Shown one piece after another: positions 1 through 64,000 of a stretch of 64,000 bases of DNA. Below the pieces are notes generated by a model that had not been told where the DNA came from, searched no databases, and saw nothing but the letters and a program-made list of their open reading frames with translations. The stretch's first letter is position 1, and the number at the start of each line of letters is the position of its first letter. Position numbers and translations under genes: made by a program. This DNA is from Calditrichia bacterium (lineage in GTDB: Bacteria > Calditrichota > Calditrichia > RBG-13-44-9 > J075). The stretch covers positions 1,015 through 65,014 of the forward strand of contig JANQQU010000087.1 in NCBI GenBank assembly GCA_028284905.1, written 5' to 3'.

Positions 1-131
1 CGGGAGACATCCTCCAGCGTTTTGAAGGAGGTAATCACCATGTAATAAAATGGCGTCACCATCGTTACTCCCACGCCGATGATGACAGTGTAAAGCCAAA
101 AACGAGAGAGGTTTATTTTTGGTATTTTCAT
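1..131 (-). CDS. Carbohydrate ABC transporter permease (MalG-like), partial, runs off the left edge
   Basis: Hand translation from ATG at 131: MKIPKINLSRFWLYTVIIGVGVTMVTPFYYMVITSFKTLEDVS; hydrophobic helix plus PFxxMxxTSFK typical of second CUT1 permeases; follows an ABC operon. Not in the ORF track. Confidence 0.75.
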   Translation of the reverse strand, partial: MKIPKINLSRFWLYTVIIGVGVTMVTPFYYMVITSFKTLEDVS

Positions 132-194
132 CTATTACTTCCGGACTTACAGGTTGCCTGACGGCGTTATGTTGGCTGCTATCTAATTATTATT

Positions 195-332
195 GCCCGC
201 GAAATACGCTAAACATGCGAAAGCGTATAATGCTTTTGAAAAGAAATTTTTGATTAACAGCCATACAATTTAAGATTAATTTTTCCTTATAATTCGACGA
301 TACTTTTCGTGTTATTCGCGTATTTCGCGGGC
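195..332. repeat. Imperfect inverted repeat, REP/MITE-like element
   Basis: gcccgcgaaatacgctaaacatgcgaaa (195-222) pairs imperfectly with ttttcgtgttattcgcgtatttcgcgggc (304-332). Confidence 0.6.
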
Positions 333-1775
333 TATTAAAAAACAACTTTCCCGCGGAAATATGTTACTTATTCGCAGCAATCGCCTGCATCCCGGAGCGT
401 TGGATTGCGCCATCGCCCGCTCGATAAGATAGTCGGGAATATTGTTATCCGCATCTGACCTGGCAATGGTAAACATTTCTTTTACGATTACAGGGTTCTC
501 ATCCGCGATGTTTTTACCCAATTGGGGATCCGCCGTTAGGTCATATAAAAACACGCCGCTGCCATCTACATTGCAGTTCATCCACCAGCGATCTTTTATG
601 ACAGTGATCGCACAATCCCAGGCGATGGTTACATGATCGCGGATCGCCTTCCCGCCCTCTACAGCTGTTTCCCAAAAGGCTTTTCCATCAATCGGTTGAT
701 TTGGCTTGACGTTGGCAAAATCCAATATCTGCGCAGAAATATCGATATGCTGTAAAAGTAAATCCGACCGCTCGCCAGCGCCTGCGCCGCTTGGATGACG
801 GATCATCAAACCGATATCGAAGACCGATGGATGAGAAGGATAACCGCGCTTCCCCATGTAGTTGGCATCGCCAATGGAATGTCCGTGATCTGTTGCGACA
901 ATTACCACGGAATTTTCCAGTAATCCCTGCACCTGCAGCGATTCATAGAAATGGCCGAACCAGCGGTCGCACATCGTAACCAGGGCGCTGTAATTCGCCT
1001 GGGCCCGCTCGATGAGGGCAACGGGGATGTCATCGGTTTCCCGGTAGAGGGAAGCAACCTGTTCCTGCCGCTCGCTTTTATCGTACATCTTCCGGTAATT
1101 TTCCGGGACAAACCAGGGTTCATGGGGATCAAAACTTTCTACCGTCAGGAAAAAATTTTCCGCCGCGCGGTTTTGCCGCAGCCAATGACTGGCCTCGGTC
1201 ATTACCCGGGCGTTGAAGTAGTCTTCCTCAGCAATACGATCATGCATGTTCTTTATGCATTGCCGAATGAAATTGTGCCAATTCTCCGGACTTTGGTATT
1301 CCCGCGCCAGCCAGTAGTCAATTTCCTCCTGAGTGGGTTCCGGCCCACTGCGGTAGGGATCGACTTCCTGCCCGCGTAAAAATTGCCACTGGTCGAAGCC
1401 GCGCTGGAAATTTTTCGAAGGTTTAAATTGATGATAAACATCGGAAATCAACCCGGTGCGATAACCACCTTTTTCCCGCAATAATTCCGCCAGTGTATCG
1501 TCGCTTTCCGGAATCGGTCCCCAGCCGGGAGAACCGGTAAAATCACCTTTCAGGTAAAACATGCTCTCATGAAATGGATAGACCCGTTTCCCGGTATAAA
1601 TCGCCCGGCGGGCGGGCAGCGTGGGAAGCACTTCCGGATAAACCCGGTCAAAAACCAGCGAGGCTTCCGCGAAACGATCCAGATTGGGGGTATGCACCTT
1701 TCCCCAGGGAGGCTGTCCGTATGCGCCGATGCAATCCTTCCGAAGCGTATCGAAAATGACCAGAATGATATTCAT
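312..1775 (-). CDS. Sulfatase-like alkaline phosphatase superfamily hydrolase with Thr at the catalytic position, no signal peptide
   Basis: IIFD-type N-terminal metal motif (VIFDTLR), PTLPARRAIYTG in place of CxPxRxxxxTG, DPHEPW and TDHG metal motifs. Confidence 0.8.
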   Translation of the reverse strand: MNIILVIFDTLRKDCIGAYGQPPWGKVHTPNLDRFAEASLVFDRVYPEVLPTLPARRAIYTGKRVYPFHESMFYLKGDFTGSPGWGPIPESDDTLAELLREKGGYRTGLISDVYHQFKPSKNFQRGFDQWQFLRGQEVDPYRSGPEPTQEEIDYWLAREYQSPENWHNFIRQCIKNMHDRIAEEDYFNARVMTEASHWLRQNRAAENFFLTVESFDPHEPWFVPENYRKMYDKSERQEQVASLYRETDDIPVALIERAQANYSALVTMCDRWFGHFYESLQVQGLLENSVVIVATDHGHSIGDANYMGKRGYPSHPSVFDIGLMIRHPSGAGAGERSDLLLQHIDISAQILDFANVKPNQPIDGKAFWETAVEGGKAIRDHVTIAWDCAITVIKDRWWMNCNVDGSGVFLYDLTADPQLGKNIADENPVIVKEMFTIARSDADNNIPDYLIERAMAQSNAPGCRRLLRISNIFPRESCFLIAREIRE

Positions 1776-4180
1776 TAGCTTTCTTTCTTCATAATCAGCT
1801 TAAAGTTAAAGATCGTCAGGATTAGTAGCAGCACAAAGAGGATGTAGGCAACCGCGGAGGCTTCCCCCATTTTAAAATACTCAAATCCTTTCCGGTAAAT
1901 AAAAGGAACGATAGTCATACCGCTGTCGTCCGGGCCAAATTTGGATTCTCCTTCCCCGGCCCCACCGCCCATCATGAAGATTTGTTCAAAGACCTGAATG
2001 GCTCCGATGGTGCCCATTACCGTCAGAAAAACCACCTGCGGCCGTAAACCGGGCAGGCTGATATGGAGAAACTGCCGGAAAGGACCGGCCCCATCGATTT
2101 CCGCTGCCTCATACTGCGCAGCCGGAATATTTTGGAATCCCGCCAGGTAAATCAAAATGGTAAAGGCCAGTCCCTGCCAGATGCTCATCACGATCACGCA
2201 ATTCAAAAAGAAACCCTTATCTTTCAGAAATACCACCGGATCTTTTATCATTCCTAAATTCAATAACAGGGCATTGATCCAACCGTGTTCCGCCCCGGTG
2301 AACAGGGTGAACCAGATTAAGCTGACCGATACAATTGAGGTTACCAACGGGGCAAAGTATACGAATTTGAAGAGTTTATCCGGCCAGAGGTTTTTATCCA
2401 GGCAGGCAGCCAGTATTACCCCGAGGACCAGCTGCAGTGGGATAACCAACAGGGCAAAATAAAGCGAACGGCCAAGGCTTTGCCAAAGTACCGAATCCGC
2501 CAAAATGTTTTGGTAATTTTCCAGCCCCACCCACTTTGCCGCGCTCAATGGCGTTACTGGATTATAGCGGGTAAAACCAAGGTAAAAAGAGACGATGACC
2601 GGAATGATAATAAACACTAGGGCAGAAATAACGGCTGGCGCGATATAGAGATAAGAGCGCCAATTCGCGCGAATGTCCGGCACTACCAGAATCATGGCAA
2701 AAAAGGCCAGGCAAAGTATAAAAACGATCAGCTCGGAATAATCGAGGATGTCCCACTCATTCGCGCTGCCGCTGCTGCTTAGATATAAATCGCCGTAATA
2801 ACGCTGAAAACTCTCCCGATCGATATCGAGCTTTTGCTGGGCTTGAACCGTAAGTTCGTTTAATAGTTCTTCACAAGAATGTGCCAGAAATTGCCGGTAT
2901 TTTTCCCGTTCTTCTGGTAATTTCCCGGCAGCGAACTGTTGCTTTAGCTCTCGTACGCTGATATCGTATTTTGCGGCGACAGATTCATGATAGGTTTGCA
3001 GGGTTTCCCACATTTTGTAGCAACTTTGCTCCAGAATGCGTTCCGGCTCTTTCAGCCAGGGATGTCCCTCTTTCGTTTTCAGACGACCAAAAATTTCCCG
3101 AAAAAGTGCCTGATCGCCGTCCCGCAAAGCGAGGTCTTTTTCCCAGAACGCCATGTTGGGGGAAAAAGTCAACCAGGCGCCGTCGTCCAGGTTGGCGAGA
3201 TAATTATACTGATAAAACTGCATTTCGGCGGATGTCAGATATTCCAGCCATTTCATCGCCCCATCGGGATTTTTCGCTTCCCGGAAAATCACTGTGCTCC
3301 GCCCGCCCATGATGGTTACCGGGATGCCCTCATCCGCCCGGGGGAAAGGAAAAACGCCAATGTTGTCCATCGCCTCTGGAAAGCGTATCTGTAAATCGCT
3401 CAATGCTTCGTGGTAGGTAAAAAAGAGTGGGAGAGCCCTGGCCGGGTTTTCCTCAGCAATCAGCAGCATTTCCTTTTCATCGGCGAGATTGTAAGAATTC
3501 CAGAGATCAATCGCGTATCGATATCCCTTCAGGAAATTTGCTTCTGTCCATCCCACCCGGGCGCCGTCGTCCAGAAAACTTTCCGCCTCAAACGGCCAGG
3601 TAAAAGTACCCAATCCCCAGGAGGCATTGCGCGTCCAAAAAAAACCGTATTTGTAGCCCTCGGCTGTTAAGCGGTCTAGCACAGTCGTTAGTTCGGACCA
3701 GGTTTGTGGTACGGTAAGGTTATTCGCTTCAAAAATATCTTTGCGATAAAATCCCACTAAGGCAGCGGCGCTACCGGGAATAGAAAAGAGTCGCCCCTTG
3801 TAATAATTGATCGGCCACATCCCTGGAAAGAACTTTTTCTTCAGGCGAGCAATGGCCTCCGGATAGCGCTCTGCCAGGTCGATCACCCCGCCAACTTTGC
3901 CATAATCCAGCCCGGCGCTCAGGCTGCCGGAACCAGCATCCGGCGGATTTCCGGAAGCCATTGCCGTAACAAACTTGGTATCGAAATTCCCCCAGGGAAG
4001 CGCCTGCACATTGACGACAACACCGGTTTCTGACTGGTATTTTTTAGCAATCTCTCGCACGGCATTTACTTCCGCATAGCTGCCGACATACCAGAAGTCG
4101 ACCTCCTCACCTCCGGCTGTCAAAGCCATGCTGACCAAAAAGAAGAAACAGAACGCGAGTTTATTCATCAGATTCCTCAA
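1775..4180 (-). CDS. Fused sugar ABC transporter solute-binding protein and MalF-like permease
   Basis: Signal peptide, SBP-like region (VNVQALPWGNFDTKFVTAMASGNPPDA), then several TM helices with EAA motif YEAAEIDGAGPFRQFLHISLP. Confidence 0.85.
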   Translation of the reverse strand: MRNLMNKLAFCFFFLVSMALTAGGEEVDFWYVGSYAEVNAVREIAKKYQSETGVVVNVQALPWGNFDTKFVTAMASGNPPDAGSGSLSAGLDYGKVGGVIDLAERYPEAIARLKKKFFPGMWPINYYKGRLFSIPGSAAALVGFYRKDIFEANNLTVPQTWSELTTVLDRLTAEGYKYGFFWTRNASWGLGTFTWPFEAESFLDDGARVGWTEANFLKGYRYAIDLWNSYNLADEKEMLLIAEENPARALPLFFTYHEALSDLQIRFPEAMDNIGVFPFPRADEGIPVTIMGGRSTVIFREAKNPDGAMKWLEYLTSAEMQFYQYNYLANLDDGAWLTFSPNMAFWEKDLALRDGDQALFREIFGRLKTKEGHPWLKEPERILEQSCYKMWETLQTYHESVAAKYDISVRELKQQFAAGKLPEEREKYRQFLAHSCEELLNELTVQAQQKLDIDRESFQRYYGDLYLSSSGSANEWDILDYSELIVFILCLAFFAMILVVPDIRANWRSYLYIAPAVISALVFIIIPVIVSFYLGFTRYNPVTPLSAAKWVGLENYQNILADSVLWQSLGRSLYFALLVIPLQLVLGVILAACLDKNLWPDKLFKFVYFAPLVTSIVSVSLIWFTLFTGAEHGWINALLLNLGMIKDPVVFLKDKGFFLNCVIVMSIWQGLAFTILIYLAGFQNIPAAQYEAAEIDGAGPFRQFLHISLPGLRPQVVFLTVMGTIGAIQVFEQIFMMGGGAGEGESKFGPDDSGMTIVPFIYRKGFEYFKMGEASAVAYILFVLLLILTIFNFKLIMKKES

Positions 4181-6587
4181 GAGACGTTGTTTTGTTCGGT
4201 TTTAATATCGGCAGCCATTTCAAATAGACATCCAACGCCACATGCGGCTGATAAGCAAAATAGTGATTTCTGTATTTTTTCCCGGCGGTTTCCCATTCTA
4301 TCAGCCACAATCGGGTCCGGGTCGTTTCCGGTAAATATCCCTCCAGCAATTTCCCGTTTTTGCGAACCCGGAATACCTTTTTATACAGTATCTCTTCAGT
4401 GTCTGCGTCTTTTATTGTAAAACGGCCTTCGGCCTCCTCCAAAGTATCGTTGACGATGACAACAGGATGTCCATCCGCTTGCGCATCACCGACCATTACA
4501 CAGACATCGGTTTGCACTCGTTTGATATAATGATAGGCAAGTTTTTTACGATAATAATAATCAACAATCGCATCGGAGATTACCGGCCAACCATCGCGGA
4601 GATTCCACCAGAGAATCCCGGTCCGGTCAAATTTATTCATCCGCCAAAACTCAATGAAATACTTCTTCGCTTCTGCCTGAATAATTTGCGATGCGAGGAT
4701 AAAACGGTCAAGATCTGTTGGCACTTTCGTAAAGACACATTTGATCTGATTGATCATTAAATCGTTGCGTTGCAATAGCTCGGTTGAATGAGGATGGGAG
4801 CGTACCGCTTTGGTCTGCCATTGATCGTTCCACTGAAAATCTTTTTTGTTCGTCCAGGGATACACAAAGTCTTTATCAAACATTTTTTCCAGACTTTCAC
4901 GATTCGGACAGCCATGGTAACCGATTTCACTCACAAATTTCGCATCGTTTTCCGTGTAAAAAGGCGCCTTGTAATACCCACGCGGCCCCCAAAGGTGCTG
5001 CTCCGGTGCATAGCTTTGGTCCACCCGTCCGGCCAGCCGGAAGGCCTCCGCACTAATGTATGGTGAGCTGGGCAGGTAAGGCGTTTTTGGGTCCAGGCGA
5101 CGCACCATCGCCGGTAAAAGCTGGCGGCTGATTGGGTCATCATTCGGATCTACAAATGACTGATCATTGTTCCATTCCCCGGAAATATCATTCTCATTAT
5201 TCCCTGCCCATAACACCAGGCTGGGGTGCCGGCGAATTCTACGAATCGCTCTTGCTGCTTCCGTTTCAATCTTTTTCAGGAAACTATCACCCTGCGGATA
5301 TTGGGTACAGCCCATCATAAAATCGTGCCAGACCATAATGCCATGTGCGTCGCAGCGGTCATAAAATTCGTCTTGCTCATAAACATTGCCGCCCCACATC
5401 CGGACCATGTTGCAATTTAGATCCACCAGCATATTAACCGATGGCTGGATGTGCTGCTTGTCCCGACTGTGAAAAGCATCCAGCGCGACCCAGTTGGTTC
5501 CTTTCACAAAAATCTTTTCCTGGTTGATCTTAAAAACAAATTCCCCAGGATTCTCTTTCGTTGTGGCATCAGTGCGCAGTAGTTCTACTGTTCGGATGCC
5601 AATCCTTTGCGTATCTTCCGCGAGGGTTTCCCCATTTTCGTCCAGAATTGCTAATGTCGCATCATATAATGCGGGATCGCCATAACCGCGCGGCCACCAG
5701 CAATCTATGTTCTTCAGATGATTCAGCCGGGTACGAAAAACGGTGGAATAGATTTTGGAGCTTTCTTCAAATACGATTTGATCGCCACGCTGCAATTTTA
5801 CCTGTAAAGTCAAGTCATCGACATTGAGGCGTTCCGTGGCAAACTCCCAATCAACATAAATCGAAGCTTGTTTGCTCGCCGGATCAACCGAGTTCGTTGC
5901 CCAATATACCCCCTTGAAATGTGTCGGGGATATAATTTCCAACGCTACATCTTTCCAGATGCCCGCACTGACCAACCGGGGAAGAATATCCCAGCCATAG
6001 GAATGTGCTGCTTTGCGAATATTCACCGATTCGCCCCCCAGCGCATCGTAACGCACGCCGAACATCTCCCGCTGGTATTTCCGCCCTTCCAGCACAGCCG
6101 AATCGATACGAACAAACAATTCATTTTCAGCGCTCAAAAGATCGTTGACATCGAAACGATGCGCAATGAACATATTTTCGACATGTCCGATTTTCACATC
6201 GTTTAACCAAATTTCGGCAATACAATCAATACCGTGGAAGCATAGCTCTGCAAGGTGTCCTTCGGGTACATCCGGACCAGGGAAATTACAGCGATACCAC
6301 CACTGGCAGGATTCGTATTTGCGAAGGGCATAAACATTATTACCGATCTCTGGTGCCTGGATCTCACCAGCTTTTAACAAATCCAGCTCAACATTTCCCG
6401 GCACTCTGGCATCGATTTTTTTCCAGTTAGCAGCGCGTAACTCAACCGGCGTCCGCGGTGCATCTTTATCTTGTAATCCCCAGTACAATTGCCATTCAAT
6501 TGTCTGCCCGGAGTTTAAGGAAACAACGGTTTTTCTTCCCGGCTTGCGATCGACGCATCGTATACGATTGTTTTTTTGCATGTTCAA
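4161..6587 (-). CDS. GH2 beta-mannosidase-like glycosidase, probably cytoplasmic
   Basis: FHGIDCIAEIWLN, HSYGWD, RMWGGN, LWAGNNE and FVSEIG motifs of the beta-mannosidase subgroup; no hydrophobic signal peptide seen. Confidence 0.85.
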   Translation of the reverse strand: MNMQKNNRIRCVDRKPGRKTVVSLNSGQTIEWQLYWGLQDKDAPRTPVELRAANWKKIDARVPGNVELDLLKAGEIQAPEIGNNVYALRKYESCQWWYRCNFPGPDVPEGHLAELCFHGIDCIAEIWLNDVKIGHVENMFIAHRFDVNDLLSAENELFVRIDSAVLEGRKYQREMFGVRYDALGGESVNIRKAAHSYGWDILPRLVSAGIWKDVALEIISPTHFKGVYWATNSVDPASKQASIYVDWEFATERLNVDDLTLQVKLQRGDQIVFEESSKIYSTVFRTRLNHLKNIDCWWPRGYGDPALYDATLAILDENGETLAEDTQRIGIRTVELLRTDATTKENPGEFVFKINQEKIFVKGTNWVALDAFHSRDKQHIQPSVNMLVDLNCNMVRMWGGNVYEQDEFYDRCDAHGIMVWHDFMMGCTQYPQGDSFLKKIETEAARAIRRIRRHPSLVLWAGNNENDISGEWNNDQSFVDPNDDPISRQLLPAMVRRLDPKTPYLPSSPYISAEAFRLAGRVDQSYAPEQHLWGPRGYYKAPFYTENDAKFVSEIGYHGCPNRESLEKMFDKDFVYPWTNKKDFQWNDQWQTKAVRSHPHSTELLQRNDLMINQIKCVFTKVPTDLDRFILASQIIQAEAKKYFIEFWRMNKFDRTGILWWNLRDGWPVISDAIVDYYYRKKLAYHYIKRVQTDVCVMVGDAQADGHPVVIVNDTLEEAEGRFTIKDADTEEILYKKVFRVRKNGKLLEGYLPETTRTRLWLIEWETAGKKYRNHYFAYQPHVALDVYLKWLPILKPNKTTSLEESDE

Positions 6588-6773
6588 TAGCCGTGCTGAA
6601 AAGACTGGTGAATGACTTGTATTTTGTCTTCAGTTTAACGGTCTGAAAATTCATGTCCAAGGGGGAATTGCGCGATTTTTCAAAACTGGTAATATCAAAT
6701 TTCTGCTGAAGTTTAACGAAGATCTGTTTAGGCTAAACCTTTAGGGCAGCTCAAATTTATTTTATGACCGCAC

Positions 6774-8003
6774 TTAAGGCACCTGCACCAGAAACAAGTT
6801 TGCTTTACCGGCAGATTTTAAATGATAGCGCTTCAGACTGGCCGGAATTAAAACCGCCTGCCCTTTTTGAAAATCGACGGTTTCATTTTTCCACTGAATA
6901 GATACTCCACCATCAACAATCAAAAGGAACTGAATGCTCGTTGCTTCCACTGTTTTTATCGCTTCTGCGTCCAGCTTTATTTGTTCAATCGCAAATTCCG
7001 GCACCGGTGTATCGTATTTATTCCGGGAAGCTGCCTGAATGGTTATTGGTGTGGTTTCGTAGGTGAGAATATCAACCAGCGTTTTTACATCCTGAAATTT
7101 CGGGGTTAATCCGGCCCGCACAACATTATCGGAATTTGCCATACACTCGACGATATTTCCCTTTAGATAGGCATGGGGAATGCCGGCGTTCAAAAAGACC
7201 GCTTCTCCTTTTTTTAAGCGAATCAGGTTCAGGAGAAAGAGAGAGAAAAGGCCGGAATCTGCACCCGGGTAAGTTTCCCGTAGTTCAAAAAAGATTTTCT
7301 CCCGTTCGCTCAATCCACCTTTCTCAGTCAGGCGGTTGCTCAAACTTTCGATGGCTGCCAGCAATGCTTCTTTGTGGGTTTGGGACTTATACATTAATGC
7401 TGAAAACATCCGCTTTACGATCTCACTTGCTTCGGGCGAATCATTTCGCACCTTTCTCATTTCAGCGACGATATCTTCTCCGATAAATGCGGCGATTTCC
7501 GGATAGCGCTGAAAAACTGTAAGCAAAGTAGAAATCGGTTGAAAACCGGCCAGTGCCAGGAGCTCATCCAGGGCAATGGCGATTTCCGGCTTATGATTAT
7601 CATCGGGATAATGCTCGGGATCAAGCGTATGGAGCGCTGCTGCCTGCTGTTTATTGGGATGTGCCTGAATCGAAAGTGCTTCATTGGCAGAAAGCACTTT
7701 GAATAAAAAGGGGAGCTTCTTGTCGAACTTTCCCGCCACCGCTTCTCCCAAAATTTCCAGCGGGTATTTTTCGATTAAACGGTTGAGCAAATATCTTTCA
7801 CCATCAATTTCTATTCGCGATGGTGCTTTCGGATGCGCGCCCATCCAGAGCTCTGCATAGGGCAGGTCCTTTTCCGTCGCGATGCCAATAAATCGCGGAA
7901 TAAAGGCTTTATCGTTTTTTGTTCCCCACTTATAATTCTGAATTTCGTTATGTAACAAATATGGTTTGGGAAGGAATCCGGATTCGTTTTTCATCTTGTT
8001 CAT
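6774..8003 (-). CDS. manA: Mannose-6-phosphate isomerase, class I
   Basis: YKWG, ELWMGAHP, LSIQAHP, DDNHKPE and MANSDNVVRAGLTPK motifs. Start moved from the track's 8090 to the ATG at 8003 (7994 also possible). Confidence 0.95.
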   Translation of the reverse strand: MNKMKNESGFLPKPYLLHNEIQNYKWGTKNDKAFIPRFIGIATEKDLPYAELWMGAHPKAPSRIEIDGERYLLNRLIEKYPLEILGEAVAGKFDKKLPFLFKVLSANEALSIQAHPNKQQAAALHTLDPEHYPDDNHKPEIAIALDELLALAGFQPISTLLTVFQRYPEIAAFIGEDIVAEMRKVRNDSPEASEIVKRMFSALMYKSQTHKEALLAAIESLSNRLTEKGGLSEREKIFFELRETYPGADSGLFSLFLLNLIRLKKGEAVFLNAGIPHAYLKGNIVECMANSDNVVRAGLTPKFQDVKTLVDILTYETTPITIQAASRNKYDTPVPEFAIEQIKLDAEAIKTVEATSIQFLLIVDGGVSIQWKNETVDFQKGQAVLIPASLKRYHLKSAGKANLFLVQVP

Positions 8004-8116
8004 AGCATCTTTCTTTTTCAGCTGATTACATGAGTTTTCATTGCTTACACAACGGCACTTTCGTATTTCTGCAATTATTTTCCGTAGCACTAAACAGTAA
8101 TGCCGGATAAATATTT

Positions 8117-8156
8117 GCTGTCATCGCCCACAGGCATCTAACCGGGCGATGACAGC
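8117..8156. terminator. Hairpin between the TonB receptor and manA, possible terminator
   Basis: Perfect 13-bp inverted repeat gctgtcatcgccc / gggcgatgacagc just after the receptor stop. Confidence 0.55.
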
Positions 8157-8175
8157 GTTAATAGAAAATACAATC

Positions 8176-10347
8176 CTATAATTTTATTTTCAAACCCCCA
8201 TTTATCACGAACCCGTCTATTGGCGCATAAATGTCTTTGAAAACCGGATTACTCCTGGGTCCGCTATAAATTTGCCCAAATTTTGTTTGCCGGGTATCAA
8301 GAAAGTTTTCGAAGTTTAGAAAGAGCGAAAAACCTTCCCAAATTTTCTCCGTCATCAAGCCAAGAATCCAGTATTTCTTCCCGGTGCTGCCATCATTGAG
8401 TTTTTGTGGACTAAAATAATAGGCCTCAAGCCCAATCCGCAATTCGTCGTGAACTTCGTAAATTAAAACATTGTTCAATCGATGTTTGGCAACCAGCGGC
8501 AGAGATGTAGAATTTTCATTATAGTGCTGTTGAACATTGGCATATGTATACCCAACGAACAACTTATAATGATCATAAGTTAACTTTAGGTTCGTTTCAA
8601 TTCCCCGGGTATCAATATTTCCTTGCGGCTGTTGAAACTCATACTGCCCGTTAGAAATTGGAGTAAGTAAAATTGGCTCGCTGATACGCGTATAGAAAAG
8701 CAGGGAGTTAATGTTAAATGTCATCTTTTTTGAAAGCAAAGTACGATAGTTGATATCAAAATTACTGCCAATCGACTCTTCAGCGTCTGTTTTTTCACCG
8801 TCCACAGGCAGCACATCCCTGAACTGTAATCGCTCGGCATCTTCAGTAAAAACGGTTGGGGTTTTGTAGCCCAGCCCACCGCTTAATCTCATTGTCAGAT
8901 TTGGATCAGGTTTCAGCAAAAGCGAGATCCGGGGAAGAAGAAAGCTGCCATATTCGTTCTGATGATCAAAACGCAGTCCGGTTTCTACACTCACTTTCTG
9001 AGAAGTATTCCAGGTGTTTTGGGCAAATACACCAACCGTAGTATGATCATAGTCTACAACTTCACTATTATTGAACTGATCCTGGGTAAAACGGTCCGTC
9101 CATAAATTTAATCCCACAATCCACTCAAAATTCTCCCTGCTATCGCTAAAGTTTGCTTCGCTGAAGGAGGAAACCTGCTGACCGGCGAATTTGTAATCAG
9201 GAATTTCAACACTTCTGTCATAGAAACTGACACTATTCTTAAAGGAAAACTTTGCGCTTTTTGTTGCCAGATAGTCAAACCCGAGTTGCGTGCTAAATCG
9301 GGTGGTCTCGTTCTTTTCAAAATAAGAATTCGTGCTATCCGCAATACCTTCGATGTATTGCATATCTCCGCCGGTTCTATCCTCAATAGTGCTGTTAAAA
9401 CCGAGATTAAGGGTTGTTTTATCGTTTAAGTAAACAAACAATTTCGGGTTGAAGGTATATCGCTGGAATTCGGGAATTGCAGTTAAACCAATATCTGCCG
9501 GGTCGTAAGGCGAACCCGAGTTGTATGACATGAAAATGGTCGTTCCCATCTTCCGCGCTTTTTGGGAGAAGAAACCACTGACATCCAATCCTGAAGCAGA
9601 AGTCCCATTAAAGAGGAAACTCAACTGTGCGGGTCCATCCGGTGCTTTGGAAACCAGGTTGACCAACCCGGCAATTGCACCGCCGCCATGCAATGTCGAT
9701 GAAGCGCCTTTGATAACTTCTACCTGTTTTAAATCGAGCGGTACGATCTGCAGTAAGCTTAATCCTCCAGAGAAACCGGCATAAAGCGGCAGTCCATCTT
9801 TTAGTATTTGGGTATATTTCCCATCAAGCCCTTGAATACGAATGCTGGAATTATAGGATGTCGCGGAGGTTTGCTGGGTTTGTATACCGGTGCTTTCGTT
9901 CAATAACATCCGAATATCACCGGGTTTCATATTTCCTTTCTCATCGAGCTCTTCACCGGATATAACTTCAACCCTGGTGGGGATATCGGCAATGGTACGG
10001 CTGGATCTTGTTGCTGCAACGGTAACTTCTTCCATAGTTTCGTGATCATGATGAAGCAAAACATCCATCGGTTCACTCTGCTGCAATGGGAAGTTAAAAT
10101 CCCGTGAGACCTCCTGATAGCCGACGTAACTAAAAATGATTGTCTGATTTCCGTCAGGAATATTGGTGAGAAACACAAAGCCATTCTGGTCTGTGCTCGC
10201 GCCAATGGTGGTATCTGCTAAAATTACAAAAGCACCAACGAGCGGTTGCCCACTCTCAGCATCTTTAATGTTTGCCTGAAATGTATTCTGGCCCCTAGCT
10301 GTTGAAAGGCATAGCAATGCCAACAACAGCAGAATCAATTGTTTCAT
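8176..10347 (-). CDS. TonB-dependent outer-membrane receptor (carboxypeptidase-regulatory-like N-domain, plug, barrel), probably metal related
   Basis: Signal peptide, IKDAESGQPLVGA, plug motifs IRIQGLDGKYTQILKDG and VEVIKGASSTLHGGGAIAGLVN, C-terminal GGLKIKL beta-strand. Confidence 0.9.
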   Translation of the reverse strand: MKQLILLLLALLCLSTARGQNTFQANIKDAESGQPLVGAFVILADTTIGASTDQNGFVFLTNIPDGNQTIIFSYVGYQEVSRDFNFPLQQSEPMDVLLHHDHETMEEVTVAATRSSRTIADIPTRVEVISGEELDEKGNMKPGDIRMLLNESTGIQTQQTSATSYNSSIRIQGLDGKYTQILKDGLPLYAGFSGGLSLLQIVPLDLKQVEVIKGASSTLHGGGAIAGLVNLVSKAPDGPAQLSFLFNGTSASGLDVSGFFSQKARKMGTTIFMSYNSGSPYDPADIGLTAIPEFQRYTFNPKLFVYLNDKTTLNLGFNSTIEDRTGGDMQYIEGIADSTNSYFEKNETTRFSTQLGFDYLATKSAKFSFKNSVSFYDRSVEIPDYKFAGQQVSSFSEANFSDSRENFEWIVGLNLWTDRFTQDQFNNSEVVDYDHTTVGVFAQNTWNTSQKVSVETGLRFDHQNEYGSFLLPRISLLLKPDPNLTMRLSGGLGYKTPTVFTEDAERLQFRDVLPVDGEKTDAEESIGSNFDINYRTLLSKKMTFNINSLLFYTRISEPILLTPISNGQYEFQQPQGNIDTRGIETNLKLTYDHYKLFVGYTYANVQQHYNENSTSLPLVAKHRLNNVLIYEVHDELRIGLEAYYFSPQKLNDGSTGKKYWILGLMTEKIWEGFSLFLNFENFLDTRQTKFGQIYSGPRSNPVFKDIYAPIDGFVINGGLKIKL

Positions 10348-10429
10348 TTTGATTATCCCTGTTTAAGTTGTTGTAAGGATTAAAATGATTTACGCAGGAT
10401 AAAATTTGCGCATCAATCATCAAACGCTG

Positions 10430-10777
10430 TTAACAACTTAAATTGGGTGGATGCCATATTTGGGCAATGTAGTTATTTCTTAGGTGGGAGATGTTTAATT
10501 GATGAAATGACTCTATCGTTAAAAGAATTTTCGGTGGGGTAAAATTCAAAGAGACAAAACCGGCACAGGTACCGCAGGCCATAAATTGAGAACAACTGGC
10601 GCAATCATCATCTTCATGTGATTCTTCCGGATGTTCGGCACCACTGACTTCCATTTCATCATAACAGGCCAAATCCGAACAACATGGTATCGATGACAGG
10701 AGCAGGATATAAGCCGATAAAGCTACGCAGATCAGCTTGACAATTGAATACCTGTTAGAAGAAAAATTCAGTCTCAT
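10430..10777 (-). CDS. Small Cys/His-rich protein with C-terminal IWHPP (DUF6660-like putative leader peptide)
   Basis: Hydrophobic N-terminus, PCCSDLAC, HPEESHEDDD, CASC and CGTC, ends IWHPPNLSC; lies 82 bp upstream of the receptor. The true start may be downstream of 10777. Confidence 0.65.
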   Translation of the reverse strand: MRLNFSSNRYSIVKLICVALSAYILLLSSIPCCSDLACYDEMEVSGAEHPEESHEDDDCASCSQFMACGTCAGFVSLNFTPPKILLTIESFHQLNISHLRNNYIAQIWHPPNLSC

Positions 10778-10893
10778 TTCTACATCAACAATCTAATTAC
10801 GAACATAAGCGACGATTTAAACTGTAGAATCAATAGAAATATAAAATATTAAGCGATCATAAACTATCCTTTTGAAAATTGTTATTCTGTAAT

Positions 10894-10923
10894 CAGTAAG
10901 GGAATTTTTCAATTCCCTTACTG
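10894..10923 (-). terminator. Hairpin after the sorting-domain remnant
   Basis: 12-bp inverted repeat cagtaagggaat / attcccttactg, about 20 bp past the remnant's stop codon. Confidence 0.55.
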
Positions 10924-10943
10924 CGCTTCGGCGAAGATTAATT

Positions 10944-11175
10944 TTACTTCATCAAAACCATCCGTCGTGTTTGGGTAAAACTACCAGCCTGGATGTGGTA
11001 TAGGTAGATACCACTAGCCAGTTTAGCTGCGTCAAAGTTGATCGTATGCTTTCCAATCGCAACACGACGATTGACCAATTCCTGAACTAATTTCCCGGAA
11101 TATCATAAACGGCCAGATCAACATGGGATTCTTTCGGCAAGGAAGGAGTAATATTGGTAGCAGGATAGCAATTTT
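10944..11175 (-). pseudogene. Frameshifted remnant of a C-terminal sorting (Por secretion tail/FlgD-like) domain
   Basis: Hand translation: ATNITPSLPKESHVDLAVYDIPG, then a 1-bp shift near 11090, then LVQELVNRRVAIGKHTINFDAAKLASGIYLYHIQAGSFTQTRRMVLMK*; resembles the intact tails of the 15706, 18372 and 22456 genes. Confidence 0.75.
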
Positions 11176-11301
11176 AGACCATTGCTGAAAACATCCCCTT
11201 TATTACCATAAAAACAAGAATCGGCTGATAGCGGAGATAGTTTCAAGTATGATCTAATATCCAGGAAAGAAATCTAGCCCTGTCGATCCATTAATTACCA
11301 A

Positions 11302-12162
11302 TCAAGTCTTATCGGTTTCATCATCAGCCGAAAAACCGTCAAAAGAATTGCTCAAATTATGGTCATCCAATTTCCAGGGTTTGTGCCACAGGGACCAGCC
11401 TCCATCTACCCGGATGGTCTCACCGGTAATATATGCTGCTGCCGGAGATAACAGGAAAGTAACCGCTGCTGCAATTTCGGATTCTGTTCCCAGTCGCTTT
11501 GCAGGGATTGCAGCACGGACAGAATCGATATAGCTTTTCATAAAGGCAGGATCATATTGACTCAGGCCATGCCCATCGATAACGCCCGGCGCAATTGAAT
11601 TGATCCGCACCCCTCGCGAGGCCCATTCTACTGCCAGGGTTTTCGTTAAGTTAACCACGCCCGCCCTTGCAGCCCCGGTATGGGCCATCCCGGGAAATCC
11701 GTTCCGGATTTCCGCGACAATATTAACAATGCTCCCCCCTTTTTTCACCATTGCCTTATTGAACACGGCCCGCGTTACATTAAATGTACCGGTCAGATTT
11801 GTCTCAATTACCGCGTGCCAGCCTTTTTGCTTGATATGCTCTGCCGGACTGGGAAACTGTCCCCCCGCATTATTAACCAGCATATCCAGTCCGCCATGTG
11901 CATTTACAATTTCCTCAATCAATTTTTCGACGTCTTCTTCCTGACGAATATTGACAGTATGCCAGCTGCATCGCCCTCCTGCATCGCTAATTTCCCGGCA
12001 GGTTTTCTCAAGCGACTGCTCTTTTCGACTGGCAATGATCAGATTCCCTCCGAGCGAAGCAAGCTCATGAGCTATAACACGCCCGATGCCTGTGCCACCT
12101 CCGGTAACAAGTATTGTCTGATCCTGAAAAAGATTTGGTCGAAAAATACTCTGATATTGCAT
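11302..12162 (-). CDS. SDR oxidoreductase (trans-2-enoyl-CoA reductase/citronellol dehydrogenase-like)
   Basis: TGGGTGIG, NNAGGQF, HTGAARAG and NSIAPG motifs. Confidence 0.85.
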   Translation of the reverse strand: MQYQSIFRPNLFQDQTILVTGGGTGIGRVIAHELASLGGNLIIASRKEQSLEKTCREISDAGGRCSWHTVNIRQEEDVEKLIEEIVNAHGGLDMLVNNAGGQFPSPAEHIKQKGWHAVIETNLTGTFNVTRAVFNKAMVKKGGSIVNIVAEIRNGFPGMAHTGAARAGVVNLTKTLAVEWASRGVRINSIAPGVIDGHGLSQYDPAFMKSYIDSVRAAIPAKRLGTESEIAAAVTFLLSPAAAYITGETIRVDGGWSLWHKPWKLDDHNLSNSFDGFSADDETDKT

Positions 12163-12399
12163 TATGCTTTCCTAACTTTTCGCCTTACTTCATGAAGGCA
12201 TCAAGATGGTAGTTTTTATCCCAACATAAAGGCTGGTTCATCTTCGCCAAACGTAACGATTCAATATCTCATAAACAATAATAATTAACCTGGAAGCTTA
12301 AGAGGTTTTTAACACATTGTCCCAAAAGACGTGTTATGATTCATCCTCGTGAACTCTGCTAAAAAGTGATATACAGATTTATTGCTGACCTCAAATAAA

Positions 12400-12430
12400 A
12401 AAGGGTTACAAGAAATTCTTGTAACCCTTT
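12400..12430. terminator. Hairpin adjoining the tRNA-Phe fragment
   Basis: aaagggttacaagaa / ttcttgtaacccttt; near-identical to the hairpin at 51913-51959. Confidence 0.7.
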
Positions 12431-12434
12431 ATCA

Positions 12435-12470
12435 TGGCGTCTCCCAGAATTGAACTGGGGACACACGGAT
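12435..12470 (-). repeat. 36-bp tRNA-Phe 3' fragment, putative att junction
   Basis: tggcgtctcccagaattgaactggggacacacggat is identical to 51964-51999; reverse complement is a T-arm plus acceptor strand. Confidence 0.85.
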
Positions 12471-12541
12471 ACTTACTTCCGATCAGACTAAAAAATACTT
12501 GCCACTGATTAGCAATCAATATATTTTATTAATATTAAAAA

Positions 12542-12557
12542 GGTATATTGTATACGA
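12542..12557. promoter_or_regulatory. Degenerate FadR-type operator upstream of the first regulator
   Basis: ggtatattgtatacga, 3 mismatches to tgtataatgtatacaa. Confidence 0.4.
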
Positions 12558-12580
12558 TTTAATAAGCCGAGTGATGTCGT

Positions 12581-13345
12581 ATGTCGAAAACCCATTCTCT
12601 AAAGAAAATTAATCGGAATGTACCGCTTAGTCTCAAAGTAGAAGAGCAATTAAGAAAAGCGATTTTCCAGAAGGTTTATGCACCTGGTGAGCGCTTGCCC
12701 AGTGAAACTGACCTCGTCGAAATATTTGGGATAAGTCGAACAGCAATACGGGAAGCATTACGAATGCTTGCTGGCCAGGGATTAATCGACATACGTGGGA
12801 GAAGTGGTGCATTTGTCGTGGAAATTGATTCAAGTCATGCTGCGAAACCACTGGCCACGCTTCTGCTCAGGAAATGTGGGGATCGCGGTTTGATTAATTT
12901 TATTCAGGCCCGAAAAGAAATTGAGCCCGGGAATGCTCGTTTGGCAGCAATTCATCGAACCGAAGAAGACATTCGCCACCTGGAAAAGTACTACACACTT
13001 ATGAAAGAAAATGTCGAGGACGCCAAAACTGTCGCTGAGAATGACAGTAAATTTCATAACAGAATTGCACAAGCGACTCAAAACCCAATCATTCCAATCA
13101 TTATGGAGCCGATTTTTCTGCTGCTGCCACAGTTGTTAACAGTCAATTTAGATGTGCTTTCTCATCGACAGGTATCCTTGCAACATCATCAAAATATTCT
13201 TGATTGCATTATCAGGGAAGATGCTGACGGTGCTTTTCAAGCGATGTTGGAACATATGAACATCGCCGAAGAGCATGTGAAAGAAGCTTATGAAAAGAAT
13301 ATTGTTACTGAAATAGATGAGGAAAATTACAATCTAGACATTTAG
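12581..13345 (+). CDS. GntR/FadR-family transcriptional regulator
   Basis: PGERLPSETDLVEIFGISRTAIREALRML winged HTH; FCD domain with DSKFHNRIAQATQNP. Confidence 0.92.
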   Translation: MSKTHSLKKINRNVPLSLKVEEQLRKAIFQKVYAPGERLPSETDLVEIFGISRTAIREALRMLAGQGLIDIRGRSGAFVVEIDSSHAAKPLATLLLRKCGDRGLINFIQARKEIEPGNARLAAIHRTEEDIRHLEKYYTLMKENVEDAKTVAENDSKFHNRIAQATQNPIIPIIMEPIFLLLPQLLTVNLDVLSHRQVSLQHHQNILDCIIREDADGAFQAMLEHMNIAEEHVKEAYEKNIVTEIDEENYNLDI

Positions 13346-13356
13346 CATTGATAATA

Positions 13357-15504
13357 TTATCTCGATAGATTCAATTCCAAACTTTTAAGTATCTTTTTAG
13401 TTTTCTCCGAATTTGGATCTATCGCCAACGCCCTTCGAAAAGCCGTCATCGCAGCATCGTGTTGCTTCTGCTGGAGCAGCATAACCCCAAAGTTATAGTT
13501 CAGTTTAAAATTATTTGGCACACGCGTTATGCCCTCATTAAAAGCTTCAATTGCTGCTTTGCTCTCTCCTTGTTCATGTAGCACAACCGCGAGTTTGTTA
13601 TATGTTTCTGCCAGATAAAGGCCCAAACGAATAGTTTCCTTATAGTAATAAACAGCCTTGTCATACTGTTTAAGGCCATGATGAAAAATACCCAGATTCA
13701 AATAGGCTTCCGTATAAATTGGATACGACTCAATTGCTTTTGAGTAATATTCAATCGCCTTGTTAACATCCCTTTCCTTAAAATGAAGCCCAGCTATTCT
13801 GCCATATGCCAAATAGTTATTGGGTACCATTTCTAACACAGATTGTAATTTTTTTATAGCTGCCTTGTTTTGTCCCAATTGCTCAAGGTATTCGCCATAT
13901 TTCCAATGCAGCCACCAGTCAAGAGGATTGGATTCAATCGCTGACCGATACTGTGGATCGAGAGATTTCAAGGCGGCCGGTTTTACATTATCAGACAATG
14001 CCATAAGTTGCTGCCTTAGTTGCTTAATGCGTTCCCGGCTATAAAGTTGGTTCGTAAAAGGCGCTTCTTTCTGGAATTTCAGAAGATAAAGGTTGGCAAA
14101 CCGTTGTTTTTCATGATCAAAATAGGCAAGCATTTCGGCGCATACATCTTTCCGGGGTAGAGGAGTATCCGACAGTTTTTCTTCCCTAACCCATTCTGGC
14201 AATATCTCTTCTATCTTCTCATAAAACGTTTTAGCCAGGAGATAATTACCGGAGAAGTTCATATGAACATGTTCATAAAACAAGCTGTCACCAGGCATAC
14301 CATTCGGGCTGTTCTCAGAGAATTCTTTCTCTGCATCAATTAAAAAAACACCCTGTTCTTTTTTCTGATTGGCCAGGTCGCGAATGATTTCATTAATAGA
14401 ATTATCCGCCCGAAAACGCAAGGTGTCAAAACGACGTGCCAGGCTATAATGTTCTATACTCTTTTTATAAGCGCCTAAGCGTTCATAACACTTTCCCATG
14501 CGGAAATGTAGATCAGCATATTCAGTATCTATCAGGCTCGCTTTGAGGTAAAAGTCCAGCGCTTTTGAATAATCCGAATTTTCTTCATAATTAATGCCTT
14601 GCTTATAGATTTTATCCCATTCTGCTTTTTGTGAATCAGTCAGCTGCTTTTTGTGAAGAGAAGCGAATGGTGGACTGTCTTTGAGATTACTAGCCACCGT
14701 CGAAAAAATTATTTTTGCCCCGCCATCTTTTGCCGAATTTTGTATGTCCTCCAGATTTTCCCGAAAATTCTCATATACTTCCGCTAAATTGGGATTGCTC
14801 GCACGTACCTGGTTTTCCAGGAACATACTCATCCCCCTCCATGTTTGCGGATTATTGTCATCACGGAAATAAGCAATGAGGTTGGTGTAGAGTTGGGCTA
14901 TTTTGGTTCTTTTAAAAGCAATACCGAAACGAATCAGTGCAAGATTTCCACTGATTGGCGTAAAAACAGTGCCGGCGCCATATGGTCCGACCACTTCGTT
15001 ATTGCCCAGGTAGACAAGAAAAAGGTCCGGCTGGTAATCAGCACACTCCTTCGCGATTTCCAAGACGACATGAGAGTTTATGGCAGGCATCGCCAGGGTT
15101 ATTACTTCAAATTTTATTTGATCGTATTTTTCGGTAAGCATTGTTTCCAGAATACGACCGAAAGAAAAAGCCCCATCTGGCGTCCCGGCAGCTGCGGATC
15201 CACCTAACACAAAAATTCGGTAGGCATTATCATCCTTATCTACCGGAAAAGAAAAGGGGTATGCGGTTCGTGCGATGGTAGGGGGGAAGAAACGCCAGGC
15301 ATATTTGTCATTATTCGTATAAGTTTCTCTGCCTTTAATAGTTTCTTTAAGGGCTAACTCAGTGGGGAATCCGTAGTCAATAATTCGTAAACCGGCCTCA
15401 AGAAGCAGCAGGGCAACGGGGAGGATCAGTATTGCCAAAATGCGGAAAATCCATAAGCGTCGGCCAGTCGTCATTTTATACCTGCATTTGTTCTTGTTTT
15501 TCAC
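13357..15504 (-). CDS. Membrane-anchored SGNH-like domain plus TPR repeat protein
   Basis: N-terminal TM helix, RIFVLGGSAAAG, YLGNNE, YEHVH; C-terminal TPR repeats (e.g. AYLNLGIFHHGLKQYDKAVYYYKETI). Confidence 0.75.
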   Translation of the reverse strand: MKNKNKCRYKMTTGRRLWIFRILAILILPVALLLLEAGLRIIDYGFPTELALKETIKGRETYTNNDKYAWRFFPPTIARTAYPFSFPVDKDDNAYRIFVLGGSAAAGTPDGAFSFGRILETMLTEKYDQIKFEVITLAMPAINSHVVLEIAKECADYQPDLFLVYLGNNEVVGPYGAGTVFTPISGNLALIRFGIAFKRTKIAQLYTNLIAYFRDDNNPQTWRGMSMFLENQVRASNPNLAEVYENFRENLEDIQNSAKDGGAKIIFSTVASNLKDSPPFASLHKKQLTDSQKAEWDKIYKQGINYEENSDYSKALDFYLKASLIDTEYADLHFRMGKCYERLGAYKKSIEHYSLARRFDTLRFRADNSINEIIRDLANQKKEQGVFLIDAEKEFSENSPNGMPGDSLFYEHVHMNFSGNYLLAKTFYEKIEEILPEWVREEKLSDTPLPRKDVCAEMLAYFDHEKQRFANLYLLKFQKEAPFTNQLYSRERIKQLRQQLMALSDNVKPAALKSLDPQYRSAIESNPLDWWLHWKYGEYLEQLGQNKAAIKKLQSVLEMVPNNYLAYGRIAGLHFKERDVNKAIEYYSKAIESYPIYTEAYLNLGIFHHGLKQYDKAVYYYKETIRLGLYLAETYNKLAVVLHEQGESKAAIEAFNEGITRVPNNFKLNYNFGVMLLQQKQHDAAMTAFRRALAIDPNSEKTKKILKSLELNLSR

Positions 15505-15557
15505 TAATTGGATACATGATATCTGATTCTATTTTCAGCATGAATACTTTTTATTAA

Positions 15558-15659
15558 AGCCACTGATTTGCACGGATTAGCACAGATTTATAAATGGTGT
15601 CTCTAAAAAATGATTAAAAGATTTTTTAAATCTGTGTAAATCCGGGATAATCCGTGGCT
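15558..15659. repeat. Imperfect inverted repeat, cacgga-type REP/MITE-like element
   Basis: agccactgatttgcacggattagcacagattta (15558-15590) versus taaatctgtgtaaatccgggataatccgtggct (15627-15659). Confidence 0.7.
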
Positions 15660-15705
15660 AATTCCTAAAGATGTCCGATACTAAAGGATTCTACAAAATT
15701 TCAGA

Positions 15706-18300
15706 TTATTTCAAAAGGATCATTTTTTTACTTTTGAAGAAACTACCGGCTTTTAACCGATAGATATACAGGCCGGATGAAACGTTTTTTCCAAATTTAT
15801 TTTTACCATCCCATACATGTTGATAATTACCCGGTTCAAGGGCACTCCAACGAAAGGAATTAACCTTTTGTCCTAAAATATTAAATATGTCAATGCGGGC
15901 GTCAACCGTTTCCGAAACATCAAATGAAATGGTTGTCGCTGCATTAAACGGATTGGGATAGTTCTGTGCTAATGAGAATTCCGTTGGCACCTCGATCGGT
16001 TCTTTATCTATTACTTCCAAAAATAAAGTGCCATAAACCGGAAGCGTCAGGCTTGTGTCTACATAAGTGCCATTCAACAAATTTTTAAGGGCAGAAATAT
16101 TGCCGTTCCTGAGCGAAATATCAAGTTTGGCAGGCGTATTACCTAAATTAACAACCGAGACAATATTATTCCCATTCGTCCCTTTCACAATTTTCCAGGT
16201 GCAGGTCTTGACAGAACGATCATTGGTTTCTGTTATTTTTACTTCAGGTAGTTTGTTCGCAACAAAAGATAGCGCGGCATTTTTAATGGCCTCAACCCCA
16301 TTTGTCCGAATAATATTTCCTGATAGCTGCGTAGTATGAATCTCGCCATACTCATTCATTTCCAAGCTGGCATCATCTAAAATGACTGTACCACCATTAT
16401 CCAAATATGATTGCAGGGCCTCAAACTCTTCCTGCGTGACATACTCGGTTTTATGAACAGTAATGAGATCCCAATCTTGTTGATTTTGCCGGTTAATAAT
16501 TCCCGCTGTAGCAAAACCAATCGGCACTCCCTCGAAAAACAAGGATTCGTATAACTCGAAGACGTCATCCATATGATGCGATTTATTGATGGCGGAGGTT
16601 TCCGAGTAAAATATGCGGATCGGCTTTTCTTGCCGCTGCATAGCCATAATTTCTTCGCTAAACGAATTTAGATCCATTAAAGTTGAGTGAAGCTCCTGCG
16701 TCACCCGTGGCTGCTGATTATTGGAGCCGGCGTAACTGTTTGTGACAGGCGTTCTTAATGAACCATCTTCCCGCCTCGGCCAATACCAGGTCTGGCTGGC
16801 ATTTAAACCCTGGGTATGGGCCAGCCAGTAAGTTGCACGGGCATAAGCAGGATCCAGATATAAGTCTCTTGATATGGTGGTTGACAAATAATGTGCTTCG
16901 GAATTAAATATAATTTTCTCCGGACTGACGGATTTTAAAAAATCATAGCTCATGCACATTTCCCGCCAATCATAGGAATAGTTTTCTTCCCATAAAAAGG
17001 GGCCGCCCCACATACGATTGTGGGAAGCCCCGGCATCGTTACCAATAATTTCGCTCAGTACTGTCAGCGCTTCAAAATCGATCCCGTGCCCCCGCTGATT
17101 TTCTGACCAGAGCCAGGGCATGATTTTCAGATGGACTTTCGCATTCGGATCGTTTTCAATAATTTTATTTTTTAGAAAAGTATACCAATCCGTTACCCGA
17201 TCGTTGTTAAAGAGATGCCAATCATACCATTTCGCTGTTCCGATCAATCCATCACTAATTGGAATGTCTATTGTTACTGCATCAAAGTCTGTAAAACTTG
17301 TCCCCCAGAGCGAGTTTAGTATGTTGATATCTCCATGTCTATTTTGTAGCCAAACCTTAAATTTATCAATTGTATAATCAGTAACGGGGCCGCTTGCCCA
17401 ATTTAAAATGCCAGTTGATTTTTTAGTCGTAAAAAAGTGGGGTTCATTAACCAACATATAGCCTAAATCGGCATATTTCTTTCCAGCAATTTGGGGCACA
17501 GTAGCATCGAGTAAAAATCCCATCATTTCCCGGGCGCCGGGGTTATCAATATCATAATCTGTAAACCTTGTGCCGGTGCTTGCTTTCAGGTCAAAACCCG
17601 GTCCATACTTATCTATTGCCCATTGCGGTGGGTTTCTATGACTAATAAATACGAATCCGATATTATCTGATTCTGAAGGCACGGATAGATTTACGCTTCC
17701 TGTTTCGTTTATAACATTCCTGGGTTGCATGAAAAACCCGCCGTTATCGCCAAAATACTCCGTCAATTCCGGTATATCCGGTTTCCAGGTATAGTATTCC
17801 AGAAACACCGGCCTGCTGTTATAACTCAATTGATCGCCGTTATGTGTAACATTCGCCCAGTCTATTTTGGGAATGGTTTTCCGCGTATAGATACCATCAA
17901 TTAGTTTCTTTAAGAAAACGATAGCGGAATCCAGCATTGTTATAACATCTTTACGTTCAAAATCCGGAAGGTCATTAGCCATTTGTGTAGCTGTGGTATT
18001 GTACTGATTCATTAAAGCAGATACCATCGCAAAATAGGAAGTATTCTCTGCGATATGCGCTTCATCCCAGTCGGCATATTTTAAAAAGACTTCTGCCGTT
18101 CGCACGGTCATCATTTCCTTTAATGCATCAATACCCTGCTGTTCTGCCTGGGTAATCAGGGCATTGAGTTCATTAATTTTAGCTTGTGCGGTATCTGCTA
18201 ATGTTTGCGCATTCAATGAATGGAAACATTGAAGAAGCAGGATTGTGAGAAGGACAAATTTCGTATATTTCATCGTAGCAATTTTCTCTATTTTATTCAT
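15706..18300 (-). CDS. Clan GH-A GH42-like/GH167-like beta-carrageenase candidate with C-terminal sorting domain
   Basis: Signal peptide, LVNEPHFF (acid/base), NSEAHYLST (nucleophile), GH42-like trimerisation-type region, QNYPNPFNAATTISF tail. Start moved to the ATG at 18300 (18273 possible). Confidence 0.65.
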   Translation of the reverse strand: MNKIEKIATMKYTKFVLLTILLLQCFHSLNAQTLADTAQAKINELNALITQAEQQGIDALKEMMTVRTAEVFLKYADWDEAHIAENTSYFAMVSALMNQYNTTATQMANDLPDFERKDVITMLDSAIVFLKKLIDGIYTRKTIPKIDWANVTHNGDQLSYNSRPVFLEYYTWKPDIPELTEYFGDNGGFFMQPRNVINETGSVNLSVPSESDNIGFVFISHRNPPQWAIDKYGPGFDLKASTGTRFTDYDIDNPGAREMMGFLLDATVPQIAGKKYADLGYMLVNEPHFFTTKKSTGILNWASGPVTDYTIDKFKVWLQNRHGDINILNSLWGTSFTDFDAVTIDIPISDGLIGTAKWYDWHLFNNDRVTDWYTFLKNKIIENDPNAKVHLKIMPWLWSENQRGHGIDFEALTVLSEIIGNDAGASHNRMWGGPFLWEENYSYDWREMCMSYDFLKSVSPEKIIFNSEAHYLSTTISRDLYLDPAYARATYWLAHTQGLNASQTWYWPRREDGSLRTPVTNSYAGSNNQQPRVTQELHSTLMDLNSFSEEIMAMQRQEKPIRIFYSETSAINKSHHMDDVFELYESLFFEGVPIGFATAGIINRQNQQDWDLITVHKTEYVTQEEFEALQSYLDNGGTVILDDASLEMNEYGEIHTTQLSGNIIRTNGVEAIKNAALSFVANKLPEVKITETNDRSVKTCTWKIVKGTNGNNIVSVVNLGNTPAKLDISLRNGNISALKNLLNGTYVDTSLTLPVYGTLFLEVIDKEPIEVPTEFSLAQNYPNPFNAATTISFDVSETVDARIDIFNILGQKVNSFRWSALEPGNYQHVWDGKNKFGKNVSSGLYIYRLKAGSFFKSKKMILLK

Positions 18301-18371
18301 GATAAAACAGCGGGTAGAGACGATCCTAATTCCTAGTGAGGCCTGCAATACTAGCACCTCAAACAGGTAAA

Positions 18372-19580
18372 TTATTTCATCAGAATCATTTTCCTGCTCT
18401 GGGAAAAGCTCTGACCTCTGCTTTTAATTCGAATCGTATAAAGGTAGATAGCACTTGAAACTTTTTGCCCGCTATCATTCAATCCGTTCCACTGCACGGA
18501 ATGGCTGCCGGTATTTTTCCTGGCACTGACTAAAGTCCGAACCTTTTGACCGGCTAAATTATAAATCTCTAACTGTACATAGGATTCCACAGGTAGTTGA
18601 TAACGGATATTTGTCTTTGGGTTGAACGGATTCGGATAATTCTGTTCCAACCCAAATCCGGTCGCAATGGATATATCTTCAACATCGGAAATAGCTGTTG
18701 GATCATCTTCACGTTGCCAAACCCGGATATATTCAATTTCAAAATCTGCGGGCAGATTGTTTGGATCCGGAATACCCCACCAGGGAAAGATTTCTGCATC
18801 AGCCCAAATGTGTTGACCGCCGGTCAATGACCAGCGAGTTGAGTACTTATCGTTCGCTGCCCCTTGTGCCGGGGTATTTTCCACCCAATCCCTGCTGGTT
18901 CCGTGAACAAACTGACCATCGGCATAGATTTTTAAAGAGTCCTGATCCCACTCAGCAGCAAATGTATGAAAACCATCTCTAAAATTGAAAGGCAGCTGTG
19001 TTCTATCCGACCAGGAATGGTTCGGGCGTGGAAATGACCAGTCATGAAGCGATGACCACATTCGCGCCGAGTATATTAAATGTTTCCCAATGGCCTCAAA
19101 AACATCCAGTTCACAGAGATCATCTCCGGTTGTCCAGAAGGCAGCCACCGCTCTTGCATCCGCCAGCTTACAACGAATTTCCATATACCCGGCACTATCC
19201 GATTTTACTTTAGACCACATTCCCCCGGTGGTAAACTGATAATTGCCTGTCCCCGGGTTAACCCAAGGATAATCGGGATCATATTCTGTGCGAATTTTAA
19301 GAATACCGTTTGAGACATGCATGTTATCCGGAGAATATTGCCAGCCGACATCTGTTGTAGGATCATAGCGGCCGGTAAATATTCCTGCCCAGTAGATGCT
19401 ATCTCTGCCGCAAACCTGCCATTTGTTTTCATCCAACGATGTACCGTTGAATTCATCACTAATAGCAGTGTTTAATATCCAATTTCCCGAATTCGTTGGA
19501 TCAGTATGTGGATACGGTTGAGCGACAAGATTGCCAGCGCCCAAAATAAAGATCAGTGCAAAATATATTGTTCTTTTCAT
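18372..19580 (-). CDS. GH16 galactan hydrolase with C-terminal sorting domain
   Basis: SDEFNG, catalytic ELDVFE, FHTFAAEW, EIEYIRVWQ, QNYPNPFNP tail; start set to MKRTIYF at 19580. Confidence 0.85.
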   Translation of the reverse strand: MKRTIYFALIFILGAGNLVAQPYPHTDPTNSGNWILNTAISDEFNGTSLDENKWQVCGRDSIYWAGIFTGRYDPTTDVGWQYSPDNMHVSNGILKIRTEYDPDYPWVNPGTGNYQFTTGGMWSKVKSDSAGYMEIRCKLADARAVAAFWTTGDDLCELDVFEAIGKHLIYSARMWSSLHDWSFPRPNHSWSDRTQLPFNFRDGFHTFAAEWDQDSLKIYADGQFVHGTSRDWVENTPAQGAANDKYSTRWSLTGGQHIWADAEIFPWWGIPDPNNLPADFEIEYIRVWQREDDPTAISDVEDISIATGFGLEQNYPNPFNPKTNIRYQLPVESYVQLEIYNLAGQKVRTLVSARKNTGSHSVQWNGLNDSGQKVSSAIYLYTIRIKSRGQSFSQSRKMILMK

Positions 19581-19641
19581 ACCTTCTTTTCTTGTTCTTG
19601 AATAGGCAGTATTAAAATTTCCACGATACACTTTCCAAGAA

Positions 19642-22038
19642 CTACTCTCCCATAATTTCAAGCAATAATACACCGTTTGATTTCAGTTCGAATGCCGAAC
19701 CTAATTGTTGCCCGGTTAGCATATCCGTAGAAATTGCGCTATTGCCATTCTTCATCTGGATTTGTAGTTTTGCGCTGTTTTTTCCGACATTAAGGATTGT
19801 CATCCAATAACCACCATTCGGATTTTTGACAACCCTCCAGGTACAACCTTTATCTGGTGTTCCATTGGATTCGGTGAGAACCACCTCCGGCAAATTCCCG
19901 GAATTTAACGATAGCACTTTATTTTTTAGCTCTGCAACGGCAACTTCTTTCTCCATTAAAATCAAATTGCCATTACTTTCTTCCAGGTGCTTTTGGCGTT
20001 TTTGCCCGTATTCATTTTTTCTCAAACTATTCTGATGGTCAATGATTATGGTGCCGCCGCGATTCAGATAGCTTTGTAGCGCGTCGAACTCAGCATCGGT
20101 TACAAATTCCGTCTTATAAACAACAATCACATCCCAGTTTTCAGGATTTTGCTTTTTAATGATTTTTTCCGTGGCATACCCTAGTGGAAATCCTTCAAAA
20201 TACAACGATTCGTATAGTTCAAACTGTTCTGACATATGATGCTTTTTGTTGATAGCGGACGTTTCCGAATGAAACAATCGTATTGGCCTCCGCTGTTTGC
20301 GCAAAGCCATCACCTCTTCAGAAAAGCTGTTTAAATCCATATAAACCTGGGCGACTTCATTCACTGTCTGAGGCTGCATATTGGCAGAACCCGCATACGA
20401 ACCTGCAAGAGCAGGGTCAAAGAAACTTAACTCACCTTCCAGCCGGTCTTCCGGAGAACCGTCCGGGTCTCTGGCCCAAAACCAGGAGATGCCCGCATCC
20501 ATTCCGTGAATTGTCGCCAACCAAAAGACGTTTCTCACATAGTCCGCAGAGGTGTTTAAGTCTCTCCATCCCGAGGTGGAAAGAAAATGTGTTTCGGAAT
20601 TTACATGTATTTTATGCGGCGAAACGGATTCCATAAAATCATAAGAAAGGGCAAGTTCCTCCCAAAAATAAGCGTATTTAGATTCCCATTTTTCCGGTTT
20701 ATCAGGCCATCTTAAATCCCGGCCAGCGACGGCTTTCGCATCATCGCCGATCATAGATGTTAGCTCGGTTAAGGCTTCTAAATCGATCCCATGGGAACGG
20801 TAGTCGTCCGTGAATAGGTTGGGCATAATTTTGATATGGGTATCGGCATCCGGATTGGCGGAATGTAATTCATTTTGTAAATAAGTGAACCAATCAATCC
20901 CCCGGTCCATATTAAAGCGGCACCAGTCGTACCACAGCGGTTTTCCCCGGTTAGACTTATCGATAGGGATTTCTATTTCCACCGCATTAAAATCGCTAAA
21001 AACACTTTGCCAATTTCTGTTTAGCGCATCAATCTTACTGTTGTATTTTTTTTCTAACCAGTTTCTAAACTTGTTGAGGGTATAGGATGAAATGTCATTC
21101 ATCTCTTTAAAATTCTGAGACCAGTGCCCTTTTTCCGAATACCAGTGCGGTTCGTTGGATAAAATGTAACCAAGCTGGGTTACTTTTTTACCTTTTGTCA
21201 ATTCCCCGGCTTTCCTGATAACATCGCTCCAAACTTGTCTCATTAGCGGGTTGTCCACGTCAAAACCGGTAAAAAGTGATCTTCCTTTAGCGACTTCAGG
21301 TTCCTGCTGGTGTATCCATTCCGGCATTCCCATGTTCCAGAGTATCAGGAAACCAACGTTGGTGTTAGGTACTTCGGTAATATAGCCCAGTTTCTCCTGA
21401 TTAAATGTTCCATCCTGGTTAAGAATAAATGGATTAATTGCTCTATCCTGATCGACTTCATACAATCTGCTGCCGCCATGGTAAATATTGCCTAAATGGT
21501 CGTTATACACTTTTTTATCTGTTAAAGACCTTCCGACTGATTTAGAAAAATAATCAAATAGAAACACCGGTTTACCGTTACTTAAAAACTGATCTTCTTC
21601 AACAACGATGTTTTCCCAATCTATTTTGGAAACAGGCCTTCTAACAATACTGCCATTCAACACTTTCTTAAGGTTATCTATGCCCTTGTCCAAAATTTCA
21701 ATGACTTTTTGCCTCTCAAAATCAGGAAGCTCCTCTGCATATTTCGCTTTCTCATTTTTATAGGGGCCATAGTAACCGAAGAGTTTTTCTATCGCGGGCT
21801 TATTCGCTTCATCCCAATCAGCGAACTTCAAGAACTCCTTCGAAAACCAAAGTAATGATTCCTCTCTGGTGACATCGATTGATCTATTTCTCGCTTCCTT
21901 CATTAAAGCTTCAAGAACGCTTATCTTCAGGATGGCGTTTTCTTTATGTTGTGCCATACAGTTGGTCATAGATAAAAGAGTAACTAACAAAAGGCAGAAC
22001 AAAATTTTTATGTGAGCTGTATTCTCTATTTTATTCAC
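19642..22038 (-). CDS. Second GH42-like/GH167-like beta-carrageenase candidate, no sorting tail
   Basis: LSNEPHWY, NSETHFLST, SYAGSANMQP; clear paralog of the 15706 gene. Confidence 0.65.
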   Translation of the reverse strand: MNKIENTAHIKILFCLLLVTLLSMTNCMAQHKENAILKISVLEALMKEARNRSIDVTREESLLWFSKEFLKFADWDEANKPAIEKLFGYYGPYKNEKAKYAEELPDFERQKVIEILDKGIDNLKKVLNGSIVRRPVSKIDWENIVVEEDQFLSNGKPVFLFDYFSKSVGRSLTDKKVYNDHLGNIYHGGSRLYEVDQDRAINPFILNQDGTFNQEKLGYITEVPNTNVGFLILWNMGMPEWIHQQEPEVAKGRSLFTGFDVDNPLMRQVWSDVIRKAGELTKGKKVTQLGYILSNEPHWYSEKGHWSQNFKEMNDISSYTLNKFRNWLEKKYNSKIDALNRNWQSVFSDFNAVEIEIPIDKSNRGKPLWYDWCRFNMDRGIDWFTYLQNELHSANPDADTHIKIMPNLFTDDYRSHGIDLEALTELTSMIGDDAKAVAGRDLRWPDKPEKWESKYAYFWEELALSYDFMESVSPHKIHVNSETHFLSTSGWRDLNTSADYVRNVFWLATIHGMDAGISWFWARDPDGSPEDRLEGELSFFDPALAGSYAGSANMQPQTVNEVAQVYMDLNSFSEEVMALRKQRRPIRLFHSETSAINKKHHMSEQFELYESLYFEGFPLGYATEKIIKKQNPENWDVIVVYKTEFVTDAEFDALQSYLNRGGTIIIDHQNSLRKNEYGQKRQKHLEESNGNLILMEKEVAVAELKNKVLSLNSGNLPEVVLTESNGTPDKGCTWRVVKNPNGGYWMTILNVGKNSAKLQIQMKNGNSAISTDMLTGQQLGSAFELKSNGVLLLEIMGE

Positions 22039-22332
22039 TGATGCTTCCTGTCGCTTTTACGATTAGTGCTAAGATGTGGGCCTGATTGGAAAGCCAAACT
22101 GACTACCCGACTTTTGCCTCCTGAAGCATTCAAGGAGTGGGAAATCCGCAAAAAATTTGATAGTAATAAATGGTGGTAGTGTTAAGATGATATCCGTGCT
22201 GTCATTGTCTCCGAAAGGAATCCCTTCGTAGCTATAACAAGTAAAACGACACTCTATTTTCCAGTTCAAGCGCTATCTTTTAGTAGCTCCCCTTAAGTCA
22301 GATTATACTCATGGTTTATTGCACATGATAAG

Positions 22333-22373
22333 CAAGCAGGAATGCCAGAATGTTATTGTGGCATTCCTGCTTG
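22333..22373. terminator. Hairpin downstream of the GLUG gene
   Basis: Perfect 15-bp inverted repeat caagcaggaatgcca / tggcattcctgcttg. Confidence 0.65.
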
Positions 22374-22455
22374 AAAATAAGTGGATTTGCTATAGTGACA
22401 TCAAATTAAATCAGCAAATCTTTTTAGCCTGAAGTATGGATGCCAGCTTAGTTTA

Positions 22456-23643
22456 TTACTTCATCAGTACCATCTTCTTAACCGACTGATACTTCCCGGC
22501 TGTTACACGATAGGTATAAACACCACTGGGCAGATCCTGTGCATTAAATTTAAAAGTATGCTTGCCTGCTTGCAGTTGATTGTTAACCAGCAGTTCAACT
22601 CTTTGCCCTAAAACATTGAAGACATCCAAAACAACATGTTCTCTCGTCGGCATGGTGAACGAAATAGTAGTACTCGGGTTAAATGGATTGGGATAGTTCT
22701 GTTCCAGTGCGAAGTCCGACGCAATATTTTCATAAGTATGTTCTTCGATACCAGTAACATAGCCAGCCAGAACAGGATAGTTAGGGCCCATTGTCCAGAT
22801 ACTTTGGTCCAAAGTAGGATAGCTTGCCCAGTCGGTTAGTGCGGTTGAATCCAATGCTGTTGCATTTACTTCGTGCGCTTGCGGTGTATTTCGGTTATGA
22901 TAATACATAGTGTTATTCCAGATAAGCGTTGAATTTCCGGTCAAGTCACCGGAAATAGGACCAGTATTGGAAAGGCCACTTATAGAACCATAAAATATAT
23001 TATTCGAAATTTCATTCGGGGCATAGGAAGTATCCAATCTGCTTCGCGCAGTTATCCCACCAACAACATCAAATCCTTCTATATAACCATCAAAGAAATT
23101 GTTTCTAATGAAATTACCGTTTGGCCAGCCCCATCCAACAATGCCGCCAACATGATTGCCACCAGTAACACGACCATTGGTAACAAAACATTCTTCTATG
23201 GTACGGCCAGGTTGAAAAGCTTCCGCTGCAATACCACCGCATCTATTTCCCAGCGATGCAACAGTCAGGTTGTCAAAACCAAGTCTTACCACACTAGATG
23301 GATTCCCCATAGAACCGATAAAGCCTAACTGAATTTGGCCTATTTCGCCAGTAACATACAGGTTGCTGATCACATGATAACCACCATCGATGTGCCCATA
23401 CCATGCACCATGGCCGCCACTTCTTAGCGGTACCCAGGAGGAATCTCCGGCCATATCAATGTCTGCGGTTAAGATAAAATATGATGAGCTATCCGTATCC
23501 AGCATCGCGTGTAATTCAGCCGCATTACTTACCTGGTATGGATTCCCTTCGCTGCCATCTCCGCCGGAGAATTGTGCGAATGCATTGCTAAACAAGAATG
23601 ATAGTGCAATTACTATTAAAACAAATACTTTTGAACATCTCAT
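22456..23643 (-). CDS. Secreted GLUG-motif protein with C-terminal sorting domain
   Basis: FSGGDGSEGNPYQV, repeated GG(I/V)xG motifs, QNYPNPFNP tail; start MRCSK at 23643 has an aggag RBS. Confidence 0.75.
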   Translation of the reverse strand: MRCSKVFVLIVIALSFLFSNAFAQFSGGDGSEGNPYQVSNAAELHAMLDTDSSSYFILTADIDMAGDSSWVPLRSGGHGAWYGHIDGGYHVISNLYVTGEIGQIQLGFIGSMGNPSSVVRLGFDNLTVASLGNRCGGIAAEAFQPGRTIEECFVTNGRVTGGNHVGGIVGWGWPNGNFIRNNFFDGYIEGFDVVGGITARSRLDTSYAPNEISNNIFYGSISGLSNTGPISGDLTGNSTLIWNNTMYYHNRNTPQAHEVNATALDSTALTDWASYPTLDQSIWTMGPNYPVLAGYVTGIEEHTYENIASDFALEQNYPNPFNPSTTISFTMPTREHVVLDVFNVLGQRVELLVNNQLQAGKHTFKFNAQDLPSGVYTYRVTAGKYQSVKKMVLMK

Positions 23644-23794
23644 AATGATCTCCTTAAAATTATTCAAAAACTGCAAACTCGATTAAAAGCAAAAATTCTA
23701 ATTGTAAATCCACACAATAAATCGTTAATCATTTCACCATAAGCCTCCTTAATTTGATTAAACATTAGTAATTGAAAGGGATAGCGCTATGAGC

Positions 23795-24739
23795 CTACTC
23801 TGCAGGTTGCCAAATCCGGATATACTCGATTTCATAGTCCGCCGGTAAGTCTGCTTCCTCCGGTAGCCCTAACCAGGGAAAGGTTTCCGAATCAAACCAT
23901 ATCCAGTACGGCACATCGGTTACCCAGCGATCATTATCCGCACCATTATTGGTAATTTCAGATTTAAGTATTCTGCCATCGGGATGTAATTCGCCATCGA
24001 TATAGACCTTGATAGAGTCGGCCGTCCAATGAAATCCATAGACATGAAAATCGTCGGCAGTATTGTTCTCTGCCTGTATGTTCCGGGTATGGGCAGGTCC
24101 GTTTCCGTCCGGTAAATAATAGGGGTTATCAGGATCCCAGCTGATCATATTGAACTTAAGCCGCCTGCGCCAATCGGGATTGGTTTGATGCCCTCCGAAC
24201 ATTTCAAACATGTCCAATTCTGATTGGAATCCGGTGGTCCAGAAAGAGCTGGTCACTTCCGCATCCGCCGCTTTACACTTGATTTCCATATACCCATATT
24301 GAAACTGATTCTTGCTGATCACAGCGGCCGTTGTAATATTTTCGAAAGCCTCTCCGGTGTTCGGATGAACTTCAGGATCAAAGTCGTAATCCGGCTCCCA
24401 ACGGCTTTCAATTTTTAGTTTACCGTCTTCCAACCGCACATTGTCGGTGGAAAATTGAGAAGGAGGTCTGCCAACAAAATTCGATTGATAGATACCGTCA
24501 GTGCCTTGAATGTGCCATTTTTCAGTATCTAACTCTGTGCCTTCAAATTCGTCACTCATGTCCTCAAGCAACGTCCAGCCGGCAGTATTTGCGGAATCAG
24601 AAAGTGGGTAGACGACAAACTCGGGTTCAGTCTCCGTATTAGGAAAGGGATCGAGCGTTGTTTCTTGCGAACAACTCACAAAAAACAAACCTAAACCCGA
24701 GATTGTAAAAGTAAGCAGTAAAGATTTTACCTGGTTCAT
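23795..24739 (-). CDS. GH16 lipoprotein (furcellaranase/beta-carrageenase-like, possibly GH16_13)
   Basis: Lipobox-like FFVSC, SDEFEG, GRPPSQFS, catalytic ELDMFE, FHVYGFHW. Confidence 0.75.
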   Translation of the reverse strand: MNQVKSLLLTFTISGLGLFFVSCSQETTLDPFPNTETEPEFVVYPLSDSANTAGWTLLEDMSDEFEGTELDTEKWHIQGTDGIYQSNFVGRPPSQFSTDNVRLEDGKLKIESRWEPDYDFDPEVHPNTGEAFENITTAAVISKNQFQYGYMEIKCKAADAEVTSSFWTTGFQSELDMFEMFGGHQTNPDWRRRLKFNMISWDPDNPYYLPDGNGPAHTRNIQAENNTADDFHVYGFHWTADSIKVYIDGELHPDGRILKSEITNNGADNDRWVTDVPYWIWFDSETFPWLGLPEEADLPADYEIEYIRIWQPAE

Positions 24740-24848
24740 TCTTGCTATCCCTTCTGGAAAGGTGTAAGGAATTAGTAAACATTTTCGCTACCGGATATCG
24801 AGGTCTATATTCCCCGCTCTCATCATCTTTTCAGCGGCAGCCTAAAAA

Positions 24849-26630
24849 TTATTTTAGTAATACCATTTTGCGGTTAAGCAGCTCATGGCGCTCTCTACCA
24901 TCAATTCGCAAACTGTAGATATACATGCCGGATGCGACTCTTCTTCCCAATCCATCTATCCCCTGCCATTCGATATTGTGCTGCCCGCTGCGCTGCTTTC
25001 CGGATACAAGATTCGCGATGTGCTGTCCCTGCACATTAAAAATGTCCAGGGATATTTCGGCGTCTCGCTCTAATTCAAAAGCGATGTTTGTCGTTGGGTT
25101 AAAAGGATTGGGGTAATTTTGTCTCAATTTAAACCGTACAGGAGTATTCCCTTCTTGGTTATCAATAGCAGTTATAGTGCTATCTTCATTAAATGTTTGT
25201 CCGTATCGGGGCATTCCCCATGACTGCCAATACTCTTCCTCTTGCTCGCTCCAAAACCAGCGGGGCACGGTATCTTTGTGGGTGTTTGTCCATTCCTCAA
25301 GCTCGGCAACCATCTCTTCGAACAACGCGGGATAAGTGCTTCTTAAATCATTATTTTCACCTAAATCCTCAGCGACATTGAAAAGCTGCCAGGGGTTCTG
25401 GTAAATACTGTTCACTCCTTTTCGAACGACTTTCCATTGATCGCGTCTCCCGGCAATGTCATGCCAGTTTAGGCGATGGCGTAATACGTAGATCATTTCG
25501 CCGGCGCGTGCACTGGTATCAGCAAGTAAAGGATGCCATATATTTTTACCATCAAGTTGTTTGCTAGCAGGAATCGTCGCATTCGCCAAACCTGCAAAGG
25601 TCGGATAAAAATCGAGCGCTGATACCGGATGCTCATAAGTATGCCCTGCCGGCACATGACCCGGCCAGTGGAACATCATTGGTACCCGATATCCGCCTTC
25701 CCAGGTGTCACCTTTTCTTCCTCTAAGCGGGGAATTACTGGCACCTTGAGTGGGTACCCCACCATTGTCGCTTAGAAAAACGATTAAGGTATTATCATAT
25801 TCTCCCGTTGCTATCAGCGTATCAACGATTTGTCCGACACCACGGTCTATCGAGTGCACCATTGCCGCGTATTTCCGGCGGGCATCATTGGTTATATTTG
25901 CATATAGATTATAATCTTCAGGCTTCGGGTCCATTGGAGCATGCGGCGCATTATAAGCAACATAAAGAAAGAAGGGCTGTGTCAATTGGCTGGCTTCGCT
26001 GATGAATCGCGCGGCTTCATTCGAAAGTTCATCGGTTAAGTATTCTGTTGAAGCTGTTACCGGAACATCTACGCCGTTATGCTCTATTGGCCATAAGTAT
26101 TCATGTACCCAGTTTCCGGGGCCGCCTTTAGTATTACTGTATTGCAAGGGATAGTATTTGTGCCCCCCGCCGAGAAATCCATAGAAATCATCGAATCCAC
26201 GCGCATTGGGATGATACTCCGGGCTAACAGCACCCAAATGCCATTTCCCGATAGCGCCGGTGTAATAACCAGCATCTTGCAGCATTGTGCTCATTAATGT
26301 TTCGCTGACCGGAACACCTTTAACATTCCATCTTTCAATGCCCTTATGTACATCGGGCAGATTATATGGCGTCCCCATTGCATGGGGATAACGCCCGGTC
26401 ATCAAAGCCATACGACTGGGGCCACAGAAGGGATGTACTACGTACGCCGATGAAAAAACGGTGCCACCCTGCGCCAATGCATCCAGCCGGGGCGTCATGA
26501 TGTCCGTAGCGCCATTAAAACCGACATCGGCATATCCCTGATCATCGGTTAATACCACAATAATATTGGGCTGCTGCGCTACTGCTACCGACACTGTTAA
26601 CATGATCAAGATTGCTATCAATTGCCTCAT
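24849..26630 (-). CDS. S1 sulfatase (S1_19-like) with C-terminal sorting domain
   Basis: LTDDQGY, FCGPSRMALMTGRYP, GKWHLG, SDNGG, RQNYPNPFNP tail. Confidence 0.88.
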   Translation of the reverse strand: MRQLIAILIMLTVSVAVAQQPNIIVVLTDDQGYADVGFNGATDIMTPRLDALAQGGTVFSSAYVVHPFCGPSRMALMTGRYPHAMGTPYNLPDVHKGIERWNVKGVPVSETLMSTMLQDAGYYTGAIGKWHLGAVSPEYHPNARGFDDFYGFLGGGHKYYPLQYSNTKGGPGNWVHEYLWPIEHNGVDVPVTASTEYLTDELSNEAARFISEASQLTQPFFLYVAYNAPHAPMDPKPEDYNLYANITNDARRKYAAMVHSIDRGVGQIVDTLIATGEYDNTLIVFLSDNGGVPTQGASNSPLRGRKGDTWEGGYRVPMMFHWPGHVPAGHTYEHPVSALDFYPTFAGLANATIPASKQLDGKNIWHPLLADTSARAGEMIYVLRHRLNWHDIAGRRDQWKVVRKGVNSIYQNPWQLFNVAEDLGENNDLRSTYPALFEEMVAELEEWTNTHKDTVPRWFWSEQEEEYWQSWGMPRYGQTFNEDSTITAIDNQEGNTPVRFKLRQNYPNPFNPTTNIAFELERDAEISLDIFNVQGQHIANLVSGKQRSGQHNIEWQGIDGLGRRVASGMYIYSLRIDGRERHELLNRKMVLLK

Positions 26631-26678
26631 TATAACATCCTTCAATGATGATGAATTCTTGCGTCTATCTTCCTGCTA

Positions 26679-27617
26679 TCAGGGCGCCATTTCCCAAACG
26701 CGGACGTAATCGCAATACATTTCTGTTGGAAATCCCTCAGTGGTTGTTTCTTCCGGCACCGGAAAACGCTCATCGCCGATATATCTCACAAAAGGCCGGC
26801 GAAGCCCCATGGATACGGTTATGTGCATCGGTTGATGCCAGTACAAATTCTCTTTCCGGCCTCTTTCCACCCCGTCAACATACCAGATGATGGAGTCAGG
26901 TCTGCTAAGGACGCCATAGGTGTGAAAATCATCGCGGCTATCCCAGGGGGCATGCCATTTATTTCTGGTGATGTCCGGATAACCGCCCGGCCGTATCCAG
27001 GTCAATTGACCATTTTGAAGAACCCTGGCATGAAGGTTCATATCAATCACTTCCGGGCCTTCCCACTCGTTAAGGTCAAAGTCCCACTCACTTTGCTGCA
27101 TTTCTACAACATCTATTTCGCAGTATTGAACGCCCCCCTCGTCGGTAGGAGTCGGCAGCCCAACACTATACAGCCAAAAAGCAGGAGATGCGCCGGGAAA
27201 TCTGTCACAGCCCTTTATCCGTGTCTCGAAATAACCATATGTAATTGTCTCTTCGATACGAGCAATTCCGGATTTGTAATAGTATTCAGCACCATCTCTC
27301 GTATGCGTCTCCTGGATCATCTGGATGGTTAGCATGCTGTCATTTACATAGGCTAAATCCGGCTCCCAAGACCAGACACCCCAATCGCTGACATTATTGT
27401 TCCACTTTGCTGCGTCCAGGCTTGACGCATTAAATTCATCGCTCATAGCTTCGTTCAGCACCCAGCCGCCGGTGTTGTCCGGATCAGAAGCCGGATAAAA
27501 CACCTCTGTTTCAGGAGCGGGCTCAAAAGGGATTGTTAAATCCTGTTTACAATTCATAAAACAAACGCATATGGCGACTATTGCTGTCAAAGTGATTCGC
27601 TGCTTAAATGGACTCAT
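26679..27617 (-). CDS. GH16 kappa-carrageenase-like lipoprotein (GH16_17-like)
   Basis: YGYFETRIKGCDRFPGASPAFW and YCEIDVVEMQQ resemble the CgkA motifs as I recall them (FPGVSPAFW, YSEIDVVEL); lipobox-like FMNC. Confidence 0.75.
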   Translation of the reverse strand: MSPFKQRITLTAIVAICVCFMNCKQDLTIPFEPAPETEVFYPASDPDNTGGWVLNEAMSDEFNASSLDAAKWNNNVSDWGVWSWEPDLAYVNDSMLTIQMIQETHTRDGAEYYYKSGIARIEETITYGYFETRIKGCDRFPGASPAFWLYSVGLPTPTDEGGVQYCEIDVVEMQQSEWDFDLNEWEGPEVIDMNLHARVLQNGQLTWIRPGGYPDITRNKWHAPWDSRDDFHTYGVLSRPDSIIWYVDGVERGRKENLYWHQPMHITVSMGLRRPFVRYIGDERFPVPEETTTEGFPTEMYCDYVRVWEMAP

Positions 27618-27664
27618 ATAACATCCTCATTTCCTTACAATTCAATTTAGTTGTGATGATATTC

Positions 27665-27680
27665 TGAATAATGTATACAA
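27665..27680. promoter_or_regulatory. FadR-type operator upstream of the kappa-carrageenase-like gene
   Basis: tgaataatgtatacaa, 1 mismatch to the reverse complement of the 34874/35309 motif. Confidence 0.65.
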
Positions 27681-27790
27681 GCTGATATAAAATTATCCCA
27701 TAGCCATTTAATCTCTGTATGTTCGCTCTTCTTTAAATTTCTAAAGATTAAATAAGAGCACCATCAAGCTAAAGTTTGGTAATATCAGGT

Positions 27791-28765
27791 CTAAAACTTT
27801 AAGCCAAGGGAGAATCTGTTCACCGAGCCAAAAATAGTGCCGAATGAGCCATAGGCATAATCAAACACTAACATTTCATAATTCAGACCGACGCCAAAGG
27901 TAAGTCCTTCCTCATCATGGTTAAACTTGTAACCACCCCGCAAGGCAAACAGATCTGAATACCAGTATTCAATACCACTATGAATTTGCTCGCTAAAATC
28001 TCGTGGATGGATAGCATCTACTGCGACAGTGACGGAATGCTCCTCTACATCCCAAACGCTCATGGCCAGTCCCATTCGAAAAGTTAAGGGGATTTGAAAA
28101 GATTCTTCTTCGTATTGAAGATTTTCGGAAAAATTTGAAAGGCTGACCGCGAAACGTAAATCCCTGATACCAGTCATGTACGAGGTACCAAAATCTACTG
28201 CCACTACATCGACCTCATTTTCTTTATAACTATTGTCTACACCATCCGATGTTGGGCTGAGCCCCAACCCTTGATAGGCATATTTTAAATGCATACCCAT
28301 ACTAAATTTTTCAGTGAACTGGCGGGCGAAAGCAAAACCGGCAACATATTCGGTGGGGCTAAATGATGATCCGATTTCAAATCCCGCTTCGGTATCTGTT
28401 CTTCTCGTATAATTAATCGGATCACCATAATCCATACTAACCAGACTAAAAGCAAATGTACCGATGCCATCTAAATTCCAAGCGGCAGCTACAGCCTGGT
28501 GTTTTAGGTCTGCAATCCAATCGATGTATGAGAAGGTAACTTCACGGTCCGCAATACTGGCCAGGCCGGCAGGATTCCAGAAGACGGCATTAACATCACC
28601 AGCCATTGCGGTGTAAGATTCTCCCATCGCTGCCGCTCTCGCACCAACACCAATTTTCAAAAAGGTCATACCCGTCTGAGCCACTTTTTTCTGTGCAAAC
28701 GCGGTAGTTGAAAATGCGACAATCAGCATAAGCACTACCGGAAAGGCAAATATATTTCTTTTCAT
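27791..28765 (-). CDS. PorV/UPF0164-like outer-membrane beta-barrel
   Basis: FLKIGVGARAAAMG, AVFWNPAGL, C-terminal FSLGLKF. Confidence 0.85.
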   Translation of the reverse strand: MKRNIFAFPVVLMLIVAFSTTAFAQKKVAQTGMTFLKIGVGARAAAMGESYTAMAGDVNAVFWNPAGLASIADREVTFSYIDWIADLKHQAVAAAWNLDGIGTFAFSLVSMDYGDPINYTRRTDTEAGFEIGSSFSPTEYVAGFAFARQFTEKFSMGMHLKYAYQGLGLSPTSDGVDNSYKENEVDVVAVDFGTSYMTGIRDLRFAVSLSNFSENLQYEEESFQIPLTFRMGLAMSVWDVEEHSVTVAVDAIHPRDFSEQIHSGIEYWYSDLFALRGGYKFNHDEEGLTFGVGLNYEMLVFDYAYGSFGTIFGSVNRFSLGLKF

Positions 28766-28823
28766 TTTTTTTCTCCTGTTAAGATAAAATTCTAAAAACA
28801 GCTTAGATTTATCCTTCCCATGT

Positions 28824-30950
28824 TTACCTGATTATCACTAATTTTCCAATTTTTTGGCCAGCGAGCTTATTACCATTAACATCTTTTTCCTGGACGTGAT
28901 ACAAATAGACACCACTGGTAACAAATTGATTTTCGGAAGTCAGCTGATCCCAGGATTCATCACCGGTGCCATTGTCATGCTCAATAACTCTCACGATTTC
29001 ACCGGAAATTGTGAAAATTGTAATGGTGCAAAAACCGGGCAGATTAACGAAAAGAATTTTATTATTCTCACCCGGGAAATTATTGGGATCATTAATGTTA
29101 TATGGATTTGGCACCGGCTCAATCAAACTCATATCCGGATTTTCTGCCGCGCCGACCTGCCTAAATGCCGGTAATTTGGTCATATTCCAAAATTTACTGC
29201 TTTCCAGCTTTTCGCCGGGATTAATTCCCCAGGTATTTTGCGTGCCATCATCAAAGGCGGTGCAGTAATAATAAGCGGCGGCACCACGGGGAACGTCTGT
29301 ATCGAAGTAGGAATTAGCAGTTCCCTCATAAATTTTTTCCCAGCCACCAACGGAATCATAGCGACCAATTTGGCGATACAAACGATATCCTTCAAAATCC
29401 AAAACGCCGGTATCGGGATCAGGAGTTTCAGCCGGATCATTACTCCAACTGATGTCGATGCCACCACCGGCATCGTAAACAAAAAGTGACGGCGACATTG
29501 GCGGATCCGGCACATTGAAATCGTTTTCGACTAAAAATTTTGCCTTGGCGGCTGATTTAAATAAGGAATCTCTACCGGTAGCCAATATTTGCTGCTTTGC
29601 TTCAAATCCGGTGTATGTCTGCCCGGTGGTAGGATTTGTCCAGGAAAAATCATCCGGATTTCCTCCATCAACGGCAGCTTTGTATTCAGCACCATATCTG
29701 GCCAGATCCTGCTGATTAACACCATTGACAATTTTCGCAAAAACAAAACGCCAGTCTTCGCCCGGCTGCATCTGATACGGGCCATACGACACATGCATAC
29801 TTAATTGATTTTCATTATGCCAGTTAGGATCGCCGGAATTTAGTCCGCCTTCCCAAACCGGTGTATCGCCACTGCCATCCCAGGAGCGAAGTTTGCTGGG
29901 ATATTCGGACATAAAATCATACATCCGATTAATACCGTTGCCAGGCTGTGTATTTGAAGGAGAAAAAGTATACCCTACCCACTGGGCGGATCGCGGTGCA
30001 GCAGGATCATTATTTTCATCGGTTGGACTGACATCAGCATGTATCGGAGAGATGCCAATGTAAGCACCGGAGAGCCACATGCCATTATCCGGGTCCGGGT
30101 CTCCGGTATCTTCAACATCAGGAGAATCATCTACATTATCGCCATCCCAGGCGTAAAATAATTTCAGGGAATCTCCGGGATCTGCGCCATAATATTCTGC
30201 AAATTCATGGGTATGCCATTCTCTGGTACCGACAGCAAGGTGGCCTTCCCGGGAAATCGTCGGCCGTAAGCTGTAATCAAAATAAACATTGGTTAATTCC
30301 TGGTTTGCTAATTCAAGCGTATCATTCAGATTGATATTTCCGGTGTTGGTAAAAACCGTTTCAACAATGATCATATTATCAAAATGATGATTTGTGTAAG
30401 CATAGGCTCTTTGCAAAATATCTACACCGATGTCTGTCCGGGTCTGGTTTTCAATCATTTGATCAGAAACCAGATTGGGGCGTAGCTCGTCCCCATCTCC
30501 CGGCGGAAACAATTCGGTAAGCACGATGTCATTTACGACAACTCCGGGAGGTTCTTGCCGGAAAACCTTTTTAATGTATACCGGAATACTAATGTTAACT
30601 TCATCCCAGAACCACCAGCCGACTTCAGAAACATGCTCGTTTTTGACATCACCGTTTTCATCTGTCCAGGGACTGGCGCCAATCCAATACGAGCTGGCAC
30701 TAGCATTAACAGGTCCCTCAAATCTATGGCCACTATTCCAGGGCTCTGCCATATTGCGATTGGCAGGCCATATCATAAAGGACTTATAGGGTTGTTGCCA
30801 GCTATATTGCCAGGGATGCGCGCTTGATGCATAAAAAGTATCCCATAAGCTACCAATTTCAAATGACCTGAATGTCTGGCCTTGAACGGAACTTAGCACC
30901 CCCGAACAGAGAAATAAACCCGCGAATAAAAGAAACAACTTGTTTTTCAT
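28824..30950 (-). CDS. Secreted TBDR-associated protein of unknown function with variant sorting tail
   Basis: Signal peptide, FnIII-like FEGYRLYR, tail VPNPY...FVNLPGFCTITIFTISG...SGVYLYHV; lies between the TBDR and the PorV-like gene. Confidence 0.7.
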   Translation of the reverse strand: MKNKLFLLFAGLFLCSGVLSSVQGQTFRSFEIGSLWDTFYASSAHPWQYSWQQPYKSFMIWPANRNMAEPWNSGHRFEGPVNASASSYWIGASPWTDENGDVKNEHVSEVGWWFWDEVNISIPVYIKKVFRQEPPGVVVNDIVLTELFPPGDGDELRPNLVSDQMIENQTRTDIGVDILQRAYAYTNHHFDNMIIVETVFTNTGNINLNDTLELANQELTNVYFDYSLRPTISREGHLAVGTREWHTHEFAEYYGADPGDSLKLFYAWDGDNVDDSPDVEDTGDPDPDNGMWLSGAYIGISPIHADVSPTDENNDPAAPRSAQWVGYTFSPSNTQPGNGINRMYDFMSEYPSKLRSWDGSGDTPVWEGGLNSGDPNWHNENQLSMHVSYGPYQMQPGEDWRFVFAKIVNGVNQQDLARYGAEYKAAVDGGNPDDFSWTNPTTGQTYTGFEAKQQILATGRDSLFKSAAKAKFLVENDFNVPDPPMSPSLFVYDAGGGIDISWSNDPAETPDPDTGVLDFEGYRLYRQIGRYDSVGGWEKIYEGTANSYFDTDVPRGAAAYYYCTAFDDGTQNTWGINPGEKLESSKFWNMTKLPAFRQVGAAENPDMSLIEPVPNPYNINDPNNFPGENNKILFVNLPGFCTITIFTISGEIVRVIEHDNGTGDESWDQLTSENQFVTSGVYLYHVQEKDVNGNKLAGQKIGKLVIIR

Positions 30951-30981
30951 TTTAAATCTCCAAATGTTCTCAATTATTTTT

Positions 30982-33843
30982 TTACAAATTGACCCGTAAT
31001 CCTAACTCTATCGAGCGGGGGAATAAAAATTTGGCCCATTCGTTCTCTTTACTTACGTTAAAGTCCAGATGCTCATTCTCACCATTTTCAGGATAGATAC
31101 CAACTCTGTCGCCTTCGCGTAACGATCCAATGTAGCTAAGCCATTGTGATCCATCCATAACCCAACGGTTTAAATATTTTTGATTGAAGAGGTTGTTTAC
31201 CACCATATAGAAGGCGGGCTTAACATTATAGACATCAAATTTCTTTGACAGTCGTAAGTTCGTATTAGAGCGGGGAACCCACTGATAATCATTTTGTTCT
31301 GGCGTGGTTGGGTCATTATAACCGCCACCCTCTCTCCAGGTATACAAGAGATTTAACGCCCAACCGCCCCATATTTGACCATAATCTGTCGGTGTGTGAA
31401 GGTCTACTGATGCTCTGAAAGAAGGTCGGGAAAGCGGCCGGGCTGCAACCGCGTCAGCTCTTTCTCTATTATTAATAAGTGCATCACTGATCAGAGAGAA
31501 GCCAGTATTGACATTCGTCGTTTTTACCCAGTTATAGTTTACCCAGCCATGAAAGAATCGACCATATGTCTTTTCAGCTCTGAACTCCAATCCGAAAATA
31601 TCTTCATAGTTCTGGCTGGTATAAGTATCATAATTCACAGTACCATCGGCGCTAACGTAGTTCACTACCCCTGTTTGATCAGAGATATTTCTATAATATC
31701 CTGCAAAGTGTAACAACACTGCATCGAGGAGATTCTGATCATATCCGAGCTCATAGGCAACGGTTCTGGGAATTTCTAAATTCGGGTTACCCAATAACTC
31801 CAGTTTTGTTTGTCCGGCAGATCCAATTCGAACACCATAATATTGGTTATTGGTTGGCACAGAATAAAAATGACCGTAGTTAAAATAGATCTTCGTGTTC
31901 TTACCAATAGGATGGGATACCCCTAATCTTGGTTGCAGATTAAGCTGCGATTTGGATTTTTCACCGGGTGCTTCAGAAAGGCTGTCGATTAACTGAGCGC
32001 TATAATACGGGGAGAATGGATCCGTATGATATTTACCATCGGCATCATTGTAATCCATTCTCAGGCCGAAATTAGCAATCATCCCTTCCCATTCCAGTTT
32101 GTTCTGGATGAAAGCAGAAGCTCTTACCGGATTTCGTGTATATTTTTGGATGATCTCTACCTGATTGGTAATCTCACTATATCTCATATTTTCTTTCAAA
32201 TCTGAGTAGACTACCTCAACCCCCGCTTTCACATTGTTTGCGGTATTAATTTGACTTTGGATATCAAATTTCGCTCTCCAGGTTGTTATCGAAGACGAGT
32301 CGAGCGTCGCTGGCCAGCCCAGGGTTCTATAGACACCCAACTGATCCTGAATACGCGGTGCATCGTAATGGCCCCAGGGCGTTTCATCCAGCCATTCGCC
32401 GGAGTTTGGTAGTTGAAATAAATCGCTTGTATCTCTTGGCACAAATGTTCTTCTGTCATCCAGTGTGCTGAATCTTTCAATCTGGGCATTATAAAAGGTT
32501 TTTTGACTCAGCGTGTGGGTCATTCTTGCTGAAACCATTGCCGTGGTTTGTTTAAAGGGAGAATAACCCATCTGATATTTAAAAACATGCGCATCATTCC
32601 ACCAATCGGCCAAACCGATAAAGTTGCGACTCAACCCTCTCTGGGGCCCAAGCCAGTTCTGCACACTATACAGGCCGGTGACATTCAATTTGATACGGTT
32701 ACTGAGCCAGGAGGTCAGCTTCAATTGATAGGAGGATATCTCTCTGCTGAGTTGGCTCCGTGATGTTGTTTGATAGTAGGGCACAATCGATGCTTGCGAT
32801 TCAACTCTTCCACTAAAGAAAAAGCTGGTTCTGTCCAACATGGGAATCGGTCCACCAAAACTACCCTCTACCTGGTAATCCGCTGGCCCTTCTTTTCCGT
32901 ATTTTACCGGACGATGAAACCATTCCCATTTAGCCCGCGCATCCTCTGCAGTAATATCGTTGTCGGGAATTTCATCATTGTTAAGTCTTTCGGCAAAGGC
33001 AATCCACCCTTCAAAGGTTTCGTCACCCTCCATGTTCTCTACACCGCCCCAGCGATTCCAATCCTGGGTCCAGTATTTATCATCGCCAAAGTGCTTGTAA
33101 TGCGGGGGAGATCCTCTGAAATCAAAGGAGGCTGTATACTTGTCACCCCCTTCTTTTGTGTTTAGCTGCAACATTCCCGATCGCACATTGCCGTATTCCG
33201 CATTGAATCCACCGGTAATAATATCAACCGATTCGACCGCCGATAATGGTACATTCAAGAAAGGCCTGTTCCGGCGCTCATCATTCAATGAAGCACCATC
33301 AACCAGCATTAAAATCTGGTCTCCACCGCCACCGCGCATTACGATATCTTCAGCTGTTGGGCCAGATTCAATACCTGCTTGCACTCTCAGGAGGTTCCGG
33401 ACATCTCTGATCGGTGAATTTTCCATTGCTTCAGCAACGACTACAGAAACCTTACTTGATGCGACATCCAAAGGAACGACTTCCCGTTCAGCGACAACAA
33501 CAACTTCATTTCCAGCGACCGATTCTGTTTTCATTGGAAAATCAACGATTGTCGTTCGATCCGCATTAACACGTACCGCTGTTACATTTGTAGTCGCATA
33601 GCCAATCATTTCCGCTATAACTGCGTATGAACCCGGGGGGATATTAAGTATAAAATAATTCCCGTCTATATCCGTGGAGGCCCCTAAATGTGTTCCTTGA
33701 ATATAAACATTTACGCCAACCATCTTTTCGCCGGTTTCTTCATCTGTAACTGTACCAGCAATTTTTCCTGTAGTTGCCGCAAATGTAAGTGAAGAAAACA
33801 ATAGTAGAAAAACTACATAAATTAGAGTAATTTTCCTGAACAT
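30982..33843 (-). CDS. TonB-dependent receptor with carboxypeptidase-regulatory-like N-domain
   Basis: TGKIAGTVTDEETGE, GGFNAEYGNVRSG plug motif, C-terminal PRSIELGLRVNL; start at 33843 follows a ggagg RBS. Confidence 0.88.
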   Translation of the reverse strand: MFRKITLIYVVFLLLFSSLTFAATTGKIAGTVTDEETGEKMVGVNVYIQGTHLGASTDIDGNYFILNIPPGSYAVIAEMIGYATTNVTAVRVNADRTTIVDFPMKTESVAGNEVVVVAEREVVPLDVASSKVSVVVAEAMENSPIRDVRNLLRVQAGIESGPTAEDIVMRGGGGDQILMLVDGASLNDERRNRPFLNVPLSAVESVDIITGGFNAEYGNVRSGMLQLNTKEGGDKYTASFDFRGSPPHYKHFGDDKYWTQDWNRWGGVENMEGDETFEGWIAFAERLNNDEIPDNDITAEDARAKWEWFHRPVKYGKEGPADYQVEGSFGGPIPMLDRTSFFFSGRVESQASIVPYYQTTSRSQLSREISSYQLKLTSWLSNRIKLNVTGLYSVQNWLGPQRGLSRNFIGLADWWNDAHVFKYQMGYSPFKQTTAMVSARMTHTLSQKTFYNAQIERFSTLDDRRTFVPRDTSDLFQLPNSGEWLDETPWGHYDAPRIQDQLGVYRTLGWPATLDSSSITTWRAKFDIQSQINTANNVKAGVEVVYSDLKENMRYSEITNQVEIIQKYTRNPVRASAFIQNKLEWEGMIANFGLRMDYNDADGKYHTDPFSPYYSAQLIDSLSEAPGEKSKSQLNLQPRLGVSHPIGKNTKIYFNYGHFYSVPTNNQYYGVRIGSAGQTKLELLGNPNLEIPRTVAYELGYDQNLLDAVLLHFAGYYRNISDQTGVVNYVSADGTVNYDTYTSQNYEDIFGLEFRAEKTYGRFFHGWVNYNWVKTTNVNTGFSLISDALINNRERADAVAARPLSRPSFRASVDLHTPTDYGQIWGGWALNLLYTWREGGGYNDPTTPEQNDYQWVPRSNTNLRLSKKFDVYNVKPAFYMVVNNLFNQKYLNRWVMDGSQWLSYIGSLREGDRVGIYPENGENEHLDFNVSKENEWAKFLFPRSIELGLRVNL

Positions 33844-34007
33844 AACATCTACCTCCAAATTGTTAGTACTAACAGAAATTATAAAGCTGTCTTGGTTCTT
33901 TCTTTATCTCTTTCAAGCTTGATTCCGGCAAGACCGGTTGAACACTTGATATATTGAAATTTAATCTTAAGCCACATCATACAGATCGTAATAAATGCCA
34001 GATTCAA

Positions 34008-34023
34008 TGTATAATGTATACAT
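34008..34023. promoter_or_regulatory. FadR-type operator upstream of the TBDR operon
   Basis: tgtataatgtatacat, 1 mismatch to the consensus. Confidence 0.65.
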
Positions 34024-34105
34024 GTCTAAATAAAATTTTATTCCTGCATATACATTTAAAATCATTGACAAATTTTCTTTCACATTAAACTTGCGGCAAA
34101 AAATC

Positions 34106-34828
34106 CTACTCATTTTTGTCATCACCTAAATGTTGTTCATCCCAGTGCATTTTGGCGGTATTCATGTGATTCGCCATTGCATTATATGCTTCTTCTTCAT
34201 TCTGCTCCGCTATGTGCTTAATTATTTGCTGATGATCGTGGATTGCAGCTTCAGGAGCGCGGGACAGTTGAAAATTTTCTATAATAAAAGTATCCAGCAT
34301 GCAGTAAATTGGTTCCATAATAATAGGAATAATCGGATTATCAGTTGAAGCAGAGAGGATGCGATGAAAGTTCATATCATGCTGAGCCATTACCAGGCGA
34401 TCTTCTCTGGTATCGATCATTTTTTGTAGACTCGCATTTAAATCTTCCAAATTTTTGTCTGTGCGGTTCTTAGCAGCCAGTCGAGTTATCTCAGGCTCAA
34501 AACTCATTCGGGCATGCATGAGATACAAAAGACTCATGTCACCAAATTTCAATTGCATTAAATTGGCAAATGGATTGACAACGCTGGAAACTTCAGTACC
34601 GGAAACAAAGATGCCATACCGGCCATTAACTTTAATCAGCCCTTCTCCTGCAAGTCGATGAATTGCTTCCCGTATAGCTGTTCTTGAGACCTCAAATGTT
34701 GAAACTAATTCGTTTTCGCTGGGTAAACGTTCGCCAGGCTTAAAGACCTTTTTAAGTATCGACTCTTTGATCTGCTCTTCTACTTTTCTGGCCAGGGGTT
34801 TATTTTGTTTGATTTTTTTTAAAGCCAT
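34106..34828 (-). CDS. GntR/FadR-family transcriptional regulator
   Basis: PGERLPSENELVSTFEVSRTAIREAI; FCD domain DMNFHRILSASTDNP; start set to MALKK at 34828. Confidence 0.92.
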   Translation of the reverse strand: MALKKIKQNKPLARKVEEQIKESILKKVFKPGERLPSENELVSTFEVSRTAIREAIHRLAGEGLIKVNGRYGIFVSGTEVSSVVNPFANLMQLKFGDMSLLYLMHARMSFEPEITRLAAKNRTDKNLEDLNASLQKMIDTREDRLVMAQHDMNFHRILSASTDNPIIPIIMEPIYCMLDTFIIENFQLSRAPEAAIHDHQQIIKHIAEQNEEEAYNAMANHMNTAKMHWDEQHLGDDKNE

Positions 34829-34873
34829 CTCTATTCCGATTGCCAGGGAGTTTATTAAACATTTCAATGTATC

Positions 34874-34889
34874 TTGTATACATTATACA
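34874..34889. promoter_or_regulatory. FadR-type operator (autoregulatory position)
   Basis: ttgtatacattataca, identical to 35309-35324. Confidence 0.7.
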
Positions 34890-35266
34890 CACACCCATTA
34901 TATAAAATACTTTTTAAAAAGTCAAAAAAAATATTTTTAAAATTAGTCTAAGACCAAAACAGCTTCGAAGAAAAGATCGCTAATCCTATTAAAAACAGTT
35001 TTATCTCATCCATATTGTTTAATTAATAATCTCATTAATTTTATACTTGTAAAGAGTTTTTCGCGTAGAACAGGCCATTTACTCTATATATACATAACTG
35101 TATATCAGTAAAGGGGGACTGCATACAGCCTGGATCAAAACCCTACCTTTATAACGCGTAATCTCCAGCGATTTAAACGATATAGTAAACCCTGTATGCT
35201 CAAGAACCAGACCATAAAAAAGCCCCCCTCCTTCAGTCGTTAAAAAGACTGCTGAATATTTTATGC

Positions 35267-35295
35267 TTGACATTGTGAGTCGGAGTGTCTATAAT
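35267..35295 (+). promoter_or_regulatory. Consensus sigma70 promoter for the anhydrogalactose operon
   Basis: TTGACA (35267-35272), 17-bp spacer, TATAAT (35290-35295). Confidence 0.8.
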
Positions 35296-35308
35296 CTACA
35301 AAAGTATT

Positions 35309-35324
35309 TTGTATACATTATACA
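35309..35324. promoter_or_regulatory. FadR-type operator just downstream of the predicted transcription start
   Basis: ttgtatacattataca, 13 bp past the -10 box. Confidence 0.75.
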
Positions 35325-35469
35325 TTGCACTGTGTTTTAAAGCGACCTGAATTTATTTGCTGAATGATATTTTTTGAGCGGTATGGCTTTTTCTAGTCAG
35401 GATTATTCGGAAGATCAAAGACGCTTTGTTCAATTAGGAATTAAATATTCGCAGACAGGGGACCACAGG

Positions 35470-36600
35470 ATGAGAATTAAAGAGGTGACACATTATATTA
35501 TTTCGCATAAACTTGATGAAAGTTTTTATTTCTCCCAGTGGCACTATGATCGAAGAACAATTTGCCTGGTAAAAGTGACGACAGATGAAGGACTTTATGG
35601 ATGGGGTGAAGGATATGGCCCTGCGGGCATCATCAAAGCCGGAATTGACTTTTTTGCACCATTACTCATTGGTAAAGATCCACTTCAGCAAGAAAATATT
35701 TGGCGGCTAATGCATTTAAGATCTTTAGACTTCGCACGCCGTGGCGTTATGCTTTCGGCCCTCAGTGCATTAGATATCGCTTTGTGGGATCTGAAAGGGA
35801 AAATTTTGAAACAACCGGTATCGGTGCTTCTCGGCGGCAGAAAACGTGAGAAAGTGAAAGCCTATGCTACCGGATTATATTTCAGGGAATCAGAAAATCT
35901 CGCGCAAGAATTAGCGGAAGAGGCGTTATTCTACAAAAACGCCGGTTTTGAAGCAGTAAAGATGAAAGTAGGTTTGAACATACGTGCAGACATTGAAAAT
36001 GTGAAAGCAGTTCGGGAAATATTAGGCCCGGATATCGAACTGATGGTCGATGCCAATCATGCTTATTCCTTAAGGGAAGCGATTCAGCTTGCAAACGCTA
36101 TAGAGCCCTATAATATTTCCTGGTTTGAAGAACCGATAAGCCCGGAGGAGTATGATAATTATCGAGAACTTCGCTTGAGAACAAAGATACCAATTGCCGG
36201 CGGAGAATGCGAATATCTTCGTTTTGGCTTCCAAAATTTGTTTATTAATCGCTGTGTCGATATCGCTCAGCCGGATGTTTGTGCGACCGGCGGCATTACT
36301 GAATTCAAAAAGATTATGAGCAGTGCACAAACATTTGGCGTCGATGTTGTTCCTCATTCCTGGGGAACAGGCATCGCCTTAAGTGCGGCATTGCATCTTA
36401 TCAGTAATTGGGATACCATTCCGGGACGATTATATGAACCGGAACCGCTGATTGAATTTGATCGGACTGAAAACCCCTTGAGAGATGATCTGATTAAACC
36501 AAGATTCTCCCTGGAGAATGGCCGTTTGGATGTGCCAACGACTCCCGGTTTAGGGATCGATGTTGATATGAATCTATTAAGTAAATATGTATCGAAGTAA
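35470..36600 (+). CDS. Mandelate racemase/enolase superfamily enzyme, DauB-like 3,6-anhydrogalactonate cycloisomerase candidate
   Basis: KMKVG, DAN, WFEEP, GE, QPD and PH motifs; adjacent to the ALDH in a galactan locus; start set to MRIKE at 35470. Confidence 0.75.
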   Translation: MRIKEVTHYIISHKLDESFYFSQWHYDRRTICLVKVTTDEGLYGWGEGYGPAGIIKAGIDFFAPLLIGKDPLQQENIWRLMHLRSLDFARRGVMLSALSALDIALWDLKGKILKQPVSVLLGGRKREKVKAYATGLYFRESENLAQELAEEALFYKNAGFEAVKMKVGLNIRADIENVKAVREILGPDIELMVDANHAYSLREAIQLANAIEPYNISWFEEPISPEEYDNYRELRLRTKIPIAGGECEYLRFGFQNLFINRCVDIAQPDVCATGGITEFKKIMSSAQTFGVDVVPHSWGTGIALSAALHLISNWDTIPGRLYEPEPLIEFDRTENPLRDDLIKPRFSLENGRLDVPTTPGLGIDVDMNLLSKYVSK

Positions 36601-36618
36601 CCATAATAAGAGGGAAAT

Positions 36619-38055
36619 ATGGATTTTGGTTATCATAAACTTTATATCAACGGCGAGTTGACAGAGGCCGCTGCCGGCGAAAAATTTACTGTCGTTTGCC
36701 CGGGAACAGAAGAAAGTGTTGCGGACATCGCCTGGGCTTCCAGTGCTGATGCAGAATATGCCCTGAAAAGCGCACAGCGTGGTTTTGAGTTATGGTCAGC
36801 CCTTTCTCTCAAGGAACGCACAGAGTGGATGCATAAACTTAGAGCTGCCGTCATAGAAAAACAGCAGCTCTTGCGCGAAAGCATTATGTATGAGATGGGG
36901 AAAACCTGGGAAGGCACCGAGGAAGATTATGAAACGGTAATTAACGCGCTGCAATGGTATCCGGAAGAAATGAAAAGAACCCGGGACCAGGCGCTGCCGG
37001 ATGAAGATAACACATTTAGTCATCAGTTAGTTTCACAACCTGCCGGGGTTGTAGTGGCATATCTGGCCTGGAATTTTCCTTTGTTAAATTTGGGATTTAA
37101 ACTGGGCCCGGCGCTTGCGGCCGGTTGTAGCTTAATTATCAAACCTTCTCCAGTCTCCCCCCTTTCAGCATACCTGATTGGTGAAATATGCTATGAAATA
37201 GGATTGCCTCCCGGCGTTGTGAATATACTCTGTGGACCCGATGCGGAAATTGGTAGCAACTTATCCGGCAGCAAGATCCCGCGGGTCATTACCATGATCG
37301 GCTCTTCTGCAACCGGCCGAAGAGTCATTGCCGATAGTGCGACATCTATTAAAAAAATTAGCATGGAACTAGGTGGCAACGCCCCTGCGATGGTATTTGA
37401 GGATGCGGATTTAGACCAGGCTGTTCAGGAAATAGCTGCCCTTAAATTTGGGAATACTGGCCAGGTATGTGTTTCCCCGAACCGGATTTTTATCCATAAA
37501 ACAATTTTCAATGAATTTGAAGAAAAATTTTTGGAGAAGGCCCGGGCGGTAAGGGTTGGATTTGGCAAAGCGGATAAACCGACAATGGGACCGCTGGTTA
37601 ATAGTCAGGCCCGGGAAAGAATCCAGGAAATGGTGGCAGATGCGCTGGAAAAAGGTGCTGAAATCATCTGCGGTGGCAAAATACCGGATGGACAAACGAG
37701 AGGCTATTTCTACGAGCCAACAGTTATTAAAAATGTTACCGCAGAAATGAGAATCGTTAAGGAAGAAGTTTTTGGGCCGATTGCAACGCTTATCCCATTC
37801 GAAGGTGGGGAGGAAATTGTTGAACAGGCCAACGATACCGAACACGGGCTCGCTGCTTATCTGTACACCCGGGATGTCAATCGAATTCGTTATATCACGG
37901 AAAAATTGCAGTTTGGGGACATTATGGTAAATGGCTTTAAGTATGCCATTTATTTACCGCATGGTGGTATTAAAGAAAGCGGTGTCGGTAAAGATTGTTC
38001 TCATCTGGCCCTGGATGATTATCTGGTCGTTAAGCGGATCACTATTAAACATTAA
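36619..38055 (+). CDS. NAD-dependent aldehyde dehydrogenase, DauA-like 3,6-anhydrogalactose dehydrogenase candidate
   Basis: AWNFP, KPS, ELGGNAP, GQVC, EEVFGP motifs; genomic context. Confidence 0.78.
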   Translation: MDFGYHKLYINGELTEAAAGEKFTVVCPGTEESVADIAWASSADAEYALKSAQRGFELWSALSLKERTEWMHKLRAAVIEKQQLLRESIMYEMGKTWEGTEEDYETVINALQWYPEEMKRTRDQALPDEDNTFSHQLVSQPAGVVVAYLAWNFPLLNLGFKLGPALAAGCSLIIKPSPVSPLSAYLIGEICYEIGLPPGVVNILCGPDAEIGSNLSGSKIPRVITMIGSSATGRRVIADSATSIKKISMELGGNAPAMVFEDADLDQAVQEIAALKFGNTGQVCVSPNRIFIHKTIFNEFEEKFLEKARAVRVGFGKADKPTMGPLVNSQARERIQEMVADALEKGAEIICGGKIPDGQTRGYFYEPTVIKNVTAEMRIVKEEVFGPIATLIPFEGGEEIVEQANDTEHGLAAYLYTRDVNRIRYITEKLQFGDIMVNGFKYAIYLPHGGIKESGVGKDCSHLALDDYLVVKRITIKH

Positions 38056-38122
38056 TATTAGGCGTTCATTTGCTTTGACAAAGAAGTAAATAAGGATACT
38101 CCGAATGCCAAACACTTTTATT

Positions 38123-38218
38123 AGCCACTGATTATCACGGATTTACACGGATTATAAAAATGGTCAATTATTAATGAATACTTTTAAAATCTGTGTTCAT
38201 CTGTGCAAATCCGTGGCT
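38123..38218. repeat. Imperfect inverted repeat, cacgga-type REP/MITE-like element
   Basis: agccactgattatcacggatttacacggatt versus aatctgtgttcatctgtgcaaatccgtggct; same family as 15558. Confidence 0.7.
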
Positions 38219-38241
38219 TCAATAACGGGCAAAATATTGTA

Positions 38242-39018
38242 ATGGTACAAGAGAATAAACTAAGAAAACGTTTAAGAACGGGGGAAACGGTTTTTGGGCC
38301 GTTTCTAAAGCTTGCTGATCCCGCGATTATAGAGATAGCCGGATCAGCCGGTTTTGACTTTGCAATTATCGATACCGAACACGGGCCGCTCTCCATCGAA
38401 AGCGCACAGAACCTGGTCCGGGCTGCAGAGAATAAGGGAATAACACCGATTATTCGTGTGCTCAATAATGACCATGGTTCAATCCTGCGCGCATTGGATA
38501 TCGGTGCTCATGGCGTCCAAGTGCCGCAGGTGTCCACTGAAAAGCAAGCAAGAAATGTCGTCGCAGCGGTCAAGTTTTTTCCGGAAGGCGAGCGTGGGGT
38601 TTGCCGGTTTGTCCGAGCGGCCGAATATTCTTCCATGGATAAATTTGAGTATTTCAAAGCTGCTAACCGGGAAACAGTGGCAATTATTCACGTCGAAGGC
38701 ATTGAAGGGATAAACAACCTCCCGGATATTTTAACCGTTGAAGGTCTCGATGTCGTATTTCTCGGTCCTTATGACCTCTCCCAAGCCTGTGGTGTAACCG
38801 GACAGGTCGATCACCCCAAAGTCGTGGAGAAAATGCAATCGGCGGTTAACCTCGCCAGGGAAAAAAATATTGCTGTCGGCACTTTTGTAGAAAGCAGTGA
38901 AACCGCCGAAATGTGGATAAATCTGGGAGTGCAATATATCTCCTACTCGGTCGACGTGGGCATTTTCTTCTCAGCGTGTGCAAATATTCTTGATGGCTTG
39001 AAGCGCGTCGCCAGGTAG
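38242..39018 (+). CDS. HpcH/HpaI class II pyruvate aldolase
   Basis: DTEHG, IIRV, HVEG, FLGPYDLS motifs; start set to MVQEN at 38242. Confidence 0.88.
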   Translation: MVQENKLRKRLRTGETVFGPFLKLADPAIIEIAGSAGFDFAIIDTEHGPLSIESAQNLVRAAENKGITPIIRVLNNDHGSILRALDIGAHGVQVPQVSTEKQARNVVAAVKFFPEGERGVCRFVRAAEYSSMDKFEYFKAANRETVAIIHVEGIEGINNLPDILTVEGLDVVFLGPYDLSQACGVTGQVDHPKVVEKMQSAVNLAREKNIAVGTFVESSETAEMWINLGVQYISYSVDVGIFFSACANILDGLKRVAR

Positions 39019-39139
39019 AAGCAAGCTCTTTGAAACCAATAATCTGAGCGGCTATAACCTCGCATCTACGCTAATTTAATCTCAATCAAGGATGACTAGC
39101 AATTATTTCAAACATTTATTTTTGAAGGGTTTAAGAGCT

Positions 39140-40519
39140 ATGAAAACAATGCATTGCGTAAGATTGCTCCTTTTTCTGTTTTTTTCACTACAAACAACAA
39201 ATGCACAAAACCAGCCAAATGTGATCCTCTTTTTCGCGGATGATGCCGGATATGCCGATTTTGGCTTTCATGGCAGCAAGGAGATGAAAACACCCCAGTT
39301 AGATCAGCTTGCCACAGCAGGCGTCCGCTTTACGCAGGGGTATGTTTCCGATCCCACTTGTGGCCCCTCCAGAGCTGGATTGATCACAGGAAGATATCAG
39401 CAACGTTTCGGTTATGAAGAAAATAATGTGCCCGGTTTTATGAGTGAAAATTCGGCAGCAAAAGGCGATGATATGGGGCTCCCGCTAACCGAAGTGACCA
39501 TGGGCGACTACATGCAATCTTTGGGATATCAGACCGCTTTCTTCGGGAAATGGCATTTGGGAGGAGCGGATCGGTTTCATCCCACCAAAAGGGGATTTGA
39601 TGAATTCTACGGGTTTCGCGGTGGCGCGAGAAGTTATTTTGCATATCCAAATGAGCCAGCGAGACATCTCGATAAAATGGAGCGCAACTTCGGGAATTTT
39701 GCCGAGCATGACGGTTATTTAACGGATGTTCTGGCAGATGAAACCATATCCTTTATCGAGCGGAATAAAGAAAAGCCATTCTTTGCACTCGTTTCCTTCA
39801 ACGCGGTGCATACCCCCATGGATGCCCGGGAAGAAGATTTAAAAGAATTTCCAGAACTGACCGGGGACCGACAAATAGTGGCGGCGATGACCCTGGCAAT
39901 GGATCGCGCCTGTGGTAAAGTAATGGCAAAGCTGGCTGAACTGGGATTAGATAACAATACGATTGTCGTTTTTACCAATGATAATGGGGGGCCAAGTGAC
40001 AGAAATGCCTCAGTAAACCTTCCTTTAAGCGGTACAAAATCGAATCATCTGGAAGGCGGTATCCGGGTTCCTTTTATCATGCGCTGGCCGGGGACAATTC
40101 CCGAAAATACGGTTTATGATTACCCCATTAGCACGTTGGATTTGCTACCGACATTTTTTGCCGCCGGAGGTGGAGAAGTTGATTCCCTGCGCAATGTGGA
40201 CGGGGTCGATCTGATGCCTTACATCCTTGGAAAGAATGAAGCGCGCCCCCATCAGGTAATGTATTGGAAGAAGGAAAACCGTGGTGTTATTCGCGATGGG
40301 GACTGGAAGCTGCTTCGTTTTCCTGACCGGCCTGCCGAGTTGTATAATCTCGCCGAAGACATTAAAGAGCATAACAATCTGGCAGCGGAATACCCGGAAA
40401 AAGTGAAAAAGATGTTCAAACAGCTCTTTGAATGGGAATTAACGCTGGAACGCCCCCGCTGGCTGTTGAAAAGGGAATATGAGAAATTAGATATTGACCG
40501 AATGGACCAGTACAGATAA
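39140..40519 (+). CDS. S1 sulfatase (S1_19-like), exported
   Basis: [37 protein letters not shown]; signal peptide. Confidence 0.9.
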
Positions 40520-40562
40520 AAACTTGATCTATACAATAGAGAGCGAAGGGGTAATGGTTACC

Positions 40563-42014
40563 ATGAAAAAACAAATTCAATTTCTGCTAATTGGCGCATG
40601 CATCCTGTTTAGCACTCATTGCCTGGCGCAGAGCGAAAAACAATCGGGTAAACACCCATATTCCGACCCTTCCAATGCTGGTGGCTGGGTGCTAAATGAA
40701 GACCTCAGTGATGAATTCGAAGGCACGGCGCTGGATACTAATAAATGGTTTATTGAGGGATTAAATGGGGACTATTATATCTGGAAAGGCCGGGCGCCTG
40801 CGCAGTTTGCCCCGCATAATGCCATTGTGGAAGACGGAAAACTGAAACTGAGAACCCAATGGGAACCGGACTATCCTTTCGACCAGGAAGGCTACAAAGA
40901 AAGTGGCGCTGAGCCTTATGGTGTCTTCGAAGGGGAACCCTTGCCAGTCACTACAGCGGCTGTAATCACTAAAAAGCGATTTCTCTATGGTTATATGGAA
41001 GTTAAATCCAAATCCGGTAATGCAGCAATTACCGCGGCGTTTTGGACGATTGGCTACGAACAGGAACTGGATATTTTTGAACAGATGGGAAATCCCAAAA
41101 TCAAATTAGAGAATAACATTCAGGCAAATTCCACTCGCACCGGCGTGCACGACTGGAGCCCTCCGGCTGTCCGCCCGACAAAAGCATTTGGTTACGACGA
41201 TATGAATTTACCTTATCGCACCGCTGATGACTTTCACGTCTACGGCGCGGAATGGGGTGTGGATTACCTGAAGATTTATCGCGATGGCCAATTAACCTAT
41301 CACATCACGCAGGACGAATTGGGATTGGATTGGGTGCTTAATAATCCGATGGAAATATGGTTGGATTCGGAAGTTTTCAAATGGCTCGGCGTTCCCCACA
41401 AGGAAGAATTACCGGTAGATTTTGAAATTGAATACTTACGTGTCTGGCAAAAGCCCGACCCTAATCTTCTTGATCGCGCCTTTTATGGTTTTGAAGGGCC
41501 GATCTTATACGAGGAAAATCCCCGGCCATTAACATTATTACCGGAAAGTTCCGTGCCGGATAATTATCAAAAATTTTGGTTAATCGACAGCCTCTCCGCG
41601 AAATACTTCATCATCAATGAAGGAGATTATGCAACCGGCGTTAACAGTTTAGAATTTTCCGGCTTTGGGAAAAACGAAAAGCTGGAAACCGATAAAGTCG
41701 TGGCTTTATCACCCGAAGGTGCGGTAAATATTCCCGCGGGAGAGTACACCCTTTCTCTAAAAGTATTTAAAAAACAAGGTAGAGATGTTAAGAAAGTCTA
41801 TTTGTCTTTCGAAAATCCCAGACTGGAAATACCGATTGACCTCAGCGGATTGGAAAGAGACAAATGGATAACGATTGAGCATAAATTTACCAAACCGGCA
41901 GCCTCGAGTGCCAGTGACCAATTCAAGATCGAAGTCCGCAAAGAAGATGTTCCCCAAATAAAAGCAGCTAAATTTTTCATTGATGATATCGCAATTCATG
42001 CAAATGACAACTAG
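40563..42014 (+). CDS. GH16 galactan hydrolase with C-terminal CBM-like beta-sandwich
   Basis: SDEFEG, GRAPAQFAP, catalytic ELDIFE, FHVYGAEW, plus about 180 extra C-terminal residues. Confidence 0.8.
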   Translation: MKKQIQFLLIGACILFSTHCLAQSEKQSGKHPYSDPSNAGGWVLNEDLSDEFEGTALDTNKWFIEGLNGDYYIWKGRAPAQFAPHNAIVEDGKLKLRTQWEPDYPFDQEGYKESGAEPYGVFEGEPLPVTTAAVITKKRFLYGYMEVKSKSGNAAITAAFWTIGYEQELDIFEQMGNPKIKLENNIQANSTRTGVHDWSPPAVRPTKAFGYDDMNLPYRTADDFHVYGAEWGVDYLKIYRDGQLTYHITQDELGLDWVLNNPMEIWLDSEVFKWLGVPHKEELPVDFEIEYLRVWQKPDPNLLDRAFYGFEGPILYEENPRPLTLLPESSVPDNYQKFWLIDSLSAKYFIINEGDYATGVNSLEFSGFGKNEKLETDKVVALSPEGAVNIPAGEYTLSLKVFKKQGRDVKKVYLSFENPRLEIPIDLSGLERDKWITIEHKFTKPAASSASDQFKIEVRKEDVPQIKAAKFFIDDIAIHANDN

Positions 42015-42088
42015 GACTCACAAGGCTTTAGCATTTCGAAGCGCTTTTTAGCCGAGATATCATTGCCCTATTTAAGGACACCATTATT

Positions 42089-43702
42089 ATGAACAGATAC
42101 GACAAAAATGCTGCCATATATGCAACAATCGTGGCGATGGGCGGCTTTCTCTTCGGCCTCGATGCCGCATTGATTGCCGGGACAGTCGACTTCATTACAA
42201 AGGAGTTTTCTTTAACTGCATTGCAAATCGGCGATGTTGTCAGTGCACCGGCATTAGGGGTGTTGATTGCCCTACCATTTGCCGGTTATATCACCAATCG
42301 GTTTGGACGAAAACGGACGATTCAACTGATAGCTGTTCTATATTTAATTTCCGCGGTTACTTCTGCCCTGGCCCCCAGTTACGGAACGCTGGTTGCGGCA
42401 CGTTTTCTTGGCGGACTCGCTTTCACGTCTATTGCACTGGCCTCGATGTATATCGGGGAAATTGCCCCGGTGAAATGGCGCGGTAAGCTGGTTTCGATGA
42501 CCCAGATCAATATTGTCATCGGCCTTTCTGGCGCCTACTTCATCAATTATCTCATTCACCATTGGTCTGGCACAGGTGCCGGTTGGGTGCAGTCGCTGGG
42601 AATCGATCAATACACCTGGCGTTGGATGCTCGGTTCGGAAATTCTCCCGGCGATTATTTGGCTTGGCCTGCTGTCGATTATCCCGGAAAGCCCTTCCTGG
42701 CTGACCAACTGCGGTCGCATCGAAGAAGCGAAGACCAACTTAAAGAAAGTCATGCCGGAAAATGAGATTGATAAACACATTGCGGAAATGCAGGAAAGCA
42801 TTCGGCTCAGCACCGAGGATCGTTCTGTTTTGGCCCAAATGAAGGAAATTTTCAGCAAGCCGATGCGACTGACAATGATCATCGCCTTAACGATCGCTAT
42901 TGCCCAACAGGCCACCGGTATCAACGCTATTTTATTCTATGCCCAGACGGTTTTTAAGCAATTGGGAATTGGAACGGATGCCGCCTTCGCGCAAGCTATC
43001 TGGATCGGTATAACGAGTATCGTGTTTACAGTTTTAGGCTTATTACTGGTCGACAGGCTGGGACGCAGACCGCTAATCATCTGGGGAATGGTGTGGATTA
43101 TCGCCAGCCTTGGCTTGTGTTCTTACGTCTTTAACGAAGCACGCTATGTCCTTCCTGAATCGGCGATAGTTCAGATGACCGACATTCCGGATGCAGATCG
43201 CTTGCAGTCACTGGTTGATGTTGAGTATGAAAGCGATATTGCTTTTAAGAATGCAGTTCGGGGAGCATTGGGCGAGGCGGAAGCGCAAGAACATCAAAGT
43301 CTGTTGCTGGAAAAGTCGATCCAAATGAATGCGACGCTTGTACTGCTCGGTATTCTTAGCTTTATCGGAGCTTTCCACTTTTCAGTGGGACCGGTAATGT
43401 GGGTGTTGTTTTCGGAAATCTTTCCAATATCGGTGCGTGCGATCGCCATCCCCTTCTTTACCATTATTACCAGTCTTACAAATTATATCGTCCAAAAATT
43501 CTTCCCCTGGCAGTTAGAGAATATGGGGATGAGTACAATTTTCCTCTTTTATGCAGCAACGGTTGCCGTTGGCCTGGTCATCTTGTTTTTCACCCTTAAG
43601 GAAACGAAAAACATGAGTATCGAGGAGATCCAATTGGCGCTGACCGGCAAAGCACAAAAAGGAGAAACAACAGCGGAAGTAAGTCCAAACACAGGGATGT
43701 AA
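42089..43702 (+). CDS. MFS sugar porter
   Basis: GGFLFGLD, RFGRK, MYIGEIAP, PESP, QQATGINAILFYA, DRLGRRP, KETK motifs. Confidence 0.92.
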   Translation: MNRYDKNAAIYATIVAMGGFLFGLDAALIAGTVDFITKEFSLTALQIGDVVSAPALGVLIALPFAGYITNRFGRKRTIQLIAVLYLISAVTSALAPSYGTLVAARFLGGLAFTSIALASMYIGEIAPVKWRGKLVSMTQINIVIGLSGAYFINYLIHHWSGTGAGWVQSLGIDQYTWRWMLGSEILPAIIWLGLLSIIPESPSWLTNCGRIEEAKTNLKKVMPENEIDKHIAEMQESIRLSTEDRSVLAQMKEIFSKPMRLTMIIALTIAIAQQATGINAILFYAQTVFKQLGIGTDAAFAQAIWIGITSIVFTVLGLLLVDRLGRRPLIIWGMVWIIASLGLCSYVFNEARYVLPESAIVQMTDIPDADRLQSLVDVEYESDIAFKNAVRGALGEAEAQEHQSLLLEKSIQMNATLVLLGILSFIGAFHFSVGPVMWVLFSEIFPISVRAIAIPFFTIITSLTNYIVQKFFPWQLENMGMSTIFLFYAATVAVGLVILFFTLKETKNMSIEEIQLALTGKAQKGETTAEVSPNTGM

Positions 43703-43747
43703 AAATTGCTGACATAGCTAGCGCTTAAATAAAAGGTAGTTGAAGAA

Positions 43748-45736
43748 ATGACAGACGCATATCTGCACAAAAAAGCAATTATTAACAATTCGGAAAGTCC
43801 GCATGTAAAATTGAAAAGCATCAACATTGGTGATTGCCGCTGGACGGACGGTTTTTGGGCGAAGAAGTTTAGAAGCTGTGAAGAGGCAATGGTGCCATAT
43901 ATGGGCGAGGTATTATGCGGAGACGTTGGCCATGCTTTGAACAACTTCAAAATTGCTGCTGGCGAAAAAGAAGGCGAACATCAGGGGATGTTTTGGCATG
44001 ATGGCGATTTTTACAAGTTTATGGAAGCGAAAACCTATGTTTACGCCCAAACTGAAAATAAACAATTGCTGGAAGAGCTGGATGAGTACATCAGAATCAT
44101 TGCCAAAGCGCAGGAGGCAGACGGCTATCTGCAAACCCAGATAAAACTTCGGCAAGGCGTCGATCGATATGAGAATCGCAAGTACCACGAAATGTATAAC
44201 ACCGGTCACCTCCTCATCAGCGCCTGCATCCATCACCGCGTTACCGGGCAACGAAACTTTCTCGATATCGCGATAAAGCAAGCGGATTTGCTATACACGA
44301 TTTTTATGCCGGAAACCAAGCATTATGGCCGTTTCGGTTTTAACCAGACGCAGATCATGGGATTGGTTGAATTATATCGCACTACCAGAGATAAAAAGTA
44401 TCTCGATTTGGCAGAACGATTCATCAACAACCGCGGCAAGTATACGGTTGAGCATCATTCCACCACCGAAGGCTATCCCATTGGAGATATGGTTCAGGAA
44501 CGCACCCCGCTCCGCGAATCGAATGAAGCGGTTGGGCATGCAGTGCTTGCCTTGTACTACTATGCCGGCGCTGCCGATGTTTATGCCGAAACCGGCGAAC
44601 AAGCACTGATTGATGCCCTTGACAAACTTTGGGAAAATGTAACCAATAAAAAGATGTTTGTTACCGGCGCGGTTGGTCAGGCGCACTACGGCGCTTCCAC
44701 CAATCGGGATATGATTGAAGAGGGATTTATCGATGAATACATGATGCCCAATATGACCTCCTATAACGAGACTTGTGCGAATCTTTGCAACGCAATGTTT
44801 AGTTACCGGATGCTCGGTTTACATGGGCAGGCAAAGTATGCAGACATCATCGAGTTGGTGTTATTCAACAGCGGCCTTTCCGGTATCAGCATTGAAGGGA
44901 AAGATTATTTTTATGCCAATCCCCTGCGCATGATCCACAATACCCGGGACTATCACGCCCATGAAAATGTTACCGAAACACCGGACCGCGAGTCCTACCT
45001 TCACTGTTTCTGCTGCCCGCCGAATTTGGTGCGTACCATTGCGAAGGTATCCAGCTGGGCGTACAGCTTGTCGGAGAATGGGGTTGCGGTGAATCTGTTT
45101 GGCAGCAACCAGTTAAACACCCGCCTGTTAGACGGCTCAGCGCTAAAACTCACTCAGCAGACAGAATATCCCTGGGATGGCCGGGTAAAAATCACCATTC
45201 AAGAATGCAAGGAAGCACCATTTGAGGTTTTACTACGAATCCCCGGTTGGGCGGAAGGCGCGAAAGTTCTAGTGAATGGCCATGATGCCGGCATCGACGT
45301 TGCTTCCGGCAAATTTGCCAGAATCGAACGTCAATGGAGAAAAGATGATGTTATTACCCTGGATATGCCAATGGAGATCCATCTGGTAGAAGGGCACCCC
45401 CGCATTGAAGAAGTTCGTAACCAGGTAGCAATTAAACGCGGACCAGTGGTGTATTGTATTGAATCGCCGGACTTACCAGCGGATACGAAAATTCTGGATG
45501 TTTACATTTCCGGGAATACTGAATTGAAGGCAGAACATCGCCCGGAATTTTTGGGGGGGATTACCGTTCTCAAAGGAGATGTATTCCTGCGTCTCGATGA
45601 AGGTGAGGGGATTTATCGAACAGTGAAAAAGCCGAGCTGGAAGTCTCATGAGACTATCTTTGTCCCCTACTACGCATGGAGTAACAGAGGTACGGCAGAA
45701 ATGACCGTATTCATGCCTGTTATCTGGAAAGAGTAA
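43748..45736 (+). CDS. GH127 glycosidase, alpha-3,6-anhydro-D-galactosidase candidate
   Basis: HEMYNTGHL, GHAV, NETCAN, CFCCPPN, FVPYYAWSNRG motifs; GH127 enzymes fill this role in the Zobellia carrageenan pathway. Confidence 0.82.
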   Translation: MTDAYLHKKAIINNSESPHVKLKSINIGDCRWTDGFWAKKFRSCEEAMVPYMGEVLCGDVGHALNNFKIAAGEKEGEHQGMFWHDGDFYKFMEAKTYVYAQTENKQLLEELDEYIRIIAKAQEADGYLQTQIKLRQGVDRYENRKYHEMYNTGHLLISACIHHRVTGQRNFLDIAIKQADLLYTIFMPETKHYGRFGFNQTQIMGLVELYRTTRDKKYLDLAERFINNRGKYTVEHHSTTEGYPIGDMVQERTPLRESNEAVGHAVLALYYYAGAADVYAETGEQALIDALDKLWENVTNKKMFVTGAVGQAHYGASTNRDMIEEGFIDEYMMPNMTSYNETCANLCNAMFSYRMLGLHGQAKYADIIELVLFNSGLSGISIEGKDYFYANPLRMIHNTRDYHAHENVTETPDRESYLHCFCCPPNLVRTIAKVSSWAYSLSENGVAVNLFGSNQLNTRLLDGSALKLTQQTEYPWDGRVKITIQECKEAPFEVLLRIPGWAEGAKVLVNGHDAGIDVASGKFARIERQWRKDDVITLDMPMEIHLVEGHPRIEEVRNQVAIKRGPVVYCIESPDLPADTKILDVYISGNTELKAEHRPEFLGGITVLKGDVFLRLDEGEGIYRTVKKPSWKSHETIFVPYYAWSNRGTAEMTVFMPVIWKE

Positions 45737-45763
45737 TAACAAACTTAATTTGCGCGAGAAGTC

Positions 45764-47431
45764 ATGAATAATTTACTGAGCAGTTGCAGAACTTTAAGCA
45801 TTTTGTTCTTATTGATATTTGTCTGCGGATGCAAATCCGCCGAAGAACCACAACAAAAACCCAATATCCTCTTCATTGCGATTGATGACCTCCGTCCTGA
45901 ACTGGGTTGCTATGGCTCCGAGGTCGCAGTAACGCCCAATCTTGACAAATTCGCCAGTGAGGGTTTGCTTTTTAACAGAGCTTACGCTCAACAAGCCATT
46001 TGCAGCCCCTCCCGGGCCAGTCTTATGACCGGCGCCCGGCCTGAGACCATCAATATCATCGAAAATTATACCTATTTCCGGGATCTTCATCCGGATATCA
46101 TCACACTCCCGCAGCACTTCCGGGCAAACGGCTACGAAACCGTTCACAGCGGAAAAATTTATCATAAACCAGCCTTCGCAGACCTCGAAAAATCCTGGAG
46201 CCGGACGCCAGCAACACTTGATATTCCCGAGCCCAGATATCCCGGAGCTTATGCTTTGAAAGAGAATCAGGAAATTTTCAAAGAAAATCAGGCGACTATC
46301 CGCAAGAAGTATGGAGAAGGCGCTACTTCTCATCATGCGTTGGGGAGAGGGCCGGCTTATGAAAAAGCAGATGTGCCCGATCATGCCTACATCGATGGTT
46401 TTCATACCGAAGAAGCTATTGCAACGATGAAAGAGATGGCTAACCAAGGAGACAAACCATTTTTTCTCGGGCTGGGATTCAGATTGCCTCATCTCGATTG
46501 GAATGCGCCGAAAAAATATTGGGATTTATATGATCCGGAAAAAATACCAATGGCGGCGCAAACCGAGCGGCCGAAAAATGGGGCTGCAATGGGGCTGCAT
46601 GCCTCATTCGAGCTACGGGTAAGGCATGGCATCCCAAAAAGTGGGCCTATCGAGGGAGAATTGGCAAGAACGCTAAAACACGGCTATCTCGCCAGCGTCA
46701 GTTATGTAGATGCCCTCTTTGGAAAAATGCTAACAGCTTTGGAAGCAGCTGGCGTACGGGATAATACCATTATCATCGTCTGGAGCGATCACGGCTGGCA
46801 TTTGGGAGATATGGGTATTTGGGGGAAAGCAACCAATTATGAAATTGCTACTCGCGTCCCCATGATGATTTGGACACCGGACATGCCCGGAGAAAACCGC
46901 GGGAAAAAAACCGATGCTTTAGTTGAATTAATCGACATGTATCCAACCTTATGCGAACTGGCCGGTATTGAATTGCCCGCACATCTGGAAGGCCAAAGTT
47001 TTGCTCCGCTTTTGGAAGTGCCGGATAGGGAGTGGAAAAAAGCAGCGTTCAGCTTATATCCAAATCCTGCTCTTCGGGAATGGGCGGCGAATCCCCTGAC
47101 TGCGAGCATGCGGGAAACTTATTTTGGTCCGTTAATCGAAGCAGTGGAATCACGTATTATCACGCAACAAAAGGAAAAATGGGATCGCGACTTATTCGAA
47201 AACGATCTGATGGGCTACACAATGCGAACCGATAAATACCGCCTGGTAGTTTGGAAAGATCACACAAATCCGGATAGTCAGCCCATTTTTCTGGAGCTTT
47301 ACGACCATCAGACTGATCCTGCAGAAACTATAAATATTGCTCAGGATGAGCCGAAATTGATCAAGAAACTATTGGCGCAATTCAATGCAGGATGGAAAGG
47401 GAGCCTCGCTGCAATGGAGCGAGTAAATTAG
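45764..47431 (+). CDS. S1 sulfatase (S1_7/iduronate-sulfatase-like) lipoprotein
   Basis: IAIDDLRP, ICSPSRASLMTG, GKIYH, RLPHL, SDHGWHLG; lipobox-like VCGC. Confidence 0.88.
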   Translation: MNNLLSSCRTLSILFLLIFVCGCKSAEEPQQKPNILFIAIDDLRPELGCYGSEVAVTPNLDKFASEGLLFNRAYAQQAICSPSRASLMTGARPETINIIENYTYFRDLHPDIITLPQHFRANGYETVHSGKIYHKPAFADLEKSWSRTPATLDIPEPRYPGAYALKENQEIFKENQATIRKKYGEGATSHHALGRGPAYEKADVPDHAYIDGFHTEEAIATMKEMANQGDKPFFLGLGFRLPHLDWNAPKKYWDLYDPEKIPMAAQTERPKNGAAMGLHASFELRVRHGIPKSGPIEGELARTLKHGYLASVSYVDALFGKMLTALEAAGVRDNTIIIVWSDHGWHLGDMGIWGKATNYEIATRVPMMIWTPDMPGENRGKKTDALVELIDMYPTLCELAGIELPAHLEGQSFAPLLEVPDREWKKAAFSLYPNPALREWAANPLTASMRETYFGPLIEAVESRIITQQKEKWDRDLFENDLMGYTMRTDKYRLVVWKDHTNPDSQPIFLELYDHQTDPAETINIAQDEPKLIKKLLAQFNAGWKGSLAAMERVN

Positions 47432-47435
47432 AAAA

Positions 47436-49337
47436 ATGATATCCCTGAATTACATCAGAATAACTCTATTCCTGATTGCTTGCTGGATGTTTTTCCTGAG
47501 CGTCGGTAAGCACACTTTCGCAGAAGAATCAAAGCAAACAATTCTGCGACCTTCTTTCGTAGAGGCACATGCGGATTTTCCGCGAGTAGAAAAAAATCTC
47601 AGAAAATGGGATGCCCCTGTGATAGCGGATCTGGATCAGGATGGCTTTTTGGATCTCCTCCTAAACGAGCATGGATTTAGCGTAAGCGTATGCTGGAATA
47701 ACCAAGGTCGTTTTGCCAAACCTTATGATTTGATTATGGGCGATATGCATGGCATTTCGGTTGGAGATTTTGACCGGGATGGCAATCTGGAGATCGTCAT
47801 TTCCCGCGGCGGCGGCTCGGGCAGTAATGCCCGAAACTCTAAGATTCTGCGGGTTGACCGACAGCGTAATTTTACCGATCTGCCCGATTTTAATCCCCCT
47901 TTAGAGTTGATGCGGGGACGCACGGTTAAATTTTATGATGGTGATAATGATGGCGATTTAGACCTCCTGAACTTCGCTTTTCCAGATCGCGAGAAGAAAG
48001 GAAAAAGTGAAAACTATATCTATGAGAACGATGGTAAAGATCAACTAGTGCTTGCCTCCCTGCTGCCACCGGTTAAATCCGATGGTCAGAAAACCTTAAT
48101 CACGGATTTTAATGGGGATGCTATTGTCGATTTGTTGCTATACGGGCATGGCAGCGTAAAAGCATACCAGGGACAAGGTGATCTGACCTATACAGATATG
48201 ACAGATGCAGTATTTCCTTATGACATTAAGGATGTAACTTGCATCGTTGAATTTGACTACGATAATGACGGCGATTTTGATTTGTTTTTTACCCGTGGAA
48301 AAGGATTTGAAATTGGTGAGACCTTTTTCGACAAAGAAAGAAAAATTTGGGGATTTTTCACCAGCCGTGGTGAATTCAAGTTTGAAGATTTGGAAACCGG
48401 TGATGTTTTAAATATTGAGAACTTTCAATCGCAGTGGCCCTATAATGATGCTTATTACATTGGTGAGTCTGCTTATATTTATGAATTTCCCGGTGAAACA
48501 CATTCCGGAAAAGACATTCGCTTAGTTAACAGCAATGCATTGGGTTTCCCGGATAAATTAAATGAAGACGGTGGCTTTCATATTGGATATATCGGCAACC
48601 GAAAATGGCGGATTGCCGGAAATATTAGGTCCCCTGCGACTGGTGTTATCCGTGGCGTCGCTGCTTATTCTGACTACAATCATCCCAAAGGGTTAAATGA
48701 TATTTTGCTGGAAAACAAGGATGGCAAGTTTGTTGATGCCACCGAAAAAAAGAACCTCTACCGCGAAGAGCACACTACCGGAGTGGCAGTCGCAGATCTG
48801 GATAACAATGGATTGCAGGATTTGTTGATTGCTCGCCGCGGCAATTTAATTCACGAAAACGAAGCGCTTATTTACCTGAATCAAGGTGCAGCCGGATTCA
48901 AGCAGTTAAAACATCACCAAATTATTTCACCCGAACTGGGTGCAATAGGGTTGGGATTGGAAACTTTCGCTTATAACCATGATGGCAAAGTCGATGTGGT
49001 AATTGGCAATGAGCGTGGGAAATGGCATTTATTCAAAAATACGATGCCGGCAGCTGAAAACGTTAATTTTATTGTTGTGGAGGTGGGTAATTCGGCATCA
49101 GGAAAAGCGACCGCGCTGGGGGCATTGGTAGAAGTTAACGGTTGCGGTACGAAGCAAATCAAGCGGGTCGGGTCAAGCGGCGCGGCTTATTCTCGCAGTT
49201 TTAATCATTTTATTCATTTTGGCTTAGGCGCATGTGATGGTCCTGTTAAAGTAACGGTCACCTGGACAAACGGCGAAGCATTGACGCATAGAATCGCCTC
49301 CCTAAATAGCAAGGTGTTTGTTGGTGCCAAAAATTGA
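47436..49337 (+). CDS. FG-GAP repeat/ASPIC-UnbV (CRTAC1-like) secreted protein
   Basis: Six or more DxDxDG-type repeats; C-terminal ALGALVEV...HFGLG. Confidence 0.82.
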   Translation: MISLNYIRITLFLIACWMFFLSVGKHTFAEESKQTILRPSFVEAHADFPRVEKNLRKWDAPVIADLDQDGFLDLLLNEHGFSVSVCWNNQGRFAKPYDLIMGDMHGISVGDFDRDGNLEIVISRGGGSGSNARNSKILRVDRQRNFTDLPDFNPPLELMRGRTVKFYDGDNDGDLDLLNFAFPDREKKGKSENYIYENDGKDQLVLASLLPPVKSDGQKTLITDFNGDAIVDLLLYGHGSVKAYQGQGDLTYTDMTDAVFPYDIKDVTCIVEFDYDNDGDFDLFFTRGKGFEIGETFFDKERKIWGFFTSRGEFKFEDLETGDVLNIENFQSQWPYNDAYYIGESAYIYEFPGETHSGKDIRLVNSNALGFPDKLNEDGGFHIGYIGNRKWRIAGNIRSPATGVIRGVAAYSDYNHPKGLNDILLENKDGKFVDATEKKNLYREEHTTGVAVADLDNNGLQDLLIARRGNLIHENEALIYLNQGAAGFKQLKHHQIISPELGAIGLGLETFAYNHDGKVDVVIGNERGKWHLFKNTMPAAENVNFIVVEVGNSASGKATALGALVEVNGCGTKQIKRVGSSGAAYSRSFNHFIHFGLGACDGPVKVTVTWTNGEALTHRIASLNSKVFVGAKN

Positions 49338-49371
49338 TCACCGCTTTTATTGAATTTAAATGCATTATCAA

Positions 49372-49463
49372 TGTCATTGCGAGGTAGTTTTATGCCGAAG
49401 CAATCTCCTGGAGTAGTCTTCATGGCAAGAGATCGCGTCGTCGCTGCACTCCTCGCGATGACA
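49372..49463. repeat. REP-like palindromic element (gtcattgcgag type)
   Basis: tgtcattgcgag ... gaagcaatctc ... gagatcgcgtc ... ctcgcgatgaca nested inverted repeats. Confidence 0.65.
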
Positions 49464-49530
49464 ACAAGTAAAGTAGGACAATGCACAATCTGTTCATAAA
49501 ATTGATATTATATAGTTAAATGGTAAAAAA

Positions 49531-50568
49531 ATGACACAATCAAAAAATGAAAATCCACATCGCCGATATAACCCTTTAACTGGCGAATGGGTGCTGGTTT
49601 CCCCCCATCGCACCAAACGCCCCTGGCAGGGGAAAGTGGAAACACCGCAACAAGAAGTTCGGCCGGAACATGATCCAAACTGCTACCTGTGTCCGGGAAA
49701 TATGCGCGCCGGGGGACATCAAAATCCCAATTACAAGAACACTTTCGTTTTCACCAATGATTTTGCTGCTTTACTGCCTGGCGTTTCAGATCCTGAAAAT
49801 GAATCCCACTCGTTGATGCAAATGCAGGCCGTAAGCGGCACTTGCCGGGTAATTTGTTTTTCACCCCGCCACGATTTGAGTCTGGCAGAAATGCAGGTAG
49901 AGAACATCCGGAAAGTGGTTGATTTGTGGAGCGAGCAGGTTGAAGATCTCGGGCGAGAATATCGTTGGGTGCAGGTTTTCGAAAACAAAGGGGAAATTAT
50001 GGGCTGCTCTAACCCCCATCCCCACGGGCAAATATGGGCGAGTGATCAAATCCCCAATGAACCGTTTAAAGAGAATCGTGAACAAGCGCTTTATTATCAA
50101 AAGCACGGCTCCATTTTGCTTTTGGATTATTTAGCAGAAGAAATATCCAAACAGGAACGCATTATTGTTGAAAACGAACACTGGGTTGTGCTTGTGCCTT
50201 ATTGGGCAGTGTGGCCTTTCGAAACATTGTTGCTACCGAAAAGGCATGTGCGCCGTCTGCCGGATTTATCGAATATTGAACGAGATGCGCTGGCGGATAT
50301 TCTAAAGCGCCATTTAACCCGCTATGACAATTTATTCGAAATCTCATTCCCATATAGCATGGGCTGGCACGGCGCGCCAACCGATGAGCAGGATAATCAA
50401 CATTGGCAATTGCACGCCCACTTTTATCCGCCCCTGCTTCGTTCGGCAACTGTGAAAAAATTCATTGTGGGATACGAATTGCTCTCCGAAGTTCAACGGG
50501 ATATTACACCGGAGCAGGCTGCAAAGCGATTACGCGATTTATCTGAAATTCATTATAAAGGAAGTTGA
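49531..50568 (+). CDS. galT: Galactose-1-phosphate uridylyltransferase
   Basis: [40 protein letters not shown]. Confidence 0.96.
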
Positions 50569-50613
50569 TGTATCAAACGGCTACAAAGGTAAAAAATAAC
50601 AGAGCATGATATT

Positions 50614-51882
50614 ATGAATACTTTACCATCTGTACTTAGAAAATTTTATGGAGATTGTGAGCATACACAGCAGAAGCAAGAAAATCGTTATGCGAAACTT
50701 CATGATACTTTTGCATCAAGATTCGGTAAACAGCAGGTTTACCTTTTTAGCTCGCCAGGCCGTACCGAAATAGGCGGGAACCATACCGACCATAATCATG
50801 GCCGGGTGTTGGCAGCCAGTGTGAACCTCGATTCAATTGCTGTTGCATCCAGGAATAGCGAAGACACTGTGGTTTTATATTCTGAAGGGTTTGATACATC
50901 TTTTGTGGTTGATTTATCCCAACTGAATGTTGTTCAGGAAGAACAGGAAACAACATATGCACTAATTAGAGGTATTGCCGCCCGGCTCAAGCAATTAGGA
51001 TATACAATTGGTGGATTTAACGCCTGCATGACCAGCGAGGTGCTGCCAGGATCGGGATTGAGTTCATCTGCATCAGTAGAAGTACTGATCGGCTCAATAT
51101 TTAATACCCTTTACAATGCAAACAGAATTTCTCCGGAGGAATTAGCACAAATCGGGCAGTATGCTGAGAATGAGTATTTTGGGAAACCGTGTGGTTTGAT
51201 GGATCAAATGGCTTGTGCAGTAGGCGGTATTGTTACCATCGATTTCGCCAATCCTCAACATCCGCTGGTTGATAAGATAGACTTTGATTTTAATGCCCAA
51301 CAGTATCGGCTGCTGGTGGTGGACACCGGGGGGAATCACGCCGATTTAACCGATGATTATGCCGCTGTTCCTCAGGAAATGAAATCGATTGCTTCTGCAC
51401 TTGGCGCAGACGTTTGCCGGGAGATAGATTATAATCAATTGGTCAAGCAAATGGGATTGCTACGGAATCGAGTGGGTGATCGGGCAATATTGCGCGCAAT
51501 CCATTTTCTCGGCGATAACGACCGCGTTCTGAAACAGGTAACGGCATTAAAAAACGACGATTTCCCCAAATTCCTTTCATTGATTAACGCATCCGGGAAT
51601 TCATCATTTAAGTGGTTGCAAAATATTTATACTGTCAAGAATGTTCGTGAACAAGGGGTTTCATTGGCATTAGCAATCACCGAAAATTTTATTACGAAAA
51701 TCGGAGAAGGGGCTTGTCGGGTGCATGGAGGAGGATTTGCCGGAACCATCCAGGTATTTCTCCCCCAAAGAAAAGTGCCGAAGTTTACGGCTCTCATTGA
51801 TACGGTTTTTGGAGAAGGAAAAGTGATGGACCTAACGATCAGGCCTTTCGGAACAGGCTGCTTAAATGCCGATATTTTATGA
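50614..51882 (+). CDS. galK: Galactokinase (GHMP)
   Basis: SPGRTEIGGNHTDHN, PGSGLSSSA, CGLMDQ, HGGGFAG; follows galT. Confidence 0.9.
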   Translation: MNTLPSVLRKFYGDCEHTQQKQENRYAKLHDTFASRFGKQQVYLFSSPGRTEIGGNHTDHNHGRVLAASVNLDSIAVASRNSEDTVVLYSEGFDTSFVVDLSQLNVVQEEQETTYALIRGIAARLKQLGYTIGGFNACMTSEVLPGSGLSSSASVEVLIGSIFNTLYNANRISPEELAQIGQYAENEYFGKPCGLMDQMACAVGGIVTIDFANPQHPLVDKIDFDFNAQQYRLLVVDTGGNHADLTDDYAAVPQEMKSIASALGADVCREIDYNQLVKQMGLLRNRVGDRAILRAIHFLGDNDRVLKQVTALKNDDFPKFLSLINASGNSSFKWLQNIYTVKNVREQGVSLALAITENFITKIGEGACRVHGGGFAGTIQVFLPQRKVPKFTALIDTVFGEGKVMDLTIRPFGTGCLNADIL

Positions 51883-51912
51883 ACTGTCAAAATTATAAAC
51901 TGTTAGACAATA

Positions 51913-51959
51913 AAAAAACAAAGGGTTACAAGAAAATTTCTTGTAACCCTTTGTTTTTT
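51913..51959. terminator. Bidirectional-type hairpin between galK and the tRNA fragment
   Basis: aaaaaacaaagggttacaagaaa / tttcttgtaaccctttgtttttt perfect inverted repeat with A/T tails. Confidence 0.8.
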
Positions 51960-51960
51960 C

Positions 51961-52008
51961 TGGTGGCGTCTCCCAGAATTGAACTGGGGACACACGGATT
52001 TTCAGTCC
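51961..52008 (-). pseudogene. 3' part of tRNA-Phe(GAA), 48 bp, putative att junction
   Basis: Reverse complement GGACTGAAAATCCGTGTGTCCCCAGTTCAATTCTGGGAGACGCCACCA gives anticodon arm (GAA), T-arm and CCA; no D-arm or 5' acceptor strand beyond 52008. Confidence 0.85.
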
Positions 52009-52137
52009 TTGTAATAAATTTTTTGTTAAATTCAATATCTACAACACAAATTATTGTTTTTGCAAAGTCTTAGCCCCTAATCAACTATATCAAAAATCAC
52101 CATTTAACACCTATCAAAACATATCATTTACCAAAAC

Positions 52138-52156
52138 GTGCTGACTTATTGCTGAC
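52138..52156. repeat. Tandem TGCTGAC repeats, possible integrase arm-type sites
   Basis: gtgctgac-ttattgctgac; the 11-mer ttattgctgac also occurs at 12379-12389 beside the other tRNA fragment. Confidence 0.45.
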
Positions 52157-52653
52157 TTTTTTGATCAGTATAACTATTTCCGAATACATCAATTATGTAG
52201 AATTCTAAGTACATAACCCAAATTTGTATAGCATAATAAATTTCGCGATTTTGTCTCGAACTTGAAAATGGTACATTAAATTTTCAAAGGAACCTCGCTA
52301 TATGGACATATCGATCATTAAAAATCGCATTGATCAATCAGTAACTGAATAATGTATCCGATGTTTTTCATTTTAAACTTTCCCGAAAAAACAAACGAAC
52401 TTTGTTATTTACCTTTACAATATCTTCCTAAGCACTTATCTTTAAATATTCCAAAACAAATAGTCAAAATATCGGCAATAAGCAGATCAGTATTTAACTA
52501 CAGAGATGTACGAAAATTTGCATCACGATTGTCAAATAGTGAGTTTTGAAATCTTAAGATGATAATCTACAAAATTACCTTATCAGACTCAGGTTATTTG
52601 AGAGAAACTGCTCTTTGTTAGCATATAGTCAATAACTGGATAGTAGTAAATGG

Positions 52654-55455
52654 GTGAAAAGTAGAATGAAAACGAACAAAGATAAACCGGTTGTTTTAAT
52701 TGTCACTGCGGATAATCAGCGCGATTTACCACGGCTGATCCGTGAACGGGAGGGGATCAGAAAAGCGTTCAAAGCACTAAAAGATCAAGGTCTTATAGAA
52801 GTTGAGTTGGTTACCGATATTACCGCTTCGAGACTACAGGAGTGTCTTCTTGAATACAAAGACCGTTTGTCCATATTCCACTTTGCCGGACATGCTACAA
52901 AAGATTTTTTGAAAATCGCCAACGATACCGAAATTTTTCCGGAGGGATTGCTTCCTCTATTGTCTCAACGGAAGAGCCTTAAACTTGCATTTTTGAATGG
53001 CTGTTCCACTTTAAAACAAATAGAAACCCTATCCAGAAACAAGACTAGGAACAATATATTGGCAGCTATCGGCACAGTCGAAGCTGTGCCTGATGACCTT
53101 GCCAGCGAGCTGGCCATTAATTTTTATCAGCAACTGGTAGCTGGAGACGATGTACAGACTGCCTGGGGAGCTGCAGAAGACCGCTTAAAACTCACCCGAA
53201 CTGAAGGAGAAATTAGCCAGCAAATTTCCCGGGACCTCGAATCATCGAAAAAAGCTGGCCTCTCCTGGGAAATCCGCTATAGCGAACCAGAGGTGCTCGC
53301 TAAATCCTTTTCCCTTGCGACACTACTAGATGATCCACTCTACAACCTGCCACTCAGTGAAGATGACTTAAAGCCACCCTTTCCCAAATCCCCCTTTAAA
53401 TCCTTGCAACCCTTTTCCCGGGAAGATGCGGCGATTTTTTTTGGGCGGGGTAAAGACATTCGGGAATTATACCGGTTAATTTGCAGTAACTTTTCAATTA
53501 TTCTGCTGCATGGACAGAGCGGCGTTGGAAAATCTTCTCTGCTGCACGCTGGATTTATTCCCCGTATGGAAAACAAGGGTTATCGCGTAAAATATCAGCG
53601 TCGGTCACAAGATGGCCTTGTTGTAACTTTCCGTGAATTGCTGCAAGAAGCTTACATTGAGGCTGGTATACCCAAACCAATGCCAAAAAACCTTCATCAG
53701 TGCTGGCAAAAAATTGAGGTAAAAGATGGTGGAGAAGGTCTGATTATCATTTTGGATCAAGCGGAAGAATTATTTACCCAGCAAAAAAAAGAACAACAAG
53801 ATAATGAGTTATTGAAATCCAAGGAAATTCTAACAGAGTTATTTGCTCCACAAAAAAAGCCTCGCTTAAAAGGCACACTAATCCTCAGTTTCCGAAAAGA
53901 ATTTTATGCCGATTTTCATAATACATTGGAAAAAGGTGTTCGCTTACCTATAACCGATATGCTGCTCAAACCCCTTGACCAGCAGGGGATTATAGAAGCT
54001 GTAACCGGTGTTGCCGGTCATTATATACCCGAAATTCGAAATCAATATAAGATTAATGTAGAAAAATCTGAAGATCAAAATTTACCTCTAGCGATAGCGG
54101 CTGATCTGATAAATGATGTTAAGTCCACTATTGCCCCAATACTTCAAATGGTATTGTATCAAATGTGGGAAAAGCAGAAGAATAAACGAAATAAAAATTT
54201 GTATTTAAAGGAGTACCGAGATAAATGGCGAAACCGCAATATGATAAGACATTATTTGCTTGAAAAGATGCAATCTGTGGAAAAAGATTTCCCGTATGAA
54301 ATACGTCAAGGCTTAGTATTAGATATATTACATTTTCACATTACAGATAAAAAAACAGCAGGCAGGAGGTCGACTGAAGAGATAAAGAAAAATTACGATC
54401 ACATTAAGATAAACCCCATGAAATTAGTCCAATGCCTAGTAGATAATTATTTATTAATAAAAGAAGAAAAAAGCAAATTTACACGCCTTGTGCATGATGC
54501 TCTTGTACGAGTGATTTTAGATGAATTTCAAAAATCCTTCAAAATGGCTCAAAGAGCATCAAGAGTATTGCAACACAAAACCATTGATTTTGAACATTCT
54601 CCAGAAGAAACTTGGCTAGACTCTAGAGACAAGATTGTAATAGAAAAAGCAGAACATTTTATGCGAAAACACTCAGACATCGAAAAAAAAATATTAAATA
54701 TTATCGAGCAAAAATTCTCTCAAGATAAAAAACCTCCTCAAGATAATTCATTGCAAAATAATAGACGTGATATACACCCTCTATTATATAGCCAAAGCAT
54801 GGCATTAGATTTAATCGAAGCCTTGGCTCACAGAGGAAAAGCTATCTCTCCACATCTAAAACGCTTAAAAAGTAATCATTTTATGATTTCTATGGTTTTT
54901 AGTAATTTCAACTTTAATCTGACTGGAAAAATAAAATATCAGTTAAATAAAGTTAATATTAGTGAATTAGTTAGTAAAATTATTAATGCCCTCAACTACA
55001 AAGCAGAGTTTGAGTATGGTATCGAAATAAAATTCATAAATGATCAATCTACTATGATGTTTCTGGACGAACTTCTATTCGAACTAATTCTATTCAATAT
55101 TATTCTTAACGCTATTCAATACTCAGTTAAACGGTCAAAAATCATTGAAATAAATCATATACAACAGAAAATTACTTTTGAGGGTATTAAGAATACATCC
55201 TGGGAGGTAATCAGTATTAAGAATTGGGGCATTGGTATTTTAGAGGAGGAAAAAGAATTAATTTTTACAGAATTATTTCGAGGTAGCAACGCTTATTTAA
55301 CCCAAATTGACGGCTCAGGTTTAGGCCTGGCAGTTTCGAAAGAGATTATCGAAGACCATGATGGATTTATTCGTGTAACTAGTCTTCACAGTCCTACTAT
55401 TTTTTCGATTTACTTACCTAGTTATCTAAAAAATCAAATGCCTGAAAGGTTGTAA
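52654..55455 (+). CDS. CHAT (caspase-like) protease, STAND NTPase and histidine-kinase-like ATPase fusion
   Basis: FHFAGH and FLNGC dyad; FFGR, Walker A GQSGVGKSS, Walker B IIILDQAEELF; C-terminal N-box NIILNAIQYS, NWGIGI, GSGLGL. Confidence 0.8.
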   Translation: MKSRMKTNKDKPVVLIVTADNQRDLPRLIREREGIRKAFKALKDQGLIEVELVTDITASRLQECLLEYKDRLSIFHFAGHATKDFLKIANDTEIFPEGLLPLLSQRKSLKLAFLNGCSTLKQIETLSRNKTRNNILAAIGTVEAVPDDLASELAINFYQQLVAGDDVQTAWGAAEDRLKLTRTEGEISQQISRDLESSKKAGLSWEIRYSEPEVLAKSFSLATLLDDPLYNLPLSEDDLKPPFPKSPFKSLQPFSREDAAIFFGRGKDIRELYRLICSNFSIILLHGQSGVGKSSLLHAGFIPRMENKGYRVKYQRRSQDGLVVTFRELLQEAYIEAGIPKPMPKNLHQCWQKIEVKDGGEGLIIILDQAEELFTQQKKEQQDNELLKSKEILTELFAPQKKPRLKGTLILSFRKEFYADFHNTLEKGVRLPITDMLLKPLDQQGIIEAVTGVAGHYIPEIRNQYKINVEKSEDQNLPLAIAADLINDVKSTIAPILQMVLYQMWEKQKNKRNKNLYLKEYRDKWRNRNMIRHYLLEKMQSVEKDFPYEIRQGLVLDILHFHITDKKTAGRRSTEEIKKNYDHIKINPMKLVQCLVDNYLLIKEEKSKFTRLVHDALVRVILDEFQKSFKMAQRASRVLQHKTIDFEHSPEETWLDSRDKIVIEKAEHFMRKHSDIEKKILNIIEQKFSQDKKPPQDNSLQNNRRDIHPLLYSQSMALDLIEALAHRGKAISPHLKRLKSNHFMISMVFSNFNFNLTGKIKYQLNKVNISELVSKIINALNYKAEFEYGIEIKFINDQSTMMFLDELLFELILFNIILNAIQYSVKRSKIIEINHIQQKITFEGIKNTSWEVISIKNWGIGILEEEKELIFTELFRGSNAYLTQIDGSGLGLAVSKEIIEDHDGFIRVTSLHSPTIFSIYLPSYLKNQMPERL

Positions 55456-56141
55456 ACGTTTATTTCCTTTTTCTACTATTAACTATTTGTTCAATTCTAT
55501 TAACAATTTCAGTTGTCGATGTCGGCTTCCTTAGATATGCTGCCACCTGTTTATTTAAACCTAATTCATCTAATTCTTCTTCCAGAGCTTGTCGGGCTGT
55601 TAAAAGAATTACAGGGATTTTACTCTGAGTGAGTTCAGTTATTTTCTCGAGTAACAACAAACCAGTTCGTCGGCCTTGATTACTTGCTTCAATATTTATG
55701 GAGTCGTCTGGGGGCATCATAACATCTAAAATAATAGCATCTAACTGGTTGCCTGCAGACTGGATAAGTTTTAACCCTTCCTTCGGAGAGCTTTCTAGTA
55801 TAACCTCCCATTCTTTAATTTCCACCAAAAATTGTTTTAAATAAAAATTTGTATTTAGATCATCATCTATAATTAATATCCTCATTGTAAGGTCTCCTTC
55901 TTTTCAAATAACTGGGCAAATAGATAGAGAAGATCGTCGGATTATTAAGATGGGTTACTTCTATAAAACCATCATGATTTTCAATAATCTCTTTTGAAAC
56001 TACCAATCCTATTCCGGCCCCGGAGGGATCAGTTTTAGATACATTACTCCCCCGTTTATAATCCTCAAAAATAAGTTCCTTTTCCTCCTCTAAAATACCA
56101 ATGCCCCAATTCTTAATACTGATCACCTCCCAGGATGTATT
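55192..56141. repeat. 62-bp inverted repeat shared by the two kinase ATPase domains
   Basis: 55192-55253 versus the reverse complement of 56080-56141: 61 of 62 identical by manual alignment. Confidence 0.85.
55460..55885 (-). CDS. Single-domain response regulator
   Basis: ILIIDDD, phospho-site ILDVMMP, LTA, LRKP. Confidence 0.92.
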   Translation of the reverse strand: MRILIIDDDLNTNFYLKQFLVEIKEWEVILESSPKEGLKLIQSAGNQLDAIILDVMMPPDDSINIEASNQGRRTGLLLLEKITELTQSKIPVILLTARQALEEELDELGLNKQVAAYLRKPTSTTEIVNRIEQIVNSRKRK

Positions 56142-59100
56142 TTTGATTTGATCGAAACGTTTATCTTGAAGATAGTAACTGATTTCAATTTTATGCATAC
56201 CTTCCAAAGAATACTTAATCGCATTTTGAAGTAAGTTAAAGATCACCTGTTCGAAACGTTGTTTATCAATATACATGTCCGGTATGTCACTAATATGTGA
56301 AACTATATCAATTTTACGATTAAAACGCGCATATCTTATAAGTAATTTACGAATTTTGGTAATTGAATCATACATATTCACTAAGGTAAAATTATATTCT
56401 GATTTCTGATTAGTTCCTTTGCCAAATCTAAGACGAAAGTCTTCAATTAAATGATATAAATGCTTTGCACTTTCTCTCAAATAACCGAATTGTGCTTCAC
56501 GATCCTTTACCTTATGATTTTCTAAGAATATCTTCTTCACAAAATCAAATTGCACTTCCATTGCATGAAGCGGAGTTGCAAGCTCATGCGATAATTGTTC
56601 CAGATATTCGCCTTTTTCAATACTTAACTCGAAATTCTCTATTAGTCGAGCAATTACACCAGCAACCAATTCTAAAAAATCCTTATCCCCCTCTTCAAAG
56701 GCCTGATGTTTTCGGTGAGTTTGTTGTTTATTAATGCAGCGAATCACACCGATCGGTTCTCCATCCCCGCCCAATATTGGCGTGCCAATTAACGAACGAT
56801 ATTCCCCATTTTCGAGAATCTCTCGAAATTTAGTCGGTTCATTTAAGGATCGCCGAATATCATAAATAATTACAGGACGATTGAGGTGAAATATTCTTTC
56901 CGAAAGACTATTTTCTTTTAAGGGATAAAGATCAATCCCTATAAATTCATTAATTGGTTTTTCTTCCAATTTATTCTCAGTGTTTCGGAAACCCTTTAAA
57001 GCCGTTGTCCCTGCCAGGCAAAGCGTTTGATTACGCGCATTTAATAAAAAAATGCTACAAACCTCCACGCTCAATACATTTTTTAAAATATTTGCTAGCT
57101 CCGGATAAAAACTTGCATTATTGGTTTTTGACAAATTCCTTAGTTTTTTTTGAAGGATGTCGACTTGACGATACCGTTGCTCAAACCTACTTTTTTCAAT
57201 AATCGGTGAGAGACGTTTCACAAATCTTTCCAATCGTTCAATCTTTATTTCATCCAGTGAAAACTTAGTGTTGTTATTGTTGTTCATACTACGGGTTTTT
57301 CTTTCCGGGCGATACAAATATATCAAACCCAATACCAGTTGTGAGTAATTCTTGAATTCCCCGCCGAAAATAATAGGTTCAGTGTGTTTTATGATTGGAA
57401 TGACAATATTAGCTTTTGTGCCAAACTCCTGTGCAAAATCTTGCCACCGTCCCTTTGATTCACGGCCACTTTCAACCATGTGTATGTTTAGTTTTTTATT
57501 TCGGTTATAAATCAGCTCTCCCATATAACTTTCATCATGAGGAAAAATATCTGATTTGTAAAGGCGCTCTTCTAAAGCAATATCATCACGACTTTGCGTA
57601 TCTTCAGTACCAACATAAACTGAACGTAATTGAACTTTAAAACGTTCGGCCCCCTCACCAAATCCCTCATCAAGCGGAATCCATAAGGTCGCCACATATG
57701 CATCCATTACCTTATTAAGATATTGGAGAATACTTCGGAAAATGCTATCTGAATCATCGGTTAGTATTATGGAATTCAAAAAAGCCTCATCCTCACGAAG
57801 CATTCGTTCTTTTTCATGACTTTTATAATTTTCATAAGAGACATGTAATTGATGTGCAATGGTTTCCAGAATCTCTTTTTCATCTTTTGAGAATCCTTTT
57901 TCAGATATCTTTAATTGATTTTCCAACCTATTAATCAGTACCATCACTCCTGAAGGAATTTCAATGTTTTGCTGTGATGTAATAGGGATAACCAACAAGT
58001 GTCTAATAGATTTTGTTTTTAAAATACTTTGCCTGAAGATATTAATATTTTCAGAATTAATTTTGACTTGCTTTTGACTTGTGATATCAGGGGAAATCTC
58101 AATCAATTCACCTTGAATTGCCTGATCCCAGGCAAAAGTTTTTTTGCGACCATATAATACAGACGCGACAAGTGTTTCCTTAATCCCTTCATTACGTAAA
58201 TTGCTTAATATTTCACGAATTTGACTATCATTCTTATACTGCATAAAAACAGCAGCTTCATCCAACTCATACCCATTAACAAAGCTAATAGAACAATATT
58301 CCACATTCAAATGATGGACAATTGTTTTCGCAAATTCTTTTAACTCTTTTTCTAAATCACGGCGACTTTTGACGGTAGCAATATTAGCAACATCCTGTAA
58401 AGCATGACTAAAAGAAGTTTGAAGATCCCTGATATGTAGTAGTTGATCATAATCTGAGTAAGTTTGATTTTTTTCTGCAATTGTTTCATTTAATGCTTTT
58501 ACAATTTTATTGAGTTCTAACTCATGATTTTGTATGGTTATCGCAGTCCAGGCAGCTAACAACGCAATAAATGTTTGCATAAACAGTTCTAATAAGTGCG
58601 CAGAAAACCCATTATCGTTTTCAGCCAAAAAACAAAATACAGACATAGCGACAGTAATTGACGTGACAATACCATAAGATCTTTTCATCCAATTAATTTT
58701 TAAGGTTAAAAGGTCATACTTTGAGAAATAATAGGTATGCAGAACAATCAAGATATAAATAGCGTGATAAAACGGACTTTGAACACCACCACTTGCAGCT
58801 GCAGCAAGGTATATAGTAAAAGCATCCGGGATAAGCATGAATGCAAGAAAATTACTTTCCAAAGCGATGTTTTTTCTATTCTTATAAGATAGAGTATAAA
58901 AAAACACCAGTAATCCCAATATAGAAAAGAACAATTGAACAGCCCACGCAAACCACATCTTTTCAATGTTAATTCCTTTACTCCAAATTTCAGATGCTAT
59001 AAAACCAATTTTGGGAAAAATAAGTAACACCAAAAGGCTAAAAACTGTAAATATTAGACGAATATATATATAGCTTGGAAAAGCATTTTTCGGATTTAGG

Positions 59101-59168
59101 ATTTGCTTCATTGCAATGGTAATTTTCTCAAGCAATTGAAAGCTCCCGCCTTTATTAGTAAAATTCAT
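55863..59168 (-). CDS. Membrane-anchored multi-GAF sensor histidine kinase
   Basis: Several N-terminal TM helices, GAF-like segments (LLVIPI...GVMVLIN; SLIGTPI...GVIRCINK), H-box LSHELATPL, N/G boxes. Confidence 0.88.
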   Translation of the reverse strand: MNFTNKGGSFQLLEKITIAMKQILNPKNAFPSYIYIRLIFTVFSLLVLLIFPKIGFIASEIWSKGINIEKMWFAWAVQLFFSILGLLVFFYTLSYKNRKNIALESNFLAFMLIPDAFTIYLAAAASGGVQSPFYHAIYILIVLHTYYFSKYDLLTLKINWMKRSYGIVTSITVAMSVFCFLAENDNGFSAHLLELFMQTFIALLAAWTAITIQNHELELNKIVKALNETIAEKNQTYSDYDQLLHIRDLQTSFSHALQDVANIATVKSRRDLEKELKEFAKTIVHHLNVEYCSISFVNGYELDEAAVFMQYKNDSQIREILSNLRNEGIKETLVASVLYGRKKTFAWDQAIQGELIEISPDITSQKQVKINSENINIFRQSILKTKSIRHLLVIPITSQQNIEIPSGVMVLINRLENQLKISEKGFSKDEKEILETIAHQLHVSYENYKSHEKERMLREDEAFLNSIILTDDSDSIFRSILQYLNKVMDAYVATLWIPLDEGFGEGAERFKVQLRSVYVGTEDTQSRDDIALEERLYKSDIFPHDESYMGELIYNRNKKLNIHMVESGRESKGRWQDFAQEFGTKANIVIPIIKHTEPIIFGGEFKNYSQLVLGLIYLYRPERKTRSMNNNNNTKFSLDEIKIERLERFVKRLSPIIEKSRFEQRYRQVDILQKKLRNLSKTNNASFYPELANILKNVLSVEVCSIFLLNARNQTLCLAGTTALKGFRNTENKLEEKPINEFIGIDLYPLKENSLSERIFHLNRPVIIYDIRRSLNEPTKFREILENGEYRSLIGTPILGGDGEPIGVIRCINKQQTHRKHQAFEEGDKDFLELVAGVIARLIENFELSIEKGEYLEQLSHELATPLHAMEVQFDFVKKIFLENHKVKDREAQFGYLRESAKHLYHLIEDFRLRFGKGTNQKSEYNFTLVNMYDSITKIRKLLIRYARFNRKIDIVSHISDIPDMYIDKQRFEQVIFNLLQNAIKYSLEGMHKIEISYYLQDKRFDQIKNTSWEVISIKNWGIGILEEEKELIFEDYKRGSNVSKTDPSGAGIGLVVSKEIIENHDGFIEVTHLNNPTIFSIYLPSYLKRRRPYNEDINYR

Positions 59169-59288
59169 GAAAACGGATAATAGACAAGTATATAAATTTT
59201 TATCGCCAGTAAAAACATTTTTTTAAGCCATCTGAGAGTTTCCCCCCAATCAATCCCTAAGAAGATTAAACCAAAAACAGGGATTGAT

Positions 59289-60653
59289 ATGAAAACATTA
59301 CAAAAAGTTATCTGGCACGAGGGGATGTTTTTAAAACCCCATCATTTTCAACAGGCGGAGCGCCATGGGCAAATTATGCTGAATGCGCGGATTCGTGCGG
59401 TGGCACGCCACGACTGGGGACTCTCGGAAATACAGATTGACCGGGCGGCGGTGGGCAATGGGGAAATCAATTTACTGAGTTGCCGGGGCGTATTGCCGGA
59501 TGGGTTGGCCTTTGACGCCCCGGAAATACATCCGCTGCCGGCGGCGCAAAGCTTTCAAAAAATTTTTACCCCGAAGTTACAGGAGCTTGGCGTTTTCCTG
59601 GTGATTCCCCGGGAAAAACCTGCTGGGGGAAATTGCCAGATGAATGGCAAAGCAAACGGCGATGCGACCCGTTACCAATTGCAGCAAATCGAATTGCGCG
59701 ATGATAATTCCGGAGAGAACGAACAGGATATCGCTATCGGGCTGCCTAATTTGCAGATTCGTTTTGGGAAGGATTTGCCCCCCGGCTTTACCGGCATTCA
59801 GATTGCCCGCCTGGTTCGGCAGGAAAATGATCAGATTACCCTGGACGAACGCTTTGTGCCGCCTTGTCTTCACCTGAAAGCTTCGCCTCCGTTGGCGGTT
59901 ATTTTAAAAAGCTTGTTGGGATTTCTTCTGGAAAAAAGCAGCACCCTTAGCGAGCGGCGGCAGCGCCAGAGCAGCGGGCAGGTGACTTTTAGCAATGTCG
60001 ATGTAAAAACCTTTTGGCTGCTCCATACCGTCAATTCCTTTATTCCCCTGCTCAATCATCTTGAGCGCTTGCCGGTGCCGGGCTGCCATCCGGAGGAGCT
60101 TTATCAGCAGATGCTTACCCTCGCCGGTCAGTTGAAATCTTTCTCGGATAGTAGCGATATGAGCTTCCCCCGCTACGAACACCAGCAACTTAAGAAATGT
60201 TTTTATAGCCTCTACAATGAGATCCGCAAATTGCTCGATCAGGCCGTGCCGCCGGCGAATTACCTGCGCATTCCCCTCACCAGCCGGGATCGCTCGCTTT
60301 ACGCCGGACAGATTGTCGATGAATCATTATTCCGGGGCAACACTTTCTACCTGGTGATGCGTGGGGAATTTAACGAACGGCAAATTGAGCAGGATCTGCC
60401 GATGCATATCAAAATTGGTAGCCCGGATGAAATTCAGCAGCTGGCGGAGTCAGCGGTGCAAGGTGTGAAGATTAGTAGCGTTTCCCGTCCGCCGGTGGGG
60501 CCGCCGAGTGGGCCGGGCTTGCATTATTTTCGTCTCAATCCGTCGGGGATTTACTGGGATAATGTTCGGCGCAGTCAACGTATTGCGATTCTTTTTCCCG
60601 CTGCCTATAAGGCCCTGACGCCGATGTTGTTGGCGGTTCAGGAGAATGGTTAA
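59289..60653 (+). CDS. tssK: Type VI secretion baseplate subunit TssK (VasE/ImpJ family), no other T6SS gene in the window
   Basis: KVIWHEGMFLKPHHFQQ, GVLPDG, LDERFVPPCL, HPEELY, YEHQQL motifs. Confidence 0.85.
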   Translation: MKTLQKVIWHEGMFLKPHHFQQAERHGQIMLNARIRAVARHDWGLSEIQIDRAAVGNGEINLLSCRGVLPDGLAFDAPEIHPLPAAQSFQKIFTPKLQELGVFLVIPREKPAGGNCQMNGKANGDATRYQLQQIELRDDNSGENEQDIAIGLPNLQIRFGKDLPPGFTGIQIARLVRQENDQITLDERFVPPCLHLKASPPLAVILKSLLGFLLEKSSTLSERRQRQSSGQVTFSNVDVKTFWLLHTVNSFIPLLNHLERLPVPGCHPEELYQQMLTLAGQLKSFSDSSDMSFPRYEHQQLKKCFYSLYNEIRKLLDQAVPPANYLRIPLTSRDRSLYAGQIVDESLFRGNTFYLVMRGEFNERQIEQDLPMHIKIGSPDEIQQLAESAVQGVKISSVSRPPVGPPSGPGLHYFRLNPSGIYWDNVRRSQRIAILFPAAYKALTPMLLAVQENG

Positions 60654-60675
60654 GGTAATGAGCAGTTTGTTTATT

Positions 60676-60927
60676 GCCACGGATGGCACGGATATTCACG
60701 GATTTTTGTTGGGTATTGTTCGTCGGGATGATTTTTTATTGGCAAATATGTCGTCCCTGTAGGGCTTTTGGGGGTTAGATTAGGTAGCCCGGGGCAACGC
60801 GCCGGGAATATTCGCATCCAGAAAAGATTATTGCCCTGAAAGGGCTACATAGAAATATCAAATCATTCACATTTTTTATGAATAATTTTTATCAAATATC
60901 CGTGTTGATCCGTGTAAATCCGTGGCT
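60676..60927. repeat. Nested REP-like structure: cacgga-type arms enclosing a gccctgaaagggc-type palindrome pair
   Basis: gccacggatggcacggatattcacgga ... atccgtgttgatccgtgtaaatccgtggct outside; tatgtcgtccctgtagggc (~60748) and gccctgaaagggctacata (~60851) inside. Confidence 0.65.
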
Positions 60928-61059
60928 ATAGAAAAACATCTCATTATCGCAAACATTAAAAAATTCCAGGACAGGCAATTTTCTTTTGGGTAAAACCGTG
61001 CCTTTTTGTAGATTGTAACCCAACTCTTAAACACGAATAAAATTAGCCCGTACGTACCG

Positions 61060-62949
61060 ATGGATCACCAGCAAAAAAAACAATTGGTGGCTGCCTTACT
61101 TCGATTGCCTTCGATGAGCGATCCGGAGACACGCAGCGATGTTGTCAATAATCTTCGCGATGATATTAAAAACAATATCCGGCGCAGAAGTAAAGCGCAG
61201 AATGAAGTGCTGAATATTGTCGAAAGCTGCCTGAATTATACCGGCGGCGTTGATGAATTGATCAAGGTATTGCGGGATCTATTTGAAAGAGACTCCCTTC
61301 CCCAGCAGGCGCTGGAAAAAACCTGGCAGGAAATCGCAACTTCGCAAAGTAATGCAGTACCTGAGATTTCACCGCCAGCACCTTCAACGGCAATGCCCGC
61401 AGCAGCTGGGGCGACCGGAAAAGAAAAGCGCATTTTCATCAGCTATAAAAACGAAGCAACACCGGATGAAGCCGTTGCCGAGGCTGTGCACCAGGCATTG
61501 CGCGAGCACGGCTATTACGTTTTTATCGACAAGGATATGCCGGTGGGCACGGAATGGGGGCGGCGTATTGAGGCCGAAATTCGTCAGGCGGATTTTCTCA
61601 TCCCTTTCCTTTCCCGCCATTCCGTCAACAGCGAAATGGTGCTGAGTGAAATTGAAAAAGCCTATCACCTCTCCAAAGAACAAGCGGGTCGTCCGGTTAC
61701 CTTGCCGGTGCGAGTGGCTTACCAGGAAGCTTTCCGTTATCCGCTTAGCGCCTATTTGAATCACATTAACTGGGCCAGTTGGGAAAAAGAAGGGGATACC
61801 CAAGCGCTCATCGCGGAGTTATTGCGCGCGATTGAAGGGCAGCCGCTACCGGAAAAGCGCGCCGTTGAGCCACCGCCTGCAACAGAAATGAGCGAAGATA
61901 ACGGTGATCCTCACTATGCCGCCCAGCCGTTCCCGGAAATGCCCGAAGGCACCATGGCGGCCGATTCCCGCTTTTATATCGAACGACCGGCGGACGATGT
62001 CGCCCTGAAGGCCATCGCGACCCAGGGCGTGACGATCACCATTCAGGCGCCGCGCCAGATGGGAAAAAGTTCTTTGCTTATCCGCATTATGCACAGCGCG
62101 GAGCAGCTGGGGAAAAAAGTAGTCTTTATGGATTTTCAGCTCTTTGACCGCATTACCCTGGAAAATATCGACAGCTTCCTCTACCAATTTTGCGAAGACC
62201 TCACTTACGAACTCGATCTGGAGAGCAAGCTGGACGAATACTGGCGCCCGGGCATCAGCAAGCCGTTGGCTTGTACCCGTTACCTGGAGCGTTACATTCT
62301 AAAAAACATCGAACAGCCGCTGTTGCTGGCGTTGGATGAAGTAGATACCCTTTTCGACAAATCCTATCGTTCGGATTTTTTCGGGATGCTCCGTAGCTGG
62401 TACAACAAGCGCAGCTCTAAACCACTTTGGAAACAGCTCGATCTCGCTTTGGTCACTTCCACCGAACCGTATCAGTTGATCGATAACCGCAACCAGTCGC
62501 CCTTTAATGTCGGGACCAATCTGCGTTTGCCGGATTTTAGCAGCGATCAGGTGGAAAAACTCAACGAGTTCTACGGCAATCCTTTGAAACCGCACATGAT
62601 TGCAGACCTGATGACCTTACTGCACGGCCATCCCTACCTGGTGCGCCGCGCCCTCTTCTGGGTGGTCAGCGGGCAAGGAGATGCCGGCAATCTCTTTCAC
62701 CGAGCGATTGAAGAGCAGGGGCCGTTCGGCGATCATCTCCGCTATCATCTCTTCCGGCTGCATGAACGTCCCGCTTTAGAGACGGCAATGCTAGAGATCA
62801 TTGCGGCGCAGACCTGCCAGGATGACGACCTTTATTTCCGCCTGGAAGCAGCGGGACTGGTGCGCCGGGAAGGACGAAAATCCCTGCCTCGTTGCGGACT
62901 CTATAAAGAATATTTTCGGGAACGCCTGCGGGTAAACGACAATGACTGA
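61060..62949 (+). CDS. EAD2-like domain, TIR domain and AAA_35-type NTPase
   Basis: N-terminal LVAALLRLPSM...IVESCLNYTGG (EAD2-like); TIR RIFISY...VFID...SEMVLSEI; YIERPAD, APRQMGKSSL, LALDEVD. Confidence 0.78.
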   Translation: MDHQQKKQLVAALLRLPSMSDPETRSDVVNNLRDDIKNNIRRRSKAQNEVLNIVESCLNYTGGVDELIKVLRDLFERDSLPQQALEKTWQEIATSQSNAVPEISPPAPSTAMPAAAGATGKEKRIFISYKNEATPDEAVAEAVHQALREHGYYVFIDKDMPVGTEWGRRIEAEIRQADFLIPFLSRHSVNSEMVLSEIEKAYHLSKEQAGRPVTLPVRVAYQEAFRYPLSAYLNHINWASWEKEGDTQALIAELLRAIEGQPLPEKRAVEPPPATEMSEDNGDPHYAAQPFPEMPEGTMAADSRFYIERPADDVALKAIATQGVTITIQAPRQMGKSSLLIRIMHSAEQLGKKVVFMDFQLFDRITLENIDSFLYQFCEDLTYELDLESKLDEYWRPGISKPLACTRYLERYILKNIEQPLLLALDEVDTLFDKSYRSDFFGMLRSWYNKRSSKPLWKQLDLALVTSTEPYQLIDNRNQSPFNVGTNLRLPDFSSDQVEKLNEFYGNPLKPHMIADLMTLLHGHPYLVRRALFWVVSGQGDAGNLFHRAIEEQGPFGDHLRYHLFRLHERPALETAMLEIIAAQTCQDDDLYFRLEAAGLVRREGRKSLPRCGLYKEYFRERLRVNDND

Positions 62950-64000
62950 TCAAACAAAAACAATTTATGCCGTCGGGGGGACGGTGCAGGCCAAGGGGGG
63001 AATTTACATCTCCCGCCAGGCGGATGAAGAGCTGCTCGCCCATTGCCGGCAGGGCAACTATGCCTACGTATTGAACGCCCGCCAGATGGGAAAATCCAGC
63101 CTGATTGCCCATACCTGCGAACGGCTGGATGATGATATTCATACCGTTAATATCGACCTCACCGACATCGGCACCACTATTAACGAAGAAGAATTTTATC
63201 TCGGCATCTTAACCATGATCGCCGACGAGCTAGACCTGGAGAGCGACATTTACGACTGGTGGCAGGCGCAGGCCCATCTCGGGAAAACCCAGCGTTTTAG
63301 CCGCTACCTCCGTTCGGTGGTTCTAGAAGAGATTGCCGGACCGGTAATCATTTTTATTGACGAGATCGATACCACACTTAGCCTACCAAGTTTTACCGAC
63401 GATTTTTTTGCCGCGATTCGCGCGCTTTACAACGCCCGCGCCACCGACCCGGCCCTGGCACGGCTCTCCTTTGTGCTGATTGGGGTGGCCCATCCCGGGG
63501 ATTTAATTAGCGACCCGGCCCGCACCCCCTTTAATATCGGGGAACGGATTATTTTGCGGGATTTTACCCTGGCAGAAGCAGAACCGCTGGCCGGCGGGCT
63601 GGGGAATGACGCCAGCGAAGGAACGCGCATTTTAAAAGAGATATTCCAGTGGACCAACGGCCATCCCTATCTCACCTTGCGCCTCTGCGATGCTTTGACG
63701 AATAAAGCGGCAGCTTATAATGACTGGACGCTGCCGGCCCTGGTAGAAACCCTCTTTTTTAGTGAAGAAAGTGCCAAAGACAGCAACCTGGAATTTGTGC
63801 GGGACAAGCTCACCGATGACGCCCCGCCGGGGAAGCAAGCGGAACTGCTAAGAATCTACCGGCGGGTTTTTCTCTCTTTTCTTCGGGAAAAAGATGAAGA
63901 ACAATCCCGCCTGAAAAACCATTTAAAGCTGGCCGGGGTAATTCGTGCGGAGAATGGTTACTTGAAAGTACGTAACAAGATTTACCGCCGGGCCTTTAAC
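62942..64000 (+). CDS. AAA_35-type NTPase, partial, runs off the right edge
   Basis: Hand translation from ATG at 62942 (overlapping the previous stop): YAVGGTVQAKGGIYISRQAD, NARQMGKSSL, IFIDEID, TPFNIG, GHPYLT. Not in the ORF track. Confidence 0.85.
   Translation, partial: MTDQTKTIYAVGGTVQAKGGIYISRQADEELLAHCRQGNYAYVLNARQMGKSSLIAHTCERLDDDIHTVNIDLTDIGTTINEEEFYLGILTMIADELDLESDIYDWWQAQAHLGKTQRFSRYLRSVVLEEIAGPVIIFIDEIDTTLSLPSFTDDFFAAIRALYNARATDPALARLSFVLIGVAHPGDLISDPARTPFNIGERIILRDFTLAEAEPLAGGLGNDASEGTRILKEIFQWTNGHPYLTLRLCDALTNKAAAYNDWTLPALVETLFFSEESAKDSNLEFVRDKLTDDAPPGKQAELLRIYRRVFLSFLREKDEEQSRLKNHLKLAGVIRAENGYLKVRNKIYRRAFN

Follow-up and report, generated by a model that had tools for sequence, protein, structure and literature searches.

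A nearly complete predicted carrageenan-degradation locus at an apparently old tRNA-Phe integration site in a probable Calditrichota host

Described carrageenan loci and the present one

The closest described counterparts of the locus considered here are those of Pseudoalteromonas (P. fuliginea PS47 and the plasmid of P. carrageenovora 9T; Hettle 2019, PMC6923384; Gobet 2018, PMC6262041), of Zobellia galactanivorans (Ficko-Blean 2017, PMC5698469) and Flammeovirga kamogawensis p1, and of several Bacteroidota in which two GH167 genes are paired. Common to the Pseudoalteromonas locus and the 64,000-nucleotide stretch analysed here (the window) are GH16_17, beta-carrageenase-type GH16 and GH167 enzymes, both endo-type and exo-type S1_19 sulfatases, DauA and DauB, a sugar-porter MFS transporter, CRTAC1, two FadR/GntR regulators and a TonB receptor without SusD, and identities to the P. 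carrageenovora plasmid range from 37 to 67% (S1_19B 67%, ALDH 50%, kappa GH16 45%, MFS 41%, CRTAC1 37%). The differences are that the window has GH127, T9SS sorting tails and galT/galK and comes from a different host phylum, and that it has an S1_7-like sulfatase and an HpcH aldolase where Pseudoalteromonas has, respectively, an S1_NC (unclassified) sulfatase and dauC/dauD.

In Zobellia and Flammeovirga, as in the window, GH127 adjoins S1_7, and from what is given of those clusters S1_19, dauA, dauB and an MFS permease are also common to both; identities to the Flammeovirga plasmid are 69% for GH127, 63% for S1_7 and 56% for the enolase, and there genes for a KDGal kinase and a KDPG aldolase adjoin. 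Unlike the window, Zobellia has, among the genes given in PMC5698469, dauC and dauD, a GH129-like enzyme, an S1_17 sulfatase and an AraC regulator. By the same account the genes for its kappa-carrageenase and SusCD pair lie apart from the PUL, in contrast to the single block without SusD seen here, and no GH167 is among the genes given for its PUL, whereas the window has two. The paired-GH167 loci of Wenyingzhuangia fucanilytica, Mariniflexile sp. AS56 and Marinilabilia rubra resemble the window in that a T9SS-tailed GH167 adjoins an untailed one together with several sulfatases. However, identity is only about 50–57%, and they have SusD, lambda-carrageenase domains and GLAA-B beta-barrel domain proteins, none of which the window has. 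Further Bacteroidota carrageenan loci to which it can be likened are the CarPULs of Bacteroides xylanisolvens/ovatus (PMC13168452).

An earlier note had called the locus a hybrid of the Zobellia and Pseudoalteromonas pathways. That description does not hold up well, as Bacteroidota loci too combine tailed and untailed GH167 with sulfatases, and Bacteroides carrageenan loci contain both GH167 and GH127 (PMC13168452). The gene mix matches what is already known from Bacteroidota and Pseudoalteromonas toolkits; the novelty lies in the phylum of the host and in a window that lacks dauC/dauD and has the HpcH aldolase in their place.

Gene content of the block

The block (12581-51882) consists of 24 close-packed genes in 39 kb, 94% of it coding, with a GntR regulator at one end and galK at the other (Table 1). 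Pfam provided the assignments of GH127, the enolase, ALDH, HpcH, MFS, galT, galK, the TonB receptor and both GntR/FCD proteins; the GH16 and sulfatase subfamily calls are best PDB matches combined with synteny. Catalytic motifs are intact throughout, i.e., CxPSR in all three sulfatases, ExDxxE in the four GH16 enzymes, the NE and NSE glutamates in both GH167 enzymes and CCPPN in GH127, and four proteins of the block bear T9SS tails (Por_Secre_tail, Pfam). Every gene class listed in the earlier note was recovered where it had been placed. Judged by homology, from which enzyme types were taken and activities and locations inferred, the block is genuine, comes close to a full complement of genes for digesting red-seaweed carrageenan and draws on familiar enzyme families. 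The epithet 'self-contained' that had been given to it is nearly right, short of dauC, dauD, galE and a sulfatase-maturing enzyme, none of which is within the window. We consider it likely that this is a catabolic locus for kappa-, beta/kappa hybrid and, probably after desulfation, iota-carrageenans, in a host that is probably a member of Calditrichota and at an old, fixed tRNA-Phe integration.

Table 1. Genes of the block and the tRNA-Phe scars at its two ends
Feature	Coordinates	Strand	Basis
Left scar: terminator-like hairpin (12403-12427) and last 36 nt of tRNA-Phe(GAA), without CCA	12395..12470	-	
FadR/GntR-family regulator 1	12581..13345	+	Pfam GntR + FCD; operator-like site at 12542
GDSL-like hydrolase and TPR repeat fusion	13357..15504	-	Pfam; kept in both relatives
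GH167 exo-beta-carrageenase type (neo-beta-carrabiose releasing), T9SS C-terminal sorting domain	15706..18357	-	9whd ('GH167 glycoside hydrolase') 7.6e-254; 6ptm 5.9e-211; Por_Secre_tail; NE (E305), NSE (E487) invariant
GH16 beta/kappa-carrageenase-like paralog, T9SS tail	18372..19673	-	9ijc 1.4e-38; ELDVFE motif
Second GH167, untailed (no T9SS), lipoprotein-like signal	19642..22038	-	6ptm 1.2e-163; E296/E482 invariant
406-aa T9SS-tailed protein	22456..23676	-	99% identical in sister genome
GH16 beta/kappa-carrageenase type (GH16_13-like), lipoprotein	23795..24739	-	9ijc 1.7e-116; ELDMFE; 40% to second GH16 of P. carrageenovora plasmid
S1_19 sulfatase, endo-G4S kappa/iota-carrageenan type, T9SS tail	24849..26645	-	9hh3 6e-168; 6bia 6.6e-156; 6b0j (iota-carrageenan sulfatase) 2.3e-153; CGPSR
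GH16_17 kappa-carrageenase, lipoprotein	26679..27617	-	1dyp 4.5e-66; 5ocq 6.7e-66; EIDVVE
PorV/FadL-like outer-membrane beta-barrel	27791..28765	-	Pfam PorV 9.8e-09
708-aa secreted protein, no family match, immediately downstream of TonB receptor	28824..30950	-	
SusC-like TonB-dependent receptor, without SusD partner	30982..33858	-	CarboxypepD_reg + Plug
FadR/GntR-family regulator 2, divergent from dau genes	34106..34867	-	Pfam; promoter 34925-34897, operator 34875
DauB-like enolase-superfamily cycloisomerase	35374..36600	+	Flammeovirga enzyme; 40% to P. carrageenovora enzyme adjoining dauA
DauA-like aldehyde dehydrogenase (3,6-anhydro-D-galactose dehydrogenase type)	36619..38055	+	P. carrageenovora ALDH identity
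HpcH/HpaI class II aldolase, in dauC/dauD place of known loci	38203..39018	+	Pfam; recurrent synteny
S1_19B-type sulfatase, exo-4S-kappa (exo-G4S)	39092..40519	+	6prm 7.7e-207
GH16 beta/kappa-carrageenase-like, C-terminal ~180 residues without assignment	40494..42014	+	9ijc 8.6e-63; ELDIFE
Sugar-porter MFS transporter	42089..43702	+	Pfam; CarPUL MFS of P. carrageenovora
GH127, probable cytoplasmic alpha-1,3-(3,6-anhydro)-D-galactosidase (DagA type)	43748..45736	+	Flammeovirga identity; CFCCPPN motif
S1_7-like sulfatase, lipoprotein	45764..47431	+	6hhm 6.6e-98; iduronate-2-sulfatase 1e-65; Flammeovirga sulfatase adjoining GH127
CRTAC1/ASPIC-UnbV FG-GAP protein	47436..49337	+	Pfam; P. carrageenovora-locus CRTAC1
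galT	49531..50568	+	Pfam
galK	50614..51882	+	Pfam
Right scar: hairpin terminator (51923-51949) and last 48 nt of tRNA-Phe(GAA), with CCA and anticodon loop	51913..52008	-	

Is carrageenan the substrate?

For the three GH16 enzymes other than the kappa-carrageenase the top match is 9ijc, with porphyranases and agarases far weaker (1e-15 or worse). That entry carries only the name 'GH16 domain-containing protein', and its 321 residues, the same length as Cgbk16A_Wf, are no more than suggestive of its identity. A tree places the window GH167, at a weakly supported node (0.54), among T9SS-tailed sequences from flavobacteria. GH127, in which a signal peptide was looked for and none found, has two counterparts in the dau cluster of Flammeovirga, to which it is 69% and 59% identical. 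Since the window has no GH82 iota-carrageenase, desulfation presumably comes first for iota-carrageenan, as proposed for PS47.

That the target is instead agar, porphyran, pectic arabinan or RG-II seems to us extremely improbable, though it is not without prompts: the best solved relatives of GH127 are beta-L-arabinofuranosidases and a Bacteroides GH127, the nearest NCBIfam model is that for aceric acid hydrolase, and agarases and porphyranases also lie within GH16. Yet the score against the NCBIfam model, 718 bits, falls under its cut-off of 950, and GH127 shares 69% identity with a dau-cluster counterpart; the GH16 at 26679-27617 matches kappa-carrageenase at 4.5e-66 as against 1.2e-10 for porphyranase, GH167 and S1_19 sulfatases are, to the extent characterised, specific for carrageenan, and no ORF gave a Pfam or PDB signal for GH50, GH86 or GH117. 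Concern had been expressed that the GH16 enzymes might fall in agarase or porphyranase subfamilies, or that the dehydrogenase might prefer the L-anhydro sugar; by homology the GH16 enzymes side with carrageenases, and the closest annotated relatives of the ALDH and enolase are in dauABCD clusters, which points to the D-sugar.

A proposed route, and the place of the HpcH aldolase

With enzyme roles taken from PMC6923384 and from the part of PMC5698469 drawn on here, a plausible route can be sketched. At the cell surface the lipoprotein GH16_17 kappa-carrageenase would act alongside T9SS-exported enzymes (the endo-type S1_19 G4S sulfatase, the GH16 beta/kappa-carrageenase paralog and GH167), and between them the polymer would be cut and partly desulfated. 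Oligosaccharides may then enter via the SusC-like TonB receptor, which is followed not by SusD, absent from the block, but by the 708-aa protein and the PorV-like barrel. In the periplasm the exo-G4S S1_19B-type and S1_7-like sulfatases would bare unsulfated ends, and after desulfation the GH167 enzymes would free neo-beta-carrabiose, for import by the MFS porter and cleavage by cytoplasmic GH127 to D-galactose and 3,6-anhydro-D-galactose. The former would take the Leloir route by galK/galT; the DauA-like ALDH would oxidise the latter, and the DauB-like enolase would then isomerise the product to 2-keto-3-deoxy-D-galactonate. The expectation that the locus provides for both monomers is thereby borne out at the level of predicted function. 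The CRTAC1/ASPIC-UnbV protein is a conserved accessory of carrageenan loci.

How would the anhydro sugar branch end? The DauA-like ALDH is 50% identical to the lead gene of an ALDH-enolase-KDGal kinase-KDPGal aldolase run on P. carrageenovora pKCTC22325. The HpcH-type aldolase may instead split 2-keto-3-deoxy-D-galactonate directly to pyruvate and D-glyceraldehyde, bypassing the dauC kinase and dauD aldolase. It may also be, and we take this seriously while doubting it, that the usual ending applies, with a KDGal kinase and a KDPGal aldolase (dauC and dauD) located in another part of the genome, and with HpcH serving another substrate or a side activity. Some genes of the Zobellia carrageenan regulon are far from the main locus, according to PMC5698469 as drawn on here, members of the same HpcH clade are found alongside heparinase-II/III-like genes in loci that have no dau genes, two of six other HpcH contexts examined are unrelated sugar-acid loci, and a PfkB kinase accompanies dauB, dauA and HpcH in one locus. 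Against it, the aldolase directly trails dauB-dauA in the same orientation, starting 147 bp past the ALDH stop, and in three loci of other origin (Rikenellaceae, Kiritimatiellae and one unassigned contig) homologs (60–65% identity) adjoin genes resembling dauA, dauB or both, with no dgoK/dgoA-type gene in the visible stretch of any of the three. The gene is moreover conserved in a sister genome, as its cluster has two members at at least 90% identity and the sister contig spans that stretch.

Regulation

A 15-mer resembling TGTATACATTATACA stands ahead of several operons, with 12 matches in promoter regions against 1.9 expected, and the two FadR/GntR regulators probably repress operons by such a common operator. 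Besides those in Table 1, operator-like sites occur at 27665 for the GH16_17 kappa-carrageenase and at 34008 for the TonB receptor. The DauB-like gene, the true start of which is probably the ATG at 35470, has a 12/12 promoter at 35267-35295 and an operator-like site at 35310.

Integration site and host

The 'att' boundary that had been proposed is real. The flanking direct repeat comprises a hairpin (GGGTTACAAGAA..TTCTTGTAACCC) and an identical 36-nt core, the 3′ end of tRNA-Phe(GAA); searched for separately, the hairpin pattern and 28 nt of the core match the two copies and nothing else, with no matches in 100 shuffles. Most likely the block arrived by old site-specific integration at tRNA-Phe, and a second island, compositionally foreign (GC 0.35) and directly adjoining the block, then followed on the right.

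Whether the block still moves is another matter. It had been called horizontally mobile, and a currently mobile integrative element transferring carrageenan catabolism between hosts or, in a weaker form, cargo excisable in trans by an integrase of the neighbouring island, would accord with the tRNA-derived repeats on both sides, their still identical core copies, that foreign neighbour and a tyrosine integrase immediately after the same tRNA in a Calditrichota MAG. We think this unlikely, however. The block and the rest of the window contain neither an integrase nor a remnant of one, and the window has no intact tRNA-Phe; the tetranucleotide signature of the block is that of the left flank (r = 0.93-0.94); and in the sister genome this block occupies the same site beside the same SDR gene, with colinearity extending over about 10.4–52.0 kb and ~94% nucleotide identity over the compared half, while several positions of the left scar there are different, which argues for vertical inheritance since insertion. 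A third relative, with a GH167 72% identical, has its genes arranged otherwise, and its intact tRNA-Phe lies on another contig. Lack of an integrase, left-flank composition and the sister block at the same site together favour an old fixed scar over present mobility.

The host probably belongs to Calditrichota, on the basis of a 35-nt tRNA match and one flanking protein, so that the suggestion of a lineage outside Bacteroidota looks likely to be right. The tRNA-Phe sequence is found exactly in only six of ~185,000 species genomes, four of which bear the label Calditrichota or that of a subordinate taxon; the best named match of the flanking protein is just 53% identical, with Chloroflexota next at 52%. 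The host was sampled in a coral metagenome, and the sister genome comes from an algal metagenome.

Enzymes of the block and their likely substrate

On the strength of its predicted proteins, the block at 12581-51882 is a genuine carrageenan utilisation locus made up of known families. It holds 24 ORFs with a coding share of 94%. The parts list that the earlier note had drawn from the sequence alone (a kappa-carrageenase-like and three further GH16s, two GH167-like enzymes, a GH127, three sulfatases, an ALDH/enolase pair, an aldolase, an MFS transporter, galT/galK, a TonB-dependent receptor and regulators) was borne out in every item by Pfam, NCBIfam and PDB sequence searches.

Coordinates of the features discussed
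Sequence	Feature	Position	Strand	Content
Window	Sulfatase-fold protein	312-1775		
Window	801-aa ORF	1775-4180		
Window	Left scar	12395-12470		last 36 nt of tRNA-Phe(GAA)
Window	Single regulator gene, left edge of block	12581	+	rightward
Window	Operon group	13357-34867	-	leftward
Window	GH167	15706-18357		T9SS tail
Window	Second GH167	19642-22038		
Window	406-aa protein	22456-23676		T9SS tail
Window	S1_19 sulfatase	24849-26645		endo-G4S type, T9SS tail
Window	Kappa-carrageenase (GH16)	26679-27617		
Window	708-aa protein	28824-30950		
Window	Gene group	35374-51882	+	rightward
Window	Enolase	35374-36600		DauB-like
Window	ALDH	36619-38055		DauA-like
Window	HpcH aldolase	38203-39018		
Window	S1_19B-type sulfatase	39092-40519		
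Window	GH16	40494-42014		506 aa
Window	GH127	43748-45736		
Window	S1_7-like sulfatase	45764-47431		
Window	Hairpin-forming element	49375-49463		
Window	Right scar	51913-52008		last 48 nt of tRNA-Phe(GAA), including CCA and anticodon loop
Window	Low-GC region	52000-59200		
Sister contig L001	Left junction	15890-15960		
Calditrichota MAG Dive96_bin10.75	Tyrosine integrase	417-1445		directly downstream of an identical tRNA-Phe
Rikenellaceae MAG	Aldolase context			sulfatase, ALDH (53%), HpcH, GntR, GH127, GH2
Kiritimatiellae MAG	Aldolase context			enolase (62%), HpcH
ENA contig k141_2557837, unassigned	Aldolase context	5303-8768		enolase, ALDH, HpcH, order as in window

The GH167 proteins have full-length PDB matches to 9whd (7.6e-254) and 6ptm (1.2e-163), the latter being BovGH167, an exo-enzyme whose product is neo-beta-carrabiose (Hettle et al., PMC6923384). 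Two glutamates are invariant across 18 sequences, in NE at E305/E296 and in NSE at E487/E482, and by position they would correspond to the acid/base and nucleophile, E295/E472, of BovGH167. Given this strong full-length similarity and the conserved glutamates, both proteins are placed in GH167. The three sulfatases all carry CxPSR: besides the S1_19 enzyme of endo-G4S type there is an S1_19B-type exo-G4S kappa sulfatase (6prm, 7.7e-207) and one of iduronate-2-sulfatase (S1_7-like) type. Sulfatases specific to carrageenan (S1_19, S1_7) are present in the block, as is an endo-carrageenase. Subfamily names for sulfatases and GH16s are those given by depositors to the best PDB matches, taken with synteny. 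No GH82 iota-carrageenase is present in the window.

Might agar or porphyran be the target instead? The GH16 assigned as kappa-carrageenase matches the solved kappa-carrageenases 1dyp (4.5e-66), 5ocq (6.7e-66) and 5ocr (2.3e-61), as against 1.2e-10 for the best porphyranase match, and has the ExDxxE motif as EIDVVE at residue 167, features that place it in GH16_17. Across the window GH16s the PDB matches to porphyranases and agarases are at 1e-15 or weaker and, with GH167 and S1_19 of carrageenan type also present, an agar or porphyran target was rejected. The other three GH16s have as their top match one chain, 9ijc (1.7e-116, 8.6e-63 and 1.4e-38), whose molecule name is uninformative and whose length of 321 residues, the same as that of the GH16_13 enzyme Cgbk16A_Wf (PMC8371452), is a hint only; between one of them and the non-kappa GH16 in the P. 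carrageenovora locus, identity is 40%. All three are candidate GH16_13 beta/kappa-carrageenases (furcellaranases). A comparable question arises for the GH127, which has all three GH127 Pfam domains and an intact CCPPN motif. Its best solved relatives in the PDB search are arabinofuranosidases, and it scores 718 bits to the NCBIfam aceric acid hydrolase model. The cut-off of that model is 950, and the protein shares 69% identity with a GH127 from a dau cluster, so both alternative activities were rejected. Ficko-Blean et al. (PMC5698469) put DagA1 at the root of a GH127 clade from gut Bacteroides, which may explain the two kinds of match.

About 180 C-terminal residues of the 506-aa GH16 have no Pfam match and could be an undescribed binding module. 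With three paralogous GH16s of putative beta/kappa type, a pair of GH167s and three sulfatases in one compact block, the locus is a handy source of enzymes.

Comparison with known carrageenan systems

The comparison at locus level was by tblastn against two annotated plasmids, P. carrageenovora pKCTC22325 and Flammeovirga kamogawensis p1. The first has a dauABCD run encoding ALDH, enolase, 2-dehydro-3-deoxygalactonokinase and KDPGal aldolase; the window ALDH is 50% identical to the one heading that run, and the enolase 40%. The run adjoins two FadR/GntR regulators, a TonB receptor, GH16 genes, an MFS sugar porter and a CRTAC1 protein, and for each of them the window has a counterpart, at 28-67% identity. 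The second has two GH127 genes, to which that of the window is 69% and 59% identical, and the sulfatase lying between them is 63% identical to the S1_7-like sulfatase. Its ALDH and enolase are at 45% and 56%, and a KDGal kinase and a KDPG-type aldolase adjoin its GH127, sulfatase and enolase genes. This homology argues for the D-anhydro sugar as the predicted substrate of the ALDH/enolase pair, and for a predicted DagA-type activity of the GH127.

The core of a carrageenan utilisation system according to Ficko-Blean 2017 is dagA (a GH127 or GH129 3,6-anhydro-D-galactosidase), dauA, dauB and dauD; most members also have the kinase gene dauC. With the GH127 as the putative dagA, and dauA and dauB adjacent at 35374-38055, what of the remainder? 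Among all ORFs of at least 150 aa in the 64-kb window there is no DgoK, DgoA or Eda-type Pfam match, and so no candidate dauC or class I (Eda/DgoA type) dauD. Standing in their place, after dauB-dauA, is an HpcH/HpaI aldolase, which is kept in the sister genome.

Compared with a canonical Bacteroidota PUL, the window keeps a SusC-like receptor, and none of its ORFs matches SusD_RagB or a SusD-like family in Pfam; the 708-aa protein, encoded downstream of the receptor, matches no family even when the E value is relaxed to 0.01. The locus illustrates how a glycan locus of Bacteroidota type can work via T9SS export and a TonB receptor without SusD. That it was a hybrid, as the earlier note had it, is a description that loses its point, such a gene mix being not unusual among Bacteroidota.

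The end of the anhydro-sugar pathway

From gene content the terminal step probably departs from the described pathway. Five contexts of homologs 60-65% identical to the window aldolase were examined, and three (listed in the table) are of anhydrogalactose type. In the unassigned contig the enolase-ALDH-HpcH trio is preceded by GH129-like, PfkB, MFS and RhaT genes and followed by two melibiase-type (alpha-galactosidase-like) genes. The other two contexts, from KSB1 and Ignavibacteriales, are other sugar-acid loci. A non-phosphorylative variant was proposed for species lacking dauC by Ficko-Blean et al. (PMC5698469), with dauD staying in the core. Given that suggestion and the genomic contexts of HpcH, direct cleavage of 2-keto-3-deoxy-D-galactonate (KDGal) is a reasonable predicted step. 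The tentative reading, to which we give slightly less than an even chance, is that HpcH ends the pathway independently of a kinase, converting KDGal to pyruvate and D-glyceraldehyde and so replacing dauC and dauD. On the same reading, held just as tentatively, the route would recur beside dauA- and/or dauB-like genes in the Rikenellaceae MAG, the Kiritimatiellae MAG and the unassigned contig as a widespread variant, to our knowledge undescribed, and would possibly be typical of anaerobic carrageenan degraders. No paper was found connecting an HpcH-type aldolase with the 3,6-anhydro-D-galactose pathway. If true, the anhydro-sugar route would be shorter and kinase-free, and of interest for the engineering of red-seaweed fermentation.

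Export, uptake and the proposed order of steps

A T9SS sorting domain (Por_Secre_tail or CHU_C) is present on four block proteins, namely a GH167, one GH16, the S1_19 sulfatase and the 406-aa protein. Lipoprotein-like signals are on the kappa-carrageenase, one GH16, the second GH167 and the S1_7-like sulfatase; the S1_19B sulfatase has a plain signal peptide, and none is present on the GH127, enolase, ALDH or aldolase. These signals suggest an order in which the polymer would be cut and partly desulfated at the surface, its products would enter via the SusC-like receptor, and exo-desulfation and GH167 action would follow in the periplasm. Neo-beta-carrabiose would then be taken up by the MFS transporter and cleaved in the cytoplasm by the GH127, its galactose passing to the Leloir route (galK/galT) and its anhydro sugar to the Dau route. 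Iota-carrageenan could still be usable once the S1_19 and S1_7-like enzymes had desulfated it; desulfation before use is also what Hettle et al. (PMC6923384) propose for strain PS47.

The 406-aa protein is the most conserved in the block, at 99% in the sister genome versus 86-98% for the others. Its N-terminal region 35-260 matches modules that recur in giant proteins 2,000-7,000 residues long, and in the 72% relative it is duplicated to give a 691-aa protein. AlphaFold models of the 406-aa and 708-aa proteins, made with no alignments, had pLDDT of 42 and 33 and were too poor to use.

Regulation

The 15-mer TGTATACATTATACA has 12 matches in the window with up to 3 mismatches, where 1.9 are expected and 12 was reached in no shuffle. 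These candidate operator sites precede regulator 1, the kappa-carrageenase and the receptor and are also in the divergent regulator 2/dauB region, where exact copies at 34875 and 35310 are just downstream of sigma-70-like promoters (11/12 and 12/12). The pattern fits one putative regulon spanning both halves of the block. An expression search found the locus in no RNA run.

Relatives and host

How carrageenan is broken down is established for Bacteroidota and Gammaproteobacteria, with predictions for Planctomycetota, Firmicutes and Kiritimatiellia; Calditrichota are better known from sediments and for protein degradation. To which phylum does the host, sampled in a coral metagenome, belong? 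An exact 35-nt tRNA match is present in 6 of about 185,000 species genomes, four of them carrying the label Calditrichota, Calditrichia or Calditrichaceae; a fifth is the MAG with the 72% identical GH167, and the sixth is a 606-bp Saprospiraceae contig. A phosphomannose isomerase outside the block has as its best named match a Calditrichaeota MAG (53%), with Chloroflexota and Ignavibacteria close behind. Having T9SS tails and no SusD is consistent with an FCB lineage outside Bacteroidota. The host is thus likely to be in Calditrichota, a phylum that appears new for carrageenan breakdown; in the literature searched, no paper was found tying the two together.

A sister contig of 41.7 kb, from algal metagenomes, is colinear with the stretch of the window between about 10.4 and 52.0 kb. 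In the part compared, 34000-52008, the two share about 94% of their nucleotides, and protein identity is 86-99%. The neighbouring SDR gene is common to both, the left scar of the sister departs from that of the window at several positions, and the sister contig breaks off within the right tRNA fragment. In the third lineage, that of the 72% GH167, the GH16, T9SS protein, GH167, TPR protein and enolase are rearranged with a transposase alongside, and an intact tRNA-Phe is on another contig. Remaining GH167 relatives, at 57% identity or less, belong for the most part to Bacteroidota, and a few to Planctomycetota and Verrucomicrobiota. Two window proteins queried as exact sequences had no hit, differing gene starts being one likely reason. 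In the GH167 tree the three-member clade has support of 1.0; its position among the T9SS-tailed GH167s of flavobacteria is weakly supported (0.54). The relationships of the GH167s and contigs suggest that the locus was acquired long ago from a source resembling Bacteroidota and was then inherited in one lineage.

Boundaries and probable integration history

Both scars have the hairpin together with a 36-nt core, identical in the two, whose reverse complement is the 3′ terminus of tRNA-Phe(GAA). They are direct repeats derived from a tRNA 3′ end, the fragments of 36 and 48 nt being identical to intact genes in five MAGs; a 35-mer from them lies within the intact tRNA-Phe of five metagenome-assembled genomes. 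Calditrichia IP29b has a very similar hairpin downstream of its tRNA-Phe, and the integrase directly downstream in Dive96_bin10.75 indicates that tRNA-Phe is an integration site in Calditrichota. The composite of hairpin and tRNA fragment had no match in species genomes. The tRNA-Phe loci of the five related MAGs have no flanking genes in common with the window, so an empty site was seen in none of them.

Is the block then an island, and mobile? Of the usual marks of one (integrase, intact tRNA, atypical composition), the window has no integrase or remnant and no tRNA gene, and the tetranucleotide signature of the block correlates with that of the left flank at r 0.93-0.94, as high as one half of the block with the other. 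The locus, which the earlier note took to be horizontally mobile, is not demonstrably so. The simplest history compatible with the junctions would be of three steps: the block inserted at tRNA-Phe; a second island, which the low-GC region from 52.0 kb probably is, inserted at the same site in the rebuilt tRNA; and the intact tRNA is now beyond the window or lost.

In composition that region, directly beyond the right scar, stands apart from the rest of the window: its GC is 0.35, versus 0.43-0.46 for the block and left flank. It carries genes for a CHAT-STAND-HATPase protein and a GAF histidine kinase. At the left junction of the sister genome the tRNA fragment differs from that of the window at several positions, and one pair of changes, CCCAG/CTGGG to CCCGG/CCGGG, keeps T-stem pairing, which may mean that it came from another tRNA-Phe allele and not by random decay.

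Other elements

Between the CRTAC1 gene and galT is an element of about 90 bp, TCATTGCGAGG...CCTCGCGATGA, that forms a hairpin. Its summed contig depth in the source run is about 377 versus about 48 nearby, many contigs break or show small indels there, and it looks like a high-copy REP/MITE-like repeat. In the sulfatase-fold protein upstream of the block, TLPAR takes the place of the CxPxR of formylglycine sulfatases, and judged by this motif the protein is probably not a formylglycine-dependent sulfatase. The 801-aa ORF beside it joins SBP_bac_1 (extracellular solute-binding) and BPD_transp_1 (ABC permease) in one protein.

Follow-up and report, generated by a model that had tools for sequence, protein, structure and literature searches.

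How does a carrageenan utilisation locus finish the breakdown of 3,6-anhydro-D-galactose (D-AHG) when an HpcH/HpaI aldolase follows the first two pathway genes? In Zobellia galactanivorans, the D-AHG pathway comprises DauA, DauB, DauC and DauD, and after 2-keto-3-deoxy-D-galactonate (KDGal) it runs through the DauC kinase and then the DauD KDPGal aldolase (Ficko-Blean et al. 2017, PMC5698469). The window, the whole 64,000-nucleotide stretch of DNA analysed here, lies on contig C79 of a Calditrichota genome of 8.55 Mb (100% complete). At 35470-39018, the sequence-only reading had described an enolase-family gene, an ALDH gene and an HpcH/HpaI aldolase gene in a row, and this description held: three co-oriented ORFs with the corresponding Pfam matches were found. 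RpoB homologs gave the phylum of this genome; 90% clusters of EF-Tu, EF-G and S7 were singletons. The block is probably the part of a carrageenan utilisation operon that handles D-AHG in the cytoplasm. Our main reading, to which we give a probability of about 0.6, is that the aldolase has a predicted KDGal activity and would split KDGal into pyruvate and D-glyceraldehyde without a kinase.

The carrageenan locus and its operon

The following features surround the block.

26679..27617, minus strand: GH16 kappa-carrageenase (NCBIfam K_carrageenase, 392 bits against a cut-off of 350)
30982..33858, minus strand: TonB-dependent (SusC-like) receptor (Pfam CarbopepD_reg_2 and Plug)
39092..40519, plus strand: sulfatase in the same operon as dauB (Pfam Sulfatase)
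40494..42014, plus strand: divergent GH16-like protein (Pfam Glyco_hydro_16, 38 bits; weak kappa-carrageenase match)
42089..43702, plus strand: MFS sugar transporter (Pfam Sugar_tr, 303 bits)
43748..45736, plus strand: GH127 (Pfam GH127 catalytic, middle and C-terminal domains)
45764..47431, plus strand: sulfatase (Pfam Sulfatase)
49531..51882, plus strand: galT and galK, the last genes of the unit (Pfam GalP_UDP_transf; GalKase_gal_bdg and GHMP_kinases_N)
51913..51959, no strand assigned: hairpin with a 20-bp stem and T tracts, scored as a minus-strand terminator

The kappa-carrageenase defines the substrate of the locus. The GH127 is a candidate alpha-1,3-(3,6-anhydro)-D-galactosidase, which would free the anhydro-sugar. 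It is 66-73% identical to the DauB-adjoining GH127 of Flammeovirga, Persicobacter and a Flavobacteriaceae MAG, the 66% figure coming from a match that covers 18% and lies at the end of a contig, and the GH127 proteins of Zobellia are DagA enzymes (PMC5698469). The galT and galK genes serve the D-galactose half of carrageenan by the Leloir route, and the GHMP galactokinase (50614-51882) is the sole kinase in the operon. The hairpin likely closes the transcription unit; being palindromic, it could also end a plus-strand unit. No comparable hairpin occurs between dauB and galK, no terminator lies between dauA and hpcH, and the genes from dauB to galK form one apparent operon.

Regulation of the locus

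34106..34867, minus strand: GntR/FCD-family regulator, divergent from dauB (Pfam GntR and FCD)
34874..34889, plus strand: operator-like site TTGTATACATTATACA, exact copy, just upstream of the regulator start codon
35267..35295, plus strand: sigma-70-like promoter TTGACA-17-TATAAT ahead of dauB (12/12 consensus positions; a consensus match only)
35309..35324, plus strand: operator-like site, exact copy, directly downstream of the dauB promoter

The GntR protein of the window is 66% identical to the GntR ahead of DauB-DauA in loci L015 and L016. Additional operator copies were located at 27665-27680, ~50 bp upstream of the kappa-carrageenase gene, and at 34008-34023, upstream of the TonB-dependent receptor gene. 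A search of the whole genome for the operator allowed up to 3 mismatches, and copies with 2 mismatches were near the control level. With at most 1 mismatch, the operator 15-mer occurred four times in the 8.55-Mb genome, always within the carrageenan locus. The divergently encoded GntR protein appears to repress the dauB-to-galK operon, through an operator confined to the carrageenan locus.

DauB and DauA

35470..36600, plus strand: DauB ortholog, 3,6-anhydro-D-galactonate cycloisomerase of the enolase superfamily (5olc alignment)
36619..38055, plus strand: DauA ortholog, 3,6-anhydro-D-galactose dehydrogenase (ALDH; Pfam Aldedh, 478 bits)
38242..39018, plus strand: HpcH/HpaI class II (metal-dependent) pyruvate aldolase, proposed KDGal aldolase (Pfam PF03328)

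The longest dauB ORF spans 35374-36600, with homology beginning at residue 33 (nt 35470, the start given in the sequence-only reading), and its product has the two-domain architecture of the enolase superfamily (MR_MLE_N, 60 bits; MR_MLE_C, 219 bits). The alignment with Zobellia DauB (PDB 5olc) was gapless over 375 residues (about 541-544 bits, E 8e-162), the next-best match was AtGCI (4ggb, 328 bits), and the L-AHGA cycloisomerase (5xd7) scored 164 bits. The catalytic KxK, D, E, E and H..W motifs are kept, as KMKVG, vDaNH, WFEEP, GGECEY and VPHsWG all match 5olc; the metal ligands Asp, Glu and Glu, the general base Lys and the general acid His are thereby conserved. Both the assignment of 5olc to DauB and the list of its catalytic residues come from the Zobellia study (PMC5698469).

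The dauA gene follows after 18 nt. The best PDB match of its product was 6pnu (519 bits), and the next, to succinate-semialdehyde dehydrogenases, reached 355 bits; structures deposited with the paper that characterised and assayed Pseudoalteromonas DauA (PMC6923384) include 6PNU and 6POP. Additionally, the window DauA is 44-61% identical to the ALDH following DauB in 22 named loci. Judged by these alignments, DauB and DauA can both be firmly regarded as true orthologs of the characterised enzymes. From such strong orthology to assayed proteins, DauA would oxidise D-AHG to 3,6-anhydro-D-galactonate, which DauB would open and isomerise to KDGal.

The HpcH/HpaI aldolase

The longest hpcH ORF spans 38203-39018, and translation probably begins at the ATG at 38242. 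The product matched PF03328 with 121 bits (cut-off 25) over profile positions 4-219 of 221, and scored under every NCBIfam equivalog cut-off: 176 of 369 bits for HpaI, 161 of 393 for GarL and 139 of 441 for RhmA. Residues H60, R85, E165 and D191 align to H49, R74, E153 and D179 of YfaU, which are the catalytic His and Arg and the metal ligands Glu and Asp, and none of these four residues varies among 32 relatives. For EcHpaI, roles of Arg70 and His45 have been described (PMC8560999). On the tree, E. coli YfaU and GarL fell outside the subfamily of the window aldolase, with a branch of support 99 between. A literature search retrieved nothing relevant tying HpcH/HpaI aldolases to carrageenan or anhydro-galactose. 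A second HpcH paralog, on contig C13, has SIS, NagB-like, ROK and 2-hydroxyacid dehydrogenase genes as neighbours and bears no relation to the carrageenan locus.

The nearest biochemical precedent belongs to the same family (E 6e-34): HpaI of Acinetobacter baumannii (AbHpaI, PDB 7et8 series). This enzyme binds and preferentially cleaves non-phosphorylated (4R)-KDGal, and makes (4R)-KDGal stereospecifically from pyruvate and D-glyceraldehyde (PMC8560999). Unlike the window aldolase, AbHpaI has no carrageenan link; physiologically it serves the degradation of aromatics (4-hydroxyphenylacetate), and KDGal is therefore a surrogate substrate for it. Its condensation reaction is ~40-fold faster than cleavage (PMC8560999), which counts against the cleavage reading here.

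Recurrence and phylogeny of the DauA-HpcH arrangement

In named genomes, about 22 DauB loci were compared; they have either DgoK and DgoA-like or PfkB and Eda-like modules, and HpcH was present in none of them. In L015, L017, L019, L022, L028 and L029, the D-AHG cluster is finished by the PfkB and Eda-like pair, not by DgoK/DgoA. A metagenome scan resulted in nine contigs with an HpcH ortholog directly after DauA: the order is DauB-DauA-HpcH in six (L100, L101, L107, L114, L118 and L119), partial in L104, and DauB-GH127-sulfatases-DauA-HpcH in L076 and L098. One short, near-identical contig on the Bacteroidales-like side comes from a human gut metagenome. The dauA-hpcH gap is 1 nt in the marine contigs, and looser in the window (186 nt). 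In L076, HpcH is directly followed by KdgK and Eda, so the aldolase is no simple replacement of that pair there, whereas the near-identical L098 has no KdgK/Eda at that position. Most DauA-HpcH contigs have no KdgK/Eda within the visible 7-20 kb.

For the aldolase phylogeny, a quick IQ-TREE and an independent FastTree were used. All 10 DauA-linked aldolases, including that of the window, fell into one clade of 15 (SH-aLRT 96; FastTree 0.98), and in 500 label shuffles the number of changes was never as low. Some residues specific to the clade are also present in database relatives outside it. Given this result and the recurrence in nine metagenome contigs, the DauA-HpcH arrangement is beyond chance. 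In the DauB tree, the HpcH-type loci are split into three groups, with kinase-type loci in between. Because the dedicated aldolase clade is combined with at least three DauB/DauA lineages, the aldolase can be viewed as an exchangeable finishing module of a third type, beside the DgoK and DgoA-like and the PfkB and Eda-like ones. In the wider aldolase family, the commonest neighbours are KdgK (19 loci) and Eda (14 loci), a point against the kinase-free reading. In its favour by analogy, the same family adjoins enolase-superfamily dehydratases in L070, L117, L134 and L141, much as rhmD and yfaU are close to each other in E. coli. We lean slightly towards the DauA-linked clade being a dedicated, kinase-independent KDGal aldolase and a mobile module, swapped into the carrageenan loci of marine Bacteroidota-like and Bacteroidales-like organisms and of a Calditrichota genome.

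The aldolase might instead be a foreign gene, recently inserted, non-functional and without a part in carrageenan use. An ortholog was found in none of 85 other Calditrichota genomes, so vertical inheritance is unusable as evidence; the closest database relatives are just 60-68% identical and belong to other phyla, and the 186-nt gap ahead of hpcH points the same way. However, the reading frame is uninterrupted and every catalytic residue is present, the association is seen in nine other contigs and three DauB lineages, and the whole locus, not hpcH alone, is rare in the phylum (DauB in 2 of 86 Calditrichota genomes, the one other belonging to the genus Caldithrix). A dead insertion is hardly credible on these grounds.

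Kinases and aldolases elsewhere in the genome

The absence of a PfkB or DgoK kinase and of a KDPG-type aldolase, which the sequence-only reading had reported for the block, extends to the whole of contig C79. The genome search for dauC/dgoK that it had proposed gave no PF05035 (DgoK-type kinase, DauC) match and no tblastn match with a verified Wenyingzhuangia DgoK seed. PF00294 matched six times (C80, C42, C1, C14, C13 and C12), and the single KdgK-like PfkB gene, on C1, adjoins the sole Eda gene. This is the only genome match to PF01081 (KDPGal/KDPG-type aldolase, the DauD family), which has none in the carrageenan locus. The C1 pair belongs to a different locus, one of polysaccharide lyases, where it follows genes for PL6-type and other lyases. 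In the genome-wide search, the carrageenan-locus operator was absent from C1 and C45, and none of the mismatched copies lay at the C1 kinase/aldolase pair. No co-regulated kinase came out of this operator search.

Housekeeping enzymes could still keep the route phosphorylative, with the C1 kinase and then the C1 Eda acting on KDGal, and HpcH being accessory or unrelated, for example acting on another 2-keto-3-deoxy acid. PfkB and Eda-like pairs do finish the D-AHG clusters of the six loci listed above. The C1 kinase is 46-61% and the C1 Eda 31-50% identical to PfkB/Eda pairs with this place in other organisms, and the C1 pair might for this reason accept KDGal or KDPGal. For the kinase, identity is 46-48% to those of L015, L022 and L029, the L015 match being truncated by the contig and covering a third of the query, and 61% to that of L076, where HpcH, KdgK and Eda occur together. 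It also has a sub-threshold match to the bifunctional KDG/KDGal kinase model. Nevertheless, we consider this course unlikely: the C1 pair belongs to a lyase locus without the operator, L098 lacks KdgK/Eda where L076 has them, and the neighbouring enzymes make KDGal as the only 2-keto-3-deoxy acid. Moreover, the tight, repeated DauA-HpcH coupling and the dedicated aldolase clade would be left without a reason.

Stereocontrol at C4 is relaxed in some class II pyruvate aldolases, E. coli HpaI among them. The window aldolase might serve as a C4-epimerising shunt that cleaves KDGal and re-condenses pyruvate and D-glyceraldehyde to KDG for KdgK/Eda, with the glyceraldehyde captured as glyceraldehyde-3-phosphate. 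The genes most often next to this family are those for KdgK and Eda, as in L076, which would suit such a role. It is very unlikely in our judgement, as KdgK/Eda are missing from the visible part of most DauA-HpcH contigs and we found no example of an aldolase as a physiological epimerase. AbHpaI yields the 4R product only, and its authors set this stereospecificity against relaxed C4 stereocontrol (PMC8560999).

Proposed pathway and comparison with known systems

For the kinase-free cleavage, KDGal made by DauA and DauB would be split by the HpcH/HpaI-type aldolase, in non-phosphorylated form, into pyruvate and D-glyceraldehyde. An aldehyde dehydrogenase would turn D-glyceraldehyde into D-glycerate, and the DUF4147/MOFRL glycerate 2-kinase, whose gene is present in the genome, would convert D-glycerate to 2-phosphoglycerate, which enters glycolysis. 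This gene (C45; 443 aa, DUF4147+MOFRL) is unlinked to the carrageenan locus; the best NCBIfam matches of its product are glycerate 2-kinases, below their cut-offs, and one operator match with 3 mismatches, at noise level, lies ~540 bp upstream. The operon has no dedicated glyceraldehyde-handling gene, which counts against the non-phosphorylative reading. Non-phosphorylated KDGal as the predicted substrate is supported by gene context, the dedicated clade and the AbHpaI precedent. The non-phosphorylative branch proposed from the sequence was favoured by all computational tests, namely orthology, genome content, operator, catalytic residues, AbHpaI precedent and recurrence. The recurrence, in about nine unrelated environmental contigs, of one aldolase in place of a kinase and a phospho-sugar aldolase points to an undescribed phosphate-free pathway ending.

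The locus shares with Zobellia orthologous DauB and DauA, GH127, sulfatases, kappa-carrageenase, a sugar transporter and a locus regulator. In contrast, the Calditrichota genome has no DgoK-type DauC, the locus has an HpcH/HpaI class II aldolase instead of a KDPGal-type DauD, and the predicted products are pyruvate and free D-glyceraldehyde, not glyceraldehyde-3-phosphate. A non-phosphorylative variant was already suggested for dauC-less species, with dauD retained, and the archaeal non-phosphorylative route was invoked for them (Ficko-Blean et al. 2017, PMC5698469).

As in the E. coli RhmD-RhmA (YfaW-YfaU) and GarD/GarL modules, an upstream enzyme makes a 2-keto-3-deoxy sugar acid that an HpcH-family aldolase would cleave without phosphorylation. 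RhmD, like DauB, is an enolase-superfamily enzyme, and E. coli rhmD lies near yfaU. The catalytic His, Arg, Glu and Asp of RhmA/GarL are conserved in the window aldolase, but identity is ~31-33% and its scores are below the equivalog cut-offs. The upstream enzyme also differs, being a cycloisomerase on an anhydro-sugar acid, as does the aldehyde product.

The non-phosphorylative Entner-Doudoroff route of thermoacidophilic archaea (Picrophilus, Thermoplasma) likewise leads from a keto-deoxy acid to pyruvate and glyceraldehyde, then to glycerate and 2-phosphoglycerate with a MOFRL-type glycerate 2-kinase. The archaeal aldolase is class I (Schiff-base, DHDPS/NAL-type), whereas the enzyme here is a class II metal enzyme with a galacto-configured substrate.

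Significance

Carrageenan is a major red-algal carbon pool, and in the only pathway worked out for its monomer the last two steps fall to a kinase and a KDPGal aldolase. Genome surveys take the four-gene dau set as their marker of carrageenan catabolism, and if the kinase-free ending is true, they miss some degraders. It would also put a definite enzyme behind the non-phosphorylative variant, on which the 2017 study could go no further than a suggestion. For the conversion of seaweed sugars to pyruvate, it would supply a KDGal aldolase that is natural and probably stereoselective. If the aldolase is a mobile module, free D-glyceraldehyde would carry away half of the carbon of the anhydro-sugar in the organisms that have it. 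Calditrichota are known mainly as protein degraders in sediments, and this locus extends carrageenan use to the phylum.

The carrageenan locus and its regulation

The genes surrounding the aldolase form a carrageenan utilisation locus. Eleven genes run on the plus strand (35374-51882), facing a divergent GntR/FCD regulator and minus-strand uptake and depolymerisation genes. Beyond dauB, dauA and hpcH, this run encodes two sulfatases, a divergent GH16-like protein, an MFS sugar transporter, GH127, an FG-GAP/ASPIC protein, galT and galK. The minus strand upstream carries a SusC-like receptor, a 708-aa protein, a PorV-like barrel, and a kappa-carrageenase that exceeds its NCBIfam cut-off (392 versus 350 bits); additional GH16 proteins and sulfatases bearing type IX secretion tails are encoded farther upstream. 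The D-galactose half is handled by galT/galK, and the anhydro-galactose half by the DauA/DauB block. The receptor is followed by the 708-aa protein, which had no Pfam match, and the PorV-like barrel, with no recognisable SusD, as is expected outside Bacteroidota.

Features of the locus
27665-27680: candidate operator copy before the kappa-carrageenase gene
27791-28765, minus strand: PorV-like barrel
28824-30950, minus strand: 708-aa protein
34008-34023: candidate operator copy before the TonB receptor gene
34106-34867, divergent from the plus-strand run: GntR/FCD regulator (Pfam)
34874-34889: candidate operator copy at the start of the GntR regulator gene
35267-35295: sigma-70-like promoter before dauB
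35309-35324: candidate operator copy between the promoter and dauB
ORF from 35374, plus strand: dauB, enolase superfamily, first gene of the run
36619-38055, plus strand: dauA, aldehyde dehydrogenase, second gene; best structure match 6pnu
ORF 38203-39018, probable start ATG 38242, plus strand: hpcH, HpcH/HpaI aldolase (Pfam, 121 bits)

The candidate GntR operator, TGTATACATTATACA, was searched as a 15-mer with at most one mismatch. The 8.55-Mb genome contained four copies, all within the carrageenan locus, which would mark a small regulon comprising the kappa-carrageenase, the TonB receptor unit, the GntR regulator and the dauB-galK operon. No terminator-like hairpin was found between dauA and hpcH, and a hairpin with a 20-bp stem follows galK. 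The promoter before dauB agrees with the E. coli-type consensus at 12 of 12 positions (TTGACA-17-TATAAT), as a consensus match only. Bacteroidota promoters have a consensus different from that of E. coli sigma-70; because the perfect E. coli-type match occurs in an FCB-group bacterium, Calditrichota may use classical-type promoters. An operator-like site with three mismatches, TCGTATACAATATACC, was found at 12542-12557, just upstream of the gene for a second GntR/FCD paralog (12581-13345). An SDR gene (11302-12162) runs divergently from this paralog, and the two genes may be a related yet separate regulatory pair.

Assignment of DauB, DauA and the aldolase

DauB aligned without gaps to PDB 5olc, the Zobellia DauB (PMC5698469), over 375 residues (541 bits, E 8e-162), against 328 bits for the second-ranked structure, the galactaro-lactone cycloisomerase 4ggb, and 164 bits for the L-anhydrogalactonate cycloisomerase 5xd7. 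Catalysis by DauB involves Lys as the general base, His as the general acid and three residues that bind the metal (PMC5698469); in the alignment all of them lie in motifs identical to those of 5olc. The sequence-only reading had started dauB at nt 35470, which agrees with the homology to relatives, beginning there at residue 33. DauA scored 519 bits against 6pnu versus 355 bits against succinate-semialdehyde dehydrogenases; the Pseudoalteromonas DauA was assayed and crystallised, with 6PNU and 6POP among the depositions (PMC6923384). As shown by orthology, DauA and DauB would make 2-keto-3-deoxy-D-galactonate (KDGal).

The start of hpcH was judged from 31 relatives. Its product, 258 aa long when read from the ATG at 38242, fell under the curated NCBIfam cut-offs of HpaI, GarL and RhmA and shares about 31-33% identity with YfaU and GarL of E. 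coli. Residues H60, R85, E165 and D191, invariant among its relatives, correspond to H49, R74, E153 and D179 of YfaU.

Search for the canonical ending

Marker genes indicate a completeness of 100% for the host genome. A family profile search of it returned no DgoK match, nor did tblastn with a Pfam-verified DgoK seed from a Wenyingzhuangia locus. A single gene encodes a KDPG-type aldolase, and of the six PfkB genes in the genome just one is KDG-kinase-like. This kinase and the KDPG-type aldolase adjoin on another contig, C1, in a locus of uronate or alginate type, where they lie downstream of lyases, PL6-type and others, that bear secretion tails. The kinase gene occupies L008:8856-9926 on the minus strand. 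The genome-wide search found no copy of the carrageenan-locus operator at either gene. Since DgoK is absent and the C1 pair lacks the operator, the earlier claim that a kinase and a KDPG aldolase are missing is correct for the block, for the window, and for the regulon to the extent that the operator delimits it. At the level of the whole genome, the absence of DgoK stood, whereas a generic KdgK/Eda pair was present, without the locus operator.

The PfkB kinases that end D-AHG (3,6-anhydro-D-galactose) clusters in other organisms share 46-61% identity with the C1 kinase, which for this reason may accept KDGal. A phosphorylative bypass through the C1 KdgK/Eda, leaving the aldolase some other role, is accordingly conceivable, although we consider it unlikely.

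Proposed cleavage of KDGal

In the preferred reading, the aldolase would cleave KDGal to pyruvate and D-glyceraldehyde. We infer this because the neighbouring enzymes make no other 2-keto-3-deoxy acid, because the aldolase family habitually lies beside enolase-superfamily dehydratases (contigs L070, L117, L134 and L141), much as rhmD lies near yfaU in E. coli, and because one family member, Acinetobacter HpaI, acts on KDGal. That enzyme prefers non-phosphorylated (4R)-KDGal for cleavage, forms (4R)-KDGal stereospecifically from pyruvate and D-glyceraldehyde, and was crystallised with (4R)-KDGal (PMC8560999). Glyceraldehyde would then be converted to glycerate and 2-phosphoglycerate, and a DUF4147+MOFRL glycerate 2-kinase, encoded on contig C45 and unlinked to the carrageenan locus, could complete the branch.

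Recurrence of the DauA-HpcH pair

The nearest database relatives of the aldolase share 60-68% identity with it and are spread over many phyla. Metagenome contigs were scanned with an alignment of these relatives, yielding 80 loci, and in nine a DauA ortholog (52-59% identical) lies directly 5' of the aldolase. Six contigs have the order DauB-DauA-HpcH (L100; L101, which is from Tara; L107; L114; L118; and L119), L104 is a partial contig with DauA-HpcH, and the Bacteroidales-like L076 and L098 read DauB-GH127-sulfatase-sulfatase-DauA-HpcH. The dauA-hpcH gap is 1 nt in five of the six DauB-DauA-HpcH contigs and 16 nt in L119. In L107 the aldolase gene spans 9995-10759. All six, which are marine, carry a RhaT-like DMT transporter gene directly 3' of hpcH; the Zobellia cluster likewise has a DMT sugar symporter (PMC5698469), whereas the window has an MFS transporter in its place. 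L101 and L107 look like Bacteroidota because of a hybrid two-component sensor, an AraC regulator, a secretion-tail protein, GH2 and sulfatases. A small Dabb (stress-responsive A/B barrel) gene lies 5' of dauB in L101. A protein named from a Rikenellaceae MAG shares 81% identity with the aldolase of L076, and a 1.4-kb human-gut contig (L108) encodes an aldolase nearly identical to that of L098, a hint that the HpcH ending may extend to carrageenan loci of the gut.

These loci bear on the C1 bypass and on a second alternative, that the aldolase interconverts KDGal and KDG, feeding KdgK/Eda, which we regard as quite improbable. Both keep some weight because of the C1 kinase similarity, because HpcH, KdgK and Eda are consecutive in L076, and because KdgK and Eda are the commonest neighbours in the wider aldolase family, where IclR regulators, SDRs and 2-hydroxyacid dehydrogenases are also common. 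However, L098, which is nearly the same as L076, has no KdgK/Eda at the corresponding position, and in most DauA-HpcH contigs neither gene occurs within 7-20 kb.

Phylogeny of the aldolase and DauB

When 81 aldolases were placed in a quick IQ-TREE, the ten DauA-linked sequences, including that of the window, all fell within one clade of 15 (SH-aLRT 96). Shuffling the labels 500 times never gave a number of changes that low. FastTree recovered the identical 15 sequences (support 0.98). The other five members come from three contigs of about 1 kb without visible context and from L103 and L106, where the aldolases lie near uxaA/uxaB/kdgK/eda genes. The second HpcH paralog of the host fell far outside, as did YfaU and GarL from E. 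coli. This distant paralog (G000:C13:282903-283697; L154:6903-7697) neighbours SIS, NagB-like, ROK and two 2-hydroxyacid dehydrogenase genes, an amino-sugar-acid-type cluster.

The DauB FastTree, with weakly supported deep nodes, placed the HpcH-type loci in three separate groups: one sister to PfkB-type loci (support 0.96), another alone, and the window beside the DgoK-type flavobacterial group. Since the aldolase clade is single and the DauB groups are three, a monophyletic aldolase appears joined to several DauB/DauA lineages. Such a pattern would be expected of an exchangeable module retained for function in the anhydro-galactose pathway.

Distribution among named genomes

A DauB scan of one-genome-per-species contigs gave about 22 orthologs (51-64% identity) from Wenyingzhuangia, Ochrovirga, Cellulophaga, Flammeovirga, Persicobacter, Saprospiraceae and others. 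Wherever the contig was long enough for a judgement, DauB-DauA was followed either by DgoK and a DgoA-like aldolase (ten loci) or by a PfkB kinase and an Eda-like aldolase (six loci), and HpcH was absent from all of them. The published Paraglaciecola and Colwellia systems also have a kinase and a KDPGal aldolase.

The host RpoB (L151:4932-8711) is 84% identical to those of 'Calditrichia bacterium' MAGs and 67% to that of Caldithrix abyssi, placing the host in Calditrichota. Among 86 Calditrichota species genomes, the aldolase ortholog occurred in the host only. DauB occurred in two, the host and one apparently of the genus Caldithrix (G047), so a complete carrageenan locus appears unusual for the phylum. 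The arrangement of this relative, complete in contig L015, is GntR-DauB-DauA-Eda-PfkB, with GntR 66% identical to that of the window. L015 and L016, which carry GntR-DauB-DauA(-Eda-PfkB) with this regulator, are binned as 'Methanosarcinales archaeon' and 'Caldisericaceae bacterium'; L016 has the layout of the G047 DauB contig, and these NCBI labels look like mis-binning or mis-naming.

Implications

Ficko-Blean et al. pointed out that dauC is missing from some species, which may have a non-phosphorylative variant, with dauD kept in the universal core (PMC5698469). A class II aldolase replacing both dauC and dauD is mentioned neither in that paper nor in the other literature found. The proposed kinase-free ending is moderately surprising and directly testable, and it would bear on how carrageenan catabolism is recognised in genomes.

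What the first reader, a model, noticed from the sequence alone, without database searches (positions are those of the whole stretch)
52654..59168. Caspase-like protease/STAND NTPase fused to a kinase module, facing a receiver and a GAF kinase
Seen: an intact-looking CHAT His/Cys dyad and Walker A/B motifs, but the C-terminus is a histidine-kinase ATPase rather than sensor repeats; its H-box is degenerate (LAHRGKAISP) and the DHp region looks roughly 25-30 residues shorter than the neighbour's. It converges on a lone receiver and a multi-GAF kinase. Established: CHAT-STAND proteins are NLR-like conflict/death effectors usually ending in WD40/TPR repeats. Inference: a system coupling two-component phosphosignalling to STAND oligomerisation and proteolysis, for example via kinase heterodimers. 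I do not recognise this architecture as described. This is my best candidate for a new system.
Basis: partly seen in the sequence, partly recalled or inferred. Interest (0 to 1): 0.75.

Follow-up and report, generated by a model that had tools for sequence, protein, structure and literature searches.

The report
Caspase-like STAND protein with pseudo-kinase tail
A bacterial immune-receptor-like protein (caspase-like protease plus ATPase switch) really does end in the ATP-binding domain of a histidine kinase copied long ago from the kinase family next door. The exact fusion is found in no other sequence and the gene neighbourhood is not conserved, so it is a one-off variant of a known modular kind and not a new conserved system.

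Summary
The architecture is real. P0001 (52654-55455, +) carries CHAT with an intact His80/Cys117 dyad, nSTAND1 with intact Walker A/B, and a C-terminal HATPase_c. It converges, 4 nt apart, on a lone receiver and a membrane triple-GAF kinase.

Two details need correcting:
- The phospho-acceptor position aligns to Arg705, not to "LAHRGK".
- The helical linker is about 7 residues shorter than the neighbour's DHp, not 25-30, and shows no detectable DHp sequence homology.

Only the catalytic (CA) domain is provably kinase-derived. It falls inside the neighbour kinase's narrow family and shares that family's G1-box Asp-to-Asn signature. Against the neighbour it is saturated at synonymous sites yet under purifying selection (omega at most about 0.2). 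The two copies also share a 44-nt exact inverted gene-conversion tract.

An independent contig at about 50x spans the join, so it is not a chimera.

The fusion is a singleton in searches of 5.8 and 1.84 billion proteins. Four other kinase-receiver loci lack CHAT-STAND. The closest CHAT-nSTAND1 relatives are retroelement-diversified lectin sensors.

Analogous rare fusions exist, such as Trypsin-nSTAND1-GAF-HisKA-HATPase_c.

Verdict: a new variant of NLR-like protease-STAND proteins with a swapped sensor. Functional coupling to the two-component pair is plausible but unproven.

The parts
52654..55455 (+). P0001, a 933-aa CHAT-nSTAND1-(helical linker)-HATPase_c protein. The database version starts at the ATG at 52666 and is 929 aa.
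   Evidence: ORF, translation, Pfam, self hit P0004.
52699..53178 (+). CHAT caspase-like protease domain (aa 16-175). The catalytic His80 codon is 52891-52893 and the Cys117 codon is 53002-53004.
   Evidence: Pfam 30.8 bits. His80 and Cys117 are invariant in 104/104 homologs.
53392..54513 (+). nSTAND1 NTPase (aa 247-620). Walker A GQSGVGKSS is at 53512-53538 and Walker B IIILDQAEE at 53743-53769. Homology to CHAT-nSTAND1 relatives continues to about aa 690 (nt 54723).
   Evidence: Pfam 127 bits. Motifs invariant. Relatives' alignments end at query aa 680-741.
54742..54903 (+). Predicted helical hairpin (aa 697-725 and 733-750) in the position of a DHp domain. Arg705 (54766-54768) sits where kinases have the phospho-acceptor His.
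   Evidence: AF2 model, pLDDT 64-75 here. Alignment column is His in 38/40 and Arg in P0001. No DHp profile similarity. 10% identity to P0003's DHp.
54928..55443 (+). Catalytic/ATP-binding (CA, HATPase_c) domain, aa 759-930. The N box (N815, N819), F box (F871) and G2 box (G887, G889, G891) are kept. The G1 box has Asn857 instead of Asp, as in the whole neighbour-kinase family.
   Evidence: AF2 pLDDT above 90. Foldseek hits to HK853, WalK and CpxA. Tree clade support 100/98-99.
55186..55266 (+). Left arm of the inverted repeat (81 nt, 93% complementary). The exact 44-nt core is 55210-55253 and encodes the G1-box region.
   Evidence: Logan contigs break exactly here.
56067..56147 (-). Right arm of the inverted repeat, inside the kinase gene. 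The exact core is 56080-56123.
55460..55885 (-). P0002, a 141-aa single-domain receiver. Its start overlaps the kinase stop by 23 nt, and its stop lies 4 nt from the P0001 stop. It lies between the repeat arms.
   Evidence: Pfam 44 bits. Conserved partner of this kinase family in 4 other loci.
55863..59168 (-). P0003, a 1101-aa membrane (5 hydrophobic segments) triple-GAF histidine kinase with a canonical H-box (SHELATPL, His861) and a G1 Asn.
51961..52008 (-). 48-nt 3' half of a tRNA-Phe(GAA) gene (anticodon arm to CCA) at the left edge of the low-GC block. It looks like an integration scar. There is no complete tRNA in the window.
   Evidence: Sequence read. Unique match. ARAGORN and Rfam negative. 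Matched by many unrelated contigs.

Best explanation
P0001 is a genuine, long-maintained NLR-like (STAND) conflict protein with three parts. The N-terminal CHAT caspase-like protease is the effector. The nSTAND1 NTPase is the oligomerisation switch. In place of the usual WD40, TPR or lectin sensor there is a pseudo-histidine-kinase tail: a helical hairpin with no phospho-acceptor His, followed by an intact ATP-binding CA domain. That CA domain belongs to the same narrow kinase family as the convergent neighbour.

Shown:
- The domain content and intact catalytic residues.
- The kinase-family origin of the CA domain, its age and its purifying selection.
- Recombination (a gene-conversion tract) between the two CA copies.
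- The physical reality of the join.
- The lack of any conserved partner system.

Inferred:
- The tail acts as the sensor and autoinhibitory module of the STAND switch.
- It cannot autophosphorylate on a canonical His.
- It most likely works by binding nucleotide and/or docking on a protein partner. The plausible partners are the neighbour kinase's DHp/His region or its receiver.
- The partner's state, or a disturbance of it, would then license NTP-dependent oligomerisation and CHAT proteolysis, as in other protease-STAND proteins.

The whole block sits in what looks like an island next to a tRNA-Phe scar, together with a TIR-STAND pair. That fits a conflict/defence role.

The confidence given (0.55) is a blend: about 0.85 for the anatomical and evolutionary statements, about 0.35 for the sensor mechanism.
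For: Architecture and motifs:
- Domain content and catalytic residues.
- All top relatives share aa 1 to about 690 and then diverge into WD40, DUF1566/Lcl_C, FGE-sulfatase, LRR, TPR or beta-lactamase tails. The sensor position is therefore a swap-in slot.
- Other nSTAND1 proteases carry signalling tails in that slot: GAF-HisKA-HATPase_c, PAS-GAF-SpoIIE, dCache and GAF.

Origin and constraint of the CA domain:
- The CA domain sits in the clade of P0003, P0124 and L008-L010 with 100/98-99 support.
- It shares the family-specific G1 Asp-to-Asn.
- CA dN is 0.40 with dS above 2, so omega is at most about 0.19.
- N, F and G2 box residues are kept.

Recombination between the copies:
- The two copies share a 44-nt exact tract. 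Proportion of synonymous differences (pS) is 0.40 there, against 0.69-0.84 in the flanks.

Reality of the join:
- One 3261-bp Logan contig covers 51979-55239 with 0 differences at about 50x.

Structure:
- AF2 model has pLDDT 80 overall and above 90 in CA. Best PDB matches are whole DHp+CA kinase cores.

Context:
- EAD2-TIR-AAA_35 plus a second AAA_35 gene, and an orphan TssK, lie to the right.
- A tRNA-Phe 3' fragment lies at the left edge.
- The block is low in GC.
Against: - No second example of this fusion exists, so there is no comparative evidence that the tail is a functional sensor.
- The genes are convergent and not co-transcribed.
- The adjacency of CHAT-STAND and kinase/receiver is not conserved anywhere.
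- The DHp-like region is unrecognisable by sequence.
- The AF2 hairpin comes from an alignment made only of kinases, so it is biased toward that fold.
- The omega estimate averages over both lineages, and the P0001 CA branch is about twice as long as P0003's.
- The G1 Asn may mean altered nucleotide binding, or none, in the whole family.
- No PADLOC defence model matches the STAND part.
- No experimental data of any kind.
Confidence: 0.55

Rival explanations
1. Direct phospho-signalling coupling. P0001 forms heterodimers with the GAF kinase, or docks the receiver, so that two-component phosphorylation state gates STAND oligomerisation and proteolysis.
For: - The genes are tightly adjacent, with 4 nt between stop codons.
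- The CA domains are paralogous.
- The gene-conversion tract keeps the G1/ATP-lid-proximal 28 residues identical in both proteins. That could preserve the same docking specificity.
- The receiver and kinase are a conserved, translationally coupled pair.
- An in-silico inversion between the repeats would place the receiver in an operon with P0001.
Against: - The dimerisation (DHp) equivalent is 10% identical to P0003's and has no detectable DHp homology.
- There is no phospho-acceptor His; Arg705 takes its place.
- The genes are convergent.
- No co-occurrence in any other locus examined.
- The independent analogue P0370 has no receiver within 1.6 kb.
Confidence: 0.25
2. Neutral relic. A local rearrangement (inverted partial duplication of the kinase 3' end) destroyed the original sensor of a CHAT-nSTAND1 gene. 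The present tail has no role, and the protein is inert or constitutively off.
For: - The architecture is a singleton.
- The linker evolves almost neutrally (omega about 0.7).
- The P0001 CA branch is about twice as long as P0003's.
- GC3 steps from about 0.40 to about 0.28 near aa 400, which suggests a mosaic history.
Against: - Synonymous sites between the copies are saturated, yet the 933-codon frame is intact.
- CA omega is at most about 0.19, and all N, F and G2 residues are kept.
- The CHAT dyad and Walker motifs are intact.
- A dead gene of that age in an AT-rich region would be expected to carry stops.
Confidence: 0.15
3. Assembly artefact. The join between the STAND part and the kinase-like tail is a chimeric contig join at a repeat.
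For: - The source is a metagenome-derived contig.
- An inverted repeat lies inside the tail, and Logan k=31 contigs break there. The orientation of the 886-bp middle piece (55224-56109) is therefore not independently confirmed.
Against: - The STAND-to-CA junction (about 54700-54930) lies well inside a single 3261-bp contig with 0 differences and even depth of about 50x.
- The repeat affects only which of two homologous 61-66-residue tails ends the protein. Either orientation leaves a complete CA domain.
- P0003's tail is closer to its orthologs than P0001's tail is (66% against 52%). That agrees with the assembled orientation.
Confidence: 0.03

Closest known systems
CHAT-nSTAND1 NLR-like conflict proteins (nSTAND1 clade named in Kaur et al. 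2021, PMC8195603), including the DGR-diversified CHAT/nSTAND1-lectin 'antigen sensors' (Dore et al. 2024, PMC10907252)
   Same: - The N-terminal 690 residues match: CHAT with His/Cys dyad, nSTAND1 with the same invariant Walker A/B and Arg.
- Identity is 33-37%, E down to 1e-114.
- The effector-switch-sensor order is the same.
   Different: - The tail is a kinase CA domain, not WD40, TPR, LRR or a C-type-lectin fold.
- The nearest relatives (KSB1 MAGs) are followed by bAvd plus reverse transcriptase. I looked only at ORFs from 43.7 kb to the window end and saw none there.
Protease-nSTAND1 proteins with signalling tails, e.g. P0370 Trypsin_2-nSTAND1-GAF-HisKA-HATPase_c with an upstream Trypco1 gene. 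Found here, prompted by earlier scan note e1-2951651.
   Same: A protease effector plus nSTAND1 plus a histidine-kinase-type C-terminus in the sensor slot. It is rare and of independent origin.
   Different: - P0370 has a trypsin effector, a GAF sensor and a canonical HisKA (74 bits) with HATPase_c (98 bits).
- P0001 has CHAT, no GAF or PAS, no phospho-acceptor His and no recognisable HisKA.
- P0001's CA is a paralog of the gene next door.
Class I sensor histidine kinases (HK853, WalK/YycG, CpxA cores) and specifically the GAF-kinase + single-domain receiver family of P0003, P0124 and L008-L010
   Same: - CA fold and N/G1/F/G2 motif layout.
- The family-specific G1 Asn.
- The conserved C-terminal 'PTIFSIYLPSYLK'.
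   Different: - No sensor GAFs and no membrane anchor.
- No His at the phospho-acceptor position.
- The DHp is not recognisable.
- It is attached to a STAND protease.
Plant and animal NLRs with integrated decoy domains (Cesari et al. 2014, PMC4246468)
   Same: By analogy only: an NLR-type switch that has acquired a catalytically crippled copy of another host signalling protein as its sensor.
   Different: - No evidence that any invader targets the neighbour kinase.
- Different NTPase clade and effector.
- Not tested.

Membership tests
CHAT-nSTAND1 STAND/NLR-like conflict proteins | nSTAND1 NTPase domain above the Pfam gathering score, with intact Walker A Lys and Walker B acidic residues | tested here: met
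   PF20703 at 127 bits against a cut-off of 27.1. K293, D368 and E371 are invariant with 104 homologs.
CHAT-nSTAND1 STAND/NLR-like conflict proteins | N-terminal CHAT caspase-like domain with the catalytic His/Cys dyad | tested here: met
   PF12770 at 30.8 bits against a cut-off of 24. His80 and Cys117 are invariant in 104/104.
CHAT-nSTAND1 STAND/NLR-like conflict proteins | C-terminal repeat or lectin-type sensor (WD40, TPR, LRR, CLec/FGE, DUF1566) | tested here: not met
   Pfam finds only HATPase_c after aa 620. All 119 non-self relatives listed carry other tails.
Class I histidine kinase (DHp/HisKA + CA) | Phospho-acceptor His in helix 1 of a recognisable DHp/HisKA domain | tested here: not met
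   No HisKA hit. Arg705 sits in the His column, which is His in 38/40. hhalign probability against a DHp profile is 0.1%.
Class I histidine kinase (DHp/HisKA + CA) | CA domain with N, G1, F and G2 boxes | tested here: met
   HATPase_c at 54 bits. N815, N819, G859, G861, F871, G887, G889 and G891 are kept. G1 Asp is Asn857, as in all five family kinases.
Class I histidine kinase (DHp/HisKA + CA) | Two-helix dimerisation hairpin preceding CA | tested here: inconclusive
   AF2 predicts helices at aa 697-725 and 733-750 with pLDDT 64-75, and Foldseek aligns whole DHp+CA cores. The input alignment consisted of kinases only, so the result is biased.
Two-component pair (P0003 + P0002) | Kinase with H-box His, and a cognate receiver encoded immediately downstream in relatives as well | tested here: met
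   His861 in SHELATPL. The receiver has DD, D, T and K positions. Same-strand receivers follow the kinase in L001, L008, L009 and L010.
   0 of 4 other kinase-receiver loci have CHAT-STAND, and neither of the 2 close CHAT-nSTAND1 relatives examined (seen on 4 contigs) has a kinase or receiver neighbour. No second fused protein was found.
Known anti-phage STAND systems (Avs and others in PADLOC-DB v2) | Match of the STAND protein to a curated defence model | tested here: not met
   There are only weak hits of the kinase-like tail to the candidate PDC-M43B (29 bits), and none for the CHAT-nSTAND1 part.
DGR-diversified CHAT-nSTAND1-lectin sensors | C-type-lectin-fold variable region plus adjacent bAvd and reverse transcriptase | tested here: not met
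   Present in the nearest relatives L002-L005. There is no lectin domain in P0001. Flanking genes scanned from 43.7 kb to the window end contain no RT or bAvd.

The most novel reading that the evidence does not exclude
A bacterial 'integrated decoy' NLR. The His-less copy of the neighbour kinase's catalytic core serves as bait or guard module. A phage or rival factor that binds or modifies this kinase family's CA domain, or a change in the real kinase's DHp state sensed by CA docking, releases the STAND switch and fires the caspase-like protease. Recurrent recombination between the two inverted CA copies (the 44-nt conversion tract) keeps bait and target alike. Rare inversion between them could additionally hand the translationally coupled receiver gene from the kinase to the STAND gene.
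Probability: 0.08. Interest if true: 0.85.

Novelty: new variant of a known kind. Interest (0 to 1): 0.45.

Why it matters
Protease-STAND (NLR-like) proteins are modular, and their sensor slot determines what they detect. This case shows the slot filled by a crippled copy of a resident signalling enzyme. The copy is kept under selection and is homogenised in part with the original by gene conversion.

If functional, this would be a prokaryotic parallel to the integrated-domain NLRs of plants. It would also be a concrete test case for how two-component signalling parts are recruited into cell-death or immunity switches.

As it stands it is one gene in one uncultured coral-associated bacterium. 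It has no conserved neighbourhood and no experimental handle, so its weight is modest.

A side result is that the neighbour defines a small kinase+receiver family whose G1-box Asp is always Asn. That raises a question about the family's nucleotide use.

Tried and rejected
The organism and the rest of the island could not be examined.
- The GTDB scan with P0001 found nothing, not even the window itself.
- The metagenome scan with the tail found only two generic kinases matching 56 residues.
- The exact-sequence look-up of P0004 returned no record.
- Rfam on 51500-59800 and ARAGORN on the whole window were both negative. The tRNA-like stretch is only a 48-nt fragment.
- No direct repeat of that fragment was found at the other edge of the low-GC block.
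- tblastn against plasmids gave only nSTAND1 matches. The two Streptomyces genes I opened are Trypco1 + Trypsin_2-nSTAND1-WD40, not kinase fusions.
- A first CA tree put P0001 outside P0003+P0124 (97/91). With three more family members the internal order collapsed to a polytomy. I therefore do not claim either a recent local duplication or an ancient one from the tree. The age claim rests on saturated dS.
- The sigma-70 promoter scan was no better than shuffles: 24 found against 28 expected.
- PADLOC gave only weak generic hits.
- Logan contigs cannot phase the inverted repeat, so population-level inversion could not be tested.

Full report
**1. What is there**

The finding's coordinates hold three ORFs:
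- P0001, 52654-55455 (+), 933 aa.
- P0002, 55460-55885 (-), 141 aa.
- P0003, 55863-59168 (-), 1101 aa.

Pfam gives for P0001:
- CHAT, aa 16-175, 30.8 bits (cut-off 24).
- nSTAND1, aa 247-620, 127 bits.
- HATPase_c, aa 805-923, 54 bits.
- No HisKA.

P0002 is a single receiver domain. P0003 has three GAF stretches, a weak HisKA and HATPase_c, preceded by five hydrophobic segments.

I aligned P0001 with 104 homologs. These residues are invariant in all of them and present in P0001: His76, His80, Cys117, Walker A GxSGxGKSS (K293), Walker B D368/E371 and Arg414. The protease and switch parts therefore look catalytically competent.

P0001 and the receiver gene converge with 4 nt between their stop codons. 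The receiver's start overlaps the kinase's stop by 23 nt.

**2. What the tail really is**

The C-terminal 172 residues of P0001 are 54% identical to the CA domain of the neighbouring kinase (BLASTP E 2e-46). At the DNA level the two lie in inverted orientation:
- One arm pair is 81 nt long and 93% complementary.
- It contains a 44-nt exact core, at 55210-55253 and 56080-56123.
- The rest is about 70% identical.

In a 40-kinase alignment P0001 keeps the N box (N815, N819), F871 and the G2 glycines. Its G1 box reads Asn857 where 37 of 40 kinases have Asp. The only other two with Asn are P0003 and its homolog P0124.

Three further family members from GTDB genomes (L008; L009, Bacteroidales; L010, Saprospiraceae) also have Asn there. 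All of them have a canonical H-box His.

Trees of the CA domain place P0001 inside this family with 100/98-99 support. The order within the family is unresolved.

The region upstream of CA is a different matter:
- The phospho-acceptor column is Arg705 in P0001.
- The stretch aa 691-758 is 10% identical to P0003's DHp, whereas P0003 and P0124 are 37% identical there.
- A profile of ten DHp regions does not recognise it (hhalign probability 0.1%).

An AF2 model of aa 621-933 (pLDDT 80 overall, above 90 in CA) predicts a helical hairpin at aa 697-725 and 733-750. Foldseek aligns the model to complete DHp+CA cores of HK853, WalK and CpxA (E about 1e-14, TM about 0.6-0.7). The input alignment contained only kinases, so this is weak evidence.

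I therefore call the tail a pseudo-kinase module: a proven CA domain and an unproven, His-less DHp-like linker. The linker is about 7 residues shorter than the neighbour's, not 25-30.

**3. Is the fusion real and old?**

The only run holding the sequence is a coral metagenome. Its Logan contigs are an assembly at k=31, probably from the same reads as the window. They include one 3261-bp contig covering 51979-55239 with no differences at about 50x. That contig reaches from the upstream intergenic region, through CHAT, nSTAND1 and the linker, into the CA domain up to the G1 box.

Contigs break only at the 44-nt inverted repeat. The orientation of the 886-bp middle piece is therefore not independently confirmed. 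Either orientation gives P0001 a complete CA domain.

Codon analysis gives these results for CA between P0001 and P0003:
- dN is 0.40 and dS is above 2 (saturated), so omega is at most about 0.19.
- Within the tract (aa 845-872) pS is 0.40, against 0.69-0.84 beside it. P0003 against P0124 is fully saturated there.

The copies are therefore old, the CA domain of P0001 has been kept by selection, and a short gene conversion has happened since.

P0003's tail is closer to its orthologs than P0001's tail is (66% against 52%). That fits the assembled orientation.

**4. Is it a conserved system?**

No.

Searches for the fusion:
- The word-indexed search of 5.8 billion proteins returned the self hit as the only protein with CHAT/nSTAND1 plus HATPase_c. 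This held both with the whole protein and with aa 640-933 alone.
- The exhaustive phmmer search of 1.84 billion representatives found 969 relatives at E of 1e-30 or better. Among the best 150, no best-scoring alignment stretch runs past query residue 741.

Neighbourhoods of the parts:
- The nearest CHAT-nSTAND1 proteins (KSB1 MAGs) end in Lcl_C/DUF1566 and are followed by bAvd and a reverse transcriptase. They are DGR targets of the kind described in PMC10907252.
- The kinase+receiver pair is itself conserved, with a same-strand receiver right after the kinase in L001, L008, L009 and L010.
- Its other neighbours vary: a TM/coiled-coil protein, an SDR, a type I HsdR, and Fic with a SecA-like protein. 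None is a CHAT or STAND gene.

**5. Is the architecture class new?**

I tested this by searching with the first 700 residues of a Streptomyces Trypsin_2-nSTAND1 protein, so that long WD40 forms fell outside the length filter.

Pfam scans confirmed these finds:
- P0370: Trypsin_2-nSTAND1-GAF-HisKA-HATPase_c, with HisKA at 74 bits and HATPase_c at 98 bits. A Trypco1 gene lies upstream and there is no receiver within 1.6 kb.
- P0368: Trypsin_2-nSTAND1-PAS-GAF-SpoIIE.
- P0399: CHAT-nSTAND1-dCache_1.
- P0376: Trypsin_2-nSTAND1-GAF.

The two Aravind-group surveys I read mention receivers without kinases in such systems, and state that no histidine kinase domains were found among vWA-associated effectors (PMC7159879, PMC8195603). 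I found no paper describing a STAND-kinase fusion.

The kind (protease-STAND with a signalling-type tail) therefore exists in databases but is barely described. The window's protein is a distinct variant of it:
- It has a CHAT effector.
- It has no GAF or PAS domain.
- It has no acceptor His.
- Its CA domain is paralogous to the gene next door.

**6. How it most likely works**

By analogy with characterised STAND/NLR proteins (established knowledge), the C-terminal module holds the NTPase off until a cue is bound. Oligomerisation then activates the N-terminal effector, here a caspase-like protease.

The tail cannot be a conventional autokinase. What selection has preserved is the nucleotide-binding CA fold. 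What recombination has homogenised with the neighbour is the G1-box/ATP-lid-proximal segment.

My best reading is that the CA domain is the sensor. It would bind nucleotide and/or dock on a partner, and the neighbour kinase's DHp or its receiver are the obvious candidates. This is inference. The evolutionary and anatomical statements are shown, the mechanism is not. The rivals are direct phospho-coupling, a neutral relic and an artefact. They are weighed in the Rival explanations section.

**7. Context**

The block from about 51900 to 59250 has GC 0.35, against 0.44 to its left and 0.51 to its right.

Within P0001, GC3 steps from about 0.40 (aa 1-400) to 0.23-0.30 (aa 401-933). The lower value matches the kinase and receiver.

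At the left edge, directly after the galK terminator, lies a 48-nt 3' half of a tRNA-Phe(GAA) gene on the minus strand. There is no full tRNA in the window.

Its orientation fits an integration scar whose element extends rightward. That element would cover the three genes, an orphan tssK and an EAD2-TIR-AAA_35 plus AAA_35 pair.

**8. Verdict**

This is a new variant of a known modular kind. Interest is moderate, mainly for the decoy-like logic and the conversion tract. It is limited by being a singleton in an uncultured organism.

Noticed in passing
window 51961-52008 (-), next to the terminator hairpin 51913-51959: A 48-nt 3' half of a tRNA-Phe(GAA) gene (anticodon arm to CCA) with no 5' half. 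It sits exactly where GC drops from 0.44 to 0.30. Many unrelated contigs of three runs match it. It looks like an att-type scar of an island that extends to the right.
   Followed up: partly
window 55863-59168 (P0003); L001 274-3492; L008 7698-10964; L009 3776-6319; L010 3851-6433: A small family of GAF histidine kinases, each followed by a roughly 140-aa single-domain receiver. The G1-box Asp that contacts adenine in GHKL ATPases is always Asn here (IKNWGIG, ISNYGIG, FVNEGIG), while the H-box His is kept. This may mean unusual nucleotide use.
   Followed up: partly
window 55210-55253 and 56080-56123: A 44-nt exact inverted repeat flanks the receiver gene. An in-silico inversion keeps both large ORFs open (938 and 1096 aa). 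It also moves the receiver to a co-directional, overlapping position behind the CHAT-STAND gene. Whether inversion occurs could not be tested with k=31 contigs.
   Followed up: partly
window 52654-55455: There is a GC3 step inside P0001: about 0.40 for aa 1-400 (like galK) against 0.23-0.30 for aa 401-933 (like the kinase and receiver). The step falls inside the nSTAND1 domain, not at the STAND/CA junction. It may mark an older recombination between two nSTAND1 genes.
   Followed up: no
window 59289-60653: A full-length TssK/VasE (389 bits) lies right of the kinase, with no other type VI secretion gene among the right-flank ORFs scanned. Its GC3 is 0.59, against 0.29 for the kinase next to it.
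   Followed up: no
window 61060-64000: An EAD2-TIR-AAA_35 protein is translationally coupled to a second AAA_35 NTPase. This is a second NLR-like conflict module a few kb from the first.
   Followed up: no
L002 and L004 (KSB1 MAGs), 6001-13200: The closest CHAT-nSTAND1 relatives end in Lcl_C/DUF1566. They are followed by bAvd, a reverse transcriptase and a second Lcl_C protein. These are two-target DGR loci in candidate division KSB1.
   Followed up: partly
L009 468-3689 and L010 2316-3755: In two relatives the kinase-receiver pair sits next to a type I restriction HsdR subunit (Bacteroidales MAG) or a Fic protein (Saprospiraceae MAG). This hints that the pair travels in defence or mobile contexts.
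   Followed up: no
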